Assembly (NCBI GenBank): GCA_965197425.1
Contig: CBDANC010000014.1
Location: forward strand, 128,001-192,000
Direction of reading: 5' to 3'
Source of the DNA: Bdellovibrionales bacterium
Lineage (GTDB): Bacteria > Bdellovibrionota > Bdellovibrionia > Bdellovibrionales > JAUICD01
Length of the DNA: 64,000 bases
The translations under genes were made by a program, and so were the position numbers. The stretch's first letter is position 1; every line of letters begins with the position of its first letter. Shown in pieces: positions 1 through 64,000 of the stretch. Under the pieces are notes generated by a model. The model ran no database searches, was not told the DNA's origin, and saw only the letters and a program-made list of their open reading frames with translations.

Positions 1-555
1 ACTAAAGGTAATGATGGAGAAGGTTTGGCTAAGCTTTATCGACTTCGCTACGATAAATGGAGAGATAATTATGATACTCCCGAACCACTGCTTATGGACT
101 ATGAAGATAGTTTGTTTAGAGTTAAATCAAAACTTAATAGGGTCACCGCCGCCACTTACCTAGATGGTGTTTTGGCGGTTAGAACATACCAATCTATTTA
201 CTTCTTTAACATGATTAGTAACAACCGCGTAGTTGCATCACCTTCAGTTGATGTCTCGGGTAACGCGATAATGATTGACCTAACTACTACAGATTGGGTT
301 CAAAGTAGACCCCCATGCAACATTCTGGATTTAGCTTTAGGTGCAGAGGCACTAGATATGGATCATGAAATGCTATATATATCAAGTGAGAATATGGAAG
401 ATGCAAGAAACGTTTGGAGAAGAAGGCTGGCTCGTTTGTTAGGAAATTCAGGGACTATCTTTCAACTTGAATGTAGGCAACACAACCCGAATGATACACT
501 AAGTTATCTTATGGCTTCTCTAAGATATATAGGGCCTCTTGTCATATTGCCATAA
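1..555 (+). CDS. C-terminal part of a hypothetical protein, possibly beta-propeller-like (5' truncated)
   Basis: Frame open from base 1 (TKGNDGEGLAKLYRL); AVRTY and EAL...LYISSE motifs resemble secreted propeller proteins. Confidence 0.4.
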   Translation, partial: TKGNDGEGLAKLYRLRYDKWRDNYDTPEPLLMDYEDSLFRVKSKLNRVTAATYLDGVLAVRTYQSIYFFNMISNNRVVASPSVDVSGNAIMIDLTTTDWVQSRPPCNILDLALGAEALDMDHEMLYISSENMEDARNVWRRRLARLLGNSGTIFQLECRQHNPNDTLSYLMASLRYIGPLVILP

Positions 556-608
556 CCTCGCAACAATACTTTACACACATCAGGTAAGTAAAAAAACAAC
601 ACTCCAGG

Positions 609-1613
609 TTACTTTATAGCTTCTCTAATATACGCAGAGGCTGTGTCCATAATCCAAACTGCAATTACAATCAAGATGGCTAAAGTTCCAACCTCTCTCC
701 ACAAAGCTTGGCCTTGATACTGAATTAACATAGTACCAATACCACCACCTCCTACTAAACCAATGATGGTTGCCATCCTGACATTAATATCCCACCTATA
801 TATAGTAAAAGAAATATATGGCAACACTATCTGTGGTACTACAGCGAACCATACAACTTGCATTCTAGAAGCTCCTGTGGACTGTATTCCTTCAATGGGA
901 CCATCGTTCACACACTCTATGAACTCACTGTATTGTTTTGCCAACGAAGCAACAGAATGAATCATCAATGCCATCATTCCTGCAAAAGGCCCGATACCAA
1001 CCCAGACGGTAAAAATAATAGCCCAAATTAAAGGTTCAATAGATCTTACTATGTTTAACAATGCTCTCAACAAAATGTATACTACAAATCCAATCGGACC
1101 AGTGGCCATGATGTTTTTTGCACAAACAAAGCTTAGCATAAAGGCCATAGGTACAGCAATTATAGTTGCCATAAATGCTATTGCTATGGTCTCAAAAATA
1201 GAGTTTACGCCCTCTGGTAAAACCGAAAACTCAGGGTTAAATAAACTCTTTAAAATTTTAACTGCACCACTTAAACCATCAGGATCCGTCAGCTCATATA
1301 TACTAAAATTGGTTACTTTGATCCCAATAATAAAAGTTACTGAGAACAAAACAAACAATTGAGCCCCATAGAAGGTCATATACCAAGGAATAGCGGCAAA
1401 CCTGGCTTTCTTATAGGGTGGATCAAATATATACCTACCCAAAGATTTTATTTTAATTTTTGAAAGCAAAACACTGACACAAAACCCCAAAGCCAAACAC
1501 ACCACTGCTAAGGTGACATTTGTACTAAAGTTCTCACTTGAAACTCCACCGACATATAGGCTTACTAAAATTAGATAACCTAAGGTGATGGAATCAAATA
1601 GCCTAGCTTTCAA
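609..1613 (-). CDS. phnE: phosphonate ABC transporter permease
   Basis: RWDINVRMATIIGLVGGGGIG motif; follows phnC. Confidence 0.9.
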   Translation of the reverse strand: MKARLFDSITLGYLILVSLYVGGVSSENFSTNVTLAVVCLALGFCVSVLLSKIKIKSLGRYIFDPPYKKARFAAIPWYMTFYGAQLFVLFSVTFIIGIKVTNFSIYELTDPDGLSGAVKILKSLFNPEFSVLPEGVNSIFETIAIAFMATIIAVPMAFMLSFVCAKNIMATGPIGFVVYILLRALLNIVRSIEPLIWAIIFTVWVGIGPFAGMMALMIHSVASLAKQYSEFIECVNDGPIEGIQSTGASRMQVVWFAVVPQIVLPYISFTIYRWDINVRMATIIGLVGGGGIGTMLIQYQGQALWREVGTLAILIVIAVWIMDTASAYIREAIK

Positions 1614-2377
1614 TTAACATGCACCTCTTTTGAATTTTCGCCATATATTTTCTTAAACCAACTTTCATCGATTTCACTTGGATGACCATTATAAACAATG
1701 CTACCTGCATTTAATGCTATAACTCTGGTAGCATATTTTCTTACAAGACTTAAAAAATGTAAGTTGCATATAATGGTTATACCCAGCTCTCTGTTTACTT
1801 TTTCTAGATAATCCATAACAACGTGGCAGGTTGCAGGATCGAGGCTTGCCACAGGTTCATCTGCTAACAAGATTTCAGGGCTTTGCATAAGTGCTCTTGC
1901 TATTGCAACTCTTTGCTGTTGTCCACCTGAAAGTTGATCAACCCTAATATGAGCTTTTTCGTTTATACCAACCAACTGTAAATACTCCAGTGCGTCTTTT
2001 TTAGTTTGTAGTGGAAAAAGCCCCAAAATACTTTTTATACTATCAGTTACTGCCAATCTTCCCATAAGAACATTGCTAATTACAGTATGCCTATCTATTA
2101 AATTAAAGTGCTGAAAAATCATGGCCATTTTTGTTCTGATTTTTTTAACTGATCTAGAATCTAAATGTGTTATGTCTTCATTTTTAAAGACAATTTTTCC
2201 ACCGGTAGGCTCTTGTAAGTGGTTAAGACATTTAAGTAAGGTAGATTTACCAGAACCACTAAGGCCAATTATCACCAGAAACTCACCTTTCTTTACGTCA
2301 AAGCTAACTTTCTTTAAAGCCTCTACTCCGTTAGGGTAAGTCTTCTTCAATCCCTCTACGGACAGTATAGGTTCCAT
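1610..2377 (-). CDS. phnC: phosphonate ABC transporter ATP-binding protein
   Basis: GLSGSGKS, LSGGQQQRVAIARAL, LADEPVASLDP. Confidence 0.92.
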   Translation of the reverse strand: MEPILSVEGLKKTYPNGVEALKKVSFDVKKGEFLVIIGLSGSGKSTLLKCLNHLQEPTGGKIVFKNEDITHLDSRSVKKIRTKMAMIFQHFNLIDRHTVISNVLMGRLAVTDSIKSILGLFPLQTKKDALEYLQLVGINEKAHIRVDQLSGGQQQRVAIARALMQSPEILLADEPVASLDPATCHVVMDYLEKVNRELGITIICNLHFLSLVRKYATRVIALNAGSIVYNGHPSEIDESWFKKIYGENSKEVHVN

Positions 2378-2387
2378 GTACTTTTCC

Positions 2388-3347
2388 TTAGTCTTTTTTA
2401 ACTAGTTCAAAGGCACTTGCTCCAAGTTCTTTGAGCATGTCTCTTACAGGATCGTAGCTAGCATCGGTACTCTTTATAAAGTCATCTCCACCATAGAGAT
2501 CTTTAAACACAGATTTACCCTCTTCAGTTTTCACATAATTTAAAAGTGAATCCACAATTTTGGTTTTCATTTCATCAGGCATAGCCGCTCTAAATATCAC
2601 AGGATCATTTGGAATAGAACTTGTCAGTTCAACTATTTTAACTTCTTCCTCTATTTTTGGATATTGAGTAAGCACAAGCCTTCTGGCATCGTTTATTTTA
2701 TCTCCTACCGGCGGAGAGTAAAATGTTGCTCCAGCATCTACTTGCTTTTGGTAAACCATGGTGATCACATTGTCATGTTTTCTTGCAAAGACAGTCTCTT
2801 CGGGTACTATTTTCTTTTCCTTAAACAGCTTTGCAGGCAAGAGATAACCCGAGGTTGAAGCAGGATCAACATAGGCAAATTTTTTACCATTAATATCTTC
2901 TAGTTTATTTATATCACTATCGGCTCTAGCTACTATTTGAGCCTTATAATCTGTTTTTCCGTGCCTGGTTAAAGTCATCATAGCATTCACACCATATTTT
3001 TCGTGAGCCATTATATAACCAAAAGTATTTATAACAGCCACATCCACACGCTTGGTTCCAAAAGCCTCAACCACAGCAACATAACTAGAAGGAACAGCAA
3101 ATTTATACTTATAAGGAGTGTTACTTTCTAAAAACGCTTTCACCTCTCCAGTTCGACTTGCTATGAGTTTTGCATCAACCGAGGGCAAAAACATAAACTT
3201 TATCGGATTATCATCACTGCCCAATGGGGCTCTCTTTCTGGTACAAGATAAGGAAAGAACAGAAGATATTAACAATAAACAGAGTGAAAAACGACGAACA
3301 AAAGCTGGAAACATACACAGCACCTCAACCGACCTAAGACCTAGCAT
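2388..3347 (-). CDS. phnD: phosphate/phosphonate ABC transporter substrate-binding lipoprotein
   Basis: DPASTSGYLLP, IPNDP motifs; lipobox LSLSC; start may be internal. Confidence 0.88.
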   Translation of the reverse strand: MLGLRSVEVLCMFPAFVRRFSLCLLLISSVLSLSCTRKRAPLGSDDNPIKFMFLPSVDAKLIASRTGEVKAFLESNTPYKYKFAVPSSYVAVVEAFGTKRVDVAVINTFGYIMAHEKYGVNAMMTLTRHGKTDYKAQIVARADSDINKLEDINGKKFAYVDPASTSGYLLPAKLFKEKKIVPEETVFARKHDNVITMVYQKQVDAGATFYSPPVGDKINDARRLVLTQYPKIEEEVKIVELTSSIPNDPVIFRAAMPDEMKTKIVDSLLNYVKTEEGKSVFKDLYGGDDFIKSTDASYDPVRDMLKELGASAFELVKKD

Positions 3348-3384
3348 AAGCCTTTATTTATTGCAAAAAGAAATTATGCGTAAA

Positions 3385-4098
3385 TTAGTGGCAAAATGAT
3401 TTAATTCTAGGGGTATTAATACCTGGCTCTGGTTTTCTTCCGGAATGGACACTGTCAAAGAATACCATTTGTACATGTGGGGCATCGGCTTTTACAAGGT
3501 GAATATTTTCAGGCTCATTTTCAAAAAACCATATTGTGTCATAGTCAGGATCTGTGCTAGTAACTATGTCCCTTTTAAACTCCGAGTCGTTGATTTCTTT
3601 ATTTGGTTTCATAACTAGTTTTTCTAGGGGGTTTAACAAGAATCTCTCTTTTTTTAATCTAGCTTCTGTCCCCTCTTTCATTCTTATTTCATCTCTTCCG
3701 GTTAAGTACATCACTTCTATGTTGTGGTTTAGCAGACTGCTGATAAACTCATATGCACCTGAGGTTAAGGTGTCATAGTCCAGATAGTCGTTACTAAAAA
3801 AATGTTGCTTCCAAAATAAAATAAGTTCTGTTTTAAGTTGTACAGATTCTATTCCTATTGCATCCAGAGTATCTTTTATGTGAAAAATCACAGGTAGCCC
3901 TTCAAGATCTGATATTTTTCTAAAATCTTCAGGGTAGGTATCTTTGTTCTCAAAATTTTTAGCAAAGTCTTTGATTATTTGAAATGTTCTAGGTGTTACA
4001 TCAAACAAGGTGGAATCTAAGTCAAATATAGCGAGACCCTTTTTTGACTTACTTGCTTTTTCTATTATTTGTAACAGTTCTTGTCTTTCAGGATTCAT
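3385..4098 (-). CDS. HAD-superfamily hydrolase
   Basis: FDLDSTL motif I, YLTGR motif II. Confidence 0.75.
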   Translation of the reverse strand: MNPERQELLQIIEKASKSKKGLAIFDLDSTLFDVTPRTFQIIKDFAKNFENKDTYPEDFRKISDLEGLPVIFHIKDTLDAIGIESVQLKTELILFWKQHFFSNDYLDYDTLTSGAYEFISSLLNHNIEVMYLTGRDEIRMKEGTEARLKKERFLLNPLEKLVMKPNKEINDSEFKRDIVTSTDPDYDTIWFFENEPENIHLVKADAPHVQMVFFDSVHSGRKPEPGINTPRIKSFCH

Positions 4099-4118
4099 AT
4101 GGATCTAGATATTAAAGC

Positions 4119-4898
4119 CTACTTATCAGGAGTCAATCCCTCACCTTTTGTAATGAGGTTTTTTAGCCATTCAAGTAAACTTTCATACCAAGGTGGTACA
4201 TGTGTTCTTGGCTCAGCTCCACTTTTTATCAAAAATTTGATATATTTGTGCATGGAGCTTTTGCTTTCTTTGTCATGAAAAAATCTGACTCCATGTTTTC
4301 CGTCATAGTTATGTACTATGTCAAAGTTTACATTAAATTCAAATTCGCCATCTTTGAAATGTAAGACTAATGTTTCAAAGCTATCCAACTTTTTCTGTTT
4401 TGAATCTAGCCTAGCCCCTGTTAGGGATATATTCTCTATTACACAATCTATGATAGTGTCCGTGTCAGCTTTGATCTGTGCTTTGGTTTTTACTTTGTAT
4501 CTTTGTTTTTGCTCCCACCACCTGATATTTTTATCATAGTAAACTCTAGATACTGAAGGAACAAAGAAGTAAGACACAAAACCTACATTTATAAGGCTTA
4601 ATATAAGAAAAATATTAAAGCTTGCATCAGTAGGGTGCGCATTGTGTTCTATAATATTACACGCTACAACTATTATTATAGCAGATATGAACACATAGTA
4701 ACTCCACCTTTTAGTAATATAAATGGCAGCACCTGCGATGGGCAGTAAAACAAACCTAGCAATAACCACATAATAAGTACCTTTATACTCGCCCATGGTC
4801 AGGCCAAACATATAAGCCGAAAGCAGATGATAAAAAATAGGAATTATCAACGCATGGATAAATGCCATTATAACTATTGGCCACGGTCTTCTAACCAT
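4119..4898 (-). CDS. membrane protein with C-terminal PilZ domain
   Basis: Four hydrophobic segments, then QRY...NISLTGA...GVRF. Confidence 0.7.
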   Translation of the reverse strand: MVRRPWPIVIMAFIHALIIPIFYHLLSAYMFGLTMGEYKGTYYVVIARFVLLPIAGAAIYITKRWSYYVFISAIIIVVACNIIEHNAHPTDASFNIFLILSLINVGFVSYFFVPSVSRVYYDKNIRWWEQKQRYKVKTKAQIKADTDTIIDCVIENISLTGARLDSKQKKLDSFETLVLHFKDGEFEFNVNFDIVHNYDGKHGVRFFHDKESKSSMHKYIKFLIKSGAEPRTHVPPWYESLLEWLKNLITKGEGLTPDK

Positions 4899-5157
4899 TT
4901 AAATATTCCCGCTATTTGTTTAACTATTCGACATACATTCCATCATGCTTACTAAATAGTACTCCCATAACACTACCCATACATCGCACACTAGCAGTTA
5001 CAACTAGCCTTAGGGTAGGATACAAATTAATCCGCACCAATACAAGCTAAATGTTGGTTATAAGGTATCAAGATGGTAGGGTCCTGAGTGGTGTTGGGAC
5101 ACTGGCTATGAAGATGAAGAAAAAGAAGGGTTTCTCTGATTTTTGAATCAGGGAAAT

Positions 5158-5250
5158 TACACCAAGACGACATAGATGCTTTTAATGAACTATACAACAT
5201 AGAAGGAGACTAACCATAAAAATCAAGATTATAAATACATAACCTAAAAA
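5158..5250 (+). pseudogene. 3' remnant of a third metallopeptidase paralog
   Basis: caccaagacgacatagatgcttttaatgaa...taa plus downstream tacataacctaaaaac match the end and 3' flank of 6436..7410. Confidence 0.7.
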
Positions 5251-5418
5251 CCAAAACACATTCTAACATTAAAGCTATTAAATTATAGGCACCCATCACA
5301 AGTGCTAATGACTAATATATAGACATATTCATAATACACACGCACCAATGTAAGTAGCATGTACAAACATGAGTTGTTTTTTTATAAATGTGTGTATTAA
5401 ATAACATATAAAAGCAAC

Positions 5419-6402
5419 ATGAAAACTATAAAAGCAAATACCATTTTATTGGCACTAACCACACTCTCTGTTGTGAGTATATCTTGCACATATATAAAAC
5501 ATATTGCTAGTTCAGATAGAGGTGTTACTTCGTACAAAGCATCAGGGTTGTCCAATGAACAGTTGGAAGGAAGCTCTATTGAAAGTGCACCTGGGGTAAT
5601 AAAAAATTGGTTAGGTGATTCAGTTTCAGATTTGGCTAATGAAAATGTAACCTGGAGTTTTCAAAGAAGCGGGCAAGATGACATTGTTATAGATGTTGAA
5701 GTTACAGACTCTGAAGCAACTAAAGGCAATACAGGCACACAAGACAATAATGACAGGCCCGATTATGTGTATAGGCCTCTACACATGCATATAGATGATA
5801 GCATTCGGGAACATAGGCTTGGGAACTATTTTGTAAATATGATACATAGATCTGCTGAAATTTGGGAAAAAAATATTGGCAAAAGACTATTTAGAATACG
5901 AAACTATAGCGGACACACACTCGAAGGAGATCTCGCAAAACATGATGGAATATCAAACATTTATTATGAGTACTTAGAAAAAGAAGAATATAGAGTCAGG
6001 CTTGGACACGTGACTAATAAAAGAATCGATACAGATATAAAATCATTGATTTTTAATTTTAAGAAAAACAAAAGAATTATTGAAGCTGATATAGTGATGA
6101 ATGGAAATAAACTTGAAGCAAACCCATTATGTTTGCAGGCAATCAGACTAACCGATGTAAATTACCTGTACTTTCTTAGTAAGGAAGACAAGTGTACAGT
6201 TGCTTACTTTATGGCAGTAATGGCACATGAACTAGGGCATGTCCTGCTGCTTGGGCATATCACAAATATTCACAGTGCTATGATGAGCCCTCAACGTGCA
6301 TCAGAGTTGCTTCATCGTATTAAGAGTTTTTTTGATAAAGAACTACTGCACCAATGCGATATAGATGCTTTTAATGAATTCTACAACGTAGAAGAAGACT
6401 AA
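5419..6402 (+). CDS. metzincin (matrixin-like) zinc metallopeptidase lipoprotein, copy 1
   Basis: Lipobox-like VSISC; HELGHVLLLGH; Met-turn SAMM. Confidence 0.8.
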   Translation: MKTIKANTILLALTTLSVVSISCTYIKHIASSDRGVTSYKASGLSNEQLEGSSIESAPGVIKNWLGDSVSDLANENVTWSFQRSGQDDIVIDVEVTDSEATKGNTGTQDNNDRPDYVYRPLHMHIDDSIREHRLGNYFVNMIHRSAEIWEKNIGKRLFRIRNYSGHTLEGDLAKHDGISNIYYEYLEKEEYRVRLGHVTNKRIDTDIKSLIFNFKKNKRIIEADIVMNGNKLEANPLCLQAIRLTDVNYLYFLSKEDKCTVAYFMAVMAHELGHVLLLGHITNIHSAMMSPQRASELLHRIKSFFDKELLHQCDIDAFNEFYNVEED

Positions 6403-6435
6403 ATATAAAAAAATATATCATCTAAACAAAGCAAC

Positions 6436-7410
6436 ATGAAAACTATAAGAACAAATACTATTTTATTAACACTAACCACACTCTCTGTTGTGAGTATATC
6501 TTGTACATACATAAAACACATTGCTAATTCAAATAGAGGTGTTGCTTCGTACAAAGTATTAGGGTTATCCAATGAGCAGTTGGAGGGAAGTTCTATTGAG
6601 AATGCACCTGAGATAATAAAAAATTGGTTAAGTAATTCAATGTCAAATCTAGCTAATGAAAATATAGCTTGGAGTTTACGAAGGAGTGGAGAAGATAATA
6701 TTGTTATAGATGTTGAAGTTACAGATTTTGAAAAAACTAAAGACAGTACAGATACACAAGGCAACGAAGATGAGTCCGATTATGTGTACAGGCCCCTATC
6801 CATGTTTATACACAGAAGCATTCGTCAACACAGGTTGGGAAACTACTTTGTAAATATGATATACAAATCTGCAAATCTTTGGGAAAAAAATACTGGGAGA
6901 AAGCTATTTGAAATATATAACATAGAACACCCAGACATTAACACCTCTCGTTCAAAGAAGGATGGTACATCAAGCATTTACTACAAATATCCAGAAGAAG
7001 AAAGTAAGGAATATGCAAAATCTTTTTGGAGATCTAGGATAGATATAAAATCGTTGGTTTTTAATTTTAAAATCAATAAAAGAGTTATTGAAGCTGATAT
7101 AATGCTGAATGGAAACTTGCTTGAAGAACACCCAGGGTGTATAGGTGAAATTAGATCAACAGATTTAAGTTACCTTTATCCTCTTAGTAAAGAAGACAGA
7201 TGTACAATTGCCTACTTTATGGGAATAATGACACACGAATTAGGACACATCTTACTCCTTGATCATATTATAAATGCTAACAGCGCCATGGCGGATCCTA
7301 TATATGCACTAGATTTGCTTAATCGTATCAAGGATTTTTTTGATAAGAAACTACTACACCAAGACGACATAGATGCTTTTAATGAAAAACACAACATAGA
7401 AGAAGATTAA
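6436..7410 (+). CDS. metzincin (matrixin-like) zinc metallopeptidase lipoprotein, copy 2
   Basis: Paralog of copy 1; HELGHILLLDH; SAM. Confidence 0.8.
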   Translation: MKTIRTNTILLTLTTLSVVSISCTYIKHIANSNRGVASYKVLGLSNEQLEGSSIENAPEIIKNWLSNSMSNLANENIAWSLRRSGEDNIVIDVEVTDFEKTKDSTDTQGNEDESDYVYRPLSMFIHRSIRQHRLGNYFVNMIYKSANLWEKNTGRKLFEIYNIEHPDINTSRSKKDGTSSIYYKYPEEESKEYAKSFWRSRIDIKSLVFNFKINKRVIEADIMLNGNLLEEHPGCIGEIRSTDLSYLYPLSKEDRCTIAYFMGIMTHELGHILLLDHIINANSAMADPIYALDLLNRIKDFFDKKLLHQDDIDAFNEKHNIEED

Positions 7411-7787
7411 ACATAAAAATTAAATCAAATGAATACATAACCTAAAAACTAGCACATGCTCTGGCTGATAAAATTTTTTATAAAGACACGACAAATTAAT
7501 AAAGCATAGAAATATTTTTTGTTTCTATTACTGTGCCTAAAGGCAAGTTACTTTCTCCAAGGTGTCAAAAAAATATCCCGACCTGTGCCAAAGGTGAGGA
7601 TTATTTTGATACAAATTGGACCTGCCGTTTAGTCATAAAGTTTATTTTTATCGACATAGAACATCAAATCTGTGGCAAAATATATATAACAAAAGGGACC
7701 CAAATATATAAGAAGCTATATATAAGAGGTAACTTATTTAAGATTTAATATTGTAGGATGACAAGAATTTTGTAAGGCGAAATAAAA

Positions 7788-8162
7788 ATGAATGTGAAGG
7801 ATGCAAACGATCTATTATCATTAGTGAAACAAAGAAATGATCTGTTTCTACAGTTTAGAAACATTAATGATAAAGAGTTAGAGCAAGTTAGGGGTGGAAA
7901 TTTTTCAAACCTAAAGCAGTTTTACGATAAAAGATCTAGTCTACTTACTAGCGTTAGCAAGTTAGACTCAATTATCAGAGCTTTTTCGAAAAAACAATCC
8001 AAACCAAAACCTGTACAAAAACATGTACGATCAGAATTAATCACTGCTTTAGATAAAAAAGAAGGTCTCATAAAAGAAATTTTAGAACAAGATCTAGAGA
8101 TTATTCACCTGGTAGATGAACACCAATTTAACCTATCTAAAAAGGAAGAAAAAGTCGCCTAA
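7788..8162 (+). CDS. helical protein, possibly FlgN/FliT-like flagellar chaperone
   Basis: 124 aa coiled-coil pattern; family call weak. Confidence 0.4.
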   Translation: MNVKDANDLLSLVKQRNDLFLQFRNINDKELEQVRGGNFSNLKQFYDKRSSLLTSVSKLDSIIRAFSKKQSKPKPVQKHVRSELITALDKKEGLIKEILEQDLEIIHLVDEHQFNLSKKEEKVA

Positions 8163-8343
8163 AGGTCTTCCGAACGAGGCAAATAAGGGAAGCTTTGCTT
8201 TTTGCCGAGTGGTTGCCCAGCTCTAGACACGATGCTGATCCCAATGCTAAAGGTCTTCCCCAACACTGATTGAACATGGCAACAAGTTGGCTCTGCCAAC
8301 TTTTGCCAGGTGAATTACGTTACAACCCCAGCTACTACATGTC
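8161..8343. repeat. dispersed modular hairpin repeat, locus A (2 modules)
   Basis: AAAGGTCTTCC at 8161 and 8249, hairpins, GGTTGCCCAGCTCT; lacks the TCATCAAACTCAT end. Confidence 0.85.
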
Positions 8344-8411
8344 CTCACTGAAACTAACAAATGGACTGGCGTAACTAAAACTAGAAAAGTCCCCAGAATA
8401 AACAATAGTGA

Positions 8412-8501
8412 TGGCGGAGGGAGAGGGATTCGAACCCTCGAAACGGTTGCCCGTTTGCCAGTTTTCAAGACTGGTGCTTTCAACCACTCAGCCATCCCTC
8501 C
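8412..8501 (-). tRNA. tRNA-Ser(TGA)
   Basis: GGAGGGATGGCTGAGTGG; anticodon arm CCAGT-CTTGAAA-ACTGG; long variable arm; GTTCGAATC; encoded CCA. Confidence 0.96.
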
Positions 8502-8541
8502 GCCACAAAATCTAGTTTGGTAAATGAAATTTTTCAAGTAT

Positions 8542-8711
8542 AAAGGTCCATTAGCGAAGCTAAATACATGGGTTGGCGTAACGATTGCACGAAGTGCAAG
8601 TGAAGCCAGAACATGTTTTAGCTGAGCGATTGTTTCTACCAAGGTCTTCCAAGTGAAGGCAAAAATAAGTGGACTTGTTCACTTTTTTTGCCAAACTGGT
8701 TGCCCAGCTCT
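8542..8711. repeat. dispersed modular hairpin repeat, locus B
   Basis: GA-flanked hairpin at about 8554-8628, then AAGGTCTTCC (8641), hairpin, GGTTGCCCAGCTCT. Confidence 0.8.
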
Positions 8712-8768
8712 GTAAGGTTTAATACGACAAGAGTCACTCAAAGGTCCATTAGCAAGGTTAGGAGATGG

Positions 8769-10040
8769 TTAGCTTTTTGAGATAGTCTCTCTACCACCCA
8801 TGTAAGGTCTCAATGCACCTGGTATCAATACAGTACCATCTTCCCTTTGATAATTTTCTAAAATAGCCATTAAAGTTCTGCCAACAGCAAGTCCACTTCC
8901 GTTTAAAGTATGAACAAACTCAGGCTTACTAGTACCTCTTCTAAACCTAATTCCCGCTCTTCTAGATTGAAAATCCAAGCAATTAGAAACAGAAGATATT
9001 TCTCTATACCTACCCTCACTAGGTATCCAAACCTCAATATCATATGTCTTTGAAGCTGCAAAACCAATATCTCCAGAGCACAGAGTAACTACACGAAAGG
9101 GCAATTTAAGTTTTTTTAAAATAACTTCAGCATGAGAAGTCATCAACTCCAAATCACCAAAACTATCCTCTGGCAAACTTAGCTTAACCAACTCAACTTT
9201 ATGAAATTGATGCTGCCTAATAAGACCCTTTGTATCCTTACCATAACTACCAGCCTCAGATCTGAAGCAAGGAGTGAATGCCACAAAAGACATAGGCAAA
9301 TCATCACAAGATAAAATCTTACCAGAATGATAATTGGTAACAGGAACTTCAGCAGTGGGAATTAAATAATAATCTGTATCCTTCAAATGGAATACATCTT
9401 CGACAAACTTAGGAAATTGCCCAGTACCATAAAGTGCTTCACTGTTTACTATGTAAGGGGGGATGGTCTCTAAATAACCATGTTCCTCTGTCTGTATATC
9501 CAACATAAAATTATAAATAGCTCTCTCCAATCTAGCACCTAAGCCATGCAAAGTAACAAACCTAGAACCAGATACTCTAGCAGCCATCTCAAAATCTATA
9601 ATACCAAGCTCTTTTCCCAAAGAAGCATGATCTTTTGGTTTAAACCCCAAATCTTTAATTTCAAAAACCTCTCTCTCTACTCTATTATCATCCTCAGTCC
9701 TGCCTTTTGGAACTGACGAATGACATATATTAGGAAGTGAAGATAACCCCAGGTTAAATCGAGACTCAACTTTAGAAAGCTGCTCTTCAATACCCTTTAT
9801 CTCAGAAGACAACTTCCTCATTGCTACAATGTCAGACGAAGCATCCTCTTTACCTTTTTTCTTTAGAGCAATTTTTTGACTAACCTGATTTCTAAGAGCT
9901 TTTTTTGTCTCTACTTCTAACAGTATCTCCTTTCTCTTATTACATAGAGCCTTGATTGAATCTAATGAACTTACATCCCAACCCCTGTTTTGCAAACAAT
10001 CTCTATATTCCTCACTTAAAACAACATCTGTACTTAACAT
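8769..10040 (-). CDS. serS: seryl-tRNA synthetase
   Basis: LIPTAEVP, CFRSEAGSYG, RQHQFHKVE, HTLNGSGLAVGR. Confidence 0.97.
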   Translation of the reverse strand: MLSTDVVLSEEYRDCLQNRGWDVSSLDSIKALCNKRKEILLEVETKKALRNQVSQKIALKKKGKEDASSDIVAMRKLSSEIKGIEEQLSKVESRFNLGLSSLPNICHSSVPKGRTEDDNRVEREVFEIKDLGFKPKDHASLGKELGIIDFEMAARVSGSRFVTLHGLGARLERAIYNFMLDIQTEEHGYLETIPPYIVNSEALYGTGQFPKFVEDVFHLKDTDYYLIPTAEVPVTNYHSGKILSCDDLPMSFVAFTPCFRSEAGSYGKDTKGLIRQHQFHKVELVKLSLPEDSFGDLELMTSHAEVILKKLKLPFRVVTLCSGDIGFAASKTYDIEVWIPSEGRYREISSVSNCLDFQSRRAGIRFRRGTSKPEFVHTLNGSGLAVGRTLMAILENYQREDGTVLIPGALRPYMGGRETISKS

Positions 10041-10089
10041 TTTTATATCCTAATATATGCTTAATACCCCAACACAGCTTCAATATCTA

Positions 10090-10374
10090 TCAACCAGGAG
10101 CAACATCAATATAGAGTTTGATCAGATAACCTACTATGACAAAACTCAAGTTAAAACAAGCCAACAATATAAAACCCCAATTTTTGGAAATTTTAATAAA
10201 AGACAATAAAACAACAACCAATAAAAAACAAAATACCAATGTATTATAACCAATGAAATTTTGACCAATTATAGAAAAAGTAAGACCAATAAACAATCCG
10301 GTAGCAATTCTAAACAATATTAGTGTAATTCCAAGTACCATTTTTGAATTTCCAAGATGTTTTCTGATAACCAA
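10090..10374 (-). CDS. small membrane protein
   Basis: Three hydrophobic segments, co-oriented with neighbours. Confidence 0.6.
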   Translation of the reverse strand: MVIRKHLGNSKMVLGITLILFRIATGLFIGLTFSIIGQNFIGYNTLVFCFLLVVVLLSFIKISKNWGFILLACFNLSFVIVGYLIKLYIDVAPG

Positions 10375-10382
10375 CCTAGCCC

Positions 10383-13220
10383 CTACAATGCTCTGCTCAG
10401 GGATTCAATCTTAGCTTTAATGACTCCTACATCACTTCTATTTGGAGCAAGCTTTATATATCTATCATAGGCAGTGATAGCTTGATCTACTCTACCTCTG
10501 GTTTCATATATCACACCTTGCTCTTTGTAAATATCAGGATTTCCATTTTCTAGTTGTTGAGCTTTTATTATCATTTTTTCAGCTATATCCAAGTTATCAT
10601 CCAATCTATATGCTCTAGCAAGTAAGATATAAACCCCAACTCCCCCTGGTCTAATTGCTATTGCCTTTTTAAATTCTTCTTGAGCTGAAGTATAATTCTT
10701 TGCCTTCATATAAACTTCACCAGCTAATAAATATGGGTTGGTTAAGTTTGGATTTATACTCATTTCATTTTTTGCGAATTCTAAAGCGTTGTTTGTATTG
10801 CCAAGCTCCAAATAAGACTTACCAATATAAAAATTTGCAAGAGGGTATCTGTCATTAACACTTATAACTCTCTTAAATTGACTGATTGCCTCCTGATACT
10901 TTTTAGTCTTGTAATATAAGACTCCAGTATTAAATAAAGGATCAGCATCAGTAGGATCAATGTTAGCTGCCTTAAGATATGATTTTAATGCATCATTAAA
11001 TTGGTTTATATTTTCTTGCAATTTACCAATCAACAAATAAGCTTCTTTGTTTCTAGAATCAAAACTAATAATCTGATTTAAAATTCCTCTAGCTTCAATA
11101 AAATTTTGGTTTGCCATATACACTTCTGCCAATGCAATTCTATATCTCATATTAGCCGGATAAGTATTTATAAGATTTTGTATGTACTCAACTCCCACTG
11201 ATTGACTTTGAAATTTACTAAGGGTTTTAGAGTAGAGAATTTGAGCATCAATATTTTCACCATCTAACTCTATAGACTTTGCAGTTATTTGATATGCCTC
11301 TTGATATCTAGACATACCATACAGGGCTTTGCTCAAAATGATATGAGCTTCAACATCAGAGTCATATATTTTAATTGCCTGTCTAGATAAACTCTCGGAG
11401 GCTTTGAAATCTTGACTTCTTAAAGCAACTAGAGCTTGAGTTCTATAAACTTCATTTTTTCTTACATTTAAACCAAGAGCTTTTTGTAACACACCAGTTG
11501 CCTCATCAAAATAATATCTTTGAGACAAATAATCTGCCAAAGTAATATATGCTTCCAACATATTTGGATTCGCTACTACAGCCTTTTTAACCCAATCCAA
11601 TGATTCCTTTGTTTGGTTTAATTTCCAAAGAGCTTCTCCTGCTTTAAGCGCTGCTGTGGCATTCTTTGTCTTTTCATAGATTGATTTAAATTCTGATTGT
11701 GAATCTAAAAAATCACCCTTTCTATATAACTCATTTGCCTTTGCCATTGCAAAAGCAGTGTCATCTGAGCTCACATCACTGCCTAGACTAGACAATAATG
11801 ATTTAACTTTCTCGTTTGTAGGATCAATGTTAAAACTCTCCTTTGCATACTTTAACGCAAGATCTCTTCTGTTGTTCTGTACATAAAAATAAGAAAGCTT
11901 ATAGAGTGCTAAAGCATCTATGTAAGGAGGAAGAAGACTTTTTTGTCTACTTTCTAAAATTTGATTTACATCACCACTTGGATCTAAAATGCCACTCAAG
12001 GCCAGTGCTTCAGAATGATTGGGATAGATTTCCAATACCGATTTTAATATTGCTCTAGCTTCATTGTTATTACCTCTTAGTAAATGATAAAAAGAGGCCT
12101 TTATGTGTGGATGTACCCAGTTTTGCCAAATTGATCTAGCTTTATCTATATAAGAAATTGCTGTCATATAATTGTTGTTTTGTGCATATATCTCTGACTT
12201 AAATTCATAAAATACTGCTTCTCCTGGGCTGTCCAACAACACCTTATTAACTATTCTCTCTGCTCTTTTGAAATTCCCCTGTAAAAAATTTTCTACTACT
12301 CTACATATATCATTGTTTTTACCAATCGCCTCTATTTTGGAAATTCTCCTTACAACTACACTTACGGTTTCCAACGCTTGATTATCTTTTTTGGAATAGG
12401 GCCAAAGCTCTCTATGAACAAGACAGAGCAAAGCTAATACATTTGCATCATTGGAAGCAAGCTCTGCCAAATACACCAGCTCTTCTTGACCTTTTAAATA
12501 ATTTAAATATGTCCCAGCTTGAAATAACTGTAGTGCTCTCTTATACCTGTTCTGAACTTCGCTCTGTGGCATATCATAACTAAAGCCATTGGGTGACTGT
12601 AATACTACTTTATCCTGCAACTCTTGGTCTTTTTCTTCACTCAACAAAAACGCTATTACAATGATAATAATGGCAATGAAAGCTATTGGCTTTTTCTTCT
12701 TTTTTTTGAGATCTATAGTTTTAGATCGCTTTGTTACTTTTGCCAAATTCGACTTTTTCTTGGCTATACTGGCATAATCTTTAAATGAATGGCTGTGTTT
12801 AACAGGCGGAATATAATAATCAGGTACATTAGCCACATCCTCAGATACAACTTGAGCTTCGTTATTGTTTTTTTCAGGCGCTTTTATTTGATCTTCTTTA
12901 TTGTTGTCTTCACTCAAATGATCTGTCTTGTTTGAATCTTCTATTGGCTGCTTCACTTGATCTATATTTTTGTCATCAGATGTGTTGTCCGCTTTTTTAC
13001 TGGCTTGCTCTGGCTCTTTGGACTTTAAACCTGCCAGTGCATTCAAAATTTCATCTGCTAATAGAAGGTTACTAGAAACTTTGACCCAATTGGCCTCATC
13101 AACATTACGGATCAGTTCGTCACCTAAAACCAAACCCTCCCCTATCATCTTCTTGATTTCTTCTAGGGAATATGGGCCCTTTGTGTTGCCCTTAAGATCT
13201 TTTAAAAACCATTTTTTCAA
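10383..13220 (-). CDS. GYF_2-domain, single-TM, TPR-repeat protein
   Basis: N-terminal WFL...GPYSLEEIKKMI; one TM; many TPR-like repeats. Confidence 0.8.
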   Translation of the reverse strand: MKKWFLKDLKGNTKGPYSLEEIKKMIGEGLVLGDELIRNVDEANWVKVSSNLLLADEILNALAGLKSKEPEQASKKADNTSDDKNIDQVKQPIEDSNKTDHLSEDNNKEDQIKAPEKNNNEAQVVSEDVANVPDYYIPPVKHSHSFKDYASIAKKKSNLAKVTKRSKTIDLKKKKKKPIAFIAIIIIVIAFLLSEEKDQELQDKVVLQSPNGFSYDMPQSEVQNRYKRALQLFQAGTYLNYLKGQEELVYLAELASNDANVLALLCLVHRELWPYSKKDNQALETVSVVVRRISKIEAIGKNNDICRVVENFLQGNFKRAERIVNKVLLDSPGEAVFYEFKSEIYAQNNNYMTAISYIDKARSIWQNWVHPHIKASFYHLLRGNNNEARAILKSVLEIYPNHSEALALSGILDPSGDVNQILESRQKSLLPPYIDALALYKLSYFYVQNNRRDLALKYAKESFNIDPTNEKVKSLLSSLGSDVSSDDTAFAMAKANELYRKGDFLDSQSEFKSIYEKTKNATAALKAGEALWKLNQTKESLDWVKKAVVANPNMLEAYITLADYLSQRYYFDEATGVLQKALGLNVRKNEVYRTQALVALRSQDFKASESLSRQAIKIYDSDVEAHIILSKALYGMSRYQEAYQITAKSIELDGENIDAQILYSKTLSKFQSQSVGVEYIQNLINTYPANMRYRIALAEVYMANQNFIEARGILNQIISFDSRNKEAYLLIGKLQENINQFNDALKSYLKAANIDPTDADPLFNTGVLYYKTKKYQEAISQFKRVISVNDRYPLANFYIGKSYLELGNTNNALEFAKNEMSINPNLTNPYLLAGEVYMKAKNYTSAQEEFKKAIAIRPGGVGVYILLARAYRLDDNLDIAEKMIIKAQQLENGNPDIYKEQGVIYETRGRVDQAITAYDRYIKLAPNRSDVGVIKAKIESLSRAL

Positions 13221-13376
13221 AAGAAAACTCCAATAATCCTTAGATTATATCAGGCAAACAGGTAGTATGGCAAACAGCCAAAGGATGTCCTTCTTGAGAC
13301 ATCGTTTACACTTTTTATTTTTATAACCTCTTAAATTTTTTAGAAGAGGTTATGTTATGCCGTGGAAGGAGCGCAG

Positions 13377-15362
13377 TTAATTACACTCATAATTAACTCT
13401 AACCCTATCTCCGCTTTCTAGATCTACTTTTACCGTAATTTGATTGCCATTAATTTCAAAGTCTGAACCTTTACTAAGCACTGTCACTGTACCGTTTCTT
13501 TCTAAAGATACTTGCAGGGTGTTGTTTTCAACAGGTGTGGATGAAAGCGTTACTGTTTGAGATACACGAGTACCAATAAATGAAAGTATGCTTGAATAAG
13601 ATGATGCATTTATATCACCTTCGAGCCCGCCGGTGTCATTAATGGCAGAAGGAACAGCATGACTAGATGTACATGCACTTGAATTCAAAATACCATGTAC
13701 TGTGATCCCCTTGTTGGGCCACACCCCATTAAATCTACTAAAGAATGAAGTTTTGTCAGCACTATTATGGTCATTACATTCATCCGAAACTATAACCAAG
13801 GCAAGATCTGTGTCAGATCTAAAAGACCCGTTATTATCTATTGCTTGTTCAGCGGTTTTAAAAGGCTTTTCCGTCCCACTACCTTTTGTTCCTAATATCA
13901 CTGCGGATTCGAACAGAGCGTTTGCGTTTGATGTTGTAGAGGTTAAAACGTTGCTCCCGTTATTGAAACTTACAAAATTCCCACCATCCGCAACATCTGT
14001 CGATATAATGGCAATACGCCAGTTGAGATTAGTTCCTAATCCACTAACAAAACCACTAAATCCAGTCGCCATTTTGCTCTGCTCTTCCTTCATAGAACCA
14101 GAATTATCAATTACAAATAAGATGTCAGCTTTATTCTGAGTAGCTGTCATGTTAAATGACTCAGAATTTGTAGGGTTTTCGTCACAACTGTTTGCATCAG
14201 CACAAGTTTGGCAACTGGAACCAGAAACTATTTTACTTGCACAAGTTTGCCCCGCTCTCGCTTTAAAACAACTTAAGTTGCAACCAGGATTTGTAGGTTG
14301 AGGACAGTTTAAGCCAGTTGTGTTTGCATGGTGTCCAGGATAATCACTGCATTGTTCTGCTCTTGGAGATCCGCAAGTGTTATCACAAATTTGACATTGA
14401 CCAGCACTACAAACGGTACCTGATCTGTAACATTGAAAACCACATTTAGTCCCATCTGGAACAGGGCAAGCAAGCCCGCTAGAATCTGGACAATTTAATT
14501 CACTACGAGTTTTATTTCTAGGAGGTTCGCTACAGCTGTTGGAGTCAGTACATATTTTACATTGATCACCAGCAATTTTTTCTCCACAAGTTTGCCCGAC
14601 TTGAAAACAACTTAAGTTGCAACCAGGGCTTGCAGATTGAGGGCAGGTTAAGCCAGTTGTGTTTGCATGGTGTCCATGGTAATCGCTGCATTGTTTTGCT
14701 CTTGGAGATCCGCAGGTGTTATCACAAACCTGACATTGGCCAGCAGCAGAACATCTATCCACTAGAGGTTCACCGCATTGTCCATCTGGACAAGTGGTGC
14801 ATTCATTAGAGCTATCACAAGTGGGAGTTTTCCCGTCACATTGACCGTCAACACATGTGTTGCAAGGACCAGAACATTTTTCATCTTCATTAGCTTGCGT
14901 ACATTCAGGACACCTTTCGATGTTTTGTTCGAAAGTAACTATACTACCTGCCGAATCCCCTATCTGTATTGTAAAATCATATTTGTTCTCTAATAGATCA
15001 CTAAAGGTTACTGTATCCTCATTTACAGTTATGGTTACATCATTTGGGATAGCTGTTACCGACAATATTCTTAAAGCATAATCATCTGTAGTCATGGTTG
15101 TGCTGTCCGAGGCAAGGCTATCACACACAAAATCAGGGACACTTTGCTCACATATAAATTTATATGCTGATCCAAAAAATTGATCATTAACTCTAAATGA
15201 TGCAGCGTTATCTGCACCTATGCAGCTACTGGTTATTCTTGCATTTATGGTGTCTTCTAATGATGCAAGGGAGCTGAAGGATATCTTTGCACAATTTTGA
15301 TAGGCCAATAAACTGCCAGCCAAAATCACAATACACCCAGCAATAAATAAACCAGATTTCAT
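13377..15362 (-). CDS. Cys-rich vWA-domain lipoprotein
   Basis: LLAYQNC signal; Cys-rich repeats; MIDAS DILFVIDNSGSM. Confidence 0.8.
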   Translation of the reverse strand: MKSGLFIAGCIVILAGSLLAYQNCAKISFSSLASLEDTINARITSSCIGADNAASFRVNDQFFGSAYKFICEQSVPDFVCDSLASDSTTMTTDDYALRILSVTAIPNDVTITVNEDTVTFSDLLENKYDFTIQIGDSAGSIVTFEQNIERCPECTQANEDEKCSGPCNTCVDGQCDGKTPTCDSSNECTTCPDGQCGEPLVDRCSAAGQCQVCDNTCGSPRAKQCSDYHGHHANTTGLTCPQSASPGCNLSCFQVGQTCGEKIAGDQCKICTDSNSCSEPPRNKTRSELNCPDSSGLACPVPDGTKCGFQCYRSGTVCSAGQCQICDNTCGSPRAEQCSDYPGHHANTTGLNCPQPTNPGCNLSCFKARAGQTCASKIVSGSSCQTCADANSCDENPTNSESFNMTATQNKADILFVIDNSGSMKEEQSKMATGFSGFVSGLGTNLNWRIAIISTDVADGGNFVSFNNGSNVLTSTTSNANALFESAVILGTKGSGTEKPFKTAEQAIDNNGSFRSDTDLALVIVSDECNDHNSADKTSFFSRFNGVWPNKGITVHGILNSSACTSSHAVPSAINDTGGLEGDINASSYSSILSFIGTRVSQTVTLSSTPVENNTLQVSLERNGTVTVLSKGSDFEINGNQITVKVDLESGDRVRVNYECN

Positions 15363-15494
15363 TTAATGTCCTCAGAGAGTATTATAGACTAAATCCACCT
15401 AAATTTTGCATATTTTTTTGCGTAACGAACAAAACATCACCATACCTTAGTATAGAAAACAAATACATGCTTCTCAGGTACCCGATGCTAGCTA

Positions 15495-15529
15495 CCTGAC
15501 TGCCTGACTGCCTGACTGCCTGACTGCCT
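15495..15529. repeat. simple tandem repeat (CCTGACTG)x4 plus CCT
   Basis: Read directly. Confidence 0.95.
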
Positions 15530-15541
15530 ACTCGATTTCTT

Positions 15542-17674
15542 TTATTTTAATATCACATTTATAAAATCAGGATCTGCCACGAAGCTTTTAATCGTACTGT
15601 TGTTATAGTCATCCAAATACTTGATGGAGTGCACTCCAGGGTTTGCATTGAATATGACAAACCCTCTTACCCTATCACTCTCGGCCTCTACAGGATTAAA
15701 TTCTTCATCAAAAAATACTGGAACACTCTTATCATTCATCAAATCTTTACTTATTTCTATATCTACATCATGGATATAACTTACTACTATTGATAAACTA
15801 GGGTAGTCAGTAATTCTGTAATAAGAAGCTAACTCCCACAGCCACTCTTTTGAAGGAACTCTAACATTGAGATCCCTATCATCTGAGTTGGTTGTAACCC
15901 TGATAGGCAAGTATCCAATGCTATGGGGCTTGATTTCTATATGAAGGGGTTCATTAGATCTAGCAAATCTAATATCTACATATCCAGAATCAGTACTCCA
16001 TACTTCATCACTACCTATGTAAGACAAATCAGAATCTAGAATATTTCCAGTTTCCCCATCAAATGTAGCAATCCATTTAGTAAGCATACTACCATCAGAA
16101 ATATTTAAACTAGTTATGTGACCTGAAACAACATCAAATACCTTCACATTTGTAGCAACTTCACCAATCCTAGCCCTTAAAAGATGTATCCCCTCAGGCA
16201 CATCATAATACGCAAAGCAGCCTGTATCTAAAGAACCAGTATTAGAATATACAAATTTCCCTTCACCGTTTAAATACAAAGGGCCTTTAGCATCACGATC
16301 TGCAAGCTCTACATGTGCACCTCTTTTGCTATTAGGAAAACATCCCCAAATAATACCACCTGCTCTAATATCAAAATTCAAAGCAGCCTCGTCTAAACTC
16401 TCCAATACGGAGGTACCGGGAACTATCATGCTATCAGTATTGTTACTAGACCAAAAAAATGTCTTCCAGTTTTCTATATTCAACAAAGATAAGAAACTAG
16501 AACCACCAGAAAGTTTTGGGATAGAATAAACACCATTTATATCTACTCTAATCTCTTCATCAAAACCCATAACACTTGCTTTGGTATTCAGTATATTGGT
16601 AGAACCATCAGCATCCATATAATAAATATTATTAGCAAAACCATTTTCCACAGGATCAATATAAATATCAAAATTTGGTGTAAGCTCACCCAACAAGTAC
16701 TCTGTATAACCAATAGATAAGTTGATATCATCTATCAACTCAGCCACCAATAAGCCATCAAAGCTATTATCTATGTCTATGGAATATGTTCCAGTATCAT
16801 TATCAATTACACCTTCGTTGATAATCTTACTACCCGACAACTGATAAACCCTAAGATCGTTAACTCCACCTAAAAAAGCCAACCCATCTTTTAGAGTAAT
16901 ATTCCCAGTCACTGTATTTGGTGTACTAGAATTTAAAATTTTTGCCCGAAGCTTTGATTGCGTACCCATTGATTTAGAGCTATCAACACTGTTCCTACCT
17001 TCCAATACCCTGTCTAACCCCCTATTAAATTCTACATTGGCCTGTCTTTCTTTAGAGCGACTAACTAGGCTAGAAAACAAAACATCTACATCTTCAGTCT
17101 TCTTATTAGCTACAGGGCTCTCACTTGGCAAACCAACCCACACTCTGTTGTTTATCCACCTTTGCTTACTTTGCCCCATGTTATCTGATACAGGCACAGT
17201 ATAATTTTGCCGTGCCAACCTCTGACGCCCACTCCAATACTTATTGGCAGTATTTTTTTGAAACTCCTTCCAATCACTCATAAACCCACTACTGACAGGA
17301 AGATTATATTTATCTTGATTTTTTGTGTTTAAAGTTAGTAGAGCGGTCTTTTTTAAATAATCTTTACCAGAGGTTAAGTGCTCTAGCATTTTATCAACAC
17401 TATCTTCAGATACATTAGCCGGTCTTACCTCTAAATCAGAATAAACATCATTAATAGCAGGAGTATGCTCATCAACTAAAAGTATTAAGGGAGGATAAGT
17501 CCTATCAATTTTTACAACTGAACCACTTTTAAAAAATTTAAAGTTATCTCTACTATCTATATTTAAATCATTTCCTGCAGAAAGAAAAAAACACAAAAAG
17601 GCTATAACAAAAAAACTATAATGTAATAGATTATACTGTGGTAGGTTTTTATAATTTAAATAAGGTCTCGACAT
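15542..17674 (-). CDS. hypothetical membrane-anchored beta-rich protein
   Basis: 710 aa ORF with N-terminal TM; no motif recognised. Confidence 0.6.
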   Translation of the reverse strand: MSRPYLNYKNLPQYNLLHYSFFVIAFLCFFLSAGNDLNIDSRDNFKFFKSGSVVKIDRTYPPLILLVDEHTPAINDVYSDLEVRPANVSEDSVDKMLEHLTSGKDYLKKTALLTLNTKNQDKYNLPVSSGFMSDWKEFQKNTANKYWSGRQRLARQNYTVPVSDNMGQSKQRWINNRVWVGLPSESPVANKKTEDVDVLFSSLVSRSKERQANVEFNRGLDRVLEGRNSVDSSKSMGTQSKLRAKILNSSTPNTVTGNITLKDGLAFLGGVNDLRVYQLSGSKIINEGVIDNDTGTYSIDIDNSFDGLLVAELIDDINLSIGYTEYLLGELTPNFDIYIDPVENGFANNIYYMDADGSTNILNTKASVMGFDEEIRVDINGVYSIPKLSGGSSFLSLLNIENWKTFFWSSNNTDSMIVPGTSVLESLDEAALNFDIRAGGIIWGCFPNSKRGAHVELADRDAKGPLYLNGEGKFVYSNTGSLDTGCFAYYDVPEGIHLLRARIGEVATNVKVFDVVSGHITSLNISDGSMLTKWIATFDGETGNILDSDLSYIGSDEVWSTDSGYVDIRFARSNEPLHIEIKPHSIGYLPIRVTTNSDDRDLNVRVPSKEWLWELASYYRITDYPSLSIVVSYIHDVDIEISKDLMNDKSVPVFFDEEFNPVEAESDRVRGFVIFNANPGVHSIKYLDDYNNSTIKSFVADPDFINVILK

Positions 17675-17726
17675 AAAACTCGCACCTGCTTTTTTGAAAA
17701 TACAGGAGGCTTTGTAAAGAGACTAT

Positions 17727-18215
17727 CTAAAATGGATGGAAGTCGTCAACTAAGTTATTGTTTTTAGAAATCTTTGTAACATGATCTACAAGCCATAACA
17801 TCAAAGCGCGATCTAAACCTGGAATTTCAATAGTTTTCCAAACGCCCTGAGTTAAATCACTAGCACTAAATACCTTGGCTTTAGGTTTTCCTCCATGAAC
17901 CCTAACCTGAGTTGATGTCTTTACCAATAATTTATAAGGCCTATAACCACCCAGAACAGTTACATGTAATTTGGAACGATATACTTTTTCATCCCTTATG
18001 CGGCTATAGTAAATATCAGGTTTAAAGTACCCAGACTTAAGCTCTCTGCGATTAACACTCACTGCAACCACTCCACCAGGCATCTTTTGGGCAATTGCAG
18101 ACTGAATATGCTTAACTGAATAGTCAAGGTCACTGGATTTTTGTCCAGTTGCACAGCCAGTGATCAAGGCCAGTTTGAATAGTATGAATAGTCTCACTTT
18201 TTTCTTTTTTCCCAA
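17727..18215 (-). CDS. hypothetical lipoprotein
   Basis: Lipobox LITGC. Confidence 0.6.
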
Positions 18216-18838
18216 TCTCTATTAAACTTCCCTATACCAATATCTGTCAAAGGATGCTTGCTTAACTGCTTTATCACCTTAAAAGGTATTGTGATAACAT
18301 CTGCACCTATCATCAAAGACTCCAAGACATGAACTGGACTTCTAACGCTAGCAACTAAAATTTTAGTATTAATAGCATAATTATCAAATATAGTTTTAAT
18401 GTCAGATACTAAGTTCATTCCAACTTCAGAAACATCATCAAGCCTTCCAACAAAAGGAGAAACATAACTAGCGCCAGCCTTAGCACATAAAACCGCCTGG
18501 ACTGCACTAAATACCAGGGTTACATTGGTATCAATTCCCTCAAGGCTTAATCCCTTCACTGCCTTTAAACCATCTAGAGTCATGGGAACTTTGACAACCA
18601 CATTGGGAGCAATTTTAGCAAGCTCCTTGCCTTGTTCGATCATTTGGTCCGCATTGTCACAAGTTACCTCAGCGTTTACAGGACCTGACACTACTGAGGC
18701 TATTTCTGATACAACCTCCGCAAAATCTCTACCAGACTTAGCAACCAAAGTAGGATTAGTTGTTACACCATCCACTAAACCAAACTCTAGAGCCTGCTTA
18801 ATCTCATCTATGTCTGCAGAATCAATAAAAAACTTCAT
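18194..18838 (-). CDS. tal: transaldolase / fructose-6-phosphate aldolase family
   Basis: [31 protein letters not shown]; upstream MRKTLN is repeat-derived. Confidence 0.92.
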
Positions 18839-18841
18839 ATT

Positions 18842-18914
18842 CAAGGTTTTCCTCATTGTTGCCCAGCTCTACACATGTCATCAAACTCATCCCCAAAGGT
18901 CTTCTCAACACTGA
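18842..18914. repeat. dispersed repeat, locus C (near-empty module plus truncated module)
   Basis: AAGGTTTTCC-tcattgttg-CCCAGCTCTACACATGTCATCAAACTCAT; mini-ORF 18890..18822 (-). Confidence 0.85.
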
Positions 18915-18957
18915 CCCCTCCAACAAGGTCTAGTCTAGCACAATGCCAATCTATAAC

Positions 18958-20397
18958 CTAGTTAGAAAACACCAGATCTGGATACACTTTCTTAAGCCTT
19001 TTAAGCCCACCCTCAAAAGCATAAGCCTCTAAACCAGATTCCCTTAGAGCCTGAACCGCCATAGCAGATAAAAAACCTTCGTGACAGTATAAAACATATT
19101 TTTTATCAATACTAAAGTTGGTCATGTCGATATCATCAAGCTCAAGATGTCTCGCAGATTTGATATGACACTTGTTAAAATCGGAAAGAGACTGACAGTC
19201 TATTATATCAAAAGTCTGGTCTAGCTTATCTAAATACATATTTTGGGGTTTTAAATTTATCGAACTTAAAAAATCTTCTTTTTTGTTTTTTATGCATTCA
19301 TCTATCAAACCAAAATCAAACTTTTTCTCTTCTTTTAAAACTGAGTCTAGATCAGGTCTGGAACTAACTTTTCCCTTCACAAGGTCACAATGCTCAGAAA
19401 CCTTCTCACATAACTTTCCAACTCCTAGTTCATAAGACTGATTTACAATATCGATCTTATTCATGCTTACCAATGGCCTTATCACCATTAGATCAGAAAC
19501 ATTTTCAATAACCTTCAAACTTTCAAGAGTTTGTGAGCTGACTTGACCTATAGACTCACCAGTTGCCATTACTTGAATACCCAAGTTAAAACCTACTATA
19601 TTTGCAATTTTGTACATTACTCTCTTTAGCACTATTTGCCTATACCTAGGGCCTACAGACTTAATTAATGCACGAGTAATTGGGTTGAAATTTATTGTAA
19701 TAAATCTGGGGCTATTGGGTTGAAATCTATCCGTTAGTTTTTTGATAATTTGCATCACCTGGAGCCTATAAGATTCATAACCAAAATTAAAAAACAAAAA
19801 ATCACAGTTAATACCCCTTTTCATCAATAAAAAAGCAGCTACTGTAGAATCAAATCCACCAGAATATAAAACCAAAGCTCTGCCCTGAGAAGCCATAGGC
19901 ATTCCTCCAAGACCCTTAACTCTACCAAGTCCAAAATGATAAGTGTTGTTTATGTACTCTACCCTTACCTCTATCTCTGGATTTGTTAAGTCAACTGCTC
20001 TTGCAAAAGGTAAAAGCTTTGAACCTATTGTACAGGCCAGTTCATTTGAACTATACTGACACCCACCAGAAGATTTCTTTACTTTAACCATAAAACTTTT
20101 TTTAGAAATCAAATCCTTAAAAAGCATAAGTGCAGTATTAGATATTTCCTTCATATCTCCCTTAGTTTCCCCCAAAACTTCAAAAATAGAACTTATCCCA
20201 GAAATATCATACAAAAAATCAAACTTAGAATCTGCAAGGATCATAATATGATTAAACCTTTTGTTGAGTTCTAACTTAATGTTCGAAGCTTTAGCTCTTT
20301 TGGAAATGTCAGACATCAAAATATTTATAAGCCTGTTTTTTTCCAAGCTCCCTTTTAAGGTAACCTCTGACGCATATCTAACGATAACTTTTTTCAT
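18958..20397 (-). CDS. thiI: tRNA 4-thiouridine synthase with THUMP and C-terminal rhodanese domains
   Basis: SGGFDS PP-loop, TGESIGQVSSQT, YCHEG; start MKKVIVRY. Confidence 0.9.
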   Translation of the reverse strand: MKKVIVRYASEVTLKGSLEKNRLINILMSDISKRAKASNIKLELNKRFNHIMILADSKFDFLYDISGISSIFEVLGETKGDMKEISNTALMLFKDLISKKSFMVKVKKSSGGCQYSSNELACTIGSKLLPFARAVDLTNPEIEVRVEYINNTYHFGLGRVKGLGGMPMASQGRALVLYSGGFDSTVAAFLLMKRGINCDFLFFNFGYESYRLQVMQIIKKLTDRFQPNSPRFITINFNPITRALIKSVGPRYRQIVLKRVMYKIANIVGFNLGIQVMATGESIGQVSSQTLESLKVIENVSDLMVIRPLVSMNKIDIVNQSYELGVGKLCEKVSEHCDLVKGKVSSRPDLDSVLKEEKKFDFGLIDECIKNKKEDFLSSINLKPQNMYLDKLDQTFDIIDCQSLSDFNKCHIKSARHLELDDIDMTNFSIDKKYVLYCHEGFLSAMAVQALRESGLEAYAFEGGLKRLKKVYPDLVFSN

Positions 20398-20538
20398 AAA
20401 GGTCTTCCTAATGAGGCAAAAAATGAGGAGGCTCTGCCTACTTTTTTTTGCCGAATGGTTGCCCAGCTCTCTACCACGATGCCGATACCCTCCCACAAGG
20501 TCTTCCCCAGCTCTACACGTGTCATCAAACTCATCCCC
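20398..20538. repeat. dispersed repeat, locus D (filled plus empty module)
   Basis: Two AAGGTCTTCC; mini-ORF 20540..20394 (-) bridges the DUF938 stop and the thiI start. Confidence 0.9.
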
Positions 20539-20541
20539 ATA

Positions 20542-21138
20542 TTACTGTTTTAAAAAATAAAGCGTACGGTTGTTAGCAGGCATTTCGTAATCTTTCTGTA
20601 AAGAGAAGTCAAAGTTTTGTATCTCATAAACAACTTTTTCAAAGTCTTTTATACTACTATGCTCATCCCTATTCCTAAGCCATAGATCAAAATTTCTGTT
20701 ACTTTCAGATGTAAATTGATTTGCGTAATTAAAAGGACCATAAATTATTATCTTTGCACCAGAACTTAACCTTTCCCCAAACTCCTTAAACAACAAACAT
20801 ACTTTTTCCCACGAAATCATATGCAAGACATTGGCACAAAAAACAGCTGTTACAGGGAGGTTAGGTAGAGGCGTTTCCCCTATGCTAAAAGTTCTAGGGC
20901 CTTGAAGGTTTTTTAACCCTGATTCAGACTTCCACATCTTAATCCCTTCGTGATTAGATTTAAAATCTGAGGTAACCCAAGTAATATCAGGCAGGTTCTG
21001 GGCAAAATACACAGCATGCTGTCCGGTACCAGATCCTATCTCAAACACAAAATCTTTTGTTTCCAAAATTTGTCTTAAAACTTCTAGTATAGGATCCTGG
21101 TTTCTCTTACACGCATCTGAGATAGGCTTCTTTTTCAT
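20542..21138 (-). CDS. DUF938 family SAM-dependent methyltransferase-like protein
   Basis: ACKRNQDPI, EIGSGTGQH, YGPF, MPANN. Confidence 0.88.
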   Translation of the reverse strand: MKKKPISDACKRNQDPILEVLRQILETKDFVFEIGSGTGQHAVYFAQNLPDITWVTSDFKSNHEGIKMWKSESGLKNLQGPRTFSIGETPLPNLPVTAVFCANVLHMISWEKVCLLFKEFGERLSSGAKIIIYGPFNYANQFTSESNRNFDLWLRNRDEHSSIKDFEKVVYEIQNFDFSLQKDYEMPANNRTLYFLKQ

Positions 21139-21370
21139 AAAGGTCTTCCCCAGCATTGATTGAGCCTAGCAAACAAACCGACTTGTTGGTTTTTTGCTAG
21201 GCGAATTACGTTTTGACACAGCCACTTAAAGTCTAAAACTAAACTAAGACTTTTTTCAATAAAGGTGAGGTTAGCGAACAGCAAATAAATCTGGCTTTGC
21301 CAGTTTTTTGCTGTGAGCACCTGTTTCACCAAGTGGTTGCCCAGATCTACACATGTCATCAAACTCATCC
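21139..21370. repeat. dispersed repeat, locus E (two hairpins)
   Basis: Conserved ends; mini-ORF 21368..21135 (-) ends GRPL* in ATGA overlap. Confidence 0.9.
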
Positions 21371-21409
21371 ACAAAAATGATAGAACCATAGTCAAACATA
21401 AAATGGCAA

Positions 21410-22111
21410 ATGAATTACAAAGTACAAAGCCACAACCACATAAAGTTATGTAAAAATAACTCCGATAAGGCGGTAATCATGGGGAAAAATAAAAAGAGCA
21501 TAAAATACACAGTAAGAGCAGTGGCAGCAGGGCTTTATACACTCTTACTGGTGGTTGGGTATCAAAACTGCTCCCTATATCAAAGCAAAATAGACACAGG
21601 AAAGGGAGGAGGAACATCACAAAACCCTGGGGACGACGGAGATAACAATAACAACGGTACTAGTAGAAGTAACTGCCAAATTATATCCCTATCTGATGGA
21701 GGAACAAAAACTGTACCAAACCACACATTCTCATGGATAGTAACAGAGCCAGATTGTATTGTGGAAGCCAAGCTAAACAATGGTAGTTGGCAGGTTTGTG
21801 ACTCACAAAATGCATATGGCTGTAAAGTTTCATTCATCTTACAACACAATTTTTCTATAGATCAATACGGCACACATACCTTAGATGTTAGAACTTATAC
21901 ATCTGAAGGTAATATACTTGATCTTGGGCAAGCCACTGTAACCATACAAAGACCACTAAATTGTGAATCATATCAAGAATGCGAACAGAGTCGGACGAAT
22001 CGCTTTCAGACACATTGTACTTGTGAGCCAAGCAATAATAATGGACATACTTGCTATAGCCTGTCATGCAACGGTAACCCTATAGATGACGAAGGACCAA
22101 CAGAACGGTAA
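21410..22111 (+). CDS. Cys-containing lipoprotein (likely start 21479)
   Basis: VVGYQNC signal; Ig-like and Cys-rich segments. Confidence 0.65.
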   Translation: MNYKVQSHNHIKLCKNNSDKAVIMGKNKKSIKYTVRAVAAGLYTLLLVVGYQNCSLYQSKIDTGKGGGTSQNPGDDGDNNNNGTSRSNCQIISLSDGGTKTVPNHTFSWIVTEPDCIVEAKLNNGSWQVCDSQNAYGCKVSFILQHNFSIDQYGTHTLDVRTYTSEGNILDLGQATVTIQRPLNCESYQECEQSRTNRFQTHCTCEPSNNNGHTCYSLSCNGNPIDDEGPTER

Positions 22112-22121
22112 TAAATGAAAA

Positions 22122-24251
22122 GTGAGAAAAAGTAAAAAGAGTCAAAGAAACAAAAGATTTAAAAAAAGCAAAACTTCCTCAGCTTTAGAAAATTTAGATA
22201 CAGACAAATACCTTGATAGAGAAATATCTTTTCTAGAATTTCAACTAAGAGTCTTAGAACAAGCCAAAGATAAAAGAATACCCATACTAGAAAGACTGAA
22301 ATTTTTGAATATTTTTAGCAACAACCTGGACGAATTCTTTATGAAAGATGTTGCTAGCTCTAAATTTTTAGAACTTAGCGATAGCACAAATTCCTATACT
22401 AAAATCAGGATGAAAATAATAAGAAAAAATGTTTCAAGCATGCTAAACCAAGCAAGTAGTTGTTTTGAAAATGACATAGCACTAGAACTAAAAAAACACA
22501 ATTTAGAAATAGCTACTTGGAATTCATTAGATGAAAAAGAAAAAAAATATCTTTCAAATTTATTTTCTCAAAGTATATTTCCTGTACTAACACCTCTTGC
22601 AGTTGATTCTGCACACCCCTTTCCACATATATCAAACTTATCAGTGTCATTAGCCGTGTCGCTGCGACACCCAGACAAAAAAAAGGAAATTCTGTTTTCC
22701 AGAGTTAAAATACCAAACATTCTACCATCTTGGTATTGCATAAACCCAGACGATACTAGCAAAAAACAAAAATGGATATCTACAAAAAATATAGTTCAAG
22801 CTCACCTACACTTACTTTTTCCTAAAATGGAAATTTTAAATAGTATGCTATTTAAGGTAACCAGAAATATAGAACTGGAAAAAGACGATGCTCACGCAGA
22901 TGATATCCTATCAATGATTGAAGAGGAATTACACGAAAGGAAGTTTGGTGAAGTTGTAAAACTAGAACATGGTGAGAACAAAGATGAATGGCTTATTAAT
23001 TTTCTGATAGAAGAGCTAGAAATTACTAAAGAGGATGTATTTGAAAATAAAAGTGACAATGTACTAGTTGGGTTCAAATCTATTCTAAAAGCAGAACACG
23101 ATAGCAACATGGTATTTGCACCATGGACACCCTTAACAAGCCATGAACTATCAAATGAAACAGCAAGTATTTTCTCCATAATAAGAAAACAAGATCTTTT
23201 ATTACATCATCCATATGAGAGCTACAGCTCCAGTGTAGAAAGATTTATATATGATGCAGCCAGAGATCCAAGGGTACTAATTATAAAAATGACACTTTAT
23301 AGAACAAATGAAGAAAGCTCTCTCATTCGCTCGCTCATAAGAGCAGTACAACTAGGAAAACAGGTTGTGGTGCTAGTTGAATTAAAAGCTAGGTTTGATG
23401 AAGAAAGAAACATATCTTGGGCCAAAAAACTAGAAGAGTATGGAATACATATTGTATATGGAATTGTAGGACTTAAAACACACAGTAAAACAGCTTTAGT
23501 TGTCAGAAAAGAATACGATTTACTGAAGTCCTATGCACATATAGGAACAGGTAATTATCACTCGCAAACCGCTAAGCTCTACACAGATTTTAGCCTTCTT
23601 ACTGCTAACAAAAAAATTACAAAGGATTTAACAGAGTTTTTTCACTTCTTAACAGGCAGATCTCTTCAAACAAATTATTTACACCTATTAGTAGCACCTG
23701 TAAATATGAAACAAAAATTTATAAAGTTAATAGATAATGAAATTGCTAATGCAAAAAAAGGCCTGCCTGCCCATATTATGCTGAAAATAAACAATATAGA
23801 ATACCTGGAAATGTGTCAAAAACTCTATGAGGCCTCAACTGCAGGTGTAAAAGTTGATATTTTGGCTAGAACAATATGCGCACTAAAACCAGGAATTAAA
23901 GGGTTAAGTGAAAATATAACCGTATATAGTATTGTCGATAGATTCTTAGAACATTCTAGACTTTATATTTTTGCAGATGGATCTAAACATTATGCCGATC
24001 ACAGGATATATATTGGATCAGCTGATTGGATGTACAGAAATCTACAAAATAGGATAGAAATGGCATGTCCTATCTTTGATGAAAGAAATAAACTGAAGTG
24101 CATAGAGAGCTTTAATATTATGCTAAAGGCAACAAATCAAAGATGGACACTTAATGCCGATGGCACCTATAAAAGAACAACTAACACAAACAATGAAGAA
24201 AGTGCTCAAGCACAACTAATGAAATTATATAAGAAGCAGCACAAACGTTAA
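22122..24251 (+). CDS. ppk1: polyphosphate kinase 1
   Basis: NLDEFFM, HPFPHISN, LHHPYES, GLKTHSK, RFLEHSR, GSADWM. Confidence 0.96.
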   Translation: MRKSKKSQRNKRFKKSKTSSALENLDTDKYLDREISFLEFQLRVLEQAKDKRIPILERLKFLNIFSNNLDEFFMKDVASSKFLELSDSTNSYTKIRMKIIRKNVSSMLNQASSCFENDIALELKKHNLEIATWNSLDEKEKKYLSNLFSQSIFPVLTPLAVDSAHPFPHISNLSVSLAVSLRHPDKKKEILFSRVKIPNILPSWYCINPDDTSKKQKWISTKNIVQAHLHLLFPKMEILNSMLFKVTRNIELEKDDAHADDILSMIEEELHERKFGEVVKLEHGENKDEWLINFLIEELEITKEDVFENKSDNVLVGFKSILKAEHDSNMVFAPWTPLTSHELSNETASIFSIIRKQDLLLHHPYESYSSSVERFIYDAARDPRVLIIKMTLYRTNEESSLIRSLIRAVQLGKQVVVLVELKARFDEERNISWAKKLEEYGIHIVYGIVGLKTHSKTALVVRKEYDLLKSYAHIGTGNYHSQTAKLYTDFSLLTANKKITKDLTEFFHFLTGRSLQTNYLHLLVAPVNMKQKFIKLIDNEIANAKKGLPAHIMLKINNIEYLEMCQKLYEASTAGVKVDILARTICALKPGIKGLSENITVYSIVDRFLEHSRLYIFADGSKHYADHRIYIGSADWMYRNLQNRIEMACPIFDERNKLKCIESFNIMLKATNQRWTLNADGTYKRTTNTNNEESAQAQLMKLYKKQHKR

Positions 24252-24509
24252 AGATTATTTATGCTTTTCTCGGGGATACTTGCTAAGCATACAACTACAT
24301 TTTTTGCTACATAAATAATAAAAATTACATTGAAGGAGGGATAGGTTATATTTTCCAGTAAGAATGATGTACAATGACCGTAAATCGTTGCTGGTATAAT
24401 ATAAAAAAATCAACTCTCTTACAGTAATTAGATATAGCACCTTTCACAAATAACAAGTAAGTATATTGGTATCTTTTCGTTAAGGTGAATTTAATATGAG
24501 GAAAAAATT

Positions 24510-25421
24510 ATGAGATTTACAAAGTACATAATATGTCTAGCAATTGTTCTTTCATCACAAGCATTTTGTTCACAAGCACTAGGTATGGGTTGTACAGAAG
24601 CCCTCAGTACTAAAGACATGAACTATAACTATTCAGAGGAGCTGGCCAATGCAATCGTAAATAACGATATAGAAGCATTAGGGGAATTTTCAGACAACGA
24701 CCCATATAACATATCGTATATGATTGTTTATGACCTTGATCTCTTTCCTGATTTGATTAAACAAAACCTTAAATCGTTTAGAATAGGATTTCTCACTGCA
24801 AGCACATTTAAACCATCTCTTAATAAAGCACAAAGAAAAGAGTTCTATGATTTTATATCAACATTGAAACCACTTAATACTCGTAAGGATCATCCAAATT
24901 ACCTGCGTAACTTAGATGGAACGATTTCATCATATACATATTCACAAGATAGTTCTTTTGTTATAACTGTTCTTGAGCTGGCAGTTGCGTTACATGGACC
25001 AAACAGTAAAATTGTAACTTTTCTTATTGGTCTTGATTACAATAATGGATATCACAATGTGTACGATTCGATTCCTCCACAAAGTTTAAATGAAAACGAA
25101 GCATCTTCATTGTTGCTAACAGCACTTGAAAAAGAAAATTTTAGATTATCACATGTTTTAGAAGCGATTACTCCTAATTGGCATAGCCTTAAAAGATCTT
25201 ATTTTTTTAGAAAACACATTGATTACGGAGCTTGGGAATTCCTAGATCAGGATCTCAAAGATAATATTGAAGTCTCTCTTGATGATCTTGCTTACGCATT
25301 TGCTTCAAAAAATCCAGAAGTTATTGAGATATTCTGGAAAAACAGAGATAAGAATGACTCACTTGTAAAACTACGTACCCAGTTAGAAGCATTTAGACAA
25401 GAATGGAATAATTACAAATAA
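24510..25421 (+). CDS. secreted hypothetical protein
   Basis: Signal-peptide-like N-terminus; SD GAGG. Confidence 0.6.
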   Translation: MRFTKYIICLAIVLSSQAFCSQALGMGCTEALSTKDMNYNYSEELANAIVNNDIEALGEFSDNDPYNISYMIVYDLDLFPDLIKQNLKSFRIGFLTASTFKPSLNKAQRKEFYDFISTLKPLNTRKDHPNYLRNLDGTISSYTYSQDSSFVITVLELAVALHGPNSKIVTFLIGLDYNNGYHNVYDSIPPQSLNENEASSLLLTALEKENFRLSHVLEAITPNWHSLKRSYFFRKHIDYGAWEFLDQDLKDNIEVSLDDLAYAFASKNPEVIEIFWKNRDKNDSLVKLRTQLEAFRQEWNNYK

Positions 25422-25643
25422 TAAAGCATTCCAAAAGATAAGGAATAACCCTTCTTTGTAGCAGTCACACTTAGTTGGTCTAGTGACAAATTTCAGTAAC
25501 AAAATTCCTATTCCTATCAGGTACTTATACCATTATAGCTAGGCACTGTGGCAACTGACTAAACCCATTTTTATGCTTTAATTTTGTGAGAATTTACCGA
25601 TATGTACTTATGGTAACGGATTGGTTATAAGTAGGAGATAAAG

Positions 25644-26060
25644 GTGTCTAGTTCTAAGATATTTATTGAAAGTGATGACGAGTTAGCTATAAAAAAGGCC
25701 AAAAAATGGGGAACTTCTAATGGCTTTGAAGTTGTTGTAAGCAGAAAAACAGAAACTGAAGAAACAAAAGACGGTAACTCTGGGTTAGAACTCCCTGAAG
25801 GAGCAACAACCGTGCTAACACACAAATTGGCAAATAACATTATAAATATACCATCAAATGGTGAAAACGATATAGTAAAACTACACGATGTCACCAGAGT
25901 TGCACTGGAATCTGCACTTAAGAAAACGAACGGGAACATAATGGCAACTTCTAAAGCATTGGGTATGGGAAGAGCAACAGTATATAGAAAAATAAGAATC
26001 TACAACATAGACAAATCATTTTACAGAAGAGAAAAACTCAGCTGGAAAAAAGCAGCTTAG
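25644..26060 (+). CDS. Fis-type HTH (HTH_8) regulator
   Basis: ALKKTNGNIMATSKALGMGRATVYRKI. Confidence 0.8.
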   Translation: MSSSKIFIESDDELAIKKAKKWGTSNGFEVVVSRKTETEETKDGNSGLELPEGATTVLTHKLANNIINIPSNGENDIVKLHDVTRVALESALKKTNGNIMATSKALGMGRATVYRKIRIYNIDKSFYRREKLSWKKAA

Positions 26061-26121
26061 CTTAAGGTTTTTTCATAGTTTATACCATTTAAACTTAACA
26101 ATTAAGACTTAAGCTAAATAA

Positions 26122-26439
26122 TTAAGTTTCTTTTTGATCTTTTTTATAAATAATTTTTCCCCAGTCATCTACATACTTTTTCACTGTAGGACAATCAATT
26201 TTTTCATAAATAGTTATGTCAAATAAATGTGGGCAGTCTATATCCTCAAGCTTAGATATCAAAGGTTTAACAGTGTTTTCAACACTTAGATCTTTTCCTA
26301 ATAGAGCAATATCAATATCTGAATCATCTCTATAATTGCCCTTAGCTCTTGAACCATAAAGTAAAGCTTCATCTATTTTAGGAAAAATTGATAATACAGC
26401 TTGTACTTCATTTATAATTTTGTCACTCAACCCAAACAT
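26122..26439 (-). CDS. minimal nucleotidyltransferase (MNT/MntA-like)
   Basis: LYGSRAKG...DSDIDI. Confidence 0.85.
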   Translation of the reverse strand: MFGLSDKIINEVQAVLSIFPKIDEALLYGSRAKGNYRDDSDIDIALLGKDLSVENTVKPLISKLEDIDCPHLFDITIYEKIDCPTVKKYVDDWGKIIYKKDQKET

Positions 26440-26538
26440 TAAATTTCAACCATATTTATTACTAACAACAATATTATAATTAGATATACGCAAGTATCAA
26501 TATGTTTCAAGACTCAATCGACAAGATAAAATGGGGGT

Positions 26539-26631
26539 GGACTTTTTGGGAGTACAGGTATAAAAAGTTTGGACTTTTTTGGAGTCTATTCCCAAAAAGT
26601 CCTTGCTACCTAGAGGGTTTTCTAATATAAT
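26539..26631 (+). promoter_or_regulatory. operator-like repeats and sigma70 promoter of AAA_14 gene
   Basis: 13-bp inverted repeat GGACTTTTTGGGA/TCCCAAAAAGTCC; TTGCTA-17-TATAAT, 6 nt before ATG. Confidence 0.65.
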
Positions 26632-26637
26632 GAACAC

Positions 26638-27774
26638 ATGAAAATAAAAAGATCCTTACTACCTAGCCTAAAGAAATATCTAAACAAAAAGATCTTACTT
26701 ATCAGTGGGCCTAGGCAAGGTGGAAAAACAACCCTTGCGAGAATGATCTCTCAAGACCATGACTATATCAATTATGACAATGTAAAAGACCGCCTTATTT
26801 TAAATGTACAATCATGGGACCGCTCAAAGCAATATATAATTTTTGATGAACTTCACAAAAAAGATAAATGGAAAAGTTGGTTGAAAGGAGTTTTTGACAG
26901 CGAAGGAATTCCACCAGGAATTGTTGTCACCGGAAGTGCCAGAATGGATATTTATAAAAAAGTAGGTGATTCAATGGCAGGAAGATTTTTTTCTTTTCAT
27001 CTTTTTCCACTAGATTTAAAAGAGCTATACGACAAAAAAGTTAAAAACAATACTGAGCAAACCATGGACAAACTTCTACAATATAGCGGTTTTCCAGAAC
27101 CCTACATAGAAGCCAAGAAAACCTTTTACAGATTATGGGAAAAAACACACATAGATACTATAATCAGAAATGATCTAATCGAACTAGAAAGTCCAAAACA
27201 TATTAAAAAGATCGAAACCTTAATAGAGCTATTAAAAGAATCAATAGGAAACCCTCTCTCATCAGCCGGACTTGCAAACCAATTAGAATGCTCTCCAAAA
27301 ACCGTAGATAATTGGCTTAGGTGGTTGGAAGAGCTATATATTATATTCAGAGTTACTCCCTACAGCCAAAGTATTCCAAAAAGCCTTAAGAAAATGTCAA
27401 AATATTATTTCTATAATTGGGCCTTAGCTAAACACAAAGGAGCTTTGCTGGAGAACTTCGTGGCATGCTCTCTTCTTAAAGAGAATTATTTTAGACAAGA
27501 TACAACAGGAGAAACCAGAGGGCTAAATTACCTAAGAACCAAAGATAAACAAGAGATAGATTTTGTACTCACCAAAAACGGTAAGCCTGTGTCTTTATTA
27601 GAGTCAAAATGGTCGGATAATAACCTACATCCACCATTAAAAACATTGTCCAGAAACTTAAAAAATATTCCTAAAATTCAACTAGTCAAAGAATTAGACA
27701 GAGAAAAAACTTTCAAAGGAGGGTTTGAAATCAGAAGAGCATCAAAGTGGTTGGCTAAAATGCCGTATCTATAA
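26638..27774 (+). CDS. AAA_14 ATPase with DUF4143 domain
   Basis: GPRQGGKT, IFDELH, VTGSA, SGFPEP, EIDFV..ESK. Confidence 0.88.
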   Translation: MKIKRSLLPSLKKYLNKKILLISGPRQGGKTTLARMISQDHDYINYDNVKDRLILNVQSWDRSKQYIIFDELHKKDKWKSWLKGVFDSEGIPPGIVVTGSARMDIYKKVGDSMAGRFFSFHLFPLDLKELYDKKVKNNTEQTMDKLLQYSGFPEPYIEAKKTFYRLWEKTHIDTIIRNDLIELESPKHIKKIETLIELLKESIGNPLSSAGLANQLECSPKTVDNWLRWLEELYIIFRVTPYSQSIPKSLKKMSKYYFYNWALAKHKGALLENFVACSLLKENYFRQDTTGETRGLNYLRTKDKQEIDFVLTKNGKPVSLLESKWSDNNLHPPLKTLSRNLKNIPKIQLVKELDREKTFKGGFEIRRASKWLAKMPYL

Positions 27775-27802
27775 AATAAAAGTATTCACTGAAACTGAAA
27801 AG

Positions 27803-28369
27803 TTATTGTGAAGAAAGTAAATCTTGAAACTCTCTCAATACTGCTGGATGAGTCCAGTCAAAACTTGATGCGACTTTTTTAATTAACTTATGCGACTTAT
27901 CTAAAATATAACTCTCTGGAATTCTATCTGTACCCCAAACTTTTGAAACACTAAGATCACTATCTTGTAATACGTAAAGCCCCTTAGCACCAGCTCCACC
28001 AAAAGCATTTACAAAATCAACTATATCACCCTTTTCTTCATCTATAGAAACAGCTACAATTTTGACCTCTCCATTAAAATGTTCCAAAAACTTCAACATA
28101 GACGGAAACTCGTCAATACAAGGGCTGCACCAAGAGGCCCAAAAATTAACAATCACAGCATTACCCAAAAGATCAGACAATACAAAAGGATTGCCATCAA
28201 TATCAGTTAATTCAATAGGAAAAGCTCCGTCCTTTTCCATCTTATCTATTTTTTCAGTTGAGTGCTCTGGATTAGAACCATGAAAAAAAGAATTAACACT
28301 AAAGCCAAGAAAAATAAACACCCCCGATGCTATCACAACAGTAATAAAACCTCTAGAGGCACTATTCAT
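27803..28369 (-). CDS. TlpA/ResA family disulfide reductase
   Basis: VNFWASWCSPC; N-terminal TM. Confidence 0.88.
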   Translation of the reverse strand: MNSASRGFITVVIASGVFIFLGFSVNSFFHGSNPEHSTEKIDKMEKDGAFPIELTDIDGNPFVLSDLLGNAVIVNFWASWCSPCIDEFPSMLKFLEHFNGEVKIVAVSIDEEKGDIVDFVNAFGGAGAKGLYVLQDSDLSVSKVWGTDRIPESYILDKSHKLIKKVASSFDWTHPAVLREFQDLLSSQ

Positions 28370-28374
28370 AGTAC

Positions 28375-29190
28375 TTAACTTTTCTTTTTGCCTTTACCAC
28401 CAAATATAGATGGCCTTTTAAAACCAAACTTAGAACGACCGGAAGTCTTAGTCTTAGCTGCCTTATCAACCTTGGCTTCCTTACTTGTAGCTTCCTTACC
28501 TTTAACTTCCTTAGATTTGGTACTTTTGCGCTTGGCGGCACCTTTGCTCTTAGCAGTAACTGTACTCTTAGTTCCTTTTGAAGTGGCTTTTTGTTTTGTA
28601 GCTTGCTGTTTTTTACCCTTCGTATCTTTTGATTTAGTTTCTTTAGGCTTATCACTCTTACTCTGAGTCTTTTTAACTCTCTTTGCTTTCTTTTTAGCTA
28701 TTAACTGGGCTTTTCTAGATTTATTCTTTTTAGTAGAACCCTTCTTTTTTACCTCTTCATTCTCTGAAGCTTCTTTCTTAGATACTTCTTCTTTCTTTGG
28801 TTTGTCTGCCTTAACCAAACCTTTACTCACGCCTGAGTAATCTACCCATTCTATGAAAGCCATTTGGGCATTATCACCAAGCCTGTTTCCAATCTTGATA
28901 ATTCTGGTATAACCACCATCTCTGTCTTTAAATTTCTGGCTTAGGCTATCTACAACTTCTGAAACCATCTTTTTGTTAGGATACTTAGACAACAAAATCC
29001 TAACAGAGCTTAAACCACCACGTTTACCTATAGTAATAGCCCTGTCAGCATGCCTACGAAGCTCTTTAGCCTTTTGCAAAGTTGTTTTAATTCTTCCATG
29101 CTCAACTAAAGATATAACTAAGTTCCTAATAAGAGCTTTTTTGTGATTAAAATCTCTTCCAAAATTTTTTCTGTTAGCTCTGTGTCTCAC
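28375..29190 (-). CDS. rplQ: 50S ribosomal protein L17 with long Lys-rich tail
   Basis: MRH, GRIKTT, GGYTRIIK. Confidence 0.95.
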   Translation of the reverse strand: MRHRANRKNFGRDFNHKKALIRNLVISLVEHGRIKTTLQKAKELRRHADRAITIGKRGGLSSVRILLSKYPNKKMVSEVVDSLSQKFKDRDGGYTRIIKIGNRLGDNAQMAFIEWVDYSGVSKGLVKADKPKKEEVSKKEASENEEVKKKGSTKKNKSRKAQLIAKKKAKRVKKTQSKSDKPKETKSKDTKGKKQQATKQKATSKGTKSTVTAKSKGAAKRKSTKSKEVKGKEATSKEAKVDKAAKTKTSGRSKFGFKRPSIFGGKGKKKS

Positions 29191-29193
29191 AAA

Positions 29194-30207
29194 CTACTTC
29201 TTCCTTTCTTCCCAGTCAGCAGGAGGCCAACCTTCTATGTTCATACCAAGACCCAAATCCATTTCTGTTAGTATTTCCTTAATTTCATTTAAAGATTTTC
29301 TACCAAAATTCTTAGTCTTCAACATCTCAGCTTCCGATCTAGTAACCAACTCACCTATATACTGAATGTTAGCATTCTTAAGACAGTTTGCACTTCTAAC
29401 CGAAAGTTCCAAGTCATCAACTGATCTAAACAAGTTTTCATTCAATTTATAATCAACGCTCTTAGACTGTTCTTCATCTGGTTCACTTGTCTCATCAAAG
29501 TTAATAAATACCTGGAACTGCTCTTTTATTATCTTAGAACCCAATGCCAAAGCTTCATCAGGCTTTAAAGAACCATCAGTCCAAACTTCAAAAGTTAATT
29601 GATCATAGTCAGTTCTCTGGCCAACCCTAGCATTGCTCACAGCGTAATTAACCCTTCTTATAGGGGAATACAAACTATCAACCGCTATAAAACCAGGAGG
29701 AATATCAGTTTTTTGTTCAGCAGCAACATAACCTCTGTCAAACTTACAAATGATCTCAGCTTCAAATTTAGCATTTTCACCCAAAGTACATATGTGCTGA
29801 TCAGGATTAACAATCTCTATGTTATGATTTAAATTAATATCAGAAGCCTTAACCTTACCAGGTCCTGACTTTGAAATTGTCAGTGCTTGAGGCTCAGAGT
29901 TGTGCTGCCTAAATCTAACCTCTTTTAAATTAAGAATAATATTAGTAACATCTTCCATAACATCTGGAATATGAGTAAACTCATGCAACACATCTTTAAA
30001 CCTAACGGCAGATACAGCAGAACCCATCATAGAACTTAAAAGAACTCTTCTTAAAGAATTACCCAAAGTAGTTCCATAACCCTGCTCCAGAGGCTTAATT
30101 ACAAATTTACCATAATCACCCTGAAGAGTACTCTTACTAAAAGATTTAGGTCTAATTAAACCTCTCCAAAAATGTGATTGATGATCTTGTATCTCTATCT
30201 TTTCCAT
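29194..30207 (-). CDS. rpoA: RNA polymerase subunit alpha
   Basis: [27 protein letters not shown]. Confidence 0.97.
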
Positions 30208-30271
30208 CTCTATATCTCCTAAAAATTACTCTCTGTTACTTAATATTCCCTAATACCTAAACATATAACTA

Positions 30272-30895
30272 TTATCTAGAATAAAACTCTACGATCATGT
30301 TCTCTTCAACCTGCAAAGAAACCTCTTCCCTTGAAGGTAACGCCTTGACCTCACCTTGAAACTTGCCGTGATCAGCCACTAACCAAGAAGGCAGTTGTCT
30401 TTTTTTAGAAGACTCAATACCAGCCATTATTTTGATATCTCTCTTCTTCTCCTCCACAACAACCATATCATCAACTTTTAAAACGGCACTTGAAACATTT
30501 GCCCTTTTAGAATTTATACTAAAATGATTGTGAGAGATTAACTGTCTGGCTTCTCTCCTAGAAGAAGCATACCCCAAGGTATAAACCACATTGTCAAATC
30601 GCATCTCTAATTGTCTTAATAAGTTTAATCCAGTATCACCCTTAACTCTGTTTGCATTTTGGTAGTATTTTCGAAATTGGCCCTCTAGCACACCATAATA
30701 TCTTCTAGCCTTCTGCTTCTCTCTCAACTGTAAAGCAAACTCCGAAAATTTCAGCCTTCTCTGACCAGCCTGCCCTGGAGGATAAGATCTTCTCTCATAA
30801 GAACACTTGTCCAAATAACAACGATCTCCCTTGAGAAAAAGCTTCATGCCTTCTCTTCTGCACAATTTACAAGAACTTTCTATAATCTTACTCAT
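30272..30895 (-). CDS. rpsD: 30S ribosomal protein S4
   Basis: CKLCRREG, QLREKQK, IVEFYSR. Confidence 0.97.
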   Translation of the reverse strand: MSKIIESSCKLCRREGMKLFLKGDRCYLDKCSYERRSYPPGQAGQRRLKFSEFALQLREKQKARRYYGVLEGQFRKYYQNANRVKGDTGLNLLRQLEMRFDNVVYTLGYASSRREARQLISHNHFSINSKRANVSSAVLKVDDMVVVEEKKRDIKIMAGIESSKKRQLPSWLVADHGKFQGEVKALPSREEVSLQVEENMIVEFYSR

Positions 30896-31156
30896 AAAGG
30901 TCTTCCTAATGAGGCTAAAAACAAGTGGACTTGTTCACTTTTTTTAGCCGAATGGTTGCCCAGCTCTACACATGTCATCAAACTCATCTCATAAAGGTCT
31001 TCCACAACACTGATTGAACCTGGCAACAAGTTGGCTCTGCCGACTTTTGCCAGGTGAATTACGTTTTGACACAGCCACTTAAAATCTAAAGGCAAACCAA
31101 AACTTTTCAAAGCCTGGTGGTTGTCCAACTCTACACATGTCATTAAATTCATCTCC
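30896..31156. repeat. dispersed repeat, locus F (two full modules between rpsK and rpsD)
   Basis: Mini-ORF 31152..30892 (-) runs through both modules to an ATGA overlap. Confidence 0.92.
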
Positions 31157-31172
31157 TAAATTCTTCTATCTT

Positions 31173-31541
31173 CTAAACTCGTCTACGCTTTGGAGGCCTA
31201 CAACCATTATGTGGTATAGAAGTTATATCCCTAATAGTAGTTACCCTAACACCCATGTTAGCTATACAACGAACCGAAGATTCACGGCCCGCTCCGGGAC
31301 CTTTTACATAAACATCTACAGATTTAAGTCCACTAGCCATTGCTGCCTTTATGGCGTTCTCCGTTGCAACCTGTGCCGCAAAAGGCGTTCCCTTTTTATT
31401 ACCCTTAAATCCCAGTTTTCCCGCACTTGACCAACACAGAGTCTTACCAACCTGATCTGTTATAGTGATAATGGTGTTACTAAAACCAGCCTGAATATAA
31501 GCTCTGCCAGTTACCACATTTTTCTTTTTAACCTTAGCCAT
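31173..31541 (-). CDS. rpsK: 30S ribosomal protein S11
   Basis: [13 protein letters not shown]. Confidence 0.97.
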
Positions 31542-31569
31542 ATTTTACATAACCCCGTCTTAAACTGAC

Positions 31570-31944
31570 CTATATAGCCTTTTTCTTATTAGCTACAGTT
31601 TTCTTTGGCCCCTTTCTAGTTCTACAATTTGTTCTGGTGTTCTGACCGTTAACAGGAAGACCTTTCTTATGTCTCATACCTCTATAACAGTTTAAATCCT
31701 TAAGCCTCTTAATGGACATAGAGACCTCTCTAGATAAATCACCCTCAACCTTATAATCACCCTGAATAGCAGATCTTATTTTGGCCACATCCTGATCTGT
31801 CAGATTGTCTGTTCTAAACGACAGATCAAACCCAAGTTTCTTCACTATGTCATAGGCAGTCTTTCTACCAACGCCATACAAATAAGTTAGAGCCACAACC
31901 AGTCTCTTGTTTTTAGGTAAATCAACACCACTAATTCTAGCCAC
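31570..31944 (-). CDS. rpsM: 30S ribosomal protein S13 (GTG start)
   Basis: [16 protein letters not shown]. Confidence 0.95.
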
Positions 31945-31948
31945 TACA

Positions 31949-32062
31949 CTACCCCTGCCTTTGTTTATGTTTGGCATTTGCACAGATAACTCTGACAACA
32001 CCAGCTCGTTTGACTATCTTACACTTATTACACATTTTTTTTACAGATGGTCTAACCTTCAT
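31949..32062 (-). CDS. rpmJ: 50S ribosomal protein L36 (not in ORF track)
   Basis: Manual translation [37 protein letters not shown]. Confidence 0.96.
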
Positions 32063-32141
32063 ATATCTACCTCTCTATGTCTCCACCTCAAACTCATACT
32101 CCTATTAAAACAACCCATAAAATAACCAAAAATTTCCTGGC

Positions 32142-32816
32142 TCATGCAAGTAAAATTTCATCAATTAAAGAATTTATCCTATTACTCACTTCTTTTGCAT
32201 CACCCGCGGCACTTAAATCCCTGTATATACCCAGATCCTTATAGTATTTTTTTAAAGGCAAAGTCTCAGTTTCATACTTATCAAGCCTGGTTAGCACTAC
32301 CTCTTTATCATCGTCAGGCCTCTTATAAAGCTCTCCTGAACAAATGTTGCAAATATCATCTACTACCACAATATTCACACGAAATACAGCCCCACAGTCA
32401 ATACAACATCTTCTACCAGTGAGCCTCTCAAGCAACACTTTATGCTCTAATTTCAAAAAAATAGCAAGCCCAAGCTCCATTTGCCTTTTTTCCATAATTT
32501 CACTCAAACCCTCAGCCTGAGCAAATGTTCTAGGAAAACCATCAAAAACTAAGCCATCACTATCTGATAAATAATCTAAATTTTCATCCAAAAATAAATC
32601 TACCAATTCCAGTACAACCTTATCAGATACATAATCGCCACTCGCTAATCTATTTTTTACCCTAACACCAACACTTGTACTTTCTGCTATATGCTCCCTC
32701 AAAATATTACCAGTCGACACGTGTAACATGCCTCTATTCTTTACCAAAAGCTCAGATTGTGTACCTTTACCAACACCAGGAGGGCCAAATAAAACAACAT
32801 TCAGAGATGCCATCAA
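32142..32816 (-). CDS. adk: adenylate kinase
   Basis: GPPGVGKGTQ, DGFPRT, Cys-type LID. Confidence 0.95.
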   Translation of the reverse strand: MMASLNVVLFGPPGVGKGTQSELLVKNRGMLHVSTGNILREHIAESTSVGVRVKNRLASGDYVSDKVVLELVDLFLDENLDYLSDSDGLVFDGFPRTFAQAEGLSEIMEKRQMELGLAIFLKLEHKVLLERLTGRRCCIDCGAVFRVNIVVVDDICNICSGELYKRPDDDKEVVLTRLDKYETETLPLKKYYKDLGIYRDLSAAGDAKEVSNRINSLIDEILLA

Positions 32817-34129
32817 TATTGCACCCTTCTACTCTTAACCTTATAGCCCCTTACAAATCCATCATACTTGGCGTTTAGTAGATGAGATTGAACTTGTTGC
32901 ATAAAATCAAGACCCACACCAACCAATATCAATAGACTGGTACCCCCAAAATAAAAAGGTACCTTAGCAGTTTCTATTAAAATACCCGGTAAAATACATA
33001 CCAAACTTAGATATATTGCCCCTGCAACATTTACCCTGTTTAAGACCCTATGAATATAATTAGAAGTACTCTTTCCAGCTCTGATCCCTGGAATAAAACC
33101 ACCCCATTTTTTTAAGTTCTCAGCGACATCATCTGGCTTAAACACAATCTCAGCATAGAAAAAACAAAAAAACACAATAAGTACGACAAACAAAATATTA
33201 TAGATTGCACCAGTGGGCTGAAATGAATCCCGCAAATTAGCTAACAGCTCATTATTAGTAAACTGAGCTAAAGTAGCAGGAAGCATCAACAAACTACTAG
33301 CAAAAATGGGAGGGATAACACCAGAAAAGTTGATCTTTAAAGGTAAGTGGGAAGATCTAGTACCCATATTACTAGCCCTTCTCGAATACTGAATTGGTAT
33401 CCTCCTCTGCGCAACCTCCATCCAAATAATGTAACCAATAACCACAAACATAAAGAATAACAAAATTAGTGAAATCAAAGCCGTCATCTCACCTTGCTTT
33501 ATCAAATTAATCATGCTCATAGAACCACTAGGGATACCAGCGGCTATACCTGCAAAGATAATTAAACTTGCACCATTACCAATACCACGCTCGGTAATTT
33601 GCTCCCCCAACCACATTATGAAACAAGTACCAGAGGTCAGAGTAATAACTGTCATAAGCTCAAATGGAATTACTCCAACCATAGGGGCATTAACCAACGA
33701 CATGCCAGTAGAAGTAGTTGAATTTTTTAGAAAGGTACTCATGCCATAACCTTGGATTATTGCCAACAAAACTGTACCGTATCTTGTATATTGATTTATC
33801 TTTTTCTGACCCTGCGGGCCTTCTTTTTTAAGCTGCTCTAAATAAGGAACAGCAGCACCTAAAAGTTGAAATATAATTGAACTCGAAATATAAGGCATGA
33901 TCCCTAGAGCAAAAACAGAAAACCTCTCCAAAGCTCCACCAGTAAAAGTGTTAAACAATCCAAAAATACCACCACTTTGTGCAGCAAAGAACTCCTGCAC
34001 AGCAGAGTTGTCCACACCAGGAGTAGGGACATGTACTCCTATACGATAAATCACCAAAATCCAAAGAGTAAAAAAAAGACGCTTTCTAAGACTTTCGTTT
34101 TTTAATATTCCCTCAATACCGGACATCAA
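32813..34129 (-). CDS. secY: preprotein translocase SecY
   Basis: ALGIMPYISSSII, GIGNGASLII, FGGTSLLI. Confidence 0.97.
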   Translation of the reverse strand: MMSGIEGILKNESLRKRLFFTLWILVIYRIGVHVPTPGVDNSAVQEFFAAQSGGIFGLFNTFTGGALERFSVFALGIMPYISSSIIFQLLGAAVPYLEQLKKEGPQGQKKINQYTRYGTVLLAIIQGYGMSTFLKNSTTSTGMSLVNAPMVGVIPFELMTVITLTSGTCFIMWLGEQITERGIGNGASLIIFAGIAAGIPSGSMSMINLIKQGEMTALISLILLFFMFVVIGYIIWMEVAQRRIPIQYSRRASNMGTRSSHLPLKINFSGVIPPIFASSLLMLPATLAQFTNNELLANLRDSFQPTGAIYNILFVVLIVFFCFFYAEIVFKPDDVAENLKKWGGFIPGIRAGKSTSNYIHRVLNRVNVAGAIYLSLVCILPGILIETAKVPFYFGGTSLLILVGVGLDFMQQVQSHLLNAKYDGFVRGYKVKSRRVQY

Positions 34130-34147
34130 AACTCCACATTAACCAAA

Positions 34148-34606
34148 CTAGCAAGCCCTAGATCTAACAAACTTTATGACCTCTGCCTTACCCCCAGCTT
34201 TTTCTATCAAAGCTATAGCAGGTTTACTAAACTTGTGTGCCTTAACATGCAAAGCCTTCTTAATACCACCATTAGAAAGGACTTTAATAGGGTTCTTACC
34301 ATCCACCAGCTTTGCCTTTAACAAAAGATCAGGAGTTACCTCTGAGTCAAAACTATCCAACGAAGAAAGATAAATTATATTGAACTCTTTTCTAAACACA
34401 TTGGTAAATCCAAACTTAGGTAGTCTCTGCCATATTGGCATCTGACCACCCTCAAATGTCGCAGGAACACCTCCTCCAGAACGAGCCTTCTGACCCTTAT
34501 ACCCCTTAGCCGCAGTAGTTCCCCAACCTGAACCACCACCCCTACCTATTCTTTTTTTTCTACTAAAAGAAGATTTAGGGCTACTCAAATTACTTAAAAT
34601 AGACAT
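34148..34606 (-). CDS. rplO: 50S ribosomal protein L15
   Basis: FEGGQMP..RLPKFGF. Confidence 0.96.
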   Translation of the reverse strand: MSILSNLSSPKSSFSRKKRIGRGGGSGWGTTAAKGYKGQKARSGGGVPATFEGGQMPIWQRLPKFGFTNVFRKEFNIIYLSSLDSFDSEVTPDLLLKAKLVDGKNPIKVLSNGGIKKALHVKAHKFSKPAIALIEKAGGKAEVIKFVRSRAC

Positions 34607-34632
34607 ACGAACACCTAACTATTATTACTCAT

Positions 34633-34848
34633 CTAAGATGTCACCCTTTCAACTTGTAACCAATTTTGCATCATCATAATCTTTCCCCTCTCAGAAGGAA
34701 CATCATTAACCAAACGAGTATGTCCTATTTTTCTTAAACCCAAACACCTTATGGCCTCTTTCTGCTTTTTGGTAAGACCTATCGTACTTTTTTTTAAAGT
34801 AATCTTTAGCTTTGAACTTTTGATCTTTTTAGATTTAGCCTTACTCAT
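34633..34848 (-). CDS. rpmD: 50S ribosomal protein L30
   Basis: LKITLKKSTIG, LGLRKI; position. Confidence 0.92.
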   Translation of the reverse strand: MSKAKSKKIKSSKLKITLKKSTIGLTKKQKEAIRCLGLRKIGHTRLVNDVPSERGKIMMMQNWLQVERVTS

Positions 34849-35366
34849 TATTGTTTTCCTTGTTTAGTATCCTTTTCTTGATCATTAACCTTACCTTGTT
34901 CATCACCCCTTTCTTCTTTAATCGACTTTTGGTTTTTTAATTGCTTCAGACCCTCTAAAGTTGCCCTTACTACTGCATGCGGGTTTCTTGTACCTACACA
35001 CTTAGTTAAAATATTTTTAACTCCTACAACTTCCAATACAGCCCTAACTGCTCCACCGGCAATTACCCCTGTTCCAGGCATTGCAGGAAACATAACCACC
35101 TTAGCAGCTCCATATTTACCTATAACCTCATGGGGGATAGTACCCCCATCTATCAAAACCTTATGGAACTTATTTTTGGCAACTCTGCCAGCCTTGCTTA
35201 CAGCAACAGGTACCTCGCCTGCTTTGCCTAAACCAAGCCCAATTTCTCCATTACCATTACCAACTACAACCAAAGCAGAAAAAGAAAATCTTCTACCACC
35301 TTTTACAACCTTGGCTACCCTGTTAATACTAACAACCCTTTCTTCTAAATTAGAGGTGCTATCCAA
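34848..35366 (-). CDS. rpsE: 30S ribosomal protein S5
   Basis: [16 protein letters not shown]. Confidence 0.97.
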
Positions 35367-35378
35367 AAATATCTCCTA

Positions 35379-35747
35379 TCAAAAATTGAGTCCGCCCTCT
35401 CTTGCAGCATCAGCAAGAGCTTTAATTTTGCCATGATACAAATAACCACTTCTGTCGAAAACTACACTCTTTATTTTGTTGTCTAAAGCTCTTTTTGCTA
35501 TCAACTTACCAATCTCTTTAGCAACATCCTTATTACAACTTTTTGGTTTTAGTTTAAGTGAACTAGCAGAAACCAAAATCTTTCTGTCAACATCATTAAC
35601 TACCTGAGCGTATATGTTTTTATTGGACCTAAACACACACAGTCTAGGTCTATCACTAGTACCCTCAATACTCTTTCTTATTCTCACTTTCTTTTTTAAT
35701 CTAGATACAACTTTGTCAGATGTTCTAGTTTTAAATCTTAATCTCAT
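35379..35747 (-). CDS. rplR: 50S ribosomal protein L18
   Basis: [20 protein letters not shown]. Confidence 0.96.
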
Positions 35748-35788
35748 AACCTACCTACAAACCGTAATCCACTTAAAAGTTTCTACCC

Positions 35789-36340
35789 TTATTTTGCACC
35801 TGATTTTCCAGCCTTTCTTATAATAACTTCATCCACATATTTTATTCCTTTCCCTAAGTAAGGTTCAGGCGGTCTAAATGATCTTATTTTGGCAGAAAAC
35901 TCACCAACTACACCTTTATCAGGCCCTTTTACATGTAAAGTTGTCTGCTTTTCCACCGCAACCTCAACATCTTTTGGTAACTCCAAAACAACAGGATGAG
36001 AATAGCCTATACTTAACTCCAAGTTCCTACCTTTAACATTAGCTCTGTAACCTACTCCTTTTAACTCCAAACTCTTCTTCCAACCAACCTCTACACCTAC
36101 AACAGCGTTGTTAGCCAAGGATCTAATTAAACCATGCAAAGCTCTGGTTTTTTTCTCATCATTTTGCCTAGTAAAAACCAATTTATCCTGGGCAATATCA
36201 GCATCTATCAAAGAAGGTAGTTTCACCTTCTGCACATACTTACCGCCCTTTATGGTTAATACCCTACCCTCTTCAGTATTCTGAACTTCAACCTTAACTG
36301 AGCTTTTTATTAAGATAGGTTTTTTTCCAATCCTAGACAT
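35789..36340 (-). CDS. rplF: 50S ribosomal protein L6
   Basis: MSRIGK, PEPYLGKGI. Confidence 0.97.
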   Translation of the reverse strand: MSRIGKKPILIKSSVKVEVQNTEEGRVLTIKGGKYVQKVKLPSLIDADIAQDKLVFTRQNDEKKTRALHGLIRSLANNAVVGVEVGWKKSLELKGVGYRANVKGRNLELSIGYSHPVVLELPKDVEVAVEKQTTLHVKGPDKGVVGEFSAKIRSFRPPEPYLGKGIKYVDEVIIRKAGKSGAK

Positions 36341-36341
36341 C

Positions 36342-36731
36342 TCACCAAACCTTTAGCATTACTTCGCCACCAACTTTATTATCTTTAGCTTCCCTGTCAG
36401 ACATAATGCCCTTATTAGTACTCAATATAGATATTCCATACCCAGATCTAACTTCTGGAATATTATCTACATCTACATATCTTCTAAGCCCAGGCCTACT
36501 TACCCTCCTAATCACATCAATCAAAGGCTTTCCTTCTTTAGTGTATTTTAAATAAATTCTTATAAAGCCCTGTTTGTTGTCCTTTGCAACCCTGAAGTCC
36601 CTTATAAAACCCTTTTGCTTTAAAACACGAGCTATACCTTCCCTCACTCTAGAGCCAGGGGTATCAACTTGGTGATGACCCGCCATCTGAGCATTTCTAA
36701 TTATTGTTATAAAGTTTCCAATTGTATCCAT
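36342..36731 (-). CDS. rpsH: 30S ribosomal protein S8
   Basis: MDTIG..IRNA, SRPGLR; upstream extension is repeat-derived. Confidence 0.96.
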   Translation of the reverse strand: MDTIGNFITIIRNAQMAGHHQVDTPGSRVREGIARVLKQKGFIRDFRVAKDNKQGFIRIYLKYTKEGKPLIDVIRRVSRPGLRRYVDVDNIPEVRSGYGISILSTNKGIMSDREAKDNKVGGEVMLKVW

Positions 36732-36890
36732 TAAGGTCTTCCTAATCCAACACTGATTGAGCATGACGAATAATCTGGCTTCGCCAGATTTTTGTCATAC
36801 AAGTTACGTTGCCCCACAGTAATTTTAAAACCAAAACTTTTCAAAGCCTGGTGGTTGCCCACCTTTATACATGTCATCAAACTCACCTCC
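36732..36890. repeat. dispersed repeat, locus G (rpsN-rpsH)
   Basis: SD GGAGGT; mini-ORF 36877..36731 (-) ends in TAATG overlap. Confidence 0.9.
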
Positions 36891-36898
36891 ATACTAAA

Positions 36899-37084
36899 CT
36901 ACCAACTTGCCTTTATCACACCAGGAATAAGTCCATTAGATGCGTTCTTTCTGAAACAAATTCTACAAAGAGAAAACTTTCTTATAAAACTTCTAGCCCT
37001 TCCGCAAGAACTACATCTACTGTAACCTCTTACAGCAAATTTAGGCTTTCTCTTTGCCTTTGCTATCATAGATTTTTTAGCCAA
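36899..37084 (-). CDS. rpsN: 30S ribosomal protein S14, zinc-binding type (TTG start)
   Basis: [23 protein letters not shown]. Confidence 0.95.
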
Positions 37085-37112
37085 ACTATCTACCCTCCCA
37101 AAAGTTAAAACC

Positions 37113-37176
37113 AAGGCCTTCTATTTTTTTTGCAGGGTGGTTGCCCAGCTTTACATGTGTCATATAACTACCTTCC
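37113..37176. repeat. dispersed repeat, locus H (internally deleted; rplE-rpsN)
   Basis: AAGGCCTTC...GGTTGCCCAGCT; mini-ORF 37163..37086 (-) stops 1 nt before the rpsN TTG. Confidence 0.8.
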
Positions 37177-37185
37177 TTTCACTTA

Positions 37186-37725
37186 TCATTTTCTAAAAGG
37201 CATACCTAAAGCCTGCAATAACAAATGGGCCTCTTTGTCCGATTTGGCGGTTGTACAAACTGTAATGTTCATTCCTCTTATTTGATCCGCTTTATCGTAA
37301 TTAATTTCTGGAAACACAATTTGCTCTTTCAAACCCATGTTATAGTTACCTCTTCCATCAAAACCCTTTGGTGATATACCACGAAAATCCCTAACTCTAG
37401 GCAACACAATAGAAACCAGTCTATCCAAAAAAGCCCACATCTTTTCCCTTCTCAAAGTTACATAAGCCCCCATAGGCAAATGTTTTCTTAATTTAAAGTT
37501 GGCCACAGCTTTTTTAGATCTAGCAATCATTGCCCCTTGACCCGTTATATCAGTGAGCTCACCTGCAATAACACCAGCAACTTTGGCATTTTTAACAGCT
37601 TCTCTTCCAGCACAAACACTGATAACTATCTTCTCTAAACGAGGAGTTTGCATAATGGATTTATGACCTAAATCCTTAAAAAGCTTACCCCTAACCTCAG
37701 ATGTATATAAATCAAACAACCTCAT
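37186..37725 (-). CDS. rplE: 50S ribosomal protein L5
   Basis: PRVRDFRG, FDGRGNY. Confidence 0.97.
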   Translation of the reverse strand: MRLFDLYTSEVRGKLFKDLGHKSIMQTPRLEKIVISVCAGREAVKNAKVAGVIAGELTDITGQGAMIARSKKAVANFKLRKHLPMGAYVTLRREKMWAFLDRLVSIVLPRVRDFRGISPKGFDGRGNYNMGLKEQIVFPEINYDKADQIRGMNITVCTTAKSDKEAHLLLQALGMPFRK

Positions 37726-37727
37726 CT

Positions 37728-38096
37728 CTAAACTACCTCAGGTGCGACAGAAATTATTCTCATAAATTTTTTAGCTCTCAACTCTCTGGCAACAGGGCCA
37801 AAAATTCTAGTACCTATAGGTTCCTTGTTGTTGTTTACAAGCACAACAGCATTTTCATCAAACCGAACATAGCTACCATCCTGTCTTCTGGTTTTGTTAA
37901 TAGTTCTCACCAGTACAGCCTTTGCCTTCTCACCTTTTTTGACTTTAGATCTAGGAGCAGCTTCCTTTATACTAACCACAATAATATCACCCACTCTAGC
38001 AACCCTTCTTCTAGTTCCACCAAGTACTTTTATGCACATGACTTCCTTTGCACCAGAGTTATCAGAAACTTTAATTCTAGACTGAACTTGTATCAT
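37728..38096 (-). CDS. rplN: 50S ribosomal protein L14
   Basis: [18 protein letters not shown]. Confidence 0.97.
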
Positions 38097-38356
38097 TAAG
38101 CCCTCGAACCTTTAGCTAAAATTTTGGCCATCTTCCAGCACTTTGTTTTGCTGATAGGCCTTGTTTCGTATATCAAAACTTTGTCTCCTAACTCTGCCTG
38201 ATTTTTTTCATCATGAGCTTTAAATTTACATTTCTTTTTTATAAACTTACCAAACCTAGGATGCTTAACACTCCTAACTACCTCAACAGTGACAGTCTTA
38301 TCCATCTTGGTGCTTATAACATGCCCTGTGACAGAATTAATTTTTTTCTTTTCCAA
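38096..38356 (-). CDS. rpsQ: 30S ribosomal protein S17
   Basis: [14 protein letters not shown]. Confidence 0.96.
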
Positions 38357-38564
38357 CAGATATCTCCTTTGAGCCTGTTTTACTCAAACTACTCAAAACT
38401 GTATTGATCCTAGCAATGTCCCTTCTCAAGATCCTAATCTCAAGTGGATTCCCAGCTTGTTTCATATGACTTTTCATCTTTATACCAAAAATTTTCTCAG
38501 CCAAAACATTACGCTTAGACAACAACTCCTTTCTAGGTAAATCTTTTATATCCTTAAATTTCAT
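38337..38564 (-). CDS. rpmC: 50S ribosomal protein L29
   Basis: IRILRRDIARINT; position. Confidence 0.93.
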   Translation of the reverse strand: MKFKDIKDLPRKELLSKRNVLAEKIFGIKMKSHMKQAGNPLEIRILRRDIARINTVLSSLSKTGSKEISVGKEKN

Positions 38565-38566
38565 AT

Positions 38567-38830
38567 AAAGGCCTTCCTAATGAGGCTAAAAACAAGTGGA
38601 CTTGTTCACTTTTTTTAGCCGAGTGGTTGTCCAGCTCTACACATGTCATCAAACTCATCCTCAAGGCCTTCCCCAACATTGATTGAATCTGGCAACAAGT
38701 TGGCTCTGCCGACTTTTGCCAGGTGAATTACGTTTTGACACAATCACTTTGAAACCAAAACATCTTTTGACCGAACGGTTGCCCAGCTCTACACATGTCA
38801 TCAAACTCATTTCCATCAAGGCCTTCCTCA
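38567..38830. repeat. dispersed repeat, locus I (2 modules plus a stub; rplP-rpmC)
   Basis: Three AAGGCCTTCC; mini-ORFs 38831..38661 and 38658..38554 (-). Confidence 0.92.
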
Positions 38831-38836
38831 TACTTT

Positions 38837-39244
38837 CTAAGCTCTCATTAAAAACTTTGTCTTAATAGGTAGTTTGTTTCCGGCCAACCTAAAAGCTTCC
38901 TTAGCTTGATCAGCAGTCACACCAGCCATTTCAAAAATAACAGTTCCAGGTTTTACATTTGCAACATAATACTCAGGACTTCCTTTACCACTACCCATTC
39001 TTGTTTCAGCAGGTTTTTTAGTAGTTGGAGTGTGAGGAAAAATTCTAATCCAAACTTTTCCACCACGCTTCACAGACCTACTTATAGCAATTCTACTTGC
39101 CTCTATCTGACGAGATGTAAGCTTCCCACCTGACAGAGCTTGAAGGCCAAACTCACCAAAATCAATGTCATTGCAAGACCAGGCTTTGCCTTTCACATCA
39201 TACCTAAACTGCTTTCTACGTTTAAGACGTTTTGGGCTAAGCAT
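38837..39244 (-). CDS. rplP: 50S ribosomal protein L16
   Basis: [14 protein letters not shown]. Confidence 0.97.
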
Positions 39245-39917
39245 TTGATACACCTCCACCTAAAACATCACTAGCTTTTGACTTTTGATTTATTATGTCA
39301 CCAGTATAAATCCAAACCTTAACTCCAATTACTCCGTAAGTAGTTTTAGCTTCCCTTGTTCCATAATCTATATCGGCCCTTAATGTGTGAAGCGGCACAC
39401 TCTTTTCTGTGTACCACTCTGTTCTAGCTATCTCTGCACCATCAAGTCTACCAGCAACCTGAACCTTGATACCTTTAACTCCACCCCTAATAGCAGACTG
39501 AAGCGCCTTTTTTAAAGCACGCCTCCAAGAAACTCGTTTCTCCAACTGTACTGCTATATTTTCTGCCACAAGCCTTGCATCAGTATCAGGTTTTCTTATT
39601 TCCTGTATGTTCACAAAAACTTCGTTCTTGGTCATTTTGTTTATTTCATCTCTTAGAGAATCAATCCCAACACCCTTTTTCCCAATCACAAATCCAGGTC
39701 TTGCTGAAGACACAATTATCTTGATCTTATTAGCTGCTCTCTCTATCTCCACCTTGGAAACCCCAGCATTCTTGAGTTTCTTAGAAACATATTCTCTTAA
39801 CTTAAAATCCTCATGTAAGTTTTTTGCAAAATGCTTTTTTTGCTTAACATACCAACGAGAATCCCAAGTCTTGTTTATTCCAACCCTAAACCCTATAGGG
39901 TTAACCTTTTGTCCCAC
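39237..39917 (-). CDS. rpsC: 30S ribosomal protein S3
   Basis: [21 protein letters not shown]. Confidence 0.97.
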
Positions 39918-40251
39918 TATGCCTCTCCTCTAATACAATTTTAATGTGACTGGTTTTTTTTCTTATAAGTGACGCCCTTCCTCTCGCTCTAGGCATTTGT
40001 CTCTTCAAGTGCGGTCCTTGATCTACATTTATCGCCTTCACATATAAACTACCTACATCAATAGACTGCTTATACTCTGCATTTGCTATTGCAGAATCCA
40101 ACAAAGTCCTAATCAACCTAGCAGGCTTTCTATCAATCATAGATAGCCTACTTATAGCCTCAGAAACAGGCCTACCTCTAACAGCATCAGCTACAAGCCT
40201 GGCTTTCATTGAGCCCATTCTAACAAATTTTAAACTAGCACTTACACGCAT
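39901..40251 (-). CDS. rplV: 50S ribosomal protein L22
   Basis: [18 protein letters not shown]. Confidence 0.96.
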
Positions 40252-40253
40252 CT

Positions 40254-40345
40254 TAAGGCCTTCCGAATGAGGCAAAAAATAAGGGGGCTTTGCCTACTTT
40301 TTTTGCCGAATGGTTGCCCAGCTCTATATGTGTCATATAATTCAC
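40254..40345. repeat. dispersed repeat, locus J (rpsS-rplV)
   Basis: Mini-ORF 40336..40253 (-) ends TAA-G-ATG. Confidence 0.9.
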
Positions 40346-40366
40346 TCTCACTAACTCCTCATAAAC

Positions 40367-40645
40367 CTATTTTTTAGCAGCCTTCCTATCCCCAGAATGT
40401 CCCTTAAATATCCTAGTTGGAGAAAATTCACCAAACTTATGCCCTATCATGTTTTCTGTAACATAAACAGGAACAAACTTTTTTCCATTGTGTACCGCAA
40501 ATGTCAAACCAACAGCATCTGGTATAATTGTTGATCTTCTTGACCAGGTCTTAATCACCTTTCTGCTATTTGCCTTTTTTGCCTCATCAATCTTTTTTAA
40601 AAGATGATCATCAACAAATGGTCCTTTTTTAATAGAACGACCCAT
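40367..40645 (-). CDS. rpsS: 30S ribosomal protein S19
   Basis: KTWSRRS, GHKFGEF. Confidence 0.97.
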
Positions 40646-40667
40646 AAATTACCTCTATTATTCTCCC

Positions 40668-41501
40668 TTACCTCTTCTTTTTCTTCTTTCTTGAAACTAT
40701 ATACTTATCTGTAGATTTATTATTTCTGGTTTTATGACCCTTACAAGGTTTGCCCCAAGGAGTTCTAGGATGATTACCCTTACCCTTTCCTTCACCACCA
40801 CCCATAGGGTGATCAATTGGGTTTTGACACATCCCTCTTACATGAGGCCTCTTACCCAACCACCTTGTTCTACCAGCCTTACCGATACTTAAGTTTTCTC
40901 TTTCAACATTACCAACTTGCCCTACTGTAGCCCTGCAGCTAGCCAGAACTTTTCTAACTTCACCAGAAGGAAGTTTGATCAACACATAACCTTTTTCCTT
41001 AGCTACCAGATTTGCACAAACCCCAGCACTTCTAGCTAATTGACCGCCCTTACCAGGACGCATCTCTACATTGTGAATCATTGAACCAAGTGGAATTTTA
41101 TCCAACTTCATGCAATTGCCAGGTTTTATATCAACACCCTTGTCAGAAGAAACAATTGCATCCCCAACTTTTAGATTAACAGGAGATATAATATAACCCT
41201 TGCTACCATCCTGATACTGAATCAAAGATACGCGAGAAGAACGGTTTGGATCATACTCAACCGACTTAACAGTGGCAGGCACATCTGTTTTAGTTCTATA
41301 AAAATCAACGAGCCTATAGCGCCTTTTATGACCACCACCCCTAAACCTTACAGTGATGTTACCTCTATTATTTCTTCCAGCCTTGCTAAGTTTTCTAGAC
41401 AAAAGAGATTTCTCTGGATTTTTTGAAGTAATTTCAGAAAAATCAAATCCTGTCATAAACCTTCTAGAAGAAGTAATTGGTTTGTATTTTTTTAACGCCA
41501 T
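40668..41501 (-). CDS. rplB: 50S ribosomal protein L2
   Basis: [16 protein letters not shown]. Confidence 0.97.
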
Positions 41502-41508
41502 CTAAAAA

Positions 41509-41799
41509 CTAAACTCCCTCAAAAACCCCAATTTTTTCACCTTCTCTCAACTTAACTAATGCCTTTTTTAAATAGACAACCCTACTTCCGCTGCCTGCTC
41601 TTAGAGACTTCTTTTTAGATCTTCTAAAAATAGAAGTTCTCACATTTAAAACCTTCACAGAAAAAATCTGCTCTACAGCCTTTTTGATTTGAGGCTTTTT
41701 AGCCCGCCTATCAACCTCAAATGAATATACATTCATCGACTGATCAAGCGAACTTTTCTCAGTAATAATTGGCTTTTTTAAAATTTTATACACTAACAA
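41509..41799 (-). CDS. rplW: 50S ribosomal protein L23
   Basis: PIITEKS, KKALVKL. Confidence 0.95.
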   Translation of the reverse strand: MLVYKILKKPIITEKSSLDQSMNVYSFEVDRRAKKPQIKKAVEQIFSVKVLNVRTSIFRRSKKKSLRAGSGSRVVYLKKALVKLREGEKIGVFEGV

Positions 41800-41857
41800 C
41801 CTCTATATTCTCTATATTTAATAACTATATTTACCAGGCAAACTAAGCTTCAATCCG

Positions 41858-42535
41858 CTAAGAACATCTCTTTATGATGCTATCTACTGCATTTTTTGAA
41901 ACAATCACACGGTTATATTTTAGTAAGTCATACACATTAAGCCCATCTACAGAATAATACCTGATATTACGTATATTTTTAGAAGCTCTCTTAAATGTAT
42001 GGTCCACATCTTTATCTATTAAAACTGCCTTCTCACTACCCATATTCTTTAATTTAAGAGCAACCTCTTTGGTTTTTGGTTTATCTATTTTTATTTCATT
42101 CACAACATGTAATCTATCACTCTCAAGCAAGTGAGATAATGCAGATACAAGACCAAGCCTCTTTATTTTTTTAGGCAAAGTATAGGAATAATCTCTGGGA
42201 GTAGGACCAAATGTAACACCACCACCTTCCATAAGAGGAGATCTTATAGAACCCTGTCTTGCATTCCCTGTTCCCTTTTGTCTAAACGGTTTCTTACCCC
42301 CACCAGATACTTCACTTCTATCTTTTGTCTTGTGACATCCTCTGCGTCTTTTGGCTAACTGCCACTTAACCACTGAGTGCATAACAGGCTTATTAACCCT
42401 GGCTCCAAATATATCCACAGGTAACTTTACACTATCTACCTTTTTTTTATTCCAATCCAAAACATCCACTTGTATGGACTGCGCCTTATTATTTTTTTTG
42501 GTTGCCTTATCTTTTTTAGTTACCTTATCAGCCAT
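41858..42535 (-). CDS. rplD: 50S ribosomal protein L4
   Basis: KPFRQKGTGNARQGS. Confidence 0.97.
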   Translation of the reverse strand: MADKVTKKDKATKKNNKAQSIQVDVLDWNKKKVDSVKLPVDIFGARVNKPVMHSVVKWQLAKRRRGCHKTKDRSEVSGGGKKPFRQKGTGNARQGSIRSPLMEGGGVTFGPTPRDYSYTLPKKIKRLGLVSALSHLLESDRLHVVNEIKIDKPKTKEVALKLKNMGSEKAVLIDKDVDHTFKRASKNIRNIRYYSVDGLNVYDLLKYNRVIVSKNAVDSIIKRCS

Positions 42536-42556
42536 ATAAATTCCCTAAATCAAGTC

Positions 42557-43357
42557 CTAAGCACTAGCCTGATTTGTCAAATTAACCTGTTTTTCTAATT
42601 TAACCAGAGTGTTTCTGGCTCCAGGGATTCCACCTTTTACTAACAAAACATTGTCATCCGGTAAAACTTCTGCAACTTTGACATTTCTTACTGTAACTGT
42701 CTTAAAACCAAACCTACCTGGCATGCTTTTTCCCGGCAATACCCTACCTGGTTCTTCACACATTCCAACGGATCCTGGTTTTCTGTGAAACCTAGATCCA
42801 TGAGAAGCAGGGCCCCCACTAAATCCATACCTTTTCACAGTACCAGTAAACCCTCTACCCTTGGATTTGGAGGTTATTTTTACAATATCCCCCTTCTTTA
42901 AACTATCTATTGATACCTTTGCTCCTGGCTCGATACCATCCAGGGAGCTACACCTTATCTCTTTTGCAAATTTAACTGCATTAGTAAGTTTAGATTTTTT
43001 TAAATGACCAGCTTCTGACTTTTTCAAATTGGATTTTTTACCAGATACAATTTGAACAGCACTATAACCATCTTTTTCGTCAGACTTAACCTGAGAGATC
43101 ACCCAGTCATCAAACTTTAAAACAGTAACCGGCACCATGGCACCTGCAGAATCATATACAACAGACATACCTAGCTTTACCGCATAAAGACCATTTAATT
43201 GCACGGTTTTAGGCCCTACCTTAGATTTTGGCTCTTCAGATTTTTCGGATTTTGATTTTGCAGAATCAGTATCTTCCGACTCAGATACTTGAGAACCTTC
43301 TGTGGGGTCTTGATAGCCCTCTTTATTATCTTCAGATGTTTTGCTCTCCAAATTCAT
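42557..43357 (-). CDS. rplC: 50S ribosomal protein L3 with N-terminal extension
   Basis: KLGM, DGYSAVQ, SKGRGF, GPASHGS. Confidence 0.96.
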   Translation of the reverse strand: MNLESKTSEDNKEGYQDPTEGSQVSESEDTDSAKSKSEKSEEPKSKVGPKTVQLNGLYAVKLGMSVVYDSAGAMVPVTVLKFDDWVISQVKSDEKDGYSAVQIVSGKKSNLKKSEAGHLKKSKLTNAVKFAKEIRCSSLDGIEPGAKVSIDSLKKGDIVKITSKSKGRGFTGTVKRYGFSGGPASHGSRFHRKPGSVGMCEEPGRVLPGKSMPGRFGFKTVTVRNVKVAEVLPDDNVLLVKGGIPGARNTLVKLEKQVNLTNQASA

Positions 43358-43367
43358 AAATACTCCA

Positions 43368-43688
43368 CTAAACCACAGATAATTTTATTTCAACATCTAT
43401 ACCAGCAGATAGATCCAGCTTCATCAGCTGATCCACAGTCTGTTGAGTAGGTTCTAAAATATCCAAAAGCCTCTTGTGCGTTCTGATTTCGAACTGTTCC
43501 CTAGATTTTTTGTCCACATGAGGAGATCTCAATACTGTGTATCTATTGATGTTTGTAGGTAAAGCAACAGGCCCTGATACACCAGCACCAGTCCTTTTAA
43601 CTATATCCACGATATCCCTAGTGGATCTGTCCAATAACCTATGATCAAAGGCTCTTAGACGTATTCTTATTTTCTGACTCTGTTGCAT
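43368..43688 (-). CDS. rpsJ: 30S ribosomal protein S10
   Basis: [14 protein letters not shown]. Confidence 0.97.
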
Positions 43689-43958
43689 ACCAAACCCAGA
43701 GGGGAAAACAAACCCCTACTATTCTTCCTAAAAACAATTTCCAAAGTTAAAACAAGCCCCAGACCAGAGGCAAGCCACCTATGGATACTAAGACCTTTAA
43801 AACACCAAAATCAATCTATATACCAAACAAACAACCTATTAAACCAAACCCATTTGCACAAAAATCACCCAAATGTACATCAAGTCCTATCAATACAACG
43901 CCGTAATAATCAAACCAATGCACAACATTAGCTCACATGGTGATGTGAGCTGGGGCGG

Positions 43959-43988
43959 AGTATAGGCTTAAGATTATAAATTGGTCAA
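43959..43988 (-). promoter_or_regulatory. putative S10-operon sigma70 promoter
   Basis: TTGACC-18-TATACT, then GC-rich discriminator CCGCCCC and a 9-bp hairpin AGCTCACAT/ATGTGAGCT. Confidence 0.6.
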
Positions 43989-44002
43989 TAAAAAATTTCT
44001 GC

Positions 44003-46054
44003 TCAAGCTCCAAACAGTATTTGAGACTCTAATTTCTCCGGCAGTCTTTCGAAATGGCTTACTTTCATTGAAAAGCTTCCTCTACCAGATGTAAGCGATC
44101 TCAAGGTCGTAGCGTATCCAAACACCTCGCTTACTGGCACATAGGCATTTATTACCTGCATATTACCTACCTCCTCCACATTGTTGATTCTTCCTCTCTT
44201 GGAGTTGAGATCCCCCACCACAGATCCTAAAAAATTTTTCGGCACTGTTACTTCCATACTGGACACTGGTTCCAGTAAATGTGGGTTTCCAAGTTCCATG
44301 GCTTTTTTAGTAGCCCTAGAAGCTGCAACTTTCAGAGCAAGTTCTGTTGGCACAAAATCGCTATCCTCTCTTGAATCCAATAAAGTTACAGTGGTAGAAA
44401 TCACTTTATTTCCAGCCAATGATCCATTTTCTAAAGCCTCCTCTATACCTTGTACTGCAAATGAGGCTCCGTCTTTAGTAAACTTACTGTTGTTTACTAT
44501 TTTGTTTTTATCTTCATTATTTGCCTCTACCTTTACCTCAACTGTAGCCATGTGATTTTCTGTACCTATAAGACGCTCAAAATGATATTTAGAAGTAGCC
44601 TTAGTAGTAACACATTCTCTATATGAAACTTGCGGCTTACCTCTGTTGACCTTTACTCCAAACTCCCTATCCAATCTATCTAAGACAATTTCTATGTGAA
44701 GTTCTCCCATTCCAAAAACAAGCATTTGCCCTGTATCTTGATTTTCTTTAAAGGAAAAAGAAGGATCTTCATCTTGAATTTTTTTTAAGCATTCACCTAA
44801 TTTTTTTTCATCATTTGAGGTTTTAGGCTCTATAGCCTGAGAGATAACTGGCTCTGGAAAACCAATTGGCTCTAGCAATACATGAGTTTTTCGGTCACAC
44901 AGAGTGTCTCCAGTTTTTGTCCACTTCAACCCAACAACAGCCCCTATATCTCCAGCCTTTAGCACATCCGTCTCTGTCCTTGAGTTTGCATGCATTTTCA
45001 AAATTTTGGCTACTCGTTCTTTTCTATTGGAAGTTGTGTTTTCCAAAGCCTGCCCTACTTTTAAAATTCCGGAATATACTCTCAAATAAGTCAACATCCC
45101 AGCGAATGGATCAACTTGTAGTTTAAATGCCAAAGAAACCACTGGTTCACTGTATGAGGCTTTACACAAAACTTCTTTTCCATTTTTATTTAATCCCGAA
45201 ACACCTTTCACATCCAAGGGGCTTGGCAGATAATCTGTAACAGCATCTAATACAAGTTGAACTGACTTGTTTTTTAGTGCACTTCCACAAAATACAGGGA
45301 ACACCTTTTGTTTAATAGTTCCAGCTCTTATTGCGGCCTTAATTTGACAAGCTTTTATTGGAGATTCCGATAAATATGCCTCCATTAACTCATTATCAAA
45401 TTCAGAAACTTGCTCCAGCAGATCATTTTTCAACTGCTCTGCCTTTTTAACATACTGAGAAGGAATGTCTTTGTACTCTGGTTTTAAATCGACCCCATCT
45501 CCTTCCCATACCACTAATTTACCTGCTACCACATCCAAAACACCTTTGAAGTTATCTTCACTTCCAACAGGCCAGTGTAAGACGGCAGGAGTAACACACA
45601 ATTTTTCTTTTATTGATTCAAGGCACATTTCATAGTCAGCACCTAGTCTATCCATTTTATTTATAAAACACATCCTAGGTACATTGTACTTATCTGCCTG
45701 ATACCAAACGGTTTCAGATTGAGGTTCAACTCCATTTACAGCATCGAATACACACAATGCACCATCTAACACTCTAAGCGATCTCTCCACTTCTAGGGTA
45801 AAATCAACATGCCCCGGAGTATCTATTAGGTTGATATGGTGTGTTTTCCAAGCGCAAGTAGTTGCAGCAGAGGTAATAGTGATTCCTCTCTCTTGCTCCT
45901 GTTGCATCCAATCCATTACCGTGTTTCCGTAATGAACCTCCCCTACCTTATGACTTTTGCCGGTGTAATATAAAATTCTCTCTGTTAAAGTAGTCTTTCC
46001 GGCATCTATATGTGCCATTATTCCAAGATTTCTAATTTTACTTAAATCATCCAT
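44003..46054 (-). CDS. fusA: elongation factor G family, divergent (EF-G2-like)
   Basis: AHIDAGKTT, RGITI, DTPGH, NKMD; altered domain IV. Confidence 0.9.
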   Translation of the reverse strand: MDDLSKIRNLGIMAHIDAGKTTLTERILYYTGKSHKVGEVHYGNTVMDWMQQEQERGITITSAATTCAWKTHHINLIDTPGHVDFTLEVERSLRVLDGALCVFDAVNGVEPQSETVWYQADKYNVPRMCFINKMDRLGADYEMCLESIKEKLCVTPAVLHWPVGSEDNFKGVLDVVAGKLVVWEGDGVDLKPEYKDIPSQYVKKAEQLKNDLLEQVSEFDNELMEAYLSESPIKACQIKAAIRAGTIKQKVFPVFCGSALKNKSVQLVLDAVTDYLPSPLDVKGVSGLNKNGKEVLCKASYSEPVVSLAFKLQVDPFAGMLTYLRVYSGILKVGQALENTTSNRKERVAKILKMHANSRTETDVLKAGDIGAVVGLKWTKTGDTLCDRKTHVLLEPIGFPEPVISQAIEPKTSNDEKKLGECLKKIQDEDPSFSFKENQDTGQMLVFGMGELHIEIVLDRLDREFGVKVNRGKPQVSYRECVTTKATSKYHFERLIGTENHMATVEVKVEANNEDKNKIVNNSKFTKDGASFAVQGIEEALENGSLAGNKVISTTVTLLDSREDSDFVPTELALKVAASRATKKAMELGNPHLLEPVSSMEVTVPKNFLGSVVGDLNSKRGRINNVEEVGNMQVINAYVPVSEVFGYATTLRSLTSGRGSFSMKVSHFERLPEKLESQILFGA

Positions 46055-46173
46055 AAAGGTCTCAGCAAGAACTGAAAGTACCTTGGCGAAATACAGCGCG
46101 AAGCACAAGTGTAGCCAAGATACTCTCAGTATCAGAGTTGCCCAGCTCTACACATGTCATCAAACTCATTCCC
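46055..46173. repeat. dispersed repeat, locus K (bioY-fusA), different internal hairpin
   Basis: GTTGCCCAGCTCTACACATGTCATCAAACTCAT; mini-ORF 46175..46062 (-). Confidence 0.88.
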
Positions 46174-46175
46174 AT

Positions 46176-46826
46176 TCATGATCTACGAAAGATTGCATTG
46201 CTTAAAGAAACAGTGCCAGAGGCCAAAAGCACTTTTATCACCGCACCTGGAATAAAAGGAATAAGCCCCAAACTAAATGCCTTATCAAACCCAATCAAAT
46301 ACCCCAGCCACAAAAGACCTAACAAATAGACAGGAACTAAACCTAATAAAAACAAACAAACTGAACTAAAAAAGTTTTTGAACAGCCCTTTTTCAGACAA
46401 GTAACCCACAATCATAACAGACGGCACAAAGCCAATTAAATAACCCCCAGTAACCCCTTTCAAATACAAAAGGCCACTACCACCAGATGCAAAAAACGGC
46501 AACCCAAAGATTCCTAACAAAATATAGACACCAACGCTGTACAAACCAAGCCTAGCACCCAAAACATAACCCATCATCAAAACAGCAAATGTCTGCCCTG
46601 TTATGGGCACAGGAGTAAAAGGCAAAGTAATCTTAATTTGAGTTAAAGCAGCTATCGCAAAACTGGAAAACAACACTACTGCCAACTTATAGGCCAAAGC
46701 ATGAGATAAAAATTCACTACTGCCAATGTCACTATTACTACCAATGGGCATCTTACTGCTGGGGTGATTACCAATATACTTTCTCATCATAGTTAAGGGG
46801 TTACTAAAAAACCTGGACTTGTGCAA
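46176..46826 (-). CDS. bioY: biotin transporter BioY (start probably internal)
   Basis: PVPITGQT, GLPFFA, TGGYLIGF. Confidence 0.9.
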   Translation of the reverse strand: MHKSRFFSNPLTMMRKYIGNHPSSKMPIGSNSDIGSSEFLSHALAYKLAVVLFSSFAIAALTQIKITLPFTPVPITGQTFAVLMMGYVLGARLGLYSVGVYILLGIFGLPFFASGGSGLLYLKGVTGGYLIGFVPSVMIVGYLSEKGLFKNFFSSVCLFLLGLVPVYLLGLLWLGYLIGFDKAFSLGLIPFIPGAVIKVLLASGTVSLSNAIFRRS

Positions 46827-46910
46827 CTTTTTAGTATTACACAGGACCTTTAATCACCTTTGACCACAATGGACTTAAAAAAAGAGGGTTATCAGATTAC
46901 TATTATTACT

Positions 46911-47648
46911 ATGATACATAGGAAGATACATAGAAATTTAATTTCAGCAACTGTTGTAATATTTTTCGTCACAGTCACATCTTCTTATGTATCAAGCAGG
47001 GGGTTGTTGTTCAATTCAAACATTATTGAAGTTAAGGTTTCTTACGAAAAAGAACAGTATATAAAAAACCTATCAGCAAAACTTGAAGAAAAATTAGCCA
47101 ACAAGATAGACAAAAGTGTTTGGGAAGTTGATTTAAAAAATATCAAAGAAATACTGGATAATGAAAGTTGGATAAAGTCTTACAGCATACAAAAATACAT
47201 ACCAAATAAAATAGATATTTTACTCAACCCAAGAGATATAACAGCAGTTTATATAAAAAAAGATGGAACAACACTACCAGTAAGTAGCGATGGAGTAGTT
47301 CTTCCAAAAGGAACTTTTACAAAAACACCAGTTGCACCAATAATAAACCAAAAAAAACTTTTAGAGGAAAAAGAACTTTTAAATAAATTTTTGCAGATAA
47401 TGTCTGAGATACCGGAGCATGGAAATTTTAGCCTAGAAACAATAGAGCAAATTAGCTTAGATAAAAAACAAAACATATGGTTTCATGTCGATAAAATGAA
47501 AATTAAACTAAATGAACAAGACACCAAAAAGAAAGTCTCTAGAATTAACAGATCAATAAAATACCTAAAAACTAGAGGTATTGCAAACTGCGTCATTGAT
47601 GCTGACCTGTCACAGAAAGTCCTTGTAAGATTAAATACCCCCATTTAG
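46911..47648 (+). CDS. ftsQ: cell division protein FtsQ/DivIB
   Basis: TM plus POTRA-like WIKSYSI..P; upstream of ftsA. Confidence 0.75.
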   Translation: MIHRKIHRNLISATVVIFFVTVTSSYVSSRGLLFNSNIIEVKVSYEKEQYIKNLSAKLEEKLANKIDKSVWEVDLKNIKEILDNESWIKSYSIQKYIPNKIDILLNPRDITAVYIKKDGTTLPVSSDGVVLPKGTFTKTPVAPIINQKKLLEEKELLNKFLQIMSEIPEHGNFSLETIEQISLDKKQNIWFHVDKMKIKLNEQDTKKKVSRINRSIKYLKTRGIANCVIDADLSQKVLVRLNTPI

Positions 47649-47713
47649 CCTAATTATTAGTTCTAGGGTGTGTTGTTTTGCTCTCTGGGGCCGGGGGTTT
47701 ATACAGGGGTTAT

Positions 47714-48955
47714 ATGAGGGGCAATGAGAGTACACGGGAGCTTATAGCAGGTCTAGATATTGCGAGTACCAAGGTCAGTATGGTAGTTGCGAATGCCTTA
47801 TATTCTGGTGATGAGCAAAGGCTTGAAGTTTTAGCATCAAAGAGTGTTCCCAATTCTGGTTTAATCAAAGGCACCATAACCTCTATCAATGAAACTGTTG
47901 AGGCCATCTCTTCCTGCGTTCGCGGTATAGAGGAAGAGTGTGGAGCAAGAATATCTTCTGCTTTGGTTGGTATATCCGGTGATTACATAAGGTCTTTTGA
48001 TTCCAAGACAACTACTTTGGTTCATGATTCAGAAATTGATGGGGCTGACATAGAGAGGCTTAAAAAAGAGGCTAAGGTTATAAGCGTTCCTGGTAGGTAT
48101 GATGTTATTCATGTAGTTCCTAAAAGCTTTACGGTTGATGAGGAGGAGGGTGTAATCAATCCTGAGGGAATGTATGGCAGCAAGTTAGAGATGAGTGCTC
48201 ATATAATTACCTCCAGAAATACAGCAATAAAAAATGTTATCAAGTGCTGTAGCAAAGCAGGCTTACAAGTTGAATCTTTGATGTTATCCGGTCTTGCCTC
48301 CGGTATTTCTGTTTTAGGTGAAGATGAAAAGCAATTGGGTGTTGCTTTAGTTGATATAGGTGGCGGTACAGCTAAAATTTTAATCTATGTAAAGGGTATG
48401 TTAGTACATACTGCTGTCTTACCGGTAGGTGGAGTTAACTTAACTAATGATGTGGCTGTAGGTTTAAGAGTTAATCAAAAATATGCTGAGGAGCTGAAGT
48501 GTAGTTATGGTTATGCAATGCCCAGTCTTATAACTGACACAGAAGAAATAGAGATCCAAGATTCAAACATGAGAAAACCAAAAACCATTTCCAACATACA
48601 ACTAAGTGAAATAATAGAGCCCAGAGCAGAAGAGATTCTAAGTTTAATAAATAGGGCTTTAAATGAAAGTGGCTTTATCAACAATCTGGGTTCTGGTGTT
48701 GTGTTGACCGGTGGATCAAGTAACTTAAATGGCCTAGGTGAAATGATGGAATTTTTGTACAACATGAAAGTAAGGATTGGGATACCCTGTTATGTAGATG
48801 GAATGGATGATGAGTTAAGAAAACCTGAGTTTGCAACTGGTATGGGATTGGTGATGTATGGTTTTAAAAACAAAAAAAAGCACAAAAAGTTCTTTCTGCA
48901 CCATAAAATGTCTGGTGCTTGGAAGAAAATCAAGGGCCTTGTCAAACCCAATTAA
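47714..48955 (+). CDS. ftsA: cell division protein FtsA
   Basis: [26 protein letters not shown]. Confidence 0.95.
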
Positions 48956-48978
48956 AAATAAATTTTAAGGGAGAGAGT

Positions 48979-50298
48979 ATGTTTGAGATTGAAGAAAATT
49001 TAGATTTAGGAGCAACTATCAAGGTTTTTGGCATTGGAGGTGGTGGCGGGAATGCTGTTACTACCATGGTTCAAAGCAACCTTAATGGTGTAGAGTTTAT
49101 TGTAGCTAATACAGATAAACAAGCACTATCTAAAAGCAATGTACCCCTAAAAATACAATTAGGAGGTGAGCTTACAAAAGGCCTGGGAGCTGGTGCAGAT
49201 CCTGAAGTAGGAAAAAGAGCATGCATTGAATCTTCTAGTGAAATAGAAAACAGACTAGAAGGTGCAGATATGGTTTTTATCACCTCTGGTATGGGTGGTG
49301 GCACTGGCACTGGCGGAGCTCCTGTGGTTGCGAAAATTGCAAGAGATCTTGGGGCATTAACAGTGGGTGTTGTTACAAGACCATTTCTATTTGAAGGAAA
49401 AAAGCGAAGTTTAAATGCAATAAGAGGTATTGAAGAACTAAGAAAGGCTGTGGACACACTTATTGTGATTCCCAATCAAAAACTTTTTAATATATCTAAC
49501 GACAAAACTCCTCTTATTGATTCATTCAAAAAAGCTGATGAAGTTTTATTAAATGCGGTAGAAGGTATTTCCAGTTTAATCAACATAAATGGTTTGATTA
49601 ACCTGGATTTTGCTGATGTCAAAACTGTAATGCACAATAAAGGCATTGCTCTTATGGGTGTGGGTATGGCGAATGGAGATAGAAGAGCTATACAAGCCAG
49701 TAACCAAGCCATATCTTCACCACTTTTGGAAAATATTTCTATTGAAGGAGCTACTGGCATAATAATTAACATAACAGGTGGAAAAAACCTAAGTCTTCAT
49801 GAGGTAAATGAGGCTAGTATGTTTATCACAGAAGCCGCTTCTGACAATGCAGAGATTATTTTTGGAGCTGTAATAGATGAAACCTTAAAAGATCATGTGA
49901 AGGTTACTGTAATTGCAACAGGATTTGAATTACAAAAATCTGAGAAAACAAATGATAGTATAGGACAAAAAACAAACATAAAAATCCCTACAACAAATTT
50001 GGATTTTACGTTAGGAGATACTGACTTTGAGGATGATGCTGATATGCCACCTCCCCCACCAAGCGAAGAATTGCTAGATGAGGAAGGTTTACTAAGTGAT
50101 AGAGAAAAGTTATTGAACAAAGCTAGGGCATATAGAAACTTTCAGCACAATTCAAGTACAGCTGCGAATACTAGTACCGTAGATCCAAAAACTGGTGCCG
50201 TAGGCACAAAAAACACAGCGTCTAAAAAGAGAGGATCGATTGATTCGTTAGACATACCTACCTATATAAGAAGGCAAAAAACACAGGTGGTGGACTGA
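48979..50298 (+). CDS. ftsZ: cell division protein FtsZ
   Basis: [22 protein letters not shown]. Confidence 0.97.
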
Positions 50299-50708
50299 CA
50301 ATTTTTTGAGCTTATTGTAACTATTTCTTAGTTGACAATTTTGGGTAGAAAAAAAGTTGATTTTGAGGTATCTTTCAGACATCAAGCAGGCGATATATCT
50401 AAGATAATCCATAATGTTAGAGTTTCCACATCCTGACTGACATTTAAAAAATCAACTACATAGATTGAGTTTAGTTAAATAGATATTTGAATTTTATAAA
50501 TATATAAGCAATTTATGGGCAGATCTTTAGCCTCAATATGTTTTGCTTAAATTTTTTGCTTAGCAAAAAAGTATCGTTAAAAGCATGTGGTAGGGTGGGG
50601 TTGTGTATATCACTGTAATAGGTGGGAGGACTCTAAGAATTTAGAGTCTTTAGCGAAATTAAATTAAAAATTTAAGATTTTTTACTTACCTAACAAAAAG
50701 GAAGGTCC

Positions 50709-53516
50709 ATGAGATATTTTTTACTATTACTTTTTTTAAGCTTTTCTGTGGAAGCCCAACTTTGTTGGGAACCTAGCGATGTGAACCTAGATGGAAGACT
50801 TAGAAGTTCAGATCATAGAGTTGGTGATGTGGCTCAAATAGCAAATGAGTTAGCCGCAGTATCTGGCAGAGTAAACAGCCAGGTTACAGTAACAGATTTT
50901 TTTGTAGCAGCTTTAATTAGCAAATCACCTTCAGAAAGAAATGTACAAAATAATGTAATAGAAGCTTTATTAGATAGGATAAACATAACTGCTAAGTTTA
51001 AAAGAGAGCTAGTGAATGACTACAATCAGGGACAAAACATTCTCGCAATTGAAAATGGGCGGATAGTTTTAACCGAAAGATATGAAGTGGATAGTTGGTC
51101 TGCTGAAAATGTTCGAGTAAGTCCTCAGATAAGAGAGTTATTTAATAGGGCAGAAGAAGCAAGAGTAATGGAAAATGAGAAGATGGGATCTGGTGAGGGT
51201 GAGTCCTTTTATAATAACTTTAAAGGATTAGAACATTTTTTCTTGGGTGCAATGCGAATGAGAGGAAATCATGTAAGTGATTTTCTTACAAGTAATATCT
51301 CAGCCTCTGGCGTGGGCAGACTTTCCCTTGGAAACAGGAGACGAGAAGCCAGATTTAACACAGTGATTGATATGTTGCCTAACATAAGAGGTGAGAACGG
51401 CAGACATGGTGTTACATCCAGGACCGCTTATGAAAACTATGCTCACGGTAATGGAAAATCTTTTTACTCTGAAAAAACAGATGCTATAGACCCACCATCA
51501 TTTTTGAATGATATGGTCTCAAAGATGATTGATGGGGGGTATGGGCCTGTATATGTAAGAGTAGATTTAGTCTTGGACTTGGCCAATATATTATTAGGTA
51601 AAGGAAAAAACAGTGTAGAACTTCACTCAGAATTTGATGGTATTGGAAAAAAGCATGTGGTACTGGGCCTTGTTAAAATGTTAGCAGACATTAGGGTAAA
51701 TGGTCGTACAAGTGAATACTTCGAAATTTTACCAAGAGAACTTCACGATTTAAGATTATATGAAGCAGATCTAACCACATACTTAGGAAGTAAAGAAAAT
51801 GATACTCAGTTTAGAGGGGCTACAGAAAAAACTGTGAAAGATCTTATAGATTTTTCAGAAAGCCTAAATGGACAAGCTGTAGTTGTATTCAATGATATGG
51901 GTGGTGTCTATAAACTGGGACAAACACAAGGATCACAGGGTTTGGGACAACAACTGGTTTCCCCTATTAGCAAAGCTAAAAATGATCCTAAGCAAGGATT
52001 AAGAGTAATAGCCATAACTAATAAAATTACAGCAACAGAAGTTAGTACTACCGGTTGGACTTCCCATGTTGAGAGAATGACAATAAGTGAACCTAGTAAA
52101 GCACAAATAAGTGAAATAGCTCAAATACACTTCGACAGGATAAAGGAAGACAATCAGATAATTGAAAGAGAGTCTCTATCTGAAGTTTTTGATTATGCAT
52201 ATGAAGTAGCACAAAGATACCCTAACCTAGGTGATGGGCTTACGGCCGTGTTTAGACTTTATGATCACATAGCAACACAACTAAGAAAAAGTGGCGATAG
52301 CAAGGCCACAGAAAACCATGTTCTAAAAGCTGCTAGTAGGTTACTTGAAAACACTCCAGTGATGGGTGGACGTTTTGTTCCACCTAAAGTGGGAGAATCT
52401 ATTCAATTATTAGAAACTAACTTAAATAACTCTATAAGAGAAAGAGGGCAAATAATTGAAGCTGTGGTTAATAGAATTCAAGCAGGCTTATATGCTTCCA
52501 CTCCTGTAGTTGAAGGAGTTGTAAGGCCAAAGGCAAGATCTGTAACCGTACTTGTAGGTCCATCTGGTACACTTAAAACATCTATTTTGGAAATGTTGGC
52601 CAAAGAATTAGGTATGGAGTTTGATAAAATAGCTGGGGCACAAGCAGATAAAATTACTTTACTTGAGATTGCTAGAAAAGTAAGAGAGGAAAATCCATCT
52701 AGAATTGTGTATATAACAGAAGCCAATCTAGCCGGCCGTATTTTTCAAACACTAGAAAATATGATAGATGGAATTGGAATAACAGATTCAAACACAGGAA
52801 GAGTTACCACATTTGAAAATGTACACTTTGTTTTAGACGGCAATATACCAAAAGCGGAGCAGGCGGCAAGAGATCTTGGTTTTAGTGAAACCGTACCAGA
52901 TGCCCTGATAGAACATTTGAACAACAAAACTGCCAGAGAACAAGAAACGCTTATACCTAGAATAAAAGAAGCAGGCGAAGCAACTTATACAGATTCAAAT
53001 GGACAAACACGAACTGTATCTATAAGTACCCATCCTCATGGAGTGGTTAAATTTACCGATCGTGGTAGAACACTTTATAATGAAGCAGTTAGAGATGCCT
53101 TCGGAGGAAGAGAAGCTTTTATGGGTAGAGCAGGAGAACCAATTGCTGTTGGGTATCTATCTAAGGGAGCATACAAAGCTACGGTTGACTTTGTCGAAAG
53201 GCAAGTAAGCCGGGAAATAAAAGAGTCCAACAATGGCTCCTCATTCATTATTAGTGACAGTGCCAAAGAATACATTGCCGAGATAGCCATGCTAGATGTC
53301 AATATAGAACTTGGTGCTAGGTTTACAGAACAATATATAAGAAGACTTGTAAACGCTGAACTAAGACGGCAAGTGTGGTCACGCCCTGATCTCTACAGAG
53401 ATAGAGATGGTTTTTTTGTAGGTAGCTTTAGAGCTACAATGGATGTTCATCCAAACCGGACAGGAATAGTAGTAGACATAAGACCTATTGACCCAATATC
53501 AGAGACAATAAACTAA
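50709..53516 (+). CDS. signal-peptide-bearing ClpA/ClpB-like AAA+ protein with degenerate Walker motifs
   Basis: Colinear with Clp-N, NBD1 and NBD2 motifs by manual comparison. Confidence 0.75.
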   Translation: MRYFLLLLFLSFSVEAQLCWEPSDVNLDGRLRSSDHRVGDVAQIANELAAVSGRVNSQVTVTDFFVAALISKSPSERNVQNNVIEALLDRINITAKFKRELVNDYNQGQNILAIENGRIVLTERYEVDSWSAENVRVSPQIRELFNRAEEARVMENEKMGSGEGESFYNNFKGLEHFFLGAMRMRGNHVSDFLTSNISASGVGRLSLGNRRREARFNTVIDMLPNIRGENGRHGVTSRTAYENYAHGNGKSFYSEKTDAIDPPSFLNDMVSKMIDGGYGPVYVRVDLVLDLANILLGKGKNSVELHSEFDGIGKKHVVLGLVKMLADIRVNGRTSEYFEILPRELHDLRLYEADLTTYLGSKENDTQFRGATEKTVKDLIDFSESLNGQAVVVFNDMGGVYKLGQTQGSQGLGQQLVSPISKAKNDPKQGLRVIAITNKITATEVSTTGWTSHVERMTISEPSKAQISEIAQIHFDRIKEDNQIIERESLSEVFDYAYEVAQRYPNLGDGLTAVFRLYDHIATQLRKSGDSKATENHVLKAASRLLENTPVMGGRFVPPKVGESIQLLETNLNNSIRERGQIIEAVVNRIQAGLYASTPVVEGVVRPKARSVTVLVGPSGTLKTSILEMLAKELGMEFDKIAGAQADKITLLEIARKVREENPSRIVYITEANLAGRIFQTLENMIDGIGITDSNTGRVTTFENVHFVLDGNIPKAEQAARDLGFSETVPDALIEHLNNKTAREQETLIPRIKEAGEATYTDSNGQTRTVSISTHPHGVVKFTDRGRTLYNEAVRDAFGGREAFMGRAGEPIAVGYLSKGAYKATVDFVERQVSREIKESNNGSSFIISDSAKEYIAEIAMLDVNIELGARFTEQYIRRLVNAELRRQVWSRPDLYRDRDGFFVGSFRATMDVHPNRTGIVVDIRPIDPISETIN

Positions 53517-53521
53517 TTCTA

Positions 53522-54574
53522 TTAAAGGCAAATAGTATTTAGTATTGCCTTTGATACAATGTATGGATCTGCATTTGCCCCAGGCCTTCTATCTTCTATA
53601 TAGCCACATCCTTTTTTGTCAGTGGAAATAGGTATTCTTATCGAAGCTCCTCTGTTAGAAACCCCCGATTTGAATTCACTGATATGACATGTTTCATGTA
53701 AACCCGTTAACCTTCCTTTTAATCCATGTCCGTATTGAACTATATGTTCTTCATGCTTTTCTTCTAATTTTTTTATAGCATCAGCAATGGCTGCTTTTCC
53801 ACTTTTTGGATCTCTCATCTTTTTTGTAGAAAAGTTGGTATGCATACCTGCACCATTCCAATCACCTTCTATAGGCTTATTTTCAAAGGAGACAGATATA
53901 CCATATTTTTCTGCAATTCTATTCATTAAGTACCTGGCAACCCAAATATGGTCAGACATAGTAAGCGGGTCAGCTGGCTCTCCTTCTCTTCTAAATCCAA
54001 TTTGAAACTCCCATTGGGCGGGCATAACTTCTGCATTGATTCCATAGATGTTTAGACCAGCGAATTCACAACACTTAGCATGCTCCTCTACAACTACCCT
54101 GCCGTAAACCTTGCCAGCTCCTACTCCACAATAAAAAGCTCCTTGTGGCGGAGGATAACCCCCTTGCGGCCATCCAAGCGGCCACCTTTCCGCCCCACTA
54201 CCTTTTAATAGAGTGTATTCTTGCTCAAAGCCTATGTAAGGTTCGTGCTTTGCCACTTTATCCATAAGTACCCTAAGCTCTGCTCTTCTGTTGGTAGAGT
54301 GAGGAGTTTCGTCGTGGTTGAACACCTCACATAAGACGATATAATTTCCAGCACCTCTTATAGGGTCTGGAGCAAAAAACACAGGCATTAGAATACAATC
54401 AGAATTTCTACCAAGTGCCTGCCAAGTAGATGAACCATCAAAACTCCACTCAGGAAACGAGGATAAGTCTCGATCATCCTGATGAAACAACATTCTGGTT
54501 TTTGATCTAAGCTCTTGGGTTGGGGAGGCGCCATCTAACCAGATATATTCTGCATAATCTAATTGTTTAACCAT
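53522..54574 (-). CDS. glnII: glutamine synthetase type II
   Basis: AEYIWLDG, LRSKT, WSFDGSST, NAEVMPAQWEFQ, EDRRP; 350 aa. Confidence 0.92.
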   Translation of the reverse strand: MVKQLDYAEYIWLDGASPTQELRSKTRMLFHQDDRDLSSFPEWSFDGSSTWQALGRNSDCILMPVFFAPDPIRGAGNYIVLCEVFNHDETPHSTNRRAELRVLMDKVAKHEPYIGFEQEYTLLKGSGAERWPLGWPQGGYPPPQGAFYCGVGAGKVYGRVVVEEHAKCCEFAGLNIYGINAEVMPAQWEFQIGFRREGEPADPLTMSDHIWVARYLMNRIAEKYGISVSFENKPIEGDWNGAGMHTNFSTKKMRDPKSGKAAIADAIKKLEEKHEEHIVQYGHGLKGRLTGLHETCHISEFKSGVSNRGASIRIPISTDKKGCGYIEDRRPGANADPYIVSKAILNTICL

Positions 54575-54768
54575 AGCTTACCTCAACACTAACCCCGCTT
54601 GGCAACGAAGTGACCTTTTTTGCTTTTTTTATCCTGCATCCAGAGCCATCATGTCGACAAATTCCAAATACTATCTAAGATTAGTTTGACCGGATAGCAA
54701 CGATTAACAACTGGCATAAAGTTGTTTTGCTGTTGTGGTATTTTTTAGGTAGTTCAGCTTATTTAAAT

Positions 54769-55113
54769 TTATGCCTCTATTAATTTTAATGCTTCATCTA
54801 GATTCTCTGCCACTTTGAACAGCCTATAAAGTCCGCTTATTTCAAATATCTTTTTGATGTTATTGTTTAGAGAACATATAACCAGCTTTCCTGAGATCTT
54901 TTTTATATTTTTAGATACATATATTGCTATTCTTAGACCTGCACTGGATATATAGTCTACCTTTTCAAAGTTTAATATTAAATTGGTACAGTCTTCATTT
55001 TCTATCTCAGTCATAATCCTGTCATGTATGTGGGCCGATGAGGATGCATCAAATCTACCATTCAAATGCACTATAGACACATCTCCCTTTCTTTCTGTAA
55101 ATACAGCGTCCAT
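54769..55113 (-). CDS. STAS anti-anti-sigma factor
   Basis: VDYISSAGL, KIFEISG. Confidence 0.9.
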   Translation of the reverse strand: MDAVFTERKGDVSIVHLNGRFDASSSAHIHDRIMTEIENEDCTNLILNFEKVDYISSAGLRIAIYVSKNIKKISGKLVICSLNNNIKKIFEISGLYRLFKVAENLDEALKLIEA

Positions 55114-55427
55114 AAAATTACCTCTATTAATAATTAACAGTGTCTCAACAGGATACTACATTAGGTATTCGGAAGCAATTAAAAGGAATTCCATAAAAAC
55201 ATACATCTAGTTTTGCTCTTACCCAATCTCTTTTTGCCTAATTTTGTAATAATATGTCAAACCTAGACCAACTATCAAAGGCCAGTTTATTTACAGGAGT
55301 TAAGATCTAATTTCAGCTGTTAACCATCATTTTTTGGGATTAAATAACACCTTAATAGACCAAACTAGTACCTAGCTAATTAGAATAAATGCCTTGCATG
55401 TATGCCACTTTCTTTCTATATTTTTAG

Positions 55428-55862
55428 ATGATGGACTTGGACGATTCTGCAACTTATAAACTTAAGAATATAAAACAAGATCTTCCTAAATTTTCTAATC
55501 TATTTAGGACATTTTGTAAGGTTCACGACATTCCTGCAGACAAGGTATTTGATGTGGAGTTGTCTGTAGAAGAGTTGGTAATGAACTCTTTTGCCCACGG
55601 CAATGTTAGTGAGCATGGTATTCTGGTATCCATTGGATTAAACGACAACGAACTAAAAGTTACTGTGGAAGATAAGGCTCCTCCATTTAACCTGTTGAGA
55701 CACACAAAAGAACCTCCTACAGGTCCTCTGGAAGAAAGAGAAATTGGTGGGCTTGGAATACATTTAGTAAAAAACCTGAGCGATAGGATAGTTTATTCTG
55801 GTTCTAAGACAGGAAACAAAATTACAATATTTAAAGACCTAAGACCCACAAGCCCATCCTGA
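55428..55862 (+). CDS. RsbW-like anti-sigma kinase (HATPase_c_2)
   Basis: EELVMNSFAHG, GGLGIHLV. Confidence 0.9.
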   Translation: MMDLDDSATYKLKNIKQDLPKFSNLFRTFCKVHDIPADKVFDVELSVEELVMNSFAHGNVSEHGILVSIGLNDNELKVTVEDKAPPFNLLRHTKEPPTGPLEEREIGGLGIHLVKNLSDRIVYSGSKTGNKITIFKDLRPTSPS

Positions 55863-55871
55863 TAACCTATC

Positions 55872-58523
55872 TTATAACCTCGCTAGTGGACCTTTATATT
55901 CAAAAGACAGCAAAGTTATGTCATCGAATTGTGGAGCTTCTTTTATAAATCTTGCAACATCAAAATCCACAACCTTTATTATATTCTTTGGCCCATTAAA
56001 CTCTGCATCTTTTAACAGATTTGTTAGCCTATTTTCACCATAAAACTCTTGTTTATCATTTTGAGACTCGGTAACCCCGTCCGTGTAACAGATAATATTA
56101 TCCTCTTTACTAAGGGTTAAATTCTGATGCGTATATTTAACACCATCAAAAATTCCCAATACTGGTCCGTCTGTGTTGTTGAGAATCTTAAGTTTACCAT
56201 CTTTTTGTTTTATAATCGGAGGATTGTGACCTGCGTTTGTTAGTTCAACTTTTCCAGTCTTAAGATCAACCACACACAACACAAGAGTGACAAACACACA
56301 CCATGTATTATTGCTACATAATTCTTTATTAACCATTGTCACTATTTCATAGGAGGTACTAAATTGCTGGTCTATAACCTTATTTATCATGGCTTTGGTG
56401 GCGGACATAAACAAAGCAGCGGGTATGCCTTTTCCTGAAACATCCCCCACTGAAAAATAAAATCTCTCCTTATTTAATCCGACATAAGAAAAATCATAAA
56501 AATCACCAGAGACCATCTGTGCTGGCTTTAACATGGCATCTACTGAAAATTCATCTGTTTCCATACTATCAGGTAACATGCTCATTTGAACCTGTTGCCC
56601 AGTAACCAGGTCCCGTTTTATTCTATCTTGTTGCCTTTTTATTGTTTCATAAGTTTTGTTAATCTCATTATTGGCCCTTCTTAGTTTTGTACGATTCACC
56701 GCAAATATAGAAAACAACATAAGGATCAGTATTACAGTAATTGTAGCAGCATAAATTGTCTGAATTCGATAGGTGTTAAACGGATCCAGTATTTCATCCG
56801 TACCAATTTCACGAACAAGCCCAAAATTATGAATATTACTCCATTTCCAAGAGCCAATAACACTGCTTCCTGTATAACTTTTATAAGGTTTGGTCATGTC
56901 TTTATTTGTTTGTCCCTGGGTTACACTGGACACTGACTTTATCAAAGGAGCTTCTGAGTCTTTCGGATTGGTGCTAAGCTTCAACCCGACGGAAGATTCA
57001 TTAGACTCGTCTAAAACTTCCTGCTGAATGAGTTTTTCAACAAACCTACTCTCGGTTATCATAAAACCTTTTGAGTTGACCAAAAAAAGCTCTCCAGATG
57101 TACCTAAAAGAGATCTTTTTAAAATAGAATTTATTTCACTGATTGGTACAACGACTATTAAGTAGACTCCTTTCACCGGATCAACTGATTTACCAAACAC
57201 CATTTCTACCTTGTCATCTGTAAAGCCAGCCTCTGGGTTTTTTATGTTGTCATTTAAGTAGTACACATCATGTGGTGGAACTTTTAGTCTTTCAATTAAT
57301 TTATTTGTCAGTTCGTTTTCTGTATCCATCTTATTTTTGGTATTGCTCGCTACAACTGAACCATTTTCTGTTATTACCATAAACTTGCTAATGGAGTGTT
57401 TTTCGAAAGTCTCTGCTTTTTTTTCTATAGCTTTGCTTAACTCAGAAAATTGTTGTCTATCTATTTTGTGATCAAATTGTTCTTCAACCACATGCTCAAC
57501 ACTGTCTGCTAAAATGGCTGTTTCCAAATTTTTATAATCCATCCATTTTACTATGGAGTCATACGCTGATTGCAAATCTAACCTTAAATGTGAATTTATA
57601 TCCTTGCCTGTTTTTTCCTTTACCTCACCAATAAACCACCACGACATCATGATTGTGGCAAAAATTGCTGTAAGTGTGGCCGTGGCAAAAGGCCAAGATT
57701 CCAAGACATTAGATTTAAAAATATCTAGATAAAATTTATCAGAACCCATTCTGTTTTTATATCTTTTAAAAATTCGATATAGCGGAAATATAGAAAGTGC
57801 CAATACCAACAAGACACTCAAAACCATTGAAAAACTAAATAAAACTCTAAGTCTTTTTTGTTTTGTTCTAAGAACATTTTCGTCTTGATTAGTTCTTTCG
57901 TCCACAAGATCAAAGAACTCCAAGATAGGGTTCATAACACCACCCTTTGCTTTGTTATATTCTTGAGAATGAACGAGAGACATGGCCAACTTTTGATTTG
58001 GCTTGCCTTTAATTGTATATTTACCTTGTTTATCCTTAAACAAACCAACCATGGCATTCATGGACTCTTCTTCTAGTTTAACCAGTTGATCCGATTTTTT
58101 TTGGCTTGTTTTTAGTAGCTCTAACTCCACATCCTGCAAATTAGATTGCCTTAGCATATCTATGTAGGATATTGGGGTTTTTGAAACCCTAGGGAGTCTA
58201 CCTCCCTCTGATAATACTACATCCCAATAGACTTTGTGATAGTCTTTAGGTCTGGAGATCATTCCTCTTCTTATGTCTATTATCTCGTCAAAATGGTCTT
58301 TGTAGATTTCAACTCCTGTTACAGAGTACATTCTGGCCATTTTGGTTAAATCGTCAGATGTCTGTCTCAGGGTATCTGCCAGAAGATAGTATTCTCGTTT
58401 GTCTTCTGATATTTCTTTTAGATCACTTTCATAATTTACAATTTTGCGTGATATAAGAAGACTAACTGCAACCAACAAAAAAGCTGAAAGGCTTATCAAT
58501 AATTGTCCATTTTTAAAGGGCAT
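55872..58523 (-). CDS. membrane sensor PP2C/SpoIIE phosphatase, copy 1
   Basis: SGDFYD, GDVSGKG, NAGH, YTDG, DDIT; several TMs. Confidence 0.9.
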   Translation of the reverse strand: MPFKNGQLLISLSAFLLVAVSLLISRKIVNYESDLKEISEDKREYYLLADTLRQTSDDLTKMARMYSVTGVEIYKDHFDEIIDIRRGMISRPKDYHKVYWDVVLSEGGRLPRVSKTPISYIDMLRQSNLQDVELELLKTSQKKSDQLVKLEEESMNAMVGLFKDKQGKYTIKGKPNQKLAMSLVHSQEYNKAKGGVMNPILEFFDLVDERTNQDENVLRTKQKRLRVLFSFSMVLSVLLVLALSIFPLYRIFKRYKNRMGSDKFYLDIFKSNVLESWPFATATLTAIFATIMMSWWFIGEVKEKTGKDINSHLRLDLQSAYDSIVKWMDYKNLETAILADSVEHVVEEQFDHKIDRQQFSELSKAIEKKAETFEKHSISKFMVITENGSVVASNTKNKMDTENELTNKLIERLKVPPHDVYYLNDNIKNPEAGFTDDKVEMVFGKSVDPVKGVYLIVVVPISEINSILKRSLLGTSGELFLVNSKGFMITESRFVEKLIQQEVLDESNESSVGLKLSTNPKDSEAPLIKSVSSVTQGQTNKDMTKPYKSYTGSSVIGSWKWSNIHNFGLVREIGTDEILDPFNTYRIQTIYAATITVILILMLFSIFAVNRTKLRRANNEINKTYETIKRQQDRIKRDLVTGQQVQMSMLPDSMETDEFSVDAMLKPAQMVSGDFYDFSYVGLNKERFYFSVGDVSGKGIPAALFMSATKAMINKVIDQQFSTSYEIVTMVNKELCSNNTWCVFVTLVLCVVDLKTGKVELTNAGHNPPIIKQKDGKLKILNNTDGPVLGIFDGVKYTHQNLTLSKEDNIICYTDGVTESQNDKQEFYGENRLTNLLKDAEFNGPKNIIKVVDFDVARFIKEAPQFDDITLLSFEYKGPLARL

Positions 58524-58554
58524 AAGCCTTTCCCCCTTTTCTCTTTAAGAATAG

Positions 58555-58583
58555 ATTTTACGAGTAGCGATCTAAACTATCAA
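58555..58583 (-). promoter_or_regulatory. putative sigma70 promoter, phosphatase copy 1
   Basis: TTGATA-17-TAAAAT, conserved upstream of both paralogs. Confidence 0.65.
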
Positions 58584-58720
58584 GATGTATTTATAGATCT
58601 AAGTGTGTGAGAGCGAAACACTAAGGTAGTTATAGACTTTAATAAGTATGGTTGACTTAAAACGGTCTTTGAGTACTTATTTGCGTAGGCAAACCACAAA
58701 CTATTGTGGCAAGTTTTCGT

Positions 58721-58780
58721 TGCAAGATGGAGTATCCGGTAGCTCGTTGAACTTATAACCCGAAGGTTGTCTGTTCAAAC
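58721..58780 (+). pseudogene. decayed, 3'-truncated tRNA-fMet copy
   Basis: TGCAAGATGGAGTATCCGGTAGCTCGTTGAACTTATAACCCGAAGGTTGTCTGTTCAAA aligns to the tRNA at 61679..61755. Confidence 0.85.
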
Positions 58781-58804
58781 AAAAGCTGGTTTCGTTAGCT
58801 TTTG
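58780..58804. terminator. hairpin downstream of phosphatase copy 2
   Basis: CAAAAGCT...AGCTTTTG inverted repeat. Confidence 0.45.
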
Positions 58805-58837
58805 ACAGATGAATTATGTTATAAACTTATTTTTTAA

Positions 58838-61486
58838 TTATTTAAAATTAGACCTGTATTCAAAAGACAGCAAAGTTATGTCATCGAATTGTGGAGCTTC
58901 TTTTATAAATCTTGTAACATCAAAAGCTACTGATTCTATAATTTCTTTTGGGTTGTTAAATTCTCCACTTTTTAATAGGGTTATTAGTCTATCTTCTCCA
59001 TAAAATTCTTGTTTGTTGTTTTGAGCTTCAGTAACTCCATCTGTGTAACAGATAATATTATCTCTTTTTTCAAGAGATATATCTTGGTGTGTATATTCAA
59101 CATCATCAAAAATACCCAATACTGGTCCGTCTGTATTGTTAAGAATCTTAAGTTTACCATCTTTTTGTTTTATCATTGGAGGGTTGTGACCTGCGTTTGT
59201 GAGTTCCACTTTTCCAGATTTAAGGTCAACCACGCATAGTACAAGAGTAATAAAAACACACCATGAATTATTCATACATAATTCTCTGTTTACTCTAGTT
59301 ACAATTTCATGTGAAGTGTAAACCTGTTGATCTATAACCTTATTTATCATAGCTTTGGTGGCAGACATAAAAAGTGCTGCTGGTATGCCTTTTCCCGAGA
59401 CATCTCCCACTGAAAAGTAGAACTTATCTTGATTTAATCCAATATAGGAAAAGTCATAAAAATCTCCAGACACCATTTGTGCTGGTTTTAGCATGGCATC
59501 TACAGAAAATTCTTTTGTCTCTATAATATCAGGTAGCATACTCATCTGAACCTGCTGCCCGGTGGTAAGATCTCTTTTCACCCTATCTTGTTGTCTTTTT
59601 ATTGTTTCATAAGTTTTCGCAAGCTCATCGTTGGTGCTTCTTAGCTTGGTACGATTTACTGCAAATATAGAAAACAACATAAGAATTAGTACGACTGTTA
59701 TTGTTGAAGCGTAGACAGTGTGCATGCGATATGTATCAAAAGCCCCAAGCGCTTCACCTGTGCTAATTTCTCTAATAAGTCCGAAATTGTGAATGTTGCT
59801 CCATTTCCAAGAGCCAATAACACTGCTTGCTAGGTAGCTTGTGTATGGAGCTGTTACATTTTCATTAACCTTGTTATCAATAACACTTGCAACTGATTTT
59901 ATCAGTGGGGATTCCGGGTCCTTGGGATTTGTGCTGATTCTCAGCCCTATTGCTGAACCACTGCTCTCTTTGATATCTTCTTGTTGCACAAACTTTTCAA
60001 AAGATACACTTTCTGTTATCAACAAACCATCTGAATTAACTAAATAAAGTTCACCTGAAGAATCTAAGAATGATCTTTTTAAGATTTTGCTTACCTCACT
60101 TATTGGTACAATTAGTACCGTCAAATATGTGTCATTTCCTATATCAGATGTGGTACCAAACATAAGCTCTATCTTGTCGCCAGTTAATTTAGGCGCGGCT
60201 TTATCATCATTTAGGTTATAGGCATTGATACGTAAAGTTGTAAGCCTTTCTGACATCTCTGCTGGCAGTTCAAATTCTTCATCTACCTGCAGTGCTGTAT
60301 TACTTGCAACTACCTTACCTTCTTTAGTTAGTACAACGAACTTACTGTTGGAAGGTCCTCCGAATGTGTTCATTCTTTTTTCTATAGCTAGGCTTAGTTC
60401 AGAAAATTGCTGTCTACTTATTAATCTGTTATTAAATCTTTCTTTTATTACGTATTTTACATTGTCAGCTAAAATAGACGTTTCGAGTGTTTTTAGTTCT
60501 GTCCAGTGAGTCAATGAATCATATGCAAACTGTAGATCTATTTTTAGCCTAGAGCTTAGATCTTTGTTTGTTTTTTCTTGTACTTCACCAATAAACCACC
60601 ATGAAACCATTACGGTGGCAAAAATAGCGGTAAAGGTAGCGGTAGCAATTGGCCACGATTCTATGAAATTAGCTTTTATAAAACTTAAAAGATCTTTTTT
60701 AGTGATTTCAGGTTTTTTTATTTTTTTATCCCGCATGAGATATATAGGGAATAGGGAGAGTACTAGTACCAAAAGCACAGACAGTCCCATTGACATATTG
60801 AACAAAACTCTAAGTCTATCTTGCTTTTTTCTATATAGACTCTCTTGCAGGCTTATTCTTTCTTCAACTAGATCAAAGAACTCCAAGATAGGACTCATGA
60901 CCGCACCCTTAGCCTTGTTGTATTCTTGACTGTAAAGTAGTGATAGAGCTTTGTTTTTGTTGGACTCACCTTTTACGGTATATTTACCTTTCCTATCTTT
61001 ATACAGACCTGCCATGGTATACATAGCTTCTTTTTCTAGCTCAGATAGCTCGTATGAATTTCTCTCACTTTCTTTTAATAGCTCCAATTCCATGTCTGTT
61101 AGGTTGGCTTCTCTTAATATGTCTAGGTAAGAAATGGGATTTTTTGAAATTCTGGGAAGATTTCCTCCTTCTGACAAAACGATGTCCCAATAGACCTTAT
61201 AGTATTCTTCAGGTCTGGATATCATTCCGTATCTTATATCTAGGATTTCTTCAAAATAATCTTTGTATGATTCATTGCCAGTTACAACATACATTCTGGC
61301 CATTTTGGTTAAATCGTCGGAGGTCTGCCTCATGGTATCTGCCAAAAGGTAGTACCCTCTCTCATCTTCTGCTATTTTTTCTAGTTGCCCTTCATAATGT
61401 ACAATTTTACGGGATATAAATAGACTTATTACAACCAACAAAAAAGCTGAGAGGCCTATTAATATTTGCCCGTTTCTGAGGGACAC
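58838..61486 (-). CDS. membrane sensor PP2C/SpoIIE phosphatase, copy 2
   Basis: Full-length paralog of copy 1, same motifs. Confidence 0.9.
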   Translation of the reverse strand: MSLRNGQILIGLSAFLLVVISLFISRKIVHYEGQLEKIAEDERGYYLLADTMRQTSDDLTKMARMYVVTGNESYKDYFEEILDIRYGMISRPEEYYKVYWDIVLSEGGNLPRISKNPISYLDILREANLTDMELELLKESERNSYELSELEKEAMYTMAGLYKDRKGKYTVKGESNKNKALSLLYSQEYNKAKGAVMSPILEFFDLVEERISLQESLYRKKQDRLRVLFNMSMGLSVLLVLVLSLFPIYLMRDKKIKKPEITKKDLLSFIKANFIESWPIATATFTAIFATVMVSWWFIGEVQEKTNKDLSSRLKIDLQFAYDSLTHWTELKTLETSILADNVKYVIKERFNNRLISRQQFSELSLAIEKRMNTFGGPSNSKFVVLTKEGKVVASNTALQVDEEFELPAEMSERLTTLRINAYNLNDDKAAPKLTGDKIELMFGTTSDIGNDTYLTVLIVPISEVSKILKRSFLDSSGELYLVNSDGLLITESVSFEKFVQQEDIKESSGSAIGLRISTNPKDPESPLIKSVASVIDNKVNENVTAPYTSYLASSVIGSWKWSNIHNFGLIREISTGEALGAFDTYRMHTVYASTITVVLILMLFSIFAVNRTKLRSTNDELAKTYETIKRQQDRVKRDLTTGQQVQMSMLPDIIETKEFSVDAMLKPAQMVSGDFYDFSYIGLNQDKFYFSVGDVSGKGIPAALFMSATKAMINKVIDQQVYTSHEIVTRVNRELCMNNSWCVFITLVLCVVDLKSGKVELTNAGHNPPMIKQKDGKLKILNNTDGPVLGIFDDVEYTHQDISLEKRDNIICYTDGVTEAQNNKQEFYGEDRLITLLKSGEFNNPKEIIESVAFDVTRFIKEAPQFDDITLLSFEYRSNFK

Positions 61487-61515
61487 TAACCTTTCCTCCT
61501 TTTTTATAAAATTTA

Positions 61516-61544
61516 ATTTTACGAGTAGTGTTTAAAACTATCAA
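61516..61544 (-). promoter_or_regulatory. putative sigma70 promoter, phosphatase copy 2
   Basis: TTGATA-17-TAAAAT. Confidence 0.65.
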
Positions 61545-61678
61545 GATGTATTTTAAGAGGTGGTATTGGAGATTAATCAGGTGACTATATATGAGATAGC
61601 ACATTAGATAAGACATCAATGTATATTGTATATAGTGATACTTGTTGTAATCTCAAAGTAGAATGCTTGTGTGGTTGT

Positions 61679-61755
<77 letters not shown>

Positions 61756-61884
61756 ATGATATTATACCTTAAGTATGCTCTGTGATTTTTTAACGAGTTA
61801 ATACTCTGGCCCTATTTAAGTCAACATTTTAATAATTTTGTGAACTTTAAGCTTTTTATAGAGATGTTTTTACACTCTAGATTT

Positions 61885-62874
61885 TCATGGTGATCTTGTT
61901 TCTTGGCATATTTTATACATAGTTTTTGCTAAGTCTGGGCATTCGTTTAAACATGGAATATATACAAATTTTTCTCCTCCTAGCTCCAAAAATTTTTTTC
62001 TATAGGTTATATCTATTTCCTCCAGAGTTTCTAAGCAATCTACTAAAAAAGAGGGTGATACTACTGCTAGTTTTTTAATTCCTTTTTTGCTCAGTTGTTC
62101 TATTACATGATTGGTGCAGGGTCTAATCCACGGGGTTCGGCCTAGTCTTGATTGAAATCCTACAGAATATTTATCTTTCATACCTACACTGGCAGCAAGG
62201 TTTTGCGCAGTAAAAAAGCATTGGCTTCTGTAGCACTGTGAAATGACAGATATACATGGATTTTTGTCCAAACATGATTTACATTCTGGGAATTCTCCAA
62301 GAATATGTCTTTCTGGGATGGAGTGGAAGGTTATAAGCAGATGTTCGCAGTCAGACAAATATCCTTTTGTGTGATTCGATATTAGGTTCATGTAGCCTGG
62401 GTTATCATAAAAGCTTTTTACAATCCTATATTCGACATCTTCTGTAATTTGAGTCTTAAAGGCTTTGATAGCGGTTTCGGATGAGCTTAGGGTTCTATGG
62501 GGGTACAGCGGTAGTACCACAATGCTTTTTATACCCTCTTTGATAAAAGATTCTATAGTATTTTTTATTGAAGGTTCTCCATATCGCATTGCTAGCCTGA
62601 TTTTACGGCCCTCGAGGGATTGCATTTGGACTGCAAGTTTGTCGCTATATAATAGTAATGGGCTTTTGGTTTTCCAGATTTTTTTATATTTTAAAGCTCC
62701 TGACTTAGATCTGAATGGAGCTATTATTAGATTAACTAGCAAAAATCTAGTTATAAATGGTAGGTCCAGTACCATTGGATCCATAAGGAATTCTCTTAAG
62801 TATTTATATACTTCTAATCTGGTTGGAGCTTTTGGAGTACCTAGATTTATTAGTAAAATACCTGATTTTCCCAT
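61885..62874 (-). CDS. hemH: ferrochelatase
   Basis: NLGTP, MRYGEP, PLYP, FHSIP, FQSRLG, DCLETLEE. Confidence 0.95.
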   Translation of the reverse strand: MGKSGILLINLGTPKAPTRLEVYKYLREFLMDPMVLDLPFITRFLLVNLIIAPFRSKSGALKYKKIWKTKSPLLLYSDKLAVQMQSLEGRKIRLAMRYGEPSIKNTIESFIKEGIKSIVVLPLYPHRTLSSSETAIKAFKTQITEDVEYRIVKSFYDNPGYMNLISNHTKGYLSDCEHLLITFHSIPERHILGEFPECKSCLDKNPCISVISQCYRSQCFFTAQNLAASVGMKDKYSVGFQSRLGRTPWIRPCTNHVIEQLSKKGIKKLAVVSPSFLVDCLETLEEIDITYRKKFLELGGEKFVYIPCLNECPDLAKTMYKICQETRSP

Positions 62875-63074
62875 TCCTTAACCTGTTATTGGATTGATTG
62901 TTATGATATTTACTCTATATATTATCAAATATTCCTATTAAGTTAGCTTTTCTATTGTGCAACTGCACTAAAAATCATTTTTTTTAACAAAAAGTTTAAA
63001 AAAAAATAGACAAATATTTTTATTAGAATATTATTGTGTAGTGTAGTTGTTTTCTGTCCTTGGAGGGGAATTAA

Positions 63075-63587
63075 ATGGCAAAGAAAAAAAAGAAAAAAGC
63101 AGTAAAAAAAGCTGCGAAAAGAAGAGTTGTTAAAAAAGCCACTAGAAAGGCTAAAAAGAAGGTAACCAAGAGAAGAAAGGTTGCTAAGAGAAGAGTTACT
63201 AAGAAAAAGAAAGTAACTAAGAGGAAGGCTAAGAAAAGGGTAACCAAGAAGAAAAAGGTTACTAAGAAAAAGAAGGTAACCAAAAAAAGAAAGGTTGCTA
63301 AGAAAAAGCCTAAGAAGAAGAAAAGAAAGTCTTCTAGAAAGCCAAATGCGGCATTCATGAAGCCTTTGCAACCTGACGCTGTGTTGGCGGCTATTGTTGG
63401 ATCAAAGCCTCTTCCAAGAACAGAAGTTGTAAAGGGTTTGTGGAAGTACATTAAAAGACACAGTCTGCAAGATTCCAGAAATAGAAGGAACATCAATGCA
63501 GACAGTAAGCTTAAAGCCGTGTTTAATGGTAAAGGCACAGTAAGCATGTTCGAAATGAGCAAGCTTATCTCTAAGCACTTGAAGTAG
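63075..63587 (+). CDS. SWIB/MDM2-domain protein with histone H1-like basic N-terminus
   Basis: About 90 aa K/R/V/A/T repeats, then PRTEVVKGLWKYIK..LQD..INAD..MFEM. Confidence 0.9.
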   Translation: MAKKKKKKAVKKAAKRRVVKKATRKAKKKVTKRRKVAKRRVTKKKKVTKRKAKKRVTKKKKVTKKKKVTKKRKVAKKKPKKKKRKSSRKPNAAFMKPLQPDAVLAAIVGSKPLPRTEVVKGLWKYIKRHSLQDSRNRRNINADSKLKAVFNGKGTVSMFEMSKLISKHLK

Positions 63588-63600
63588 TGTTAGAGTGAAT

Positions 63601-63640
63601 AAGGGGGGGTTATTTAAACCCTCCTTCCTTTATTATTTTT
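63601..63640 (+). terminator. probable intrinsic terminator
   Basis: AAGGGGGGGTT/AACCCTCCTT stem followed by T-rich tract. Confidence 0.5.
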
Positions 63641-63688
63641 GTCTTTGGTGATAGTATAGCCTGGTGGTATCTAAGGTAGGTATTTAGG

Positions 63689-64000
63689 GTGACTGTCTTA
63701 TCTGGTGAAGAAATTCAAAAAATGAGGTTGTCTTCCAGACTTGCCGCTCGGGTTTTGGAGCATGTATCTGGTTTTATAAAGCCTGGAGTTAAGACTTTGG
63801 AGATTGATCAGATCTGCCATGACTTTATGTTATCTCACAACGCAACCCCTGCTACTTTAAATTATAGGGGTTATCCTAAATCCACATGTACTTCGGTAAA
63901 CTCAATTATTTGTCATGGTGTTCCTGATGAAACGATTTTAGTTGATGGTGATATTGTGAATGTTGATGTTACCTGTATCTTGGATAGTTTTTATGGAGAT
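63689..64000 (+). CDS. map: type I methionine aminopeptidase (3' truncated; not in ORF track)
   Basis: Manual translation ...GYPKSTCTSVNSIICHGVP...GDIVNVDVT..FYGD. Confidence 0.93.
   Translation, partial: MTVLSGEEIQKMRLSSRLAARVLEHVSGFIKPGVKTLEIDQICHDFMLSHNATPATLNYRGYPKSTCTSVNSIICHGVPDETILVDGDIVNVDVTCILDSFYGD

Follow-up and report, generated by a model that had tools for sequence, protein, structure and literature searches.

Throughout the source genome of this DNA (G000), from which we analysed a window of 64,000 nt, there is a family of short modular hairpin insertions that contain no genes and often have their fixed end by a stop or start codon. In our preferred reading, to which we assign a probability of roughly 0.6, these insertions move as a folded single-stranded copy by means of an enzyme, and the copies within operons survive by relaying ribosomes through the ATG of the module head and a Shine–Dalgarno-like end. 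The family is a new form of the BOX/MIRU-type mosaic repeats.

A modular hairpin family in the window and the genome

All 11 loci that the original prediction had placed in the window were present (8162, 8641, ~18845, 20399, 21140, 30897, 36733, ~37113, 38568, 40255 and ~46056), and they share one orientation within the window; genome-wide, both strands are used. The left-end motif AAGGYCTTCC has 13 exact matches on the plus strand of the window and one on the minus strand, at 31655 within a coding gene, compared with a mean of 0.2 and a maximum of 3 in 200 shuffles. The right-end family of 51 nt has 12 copies in the window with 63–100% identity. The predicted 34-nt right end is one of four head types and is absent at 8161 and 8641, which have other heads. 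An Rfam match had been named as grounds for abandoning the prediction; a search of the whole window at the gathering score returned two tRNAs only and no repeat.

The source-genome family comprises 185 loci (35,192 bp) on both strands. Each module consists of a head (A, B, C or D), a GCTGGGCAAC core, a swappable hairpin body and the fixed end GAAGACC-TT. There are four heads and at least five bodies; the stems are flanked by GGCAAC and GAAGACC, and the hairpins have 3-nt and 2-nt loops. Modules of 70–130 nt are arranged head-to-tail in elements of up to ~690 nt, with at least two end motifs in 73 of the 185 loci. The fixed end is retained in 150 loci and a recognisable 5′ head in 86, consistent with the enzyme defining the fixed end and the head side being ragged. 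Before counting, we excluded 28 of 213 repeated intervals that contained none of the hallmark motifs, mostly four-helix-bundle genes and heptamer arrays; gene starts and stops came from our own hexamer-based caller rather than a standard tool. Only three of the 185 loci lie within called genes, and the family is intergenic. Of 19 four-helix-bundle genes, five contain a 66-nt sub-module in frame, and two head-A ORFs are fused in frame to genes. Spacers between co-oriented genes prefer one element orientation (72 versus 37, p = 0.001); no replichore bias was left once gene direction was controlled (27 versus 19, p = 0.30), and promoter and terminator scans were at chance level.

The elements of the window lie on the minus strand. 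The two-module element at 8160..8349 consists of an H2 body followed by head B and a hairpin, and its fixed end adjoins a stop codon rather than a start, namely the TAA (8160-8162) of the plus-strand ORF 7788-8162. The element in the serS / tRNA-Ser spacer (8543..8749) combines a head C and hairpin module (end at 8643) with a second body ending at 8545. Both sites are empty in G001, a sister species of the same genus. Eight left ends lie just before a start codon, as predicted (tal, thiI, DUF938, rpsD, rpsH, rpmC, rplV and fusA), and the codon begins 3–6 nt past the CC of the left end. The five loci predicted to occupy ribosomal protein spacers do so (rpsK-rpsD, rpsN-rpsH, rplE-rpsN, rplP-rpmC and rpsS-rplV); these spacers measure 101–277 nt in the source genome, 5, −1, 65, 5 and −1 nt, respectively, in G001, and 2–16 nt in another genome, G003.

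Fixed ends at stop codons, start codons and putative relay reading frames

Among the 150 fixed ends genome-wide, 41 adjoin stop codons, 22 adjoin start codons and 87 adjoin neither, so the predicted targeting of translation-initiation regions is not the main habit. Both habits show preferred offsets relative to a motif-matched null: stop+1 (16/79 versus 4.7%), stop+6/7 (19/45 versus 4.5%) and start+3 (14/22 versus 19.8%). The flank past the fixed end reads T(T/G/A)(A/G) in most copies without being fixed, and the flanking genes are mostly full length when compared with G001.

The start habit accompanies the ATG-bearing head and a better Shine–Dalgarno sequence. Head A occurs at 14 of 22 start-abutting loci and 15 of 128 others; 8 or 9 of these start-abutting copies lie in the one window and are possibly not independent, and outside it the counts are 5/14 and 13/126 (p = 0.019). 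The element had been predicted to provide a purine-rich site ahead of the ATG, and indeed AGGA, GGGGA or GAGG was found at 17 of 21 start-abutting ends versus 24 of 99 others (11/14 versus 24/97 outside the window). The colonised start codons of the source genome include those of rpsD, rpsH, rpmC, rplV, fusA and rpoC.

What the original prediction overlooked is a putative relay mini-ORF that would make the operon copies tolerable. Such a frame runs through 15 of the 16 start-abutting operon copies, compared with 26 of 118 other copies, or 15 of 38 when the others are restricted to co-oriented copies (p = 2 × 10−4). In the rpsK-rpsD spacer, an 86-codon mini-ORF (30892..31152) preceded by AGGAG crosses both head-A modules (30897..31160) and ends in an ATGA overlap with rpsD; it has no Pfam match. 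The head-A plus head-B element at 20399..20540 fills the DUF938-thiI spacer, and its 48-codon mini-ORF (20394..20540) begins 1 nt past the DUF938 stop and ends in an ATGA overlap with the thiI start. The composite element upstream of the DUF938 gene (21140..21374) contains a 77-codon ORF (21368-21135) that also ends in an ATGA overlap, and the ORF of 53 codons (36892-36731) in the rpsN-rpsH head-A element (36733..36895) ends in a TAATG overlap. Frames of 25 codons (37163-37086) in the degenerate head-A module of rplE-rpsN (37113..37175) and of 32 codons (40351-40253) in the head-A module of rpsS-rplV (40255..40352) end 1 nt upstream of the rpsN and rplV starts, respectively. Across the two head-A modules of rplP-rpmC (38568..38831), ORFs of 56 codons (38831-38661) and 34 codons (38658-38554) are chained. 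In bioY-fusA, a head-A module with a three-way body (46056..46175) carries a 37-codon ORF (46175-46062) whose first codon directly follows the bioY stop and whose end lies 7 nt upstream of the fusA ATG. The truncated tandem element upstream of the transaldolase gene tal (18843..18933, head A at 18873-18889) has a 22-codon mini-ORF (18822..18890) that stops 17 nt inside tal.

Part of this signal is built in rather than selected, because modules are by nature free of stops in the relay frame, and the fixed end, whichever frame is read, gives either a stop codon or an in-frame fusion. Frame openness alone did not separate the classes significantly: 9 of 10 abutting head-A copies and 56 of 86 non-abutting last modules read through (p = 0.16). 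Judged by sequence, the operon copies likely bring a short reading frame and a ribosome-binding site that would pass ribosomes over the insert. Annotators should be warned that 'genes' of 20–90 codons in these spacers are repeat-derived.

G001 offers the comparison for this habit. Both genomes are 1.6 Mb and have the element ends in common, and the G001 family is homologous, with a covarying hairpin (changes on both sides in 16 of 22 pairs, 96.5% paired, a level that none of 500 shuffles reached). Counted with strict filters, 27 of 104 fixed ends in G001 lie at stops and one of 104 at a start (p = 7.5 × 10−5). The G001 family retains the stop-codon habit and is without head A and the start-codon habit, and the relay habit appears to be a lineage-specific gain of the source genome relative to its sister species.

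Mobility and the search for a mobiliser

The element family is mobile. Orthologous sites are empty in G001, and of the syntenic spacers compared between the two genomes, 75 are filled only in G000, 3 only in G001, 5 in both and 621 in neither. Empty orthologous sites, which the original prediction had proposed as a check, were found in G001 and G003, and one site is empty in related strains: the joint 19098-19335 of L225, from runs X3 and X4 of two studies, omits the whole 236-nt element. It is the one clean empty allele among the joints listed; a second, 9584-9710, is interrupted by unknown letters. A further joint, 18862-18942, was rejected as an empty allele, since what it crosses is an intragenic tandem repeat rather than this element. 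Runs X3 and X4 differ from the source genome in the first module of the rpsK-rpsD element. The predicted non-autonomous, mobile, modular element, REP/REPIN-like in being hairpin-rich, is supported by these data.

The junctions show no target duplication of fixed length or register (p = 0.76). A minority carries short, variable duplications (longest shared run, p = 0.0017), and 6 of 74 junctions share at least 6 bases with their own flank versus 1.7 expected. Under the preferred reading, the target of insertion would be a short word rich in T (TT-T-A or TT-T-ATG, read along the strand of the module), and no bases or a few would be duplicated. Head A would have arisen in the source-genome lineage; as its junction reads TTATG, it would match start codons and supply a new start, so that insertion at an ATG would create a small cistron with translational coupling on either side, in the manner reported for MIRUs. 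Purifying selection would then clear operon insertions without a relay.

No gene for the movement was found in either genome (completeness 99% for G000 and 93% for G001). The HUH (RAYT, IS200/IS605) or tyrosine recombinase gene suggested by the original prediction was not found in either: Y1_Tnp (PF01797) and tyrosine recombinase (PF00589) gave no match, and neither did Y2_Tnp (PF04986), Rep_trans (PF02486), reverse transcriptase (PF00078), IS110 (PF02371), IS630-type DDE_3 (PF13358) or TopIB (PF01028), eight families in all. A profile built from the Y1 proteins of 20 relatives found none among the six-frame ORFs of the two genomes. Multi-copy protein families, genes flanked on both sides by the element combined with an HUH-motif scan, and visual inspection of 135 soluble proteins of lower conservation common to the two genomes yielded no candidate. 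The YhgA-like (Transposase_31) genes, of which G001 has ~24, were rejected as mobiliser; in the G000 assembly they match on C4 only, an apparent contaminant contig whose genes duplicate those of the main contig at ~55% identity.

BLAST found the family in none of 40 relatives, and a pattern scan of genomes rose above background in G000 and G001 only. An 18-mer scan of 185,579 GTDB species gave 29 single matches versus 34.7 expected, none extending past the motif; viral sequences gave 76 single matches, none resembling the element library, and two JGI metagenome scans gave none. Literature searches, judged from their listings, returned no description of this hairpin repeat family.

A bolder reading, which we consider less likely than not, is that the element needs no transposase and is inserted by host machinery at the borders of translated DNA, with its fixed end exactly 1 or 6–7 bases from a stop or 3 from a start, and that in one species it gained a portable start–Shine–Dalgarno–stop relay that allowed it to invade the most conserved operons. 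If true, the two species would form a natural before-and-after experiment on how MIRU-like elements arise and move.

Descent from HUH or rolling-circle insertion sequences (IS200/IS605, IS91, RAYT or Rep_trans-like) would place the transposase as lost or on a transient element and explain the offsets by a short T-rich target word and selection. The lack of terminal inverted repeats and of a fixed-length duplication, the one exact and one ragged end, the head-to-tail stacks, the 3-nt and 2-nt loops and the wide occurrence of Y1 genes across the order (in 30 of 41 genomes) would all suit it. We nevertheless find such an origin doubtful: besides the negative Y1, Y2 and Rep_trans searches, including that with the 20-relative profile, no element formed by the end or core motifs lies beside the relatives' Y1 genes, there is no replichore bias, and the stop+6/7 peak exceeds the motif-matched null.

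Spread by host enzymes, in which single strands open at the ends of genes would receive copies of hairpin fragments through the single type IA topoisomerase or short-homology repair, is improbable. Both genomes do hold a large family without a detected mobiliser and one TopA each, the duplications are short and variable, other members of the family carry repeats of a different kind in these operons, and G001 insertions into YhgA-like genes are accompanied by the loss of 15–42 target bases. TopA leaves a signature, a C four bases before the cut; however, it is lacking at the one clean empty site, G stands at the mirror position in just 27–34% of flanks, and there is no TopIB. Least probable is a domesticated signal (a terminator past stops, an attenuator or leader ahead of starts) spread by gene conversion, for which hairpins followed by a T-run directly past stop codons (41/150 ends), the preferred orientation in co-oriented spacers and the strain-variable rpsD module content could speak, but which is largely refuted by the empty sites in G001 and G003, where the operons are normal. 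Gene interruption in G001, presence polymorphism between strains and a terminator scan of 28000-47000 in which one element was among 14 matches, a chance-level result (10.8 expected), also speak against it.

Relation to known repeats and what the pair of species offers

Mycobacterial interspersed repetitive units (MIRUs; Supply et al. 1997) are described as short dispersed operon repeats with internal inverted repeats, empty in relatives and inserted at start codons, so that the ORF inside them is coupled at −4 spacing to the adjoining gene (PMC12548453, PMC3184786). The family shares this layout, including start-codon insertion and a coupled internal ORF (15/16 start-abutting operon copies). 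It differs in that starts account for just 22 of 150 ends and stops for 41, MIRUs have flanking tetranucleotide direct repeats and none is constant here, and the four heads, at least five swappable bodies, lengths up to ~690 nt and lineage-specific relay set it apart. Pneumococcal BOX elements are described as composite intergenic repeats, structured and with a module number that varies, that encode ORFs, look parasitic and often overlap a gene stop without truncation (36 of 58 overlapping CDSs; PMC3049150). The likeness lies in modular intergenic repeats at gene 3′ ends (41/150 stops here, 27/104 in G001), whereas in BOX tandem boxB units lie between boxA and boxC as fixed ends, and here whole head-core-body-end modules stack and nest. 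BOX ORFs are, in the same account, reported without a good Shine–Dalgarno sequence (PMC3049150), a feature that is over-represented in the start-abutting copies of the present family.

With REP, BIME and REPIN sequences (PMC8266576; see also PMC3116915), the family shares high-copy imperfect hairpins, mosaics, an extragenic location and the lack of a fixed target duplication. The elements are not REPINs, as no RAYT (TnpA-REP) was found in either genome; they have no conserved GTAG foot (GTAG varies among heads) or alternating inverted pairs, and consist of head-to-tail modules of 70–130 nt. Rickettsia palindromic elements are hairpin repeats readable as protein, and the in-frame sub-module and the two head-A fusions recall them; the predicted RPE-like habit does not hold, with in-gene copies at 3 of 185 loci. 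Classical DDE MITEs were rejected (dissimilar ends, no fixed duplication, no IS630-type DDE_3), as were integron attC arrays (no PF00589 in either genome; AAC and GTT fail to bracket the stem in both species).

How BOX-, MIRU- and BIME-like mosaics move and how essential operons tolerate them are two questions that the G000/G001 pair isolates: both species share the ends and the stop habit without a recognisable mobiliser, and only the species with head A has colonised start codons such as those of rpsD and fusA. The relay idea thereby becomes testable by simple reporters, and the search for the enzyme narrows to the ~980 protein families common to both genomes, or to a visiting element.

Modular anatomy and copy number

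The predicted motifs were confirmed: AAGGYCTTCC has 13 matches on the + strand of the window and a single one on the − strand (mean of 0.2 over 200 shuffles), all 11 predicted loci were recovered in place, and a repeat finder returned a 51-nt family of 12 copies. An Rfam search of the window matched two tRNAs only and gave no match for the repeat. Because the genes around nine loci run on the − strand, we read the element on that strand, where a module is made up of a head, a core (GCTGGGCAAC), a hairpin body and a fixed end; this end is GAAGACC-TT, with CTCACC-TT and GAGACC-TT as variants. Across the genome there are several bodies and four kinds of head (about 80 copies of B, 37 of A, 25 of D and 18 of C). 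The sequence originally taken for the right end is real but represents head A, one of these four, which contains ATG AGT TTG ATG ACA.

In the source assembly (G000; 1.6 Mb, 99% complete; window at C14:128001–192000), iterative BLAST yielded 213 repeated intervals, and removal of 28 without any hallmark motif left 185 loci (35,192 bp). The fixed end was found in 150 of these, and 86 have a recognizable head at the opposite end; 73 contain two to five end motifs, with modules stacked head-to-tail or nested. Among 106 last modules, median nearest-neighbour identity was 92% and two had an identical twin; most copies are therefore not very recent.

Contigs C1, C4, C10 and C11, which are likely contaminants, lack the repeat. 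A second operon for r-proteins lies on C11, together with an IS1634-like gene and an IS200-type end; C1 and C4 carry duplicates of genes on the main contigs (about 55% identity), and C10 is phage-like in appearance. Contigs C6 and C12–C15 hold 19 copies of an approximately 97-aa four-helix-bundle gene (PF05635; for example, L225:7752-8045), many with heptamer tandem arrays at their flanks. Five of them share one exact 66-nt in-frame insertion, which dozens of repeat modules likewise contain in nested form (about 55 motif matches). The window further encodes tandem paralogous secreted proteins (5140–7440), two tandem sensor-like paralogues of 882–883 aa (55872–61486) and a SWIB-like protein with a Lys/Arg-rich histone-like N-terminus (63075–63587).

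Position of the fixed end at stop and start codons

The 185 loci lie in co-oriented (72), anti-oriented (37), divergent (35) and convergent (36) contexts, within genes (3) or at contig ends (2), and their orientation tracks local genes, not the replichore. The proposed placement at start codons applies to 22 of the 150 fixed ends, located 2–7 bases upstream of the start codon (14 at +3), but does not hold as a general rule: for 41 ends, the gene running into them has its stop codon 0–8 bases away (+1 in 16, +6 or +7 in 19), and 87 ends are near neither. Motif-matched nulls, which do not include selection against promoter insertions, do not explain these offsets (stop +1, 16/79 versus 4.7%; stop +6/+7, 19/45 versus 4.5%; start +3, 14/22 versus 19.8%). 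Genes beside elements align in most cases to the end of their orthologues in the same-genus relative G001, and the abutted codons are therefore ancestral. In raw counts, 12 of the 35 tRNA/tmRNA genes have an element within 150 bp (including 8415–8501 of the window).

BLAST between the G000 and G001 repeats gave no matches. G001 nevertheless carries a homologous family: its own head motif (125 matches) precedes GTTGGGCAAC or GTTGCACAAC, after which come a long hairpin and GAAG(A/G)(C/G)CCTT, with core and end in the same order as in G000 and nearly identical. Among 104 G001 ends, 27 lie at stops and one at a start (start-abutting frequency versus G000, P = 7.5 × 10−5); both therefore share the stop habit, and it is the G000 species that newly shows the start habit.

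Evidence for mobility and a probable route

As the original prediction had anticipated, orthologous sites of the window loci are empty in G001, the sole same-genus genome (about 73% nucleotide identity). The r-protein spacers measure 101–277 nt in G000, 5, −1, 65, 5 and −1 nt in G001, and 2–16 nt in a further relative (G003). Syntenic spacers number 704; an element occupies 75 of them in G000 alone, 3 in G001 alone and 5 in both genomes. Among the 15 of 64 joints listed for related-strain contigs, one is a clean empty allele: joint 19098–19335 of L225 lacks a 236-nt element, which five other letters replace, in two runs that come from different studies (X3 and X4). Joint 9584–9710 (X3, X5) omits another element, but the intervening sequence consists of undetermined letters. 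X3 and X4 have another first module at rpsD than G000 does; for the r-protein region, 15 of 66 joints were listed and none of these showed an empty allele. A literature search found no description of the family, and we conclude that it is a real, mobile, undescribed mosaic repeat.

Junctions showed neither terminal inverted repeats nor a fixed-length target duplication (P = 0.76); a minority carry short variable duplications, such as the 8–10 shared bases at rpsD and at C12:203702. At YhgA-like genes of G001, element insertion substitutes for 15–42 target bases; about 24 such genes (Transposase_31/Rpn; for example, L074:13124-14218, and in L085, L116 and L118) are present, three interrupted by the element. 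G001 also has two approximately 36-nt CRISPR-like repeat families (36 and 29 copies). The anticipated HUH or tyrosine recombinase gene did not emerge: eight mobilizer families (among them Y1_Tnp, IS110 and reverse transcriptase) and a custom Y1 profile gave zero matches in G000 and G001. Neither genome thus has a recognizable XerC/XerD; the three other members of the bacterial family have 2–7 tyrosine recombinase matches. G000 and G001 each have one type IA topoisomerase, and the topoisomerase I signature (C four bases before the cut) was absent from the one clean empty site and weak in flanks.

In 43 aligned G001 copies, 16 of 22 predicted hairpin pairs show changes in both partners, with pairing in 96.5% of cells, a level approached by none of 500 shuffles or the slid controls; as the copies are related by descent, this covariation reflects a maintained stem rather than independent events. 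In both species the + strand folds better than the − strand with RNA and DNA parameters alike, and most apical loops are of 3 or 2 nt, a hint that the molecule folds as DNA rather than RNA. Movement probably proceeds via a folded single-strand intermediate with one end set by an enzyme.

Probable relay mini-ORFs and relation to known repeats

Start-abutting loci are enriched in head A (14/22 versus 15/128 others; outside the window, 5/14 versus 13/126, P = 0.019). Ahead of the end, 17/21 start-abutting copies have an AGGA-type word, versus 24/99 other copies, an enrichment that persists outside the window and inside each head class; the 16S tail of G000 is a standard anti-SD. All nine window copies upstream of a gene contain an ORF of 22–86 codons, ending from 7 nt before to 17 nt after the next ATG. 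It overlaps that gene as ATGA at thiI, DUF938 and rpsD and as TAATG at rpsH, and begins 0–6 nt past the upstream stop at thiI, rpsH, fusA and rpmC. Genome-wide, a spanning ORF or two-ORF chain occurs in 15/16 start-abutting copies in tight co-oriented spacers, versus 26/118 others and 15/38 other co-oriented copies. Such a relay, which would pass ribosomes to the next gene, could arise without selection from the match of head A to start codons, since the head A junction is itself TTATG; the frame is also open in 56/86 non-abutting modules (P = 0.16), and many relay cases cluster in the window. At C6:11505 and C13:253077 (the latter upstream of a hemB-like gene), head-A ORFs continue in frame into the downstream gene, possibly as repeat-derived N-terminal extensions.

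The REP-like identity first proposed was not upheld, as the repeat lacks the GTAG foot and no cognate transposase was found (PMC8266576). Its start-codon behaviour matches MIRUs, which insert at start codons with an internal ORF coupled at −4 spacing (PMC12548453), but it lacks their 40–100 bp length and tetranucleotide direct repeats (PMC3184786). With pneumococcal BOX it shares modular build and stop-codon overlap (PMC3049150). We therefore class the G000 repeat as a variant of BOX/MIRU-type elements. Two genomes from a different genus of the bacterial family have their own, distinct modular hairpin repeats within r-protein spacers: 11 copies in three spacers in G002 (L236:6505-9384; unit AAAGGTCC...TTGCCCA, a motif order seen also on the + strand of the G000 family) and a dispersed family in G004 (L235:3230-11237), in which one copy type forms a stack with a duplicated gene end of 49 nt. 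What is new here are the exact offsets of the fixed end from stop codons and a sister-species contrast that links the spread into start codons of operon genes to one gained module.

Follow-up and report, generated by a model that had tools for sequence, protein, structure and literature searches.

A modular hairpin repeat with mini-ORFs that may relay ribosomes across operon insertions in a Bdellovibrionales bacterium

Results

The window (the whole 64-kb stretch of DNA analysed) carries copies of a hairpin repeat ahead of nine minus-strand genes: tal, thiI, DUF938, rpsD, rpsH, rpsN, rpmC, rplV and fusA (Table 1). Gene starts were set by alignment with orthologues of a sister genome (G001), and tal, thiI, DUF938, bioY and fusA were identified by Pfam. 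Conceptual translation confirmed, at all nine junctions, the stop-free frames that a sequence-only reading had traced from ATGs within the repeats, together with the immediate entry past the upstream stop at thiI and fusA. That reading took all nine frames as bridges; those before DUF938 and tal are instead leader ORFs, since no gene precedes DUF938 in the same orientation and the ATG of the tal frame is 67 nt past the thiI stop. Beyond that account, rplE–rpsN is a two-step chain (−4, −4, +1) and rplP–rpmC a two-ORF chain.

Table 1. Repeat-borne ORFs and head-less arrays in the window (entry, distance from the upstream stop; exit, distance to the next start; negative values are overlaps).
Feature	Position	Strand	Entry (nt)	Exit (nt)	Junction in G001	Remarks
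Mini-ORF in truncated repeat before tal, 22 codons	18822..18890	−	ATG 67 past thiI stop	−17		stop overlaps tal start by 17 nt
Bridge ORF DUF938→thiI, 48 codons	20394..20540	−	+1	−4	gap 3 nt	passes through second head motif in a different frame
Leader ORF before DUF938, 77 codons	21135..21368	−		−4		no upstream gene on same strand
Bridge ORF rpsK→rpsD, 86 codons	30892..31152	−	+20	−4	gap 5 nt	two repeat units; AGGAG ahead of head ATG
Bridge ORF rpsN→rpsH, 53 codons	36731..36892	−	+6	−1	−1 overlap	GGAGGTGA Shine-Dalgarno ahead of ATG at 36877
Two-step chain rplE→rpsN	37086..37189	−	−4	+1	gap 65 nt	9-codon ORF 37189..37160 (−4 in), then 25-codon repeat ORF 37163..37086 (−4 in)
Two-ORF chain rplP→rpmC	38554..38831	−	+5	−11	gap 5 nt	56 codons 38831..38661, then 34 codons 38658..38554
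ORFs rpsS→rplV	40253..40362	−		+1	−1 overlap	3-codon ORF 40362..40351, then 27-codon repeat ORF 40336..40253
Bridge ORF bioY→fusA, 37 codons	46062..46175	−	0	+7	gene overlap	crosses strong hairpin (folding z −3.96) with variant tail
Head-less family array (internal control)	8160..8346 (about 8160-8350)	−				approximate ends; tail adjoins stop codon of convergent ORF 7788..8162
Head-less family array (internal control)	8540..8740	−				approximate ends; upstream of tRNA at 8501

A single DNA module is read as KVGRA before rpsD and as KSRQS before rpmC. We found no peptide conservation, while open frames are enriched in operon-interrupting repeats, which bears out the proposal that openness rather than peptide is conserved. 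None of the seven mini-ORFs searched against Pfam matched (0/7), and an Rfam scan of the window returned two tRNAs, one sub-threshold match and nothing else. Because the tail is constant, a gene beginning with ATGA acquires the −4 overlap automatically; the informative part of these junctions is the matched open frame upstream, not the overlap.

Genome-wide, about 205 arrays of at least 45 nt, the longest about 450 nt, make up the modular hairpin family from which the inserts come; the host has 35% GC. Each unit comprises a linker of about 30 nt, GCTGGGCAACC, one or more hairpins and GGAAGACCTT. One linker variant consists of a ribosome-binding site followed by ATG (SD+ATG head), whose Shine-Dalgarno (SD) pairing has a median of −6.0 kcal/mol (genes, −4.2; random ATGs, −1.1). 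An ATG end, attributed earlier to every element, is present at the nine junctions but accounts for only 23/154 linkers genome-wide, so relaying cannot be a trait of the family at large. The majority of copies are head-less and are found in antisense orientation, at gene ends or outside operons. For the counts below we kept 161 of 233 arrays, dropping those shorter than 55 nt, inside genes or lacking a recognisable tail; 24 of the 161 adjoin a sense start. Thirteen tails lie exactly 2 nt ahead of a sense start, and many copies adjoin the stop codon of a gene on the opposite strand, with a distance of 0 in 16 cases. A 58-nt unit recurs nearly unchanged before rpsD, rpmC, cmk and pckA. Array ends resemble each other directly, not as inverted repeats, and a tail-like core occurs at the 5′ end of 27/161 arrays against a background of 4.8%. 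By eye, possible flanking repeats were seen at rpmC (ATGA on both sides), rpsH (ATGGA) and hemB (the 7-nt AAGACCT). The consensus fold of eight copies contains 15 pairs, one with a two-sided change. A likeness to c-di-GMP riboswitches and attC boxes, noted by eye, was dropped because there was no Rfam match and the ends are not complementary.

Comparison of copies across the genome revealed that stops are not randomly placed at start-abutting arrays: an ATG frame reaches the junction in 19/24 of these versus 39/137 (28%) other arrays (Fisher p = 4e-6), and outside the window in 11/16 start-abutting arrays (p = 0.003), although these p-values overstate significance because the copies are related. 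Several bridging copies are near-identical and hence not independent. All 19 passing arrays are arranged for coupling or fusion to the next gene, with junctions from −17 to +7 and nine at −4; in one, the ORF starts inside the upstream gene. The genes behind them outside the window include rpoC, smc, cmk, sufS, pckA, rsmE and a CusA-family gene. The frame reaches the junction in 16/17 operon-internal abutting arrays versus 3/7 before first genes, so that one of the five failing arrays is operon-internal. Several arrays reach the junction with an ordinary linker or in another frame. Head-to-tail length preserves frame in 9/10 versus 21/62 units, and a stop falls within the first 11 codons of 8/31 heads, of which seven belong to arrays not adjoining a start.

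We also tested chaining over 517 gene pairs, leaving out pairs without a G001-aligned start, with full chaining defined as a largest gap of ≤35 nt and Fisher's test applied; chains using GTG or TTG starts were too permissive and were excluded. Sense inserts at junctions that are tight in G001 were fully chained in 11/16 cases and failed in 5/16, compared with 0/4 antisense inserts, 4/25 loose junctions and 9/63 repeat-free controls. A further chain lies at C12:203843.

The single sister genome used for comparison has a homologous repeat in which 0/79 units bear the SD+ATG head. There the repeat fills 0/272 tight junctions, as against 20/337 here. Judged from G001, the inserted junctions were tight before insertion, and the sites are empty in G001 and, where fetched, in G002–G004. 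The exact head–tail pattern gave a single chance-like match among 200 relatives of the order, and a BLAST search of 40 relatives with the rpsD array produced hits in two, all short and weak. Pattern matches in 25 GTDB, 35 metagenome and 4 viral entries were single, none of them BLAST-matching the repeat library.

Two in-frame fusions of a repeat ORF to a host ORF were found, at hemB and at C6:11594. The single-copy, intact hemB carries an insert flanked by two copies of AAGACCT; its old ATG opens a 21-codon dead frame, and every in-frame start of the open frame before residue 92 lies within the insert. On this reading of the gene, the host appears now to depend on a repeat-borne start, and it is from hemB that we most strongly infer translation of the mini-ORFs.

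Searches for a mobilising enzyme covered several classes. Y1 transposases (PF01797) were found in G003 and G004 and not in this genome (G000), G001 or G002. Tyrosine recombinases or integron integrases (PF00589) matched in 14/14 control genomes and not here, and no reverse transcriptase, IS110 or TnpB-type match occurred in the genome. The one DDE transposase match lies on the contaminant-like contig C11, Rpn-type matches number 16 in G001 and one here (on the small contig C4), and each of these two genomes has one resolvase, with no repeat ends found beside it. Pfam 23S_rRNA_IVP four-helix-bundle matches total 19, several with a repeat module; we rejected these genes as a required mobiliser because G001 has the repeat family and no such match.

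Sigma-70-like sites occur at chance level (32 vs 39.6; 8 vs 8.7). A role of the inserts as intrinsic terminators was rejected, with one weak mRNA-strand site inside an insert and totals near chance; Rho is encoded in the genome. The tail offers the next gene an SD of −4.2 kcal/mol, at or below −4 in 20/24 cases, and ensemble prediction gave a start-region accessibility of 0.44 versus 0.45 elsewhere (p = 0.24). Occlusion of the start codon by the tail hairpin, present in single folds, is absent from the ensemble accessibility and was discarded. With an ordinary SD in the tail and a start region not predicted to be less accessible, the next gene may be able to initiate without coupling.

Discussion

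We consider it probable (roughly 0.7) that this is a selfish, non-autonomous repeat whose ribosome-binding-site-bearing variant persists in operons by relaying ribosomes to the next gene; translation and coupling are deduced from sequence. On the best reading, the variant is tolerated there because translation crosses the insert. The repeat spreads through the genome, tending to settle at gene boundaries. In tight junctions, an untranslated structured insert of 80–280 nt would probably break coupling and expose the RNA to Rho, and surviving copies would be mainly those in which a ribosome initiates at the head or re-initiates from the upstream stop. The ribosome would then translate across the hairpins, whichever frame is open, and terminate no more than about 20 nt from the following start, a spacing that the observed pattern displays. 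Acquisition of the head may have given the repeat access to operon interiors, selection would then maintain the open frame site by site, and the peptides would be by-products. The earlier suggestion of a mobile repeat that neutralises its own polarity thus fits the open frames in operon inserts, the previously tight junctions and the presence of Rho, but the property is not built into the whole family. A bolder form, which we offer tentatively and think rather doubtful, makes gain of the SD+ATG linker the key innovation: one sublineage might have entered r-protein and RNA-polymerase operons closed to the head-less sister family, made its host dependent at hemB, and moved by an undescribed mechanism recombining at the AAGACCT core, neither genome carrying a recognised transposase.

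The tail might instead serve as a replacement ribosome-binding site of the downstream gene, with open frames hitch-hiking on one recently copied master unit. The 13 tails set 2 nt from a sense start, the typical strength of their SD, the nearly unchanged 58-nt unit at four genes and the automatic −4 overlap would all follow, yet the same outcome arises from differing hairpins, linkers and frames and from the chains at rplE–rpsN, rplP–rpmC and C12:203843; early stops fall mainly in non-abutting heads, and hemB needs a start inside its insert. We therefore regard this alternative as improbable. Somewhat less probable still is a domesticated device, also raised by the sequence-only reading, in which the inserts are retained because translation of the leaders lets the host adjust or regulate expression of rpoC and the r-protein genes. 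We found no positive evidence for regulatory domestication: neither peptide nor length is conserved, the sites are empty in the relatives compared, and most copies lie antisense or outside operons. On the other side are the six inserts within a single r-protein cluster, a further one at rpoC, contigs from a second study, belonging to a close relative, that run into the rpsD, rpmC and rplV inserts, and dependence on the copy at hemB. Removal or skipping of the inserts at the RNA level (as an intervening sequence, by splicing or by ribosome hopping) would render the frames irrelevant, and exact removal between the two AAGACCT copies would restore hemB; the four-helix-bundle genes associated with the repeat module also point this way. 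We judge it very improbable, as it leaves the frame tuning and the SD+ATG head unexplained, the window has no Rfam match for such an element and the genome no reverse transcriptase, and G001 maintains the family without a four-helix-bundle match.

The genome provides a natural experiment on ribosome relay by repeats inside operons, an idea that, in the literature available to us, has so far rested mainly on MIRUs (mycobacterial interspersed repetitive units): one family with and without the ribosome-binding-site head, frame tuning at single-base level, a head-less sister species whose copies stay outside tight junctions, and a housekeeping gene starting inside a repeat. The junctions are ready reporter tests for the stop–start spacing permissible in coupling. 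They also carry a warning for annotation, as the mini-ORFs and N-terminal extensions are liable to be misannotated as small proteins.

Among known systems, MITEs differ from this family, whose ends are alike directly, without terminal inverted repeats, and for which no cognate transposase was found. REP/REPIN elements go with RAYT, a Y1 HUH transposase in the genome, whereas no PF01797 match occurs here. Pneumococcal BOX elements are likewise non-autonomous and built of hairpin modules in arrays of variable length, and some contain ORFs, although the available text describes no coupling design for them (PMC3184786) and no mobilising IS was found here. Neisserial REP2 lacks terminal inverted repeats and carries a promoter as well as a ribosome-binding site and ATG that can start a host ORF (PMC3184786); similarly, a minority of copies here carry such a site and ATG, with in-frame fusions at hemB and C6:11594, but promoter-like sites here do not exceed chance and in most cases the frame ends at the junction rather than running on into the gene. 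Integron ORF-11 and the short ORFs inside attC sites are non-functional, have their own SD and were shown experimentally to carry ribosomes through the recombination-site hairpin (PMC8876359). An SD-led short ORF leading through a hairpin to the next start is likewise the predicted arrangement here, in single repeats between housekeeping genes, with no tyrosine recombinase and no cassette array.

The claim that no described family has such a design does not stand: MIRUs (PMC12548453), attC ORFs/ORF-11 (PMC8876359) and REP2 (PMC3184786) precede it, and we found nothing closer in open-access main texts. The ribosome-relay design is already published for MIRUs, apparently mobile mycobacterial repeats of 40–100 bp in 40–50 copies, located at start codons, with an internal ORF coupled to the downstream gene and tetranucleotide direct repeats at filled sites (PMC12548453, PMC3184786). 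Coupling is proposed there, and stated as likely in the text available, to render insertion harmless (PMC12548453). Compared by description, the present family differs in its non-mycobacterial host, its longer modular arrays, the location of most copies away from start codons in either orientation, an ORF start confined to an SD-led linker variant of the minority with a spread of overlaps, and a sister species that has the family without the head. What it shares with MIRUs is an internal ORF predicted to be coupled to the next gene and empty and filled sites that vary between relatives.

Repeat frames end at the starts of the genes they precede

The sequence-only reading had placed, at nine genes of the window, a mini-ORF that opens at an ATG of the repeat, crosses the insert and stops at the next start. 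Translation from these ATGs reproduced all nine offsets, with host gene starts set by alignment to orthologues in the same-genus sister genome G001. The same module is indeed read in different frames, giving KVGRA ahead of rpsD and KSRQS ahead of rpmC. Contigs of sequencing run X1, which may be the source sample, span the rpsH/rpsN and rplV/fusA inserts with zero differences, and contigs of a ~97% identical relative from a second study enter the rpsD, rpmC and rplV inserts without spanning them. The gene upstream of fusA is bioY, not rpsL-rpsG, in the same order as in G001.

Mini-ORF stop offsets (nt; negative, overlap with the next gene; positive, gap) and positions of other features in the genome under study (G000; 1.6 Mb, 35% GC; window at C14:128001-192000) and G001
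Feature	Position	Offset	Basis
tal		-17	translation from claimed ATG
thiI		-4	translation from claimed ATG
DUF938		-4	translation from claimed ATG
rpsD		-4	translation from claimed ATG
rpsH		-1	translation from claimed ATG
rpsN		+1	translation from claimed ATG
rpmC		-11	translation from claimed ATG
rplV		+1	translation from claimed ATG
fusA		+7	translation from claimed ATG
bioY-fusA region	window 44003-46826
hemB locus (L190)	G000:C13:253069-254191
31-codon ORF before tatD (L195)	G000:C14:296433-296518
Four-helix-bundle cassette, example	G000:C12:183944-184237
Four-helix-bundle cassette, example	G000:C15:352894-353250
G001 repeat, example	G001:C1:121003-121241

The open-frame pattern at gene starts is real and statistically supported. 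Tails could be scored in 161 arrays, and in 24 of them a sense start lies at most 6 nt away (abutting arrays). Such an array passed if an ATG frame beginning inside it or shortly before it stopped at -20 to +12 relative to the start, or fused with the gene. Genome-wide, 19 of the 24 abutting arrays pass, whereas 39 of the 137 others have an ATG frame to the tail (p = 4e-6; the p-values of this paragraph are too strong because the copies are related). Outside the window 11 of 16 abutting arrays pass (p = 0.003), and for arrays of at most 200 nt the counts are 16 of 18 abutting versus 21 of 85 others; an earlier version of the test gave 19/24 against ~5 expected. By manual count, abutting arrays pass at 16 of 17 operon-internal and three of seven first-gene positions. 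Further cases precede rpoC, smc, cmk, sufS, pckA, rsmE and a CusA-family gene. Of the abutting units with an ATG head, 9/10 have a spacing from head to tail that suits the frame, compared with 21/62 other units (p = 0.001). Arrays with differing hairpins, linkers and frames share the open-frame outcome, and five abutting arrays have no ORF.

An insert within hemB

G000 has one gene for porphobilinogen synthase, hemB, which is intact, and a 163-nt insert lies among its first codons, between AAGACCT copies at C13:253077 and 253240; this 7-nt duplication flanks the insert, and the original ATG is out of use. The old ATG leads through 21 codons to a stop, the repeat-head ATG is in frame, and all in-frame start codons ahead of open-frame residue 92 lie within the insert. 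Judged from sequence, the repeat should extend HemB by ~45 residues at its N terminus; provided that hemB is expressed from unspliced RNA, repeat sequence is translated. A second repeat-gene fusion, at C6:11594, begins with a -4 overlap. At L195, the repeat-head ATGA does double duty: the upstream gene now stops at it, and a 31-codon ORF that ends 14 nt within tatD starts from it.

The repeat family and its counterpart in G001

The window inserts belong to a genome-wide modular repeat in tandem or nested arrays, with units ordered as a linker of ~30 nt, GCTGGGCAACC, at least one irregular hairpin and a tail (usually GGAAGACCTT). G000 holds 233 arrays, 205 of them at least 45 nt long, in mixed orientations (78 sense-sense, 55 antisense-antisense, 51 and 43 mixed). 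ATG-bearing linkers make up 23 of 154, and start-abutting arrays hold 13 of these 23 versus 7 of 82 of the commonest class; under looser criteria the ATG heads number 31. A non-coding reading suits most copies of the family, but not the subset with open frames at gene starts. The repeat matched no Rfam family, and its sequence did not turn up in the other genomes searched. G001 has a family of 143 arrays with a shared layout, related end motifs and different sequence; we infer homology from the layout. Throughout G001, the internal loops in the hairpins of this family carry near-identical sequence on both sides, and 20 of its 81 tails adjoin an antisense stop codon.

Without inserts, the r-protein junctions of G001 are tight, lying at -1 (rpsS-rplV, rpsN-rpsH) and +5 (rplP-rpmC, rpsK-rpsD), while bioY and fusA overlap and rplE-rpsN stands at +65. 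The two genomes share 517 neighbouring gene pairs; G000 has an insert at 20 that are tight (≤15 nt) in G001. Chains of ATG frames, every gap ≤35 nt, cross 11 of 16 sense and 0 of 4 antisense inserts at tight junctions; where the junction is loose they cross 4 of 25 sense inserts, and they also cross 9 of 63 gaps that lack a repeat (manual counts; Fisher p = 0.001 and 4e-5). G001 repeats occupy 0 of 272 junctions tight in G000, versus 20 of 337 in the converse comparison (p = 7e-6; one genome pair). SD+ATG occurs in 0 of 79 G001 repeat units, and 0 of 81 G001 tails abut a start by pattern, with one variant tail doing so by eye.

Mobility

A search of G000 found no Y1, tyrosine recombinase, reverse transcriptase, IS110 or TnpB-type gene; PF00589 gave zero matches, so neither XerC nor XerD was detected; the completeness score of the genome is 99%. 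The AAGACCT duplication at hemB, the one clear site, and the tail-like 5' ends of 27 of 161 arrays suggest that the repeat inserts by recombining at the tail core; this would explain tandem arrays too.

Short tandem repeats flank four-helix-bundle (PF05635) cassettes, which give 19 Pfam matches in G000 (C6, C12-C15); five contain an in-frame repeat module at the same site, 66 nt long in 23 of 28 genomic module copies. There are 14 such matches in the relative G002 and 19 in G004, but none in G001 or G003. Because G001 lacks them, these cassettes seem to be targets and not the mobiliser. Rpn-type (PF04754) genes occupy 16 places in G001 versus one in G000. Contig C11 of G000, with a second r-protein cluster, a DDE transposase, lower G001 identity and zero repeat arrays, is probably from another organism.

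Interpretation

The tail might act simply as an ordinary RBS: it offers the next gene a median-strength SD (-4 kcal/mol or better in 20 of 24), and predicted start accessibility behind inserts is no lower than at other genes. The -4 overlap is automatic wherever the next gene begins ATGA. RNA around insert-adjoining starts is predicted to be much more structured (-24.1 vs -15.5 kcal/mol). The inserts show no terminator likeness, and polarity from them is plausible because a Rho gene is present. We favour, with a probability of about 0.7, the reading that this is a selfish repeat and that operons tolerate its RBS-bearing variant because ribosomes cross it.

Comparison with known systems

MIRUs are described as apparently mobile repeats that insert at start codons and contain an ORF whose -4 coupling likely eases insertion (PMC12548453). 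Their size, copy number and direct repeats are on record, as are a promoter, RBS and ATG in REP2 (PMC3184786). ORF-11 and short ORFs in attC are covered in a review (PMC8876359). In G004, a family relative, the r-protein cluster is interrupted at the rpsQ-rplN junction (L053-L054) by an insert of 795 nt, tandemly repeated and by eye with no sequence kinship to the G000 repeat. The G000 repeat falls outside the MIRUs on host, size and targeting, but appears to work in the same way.
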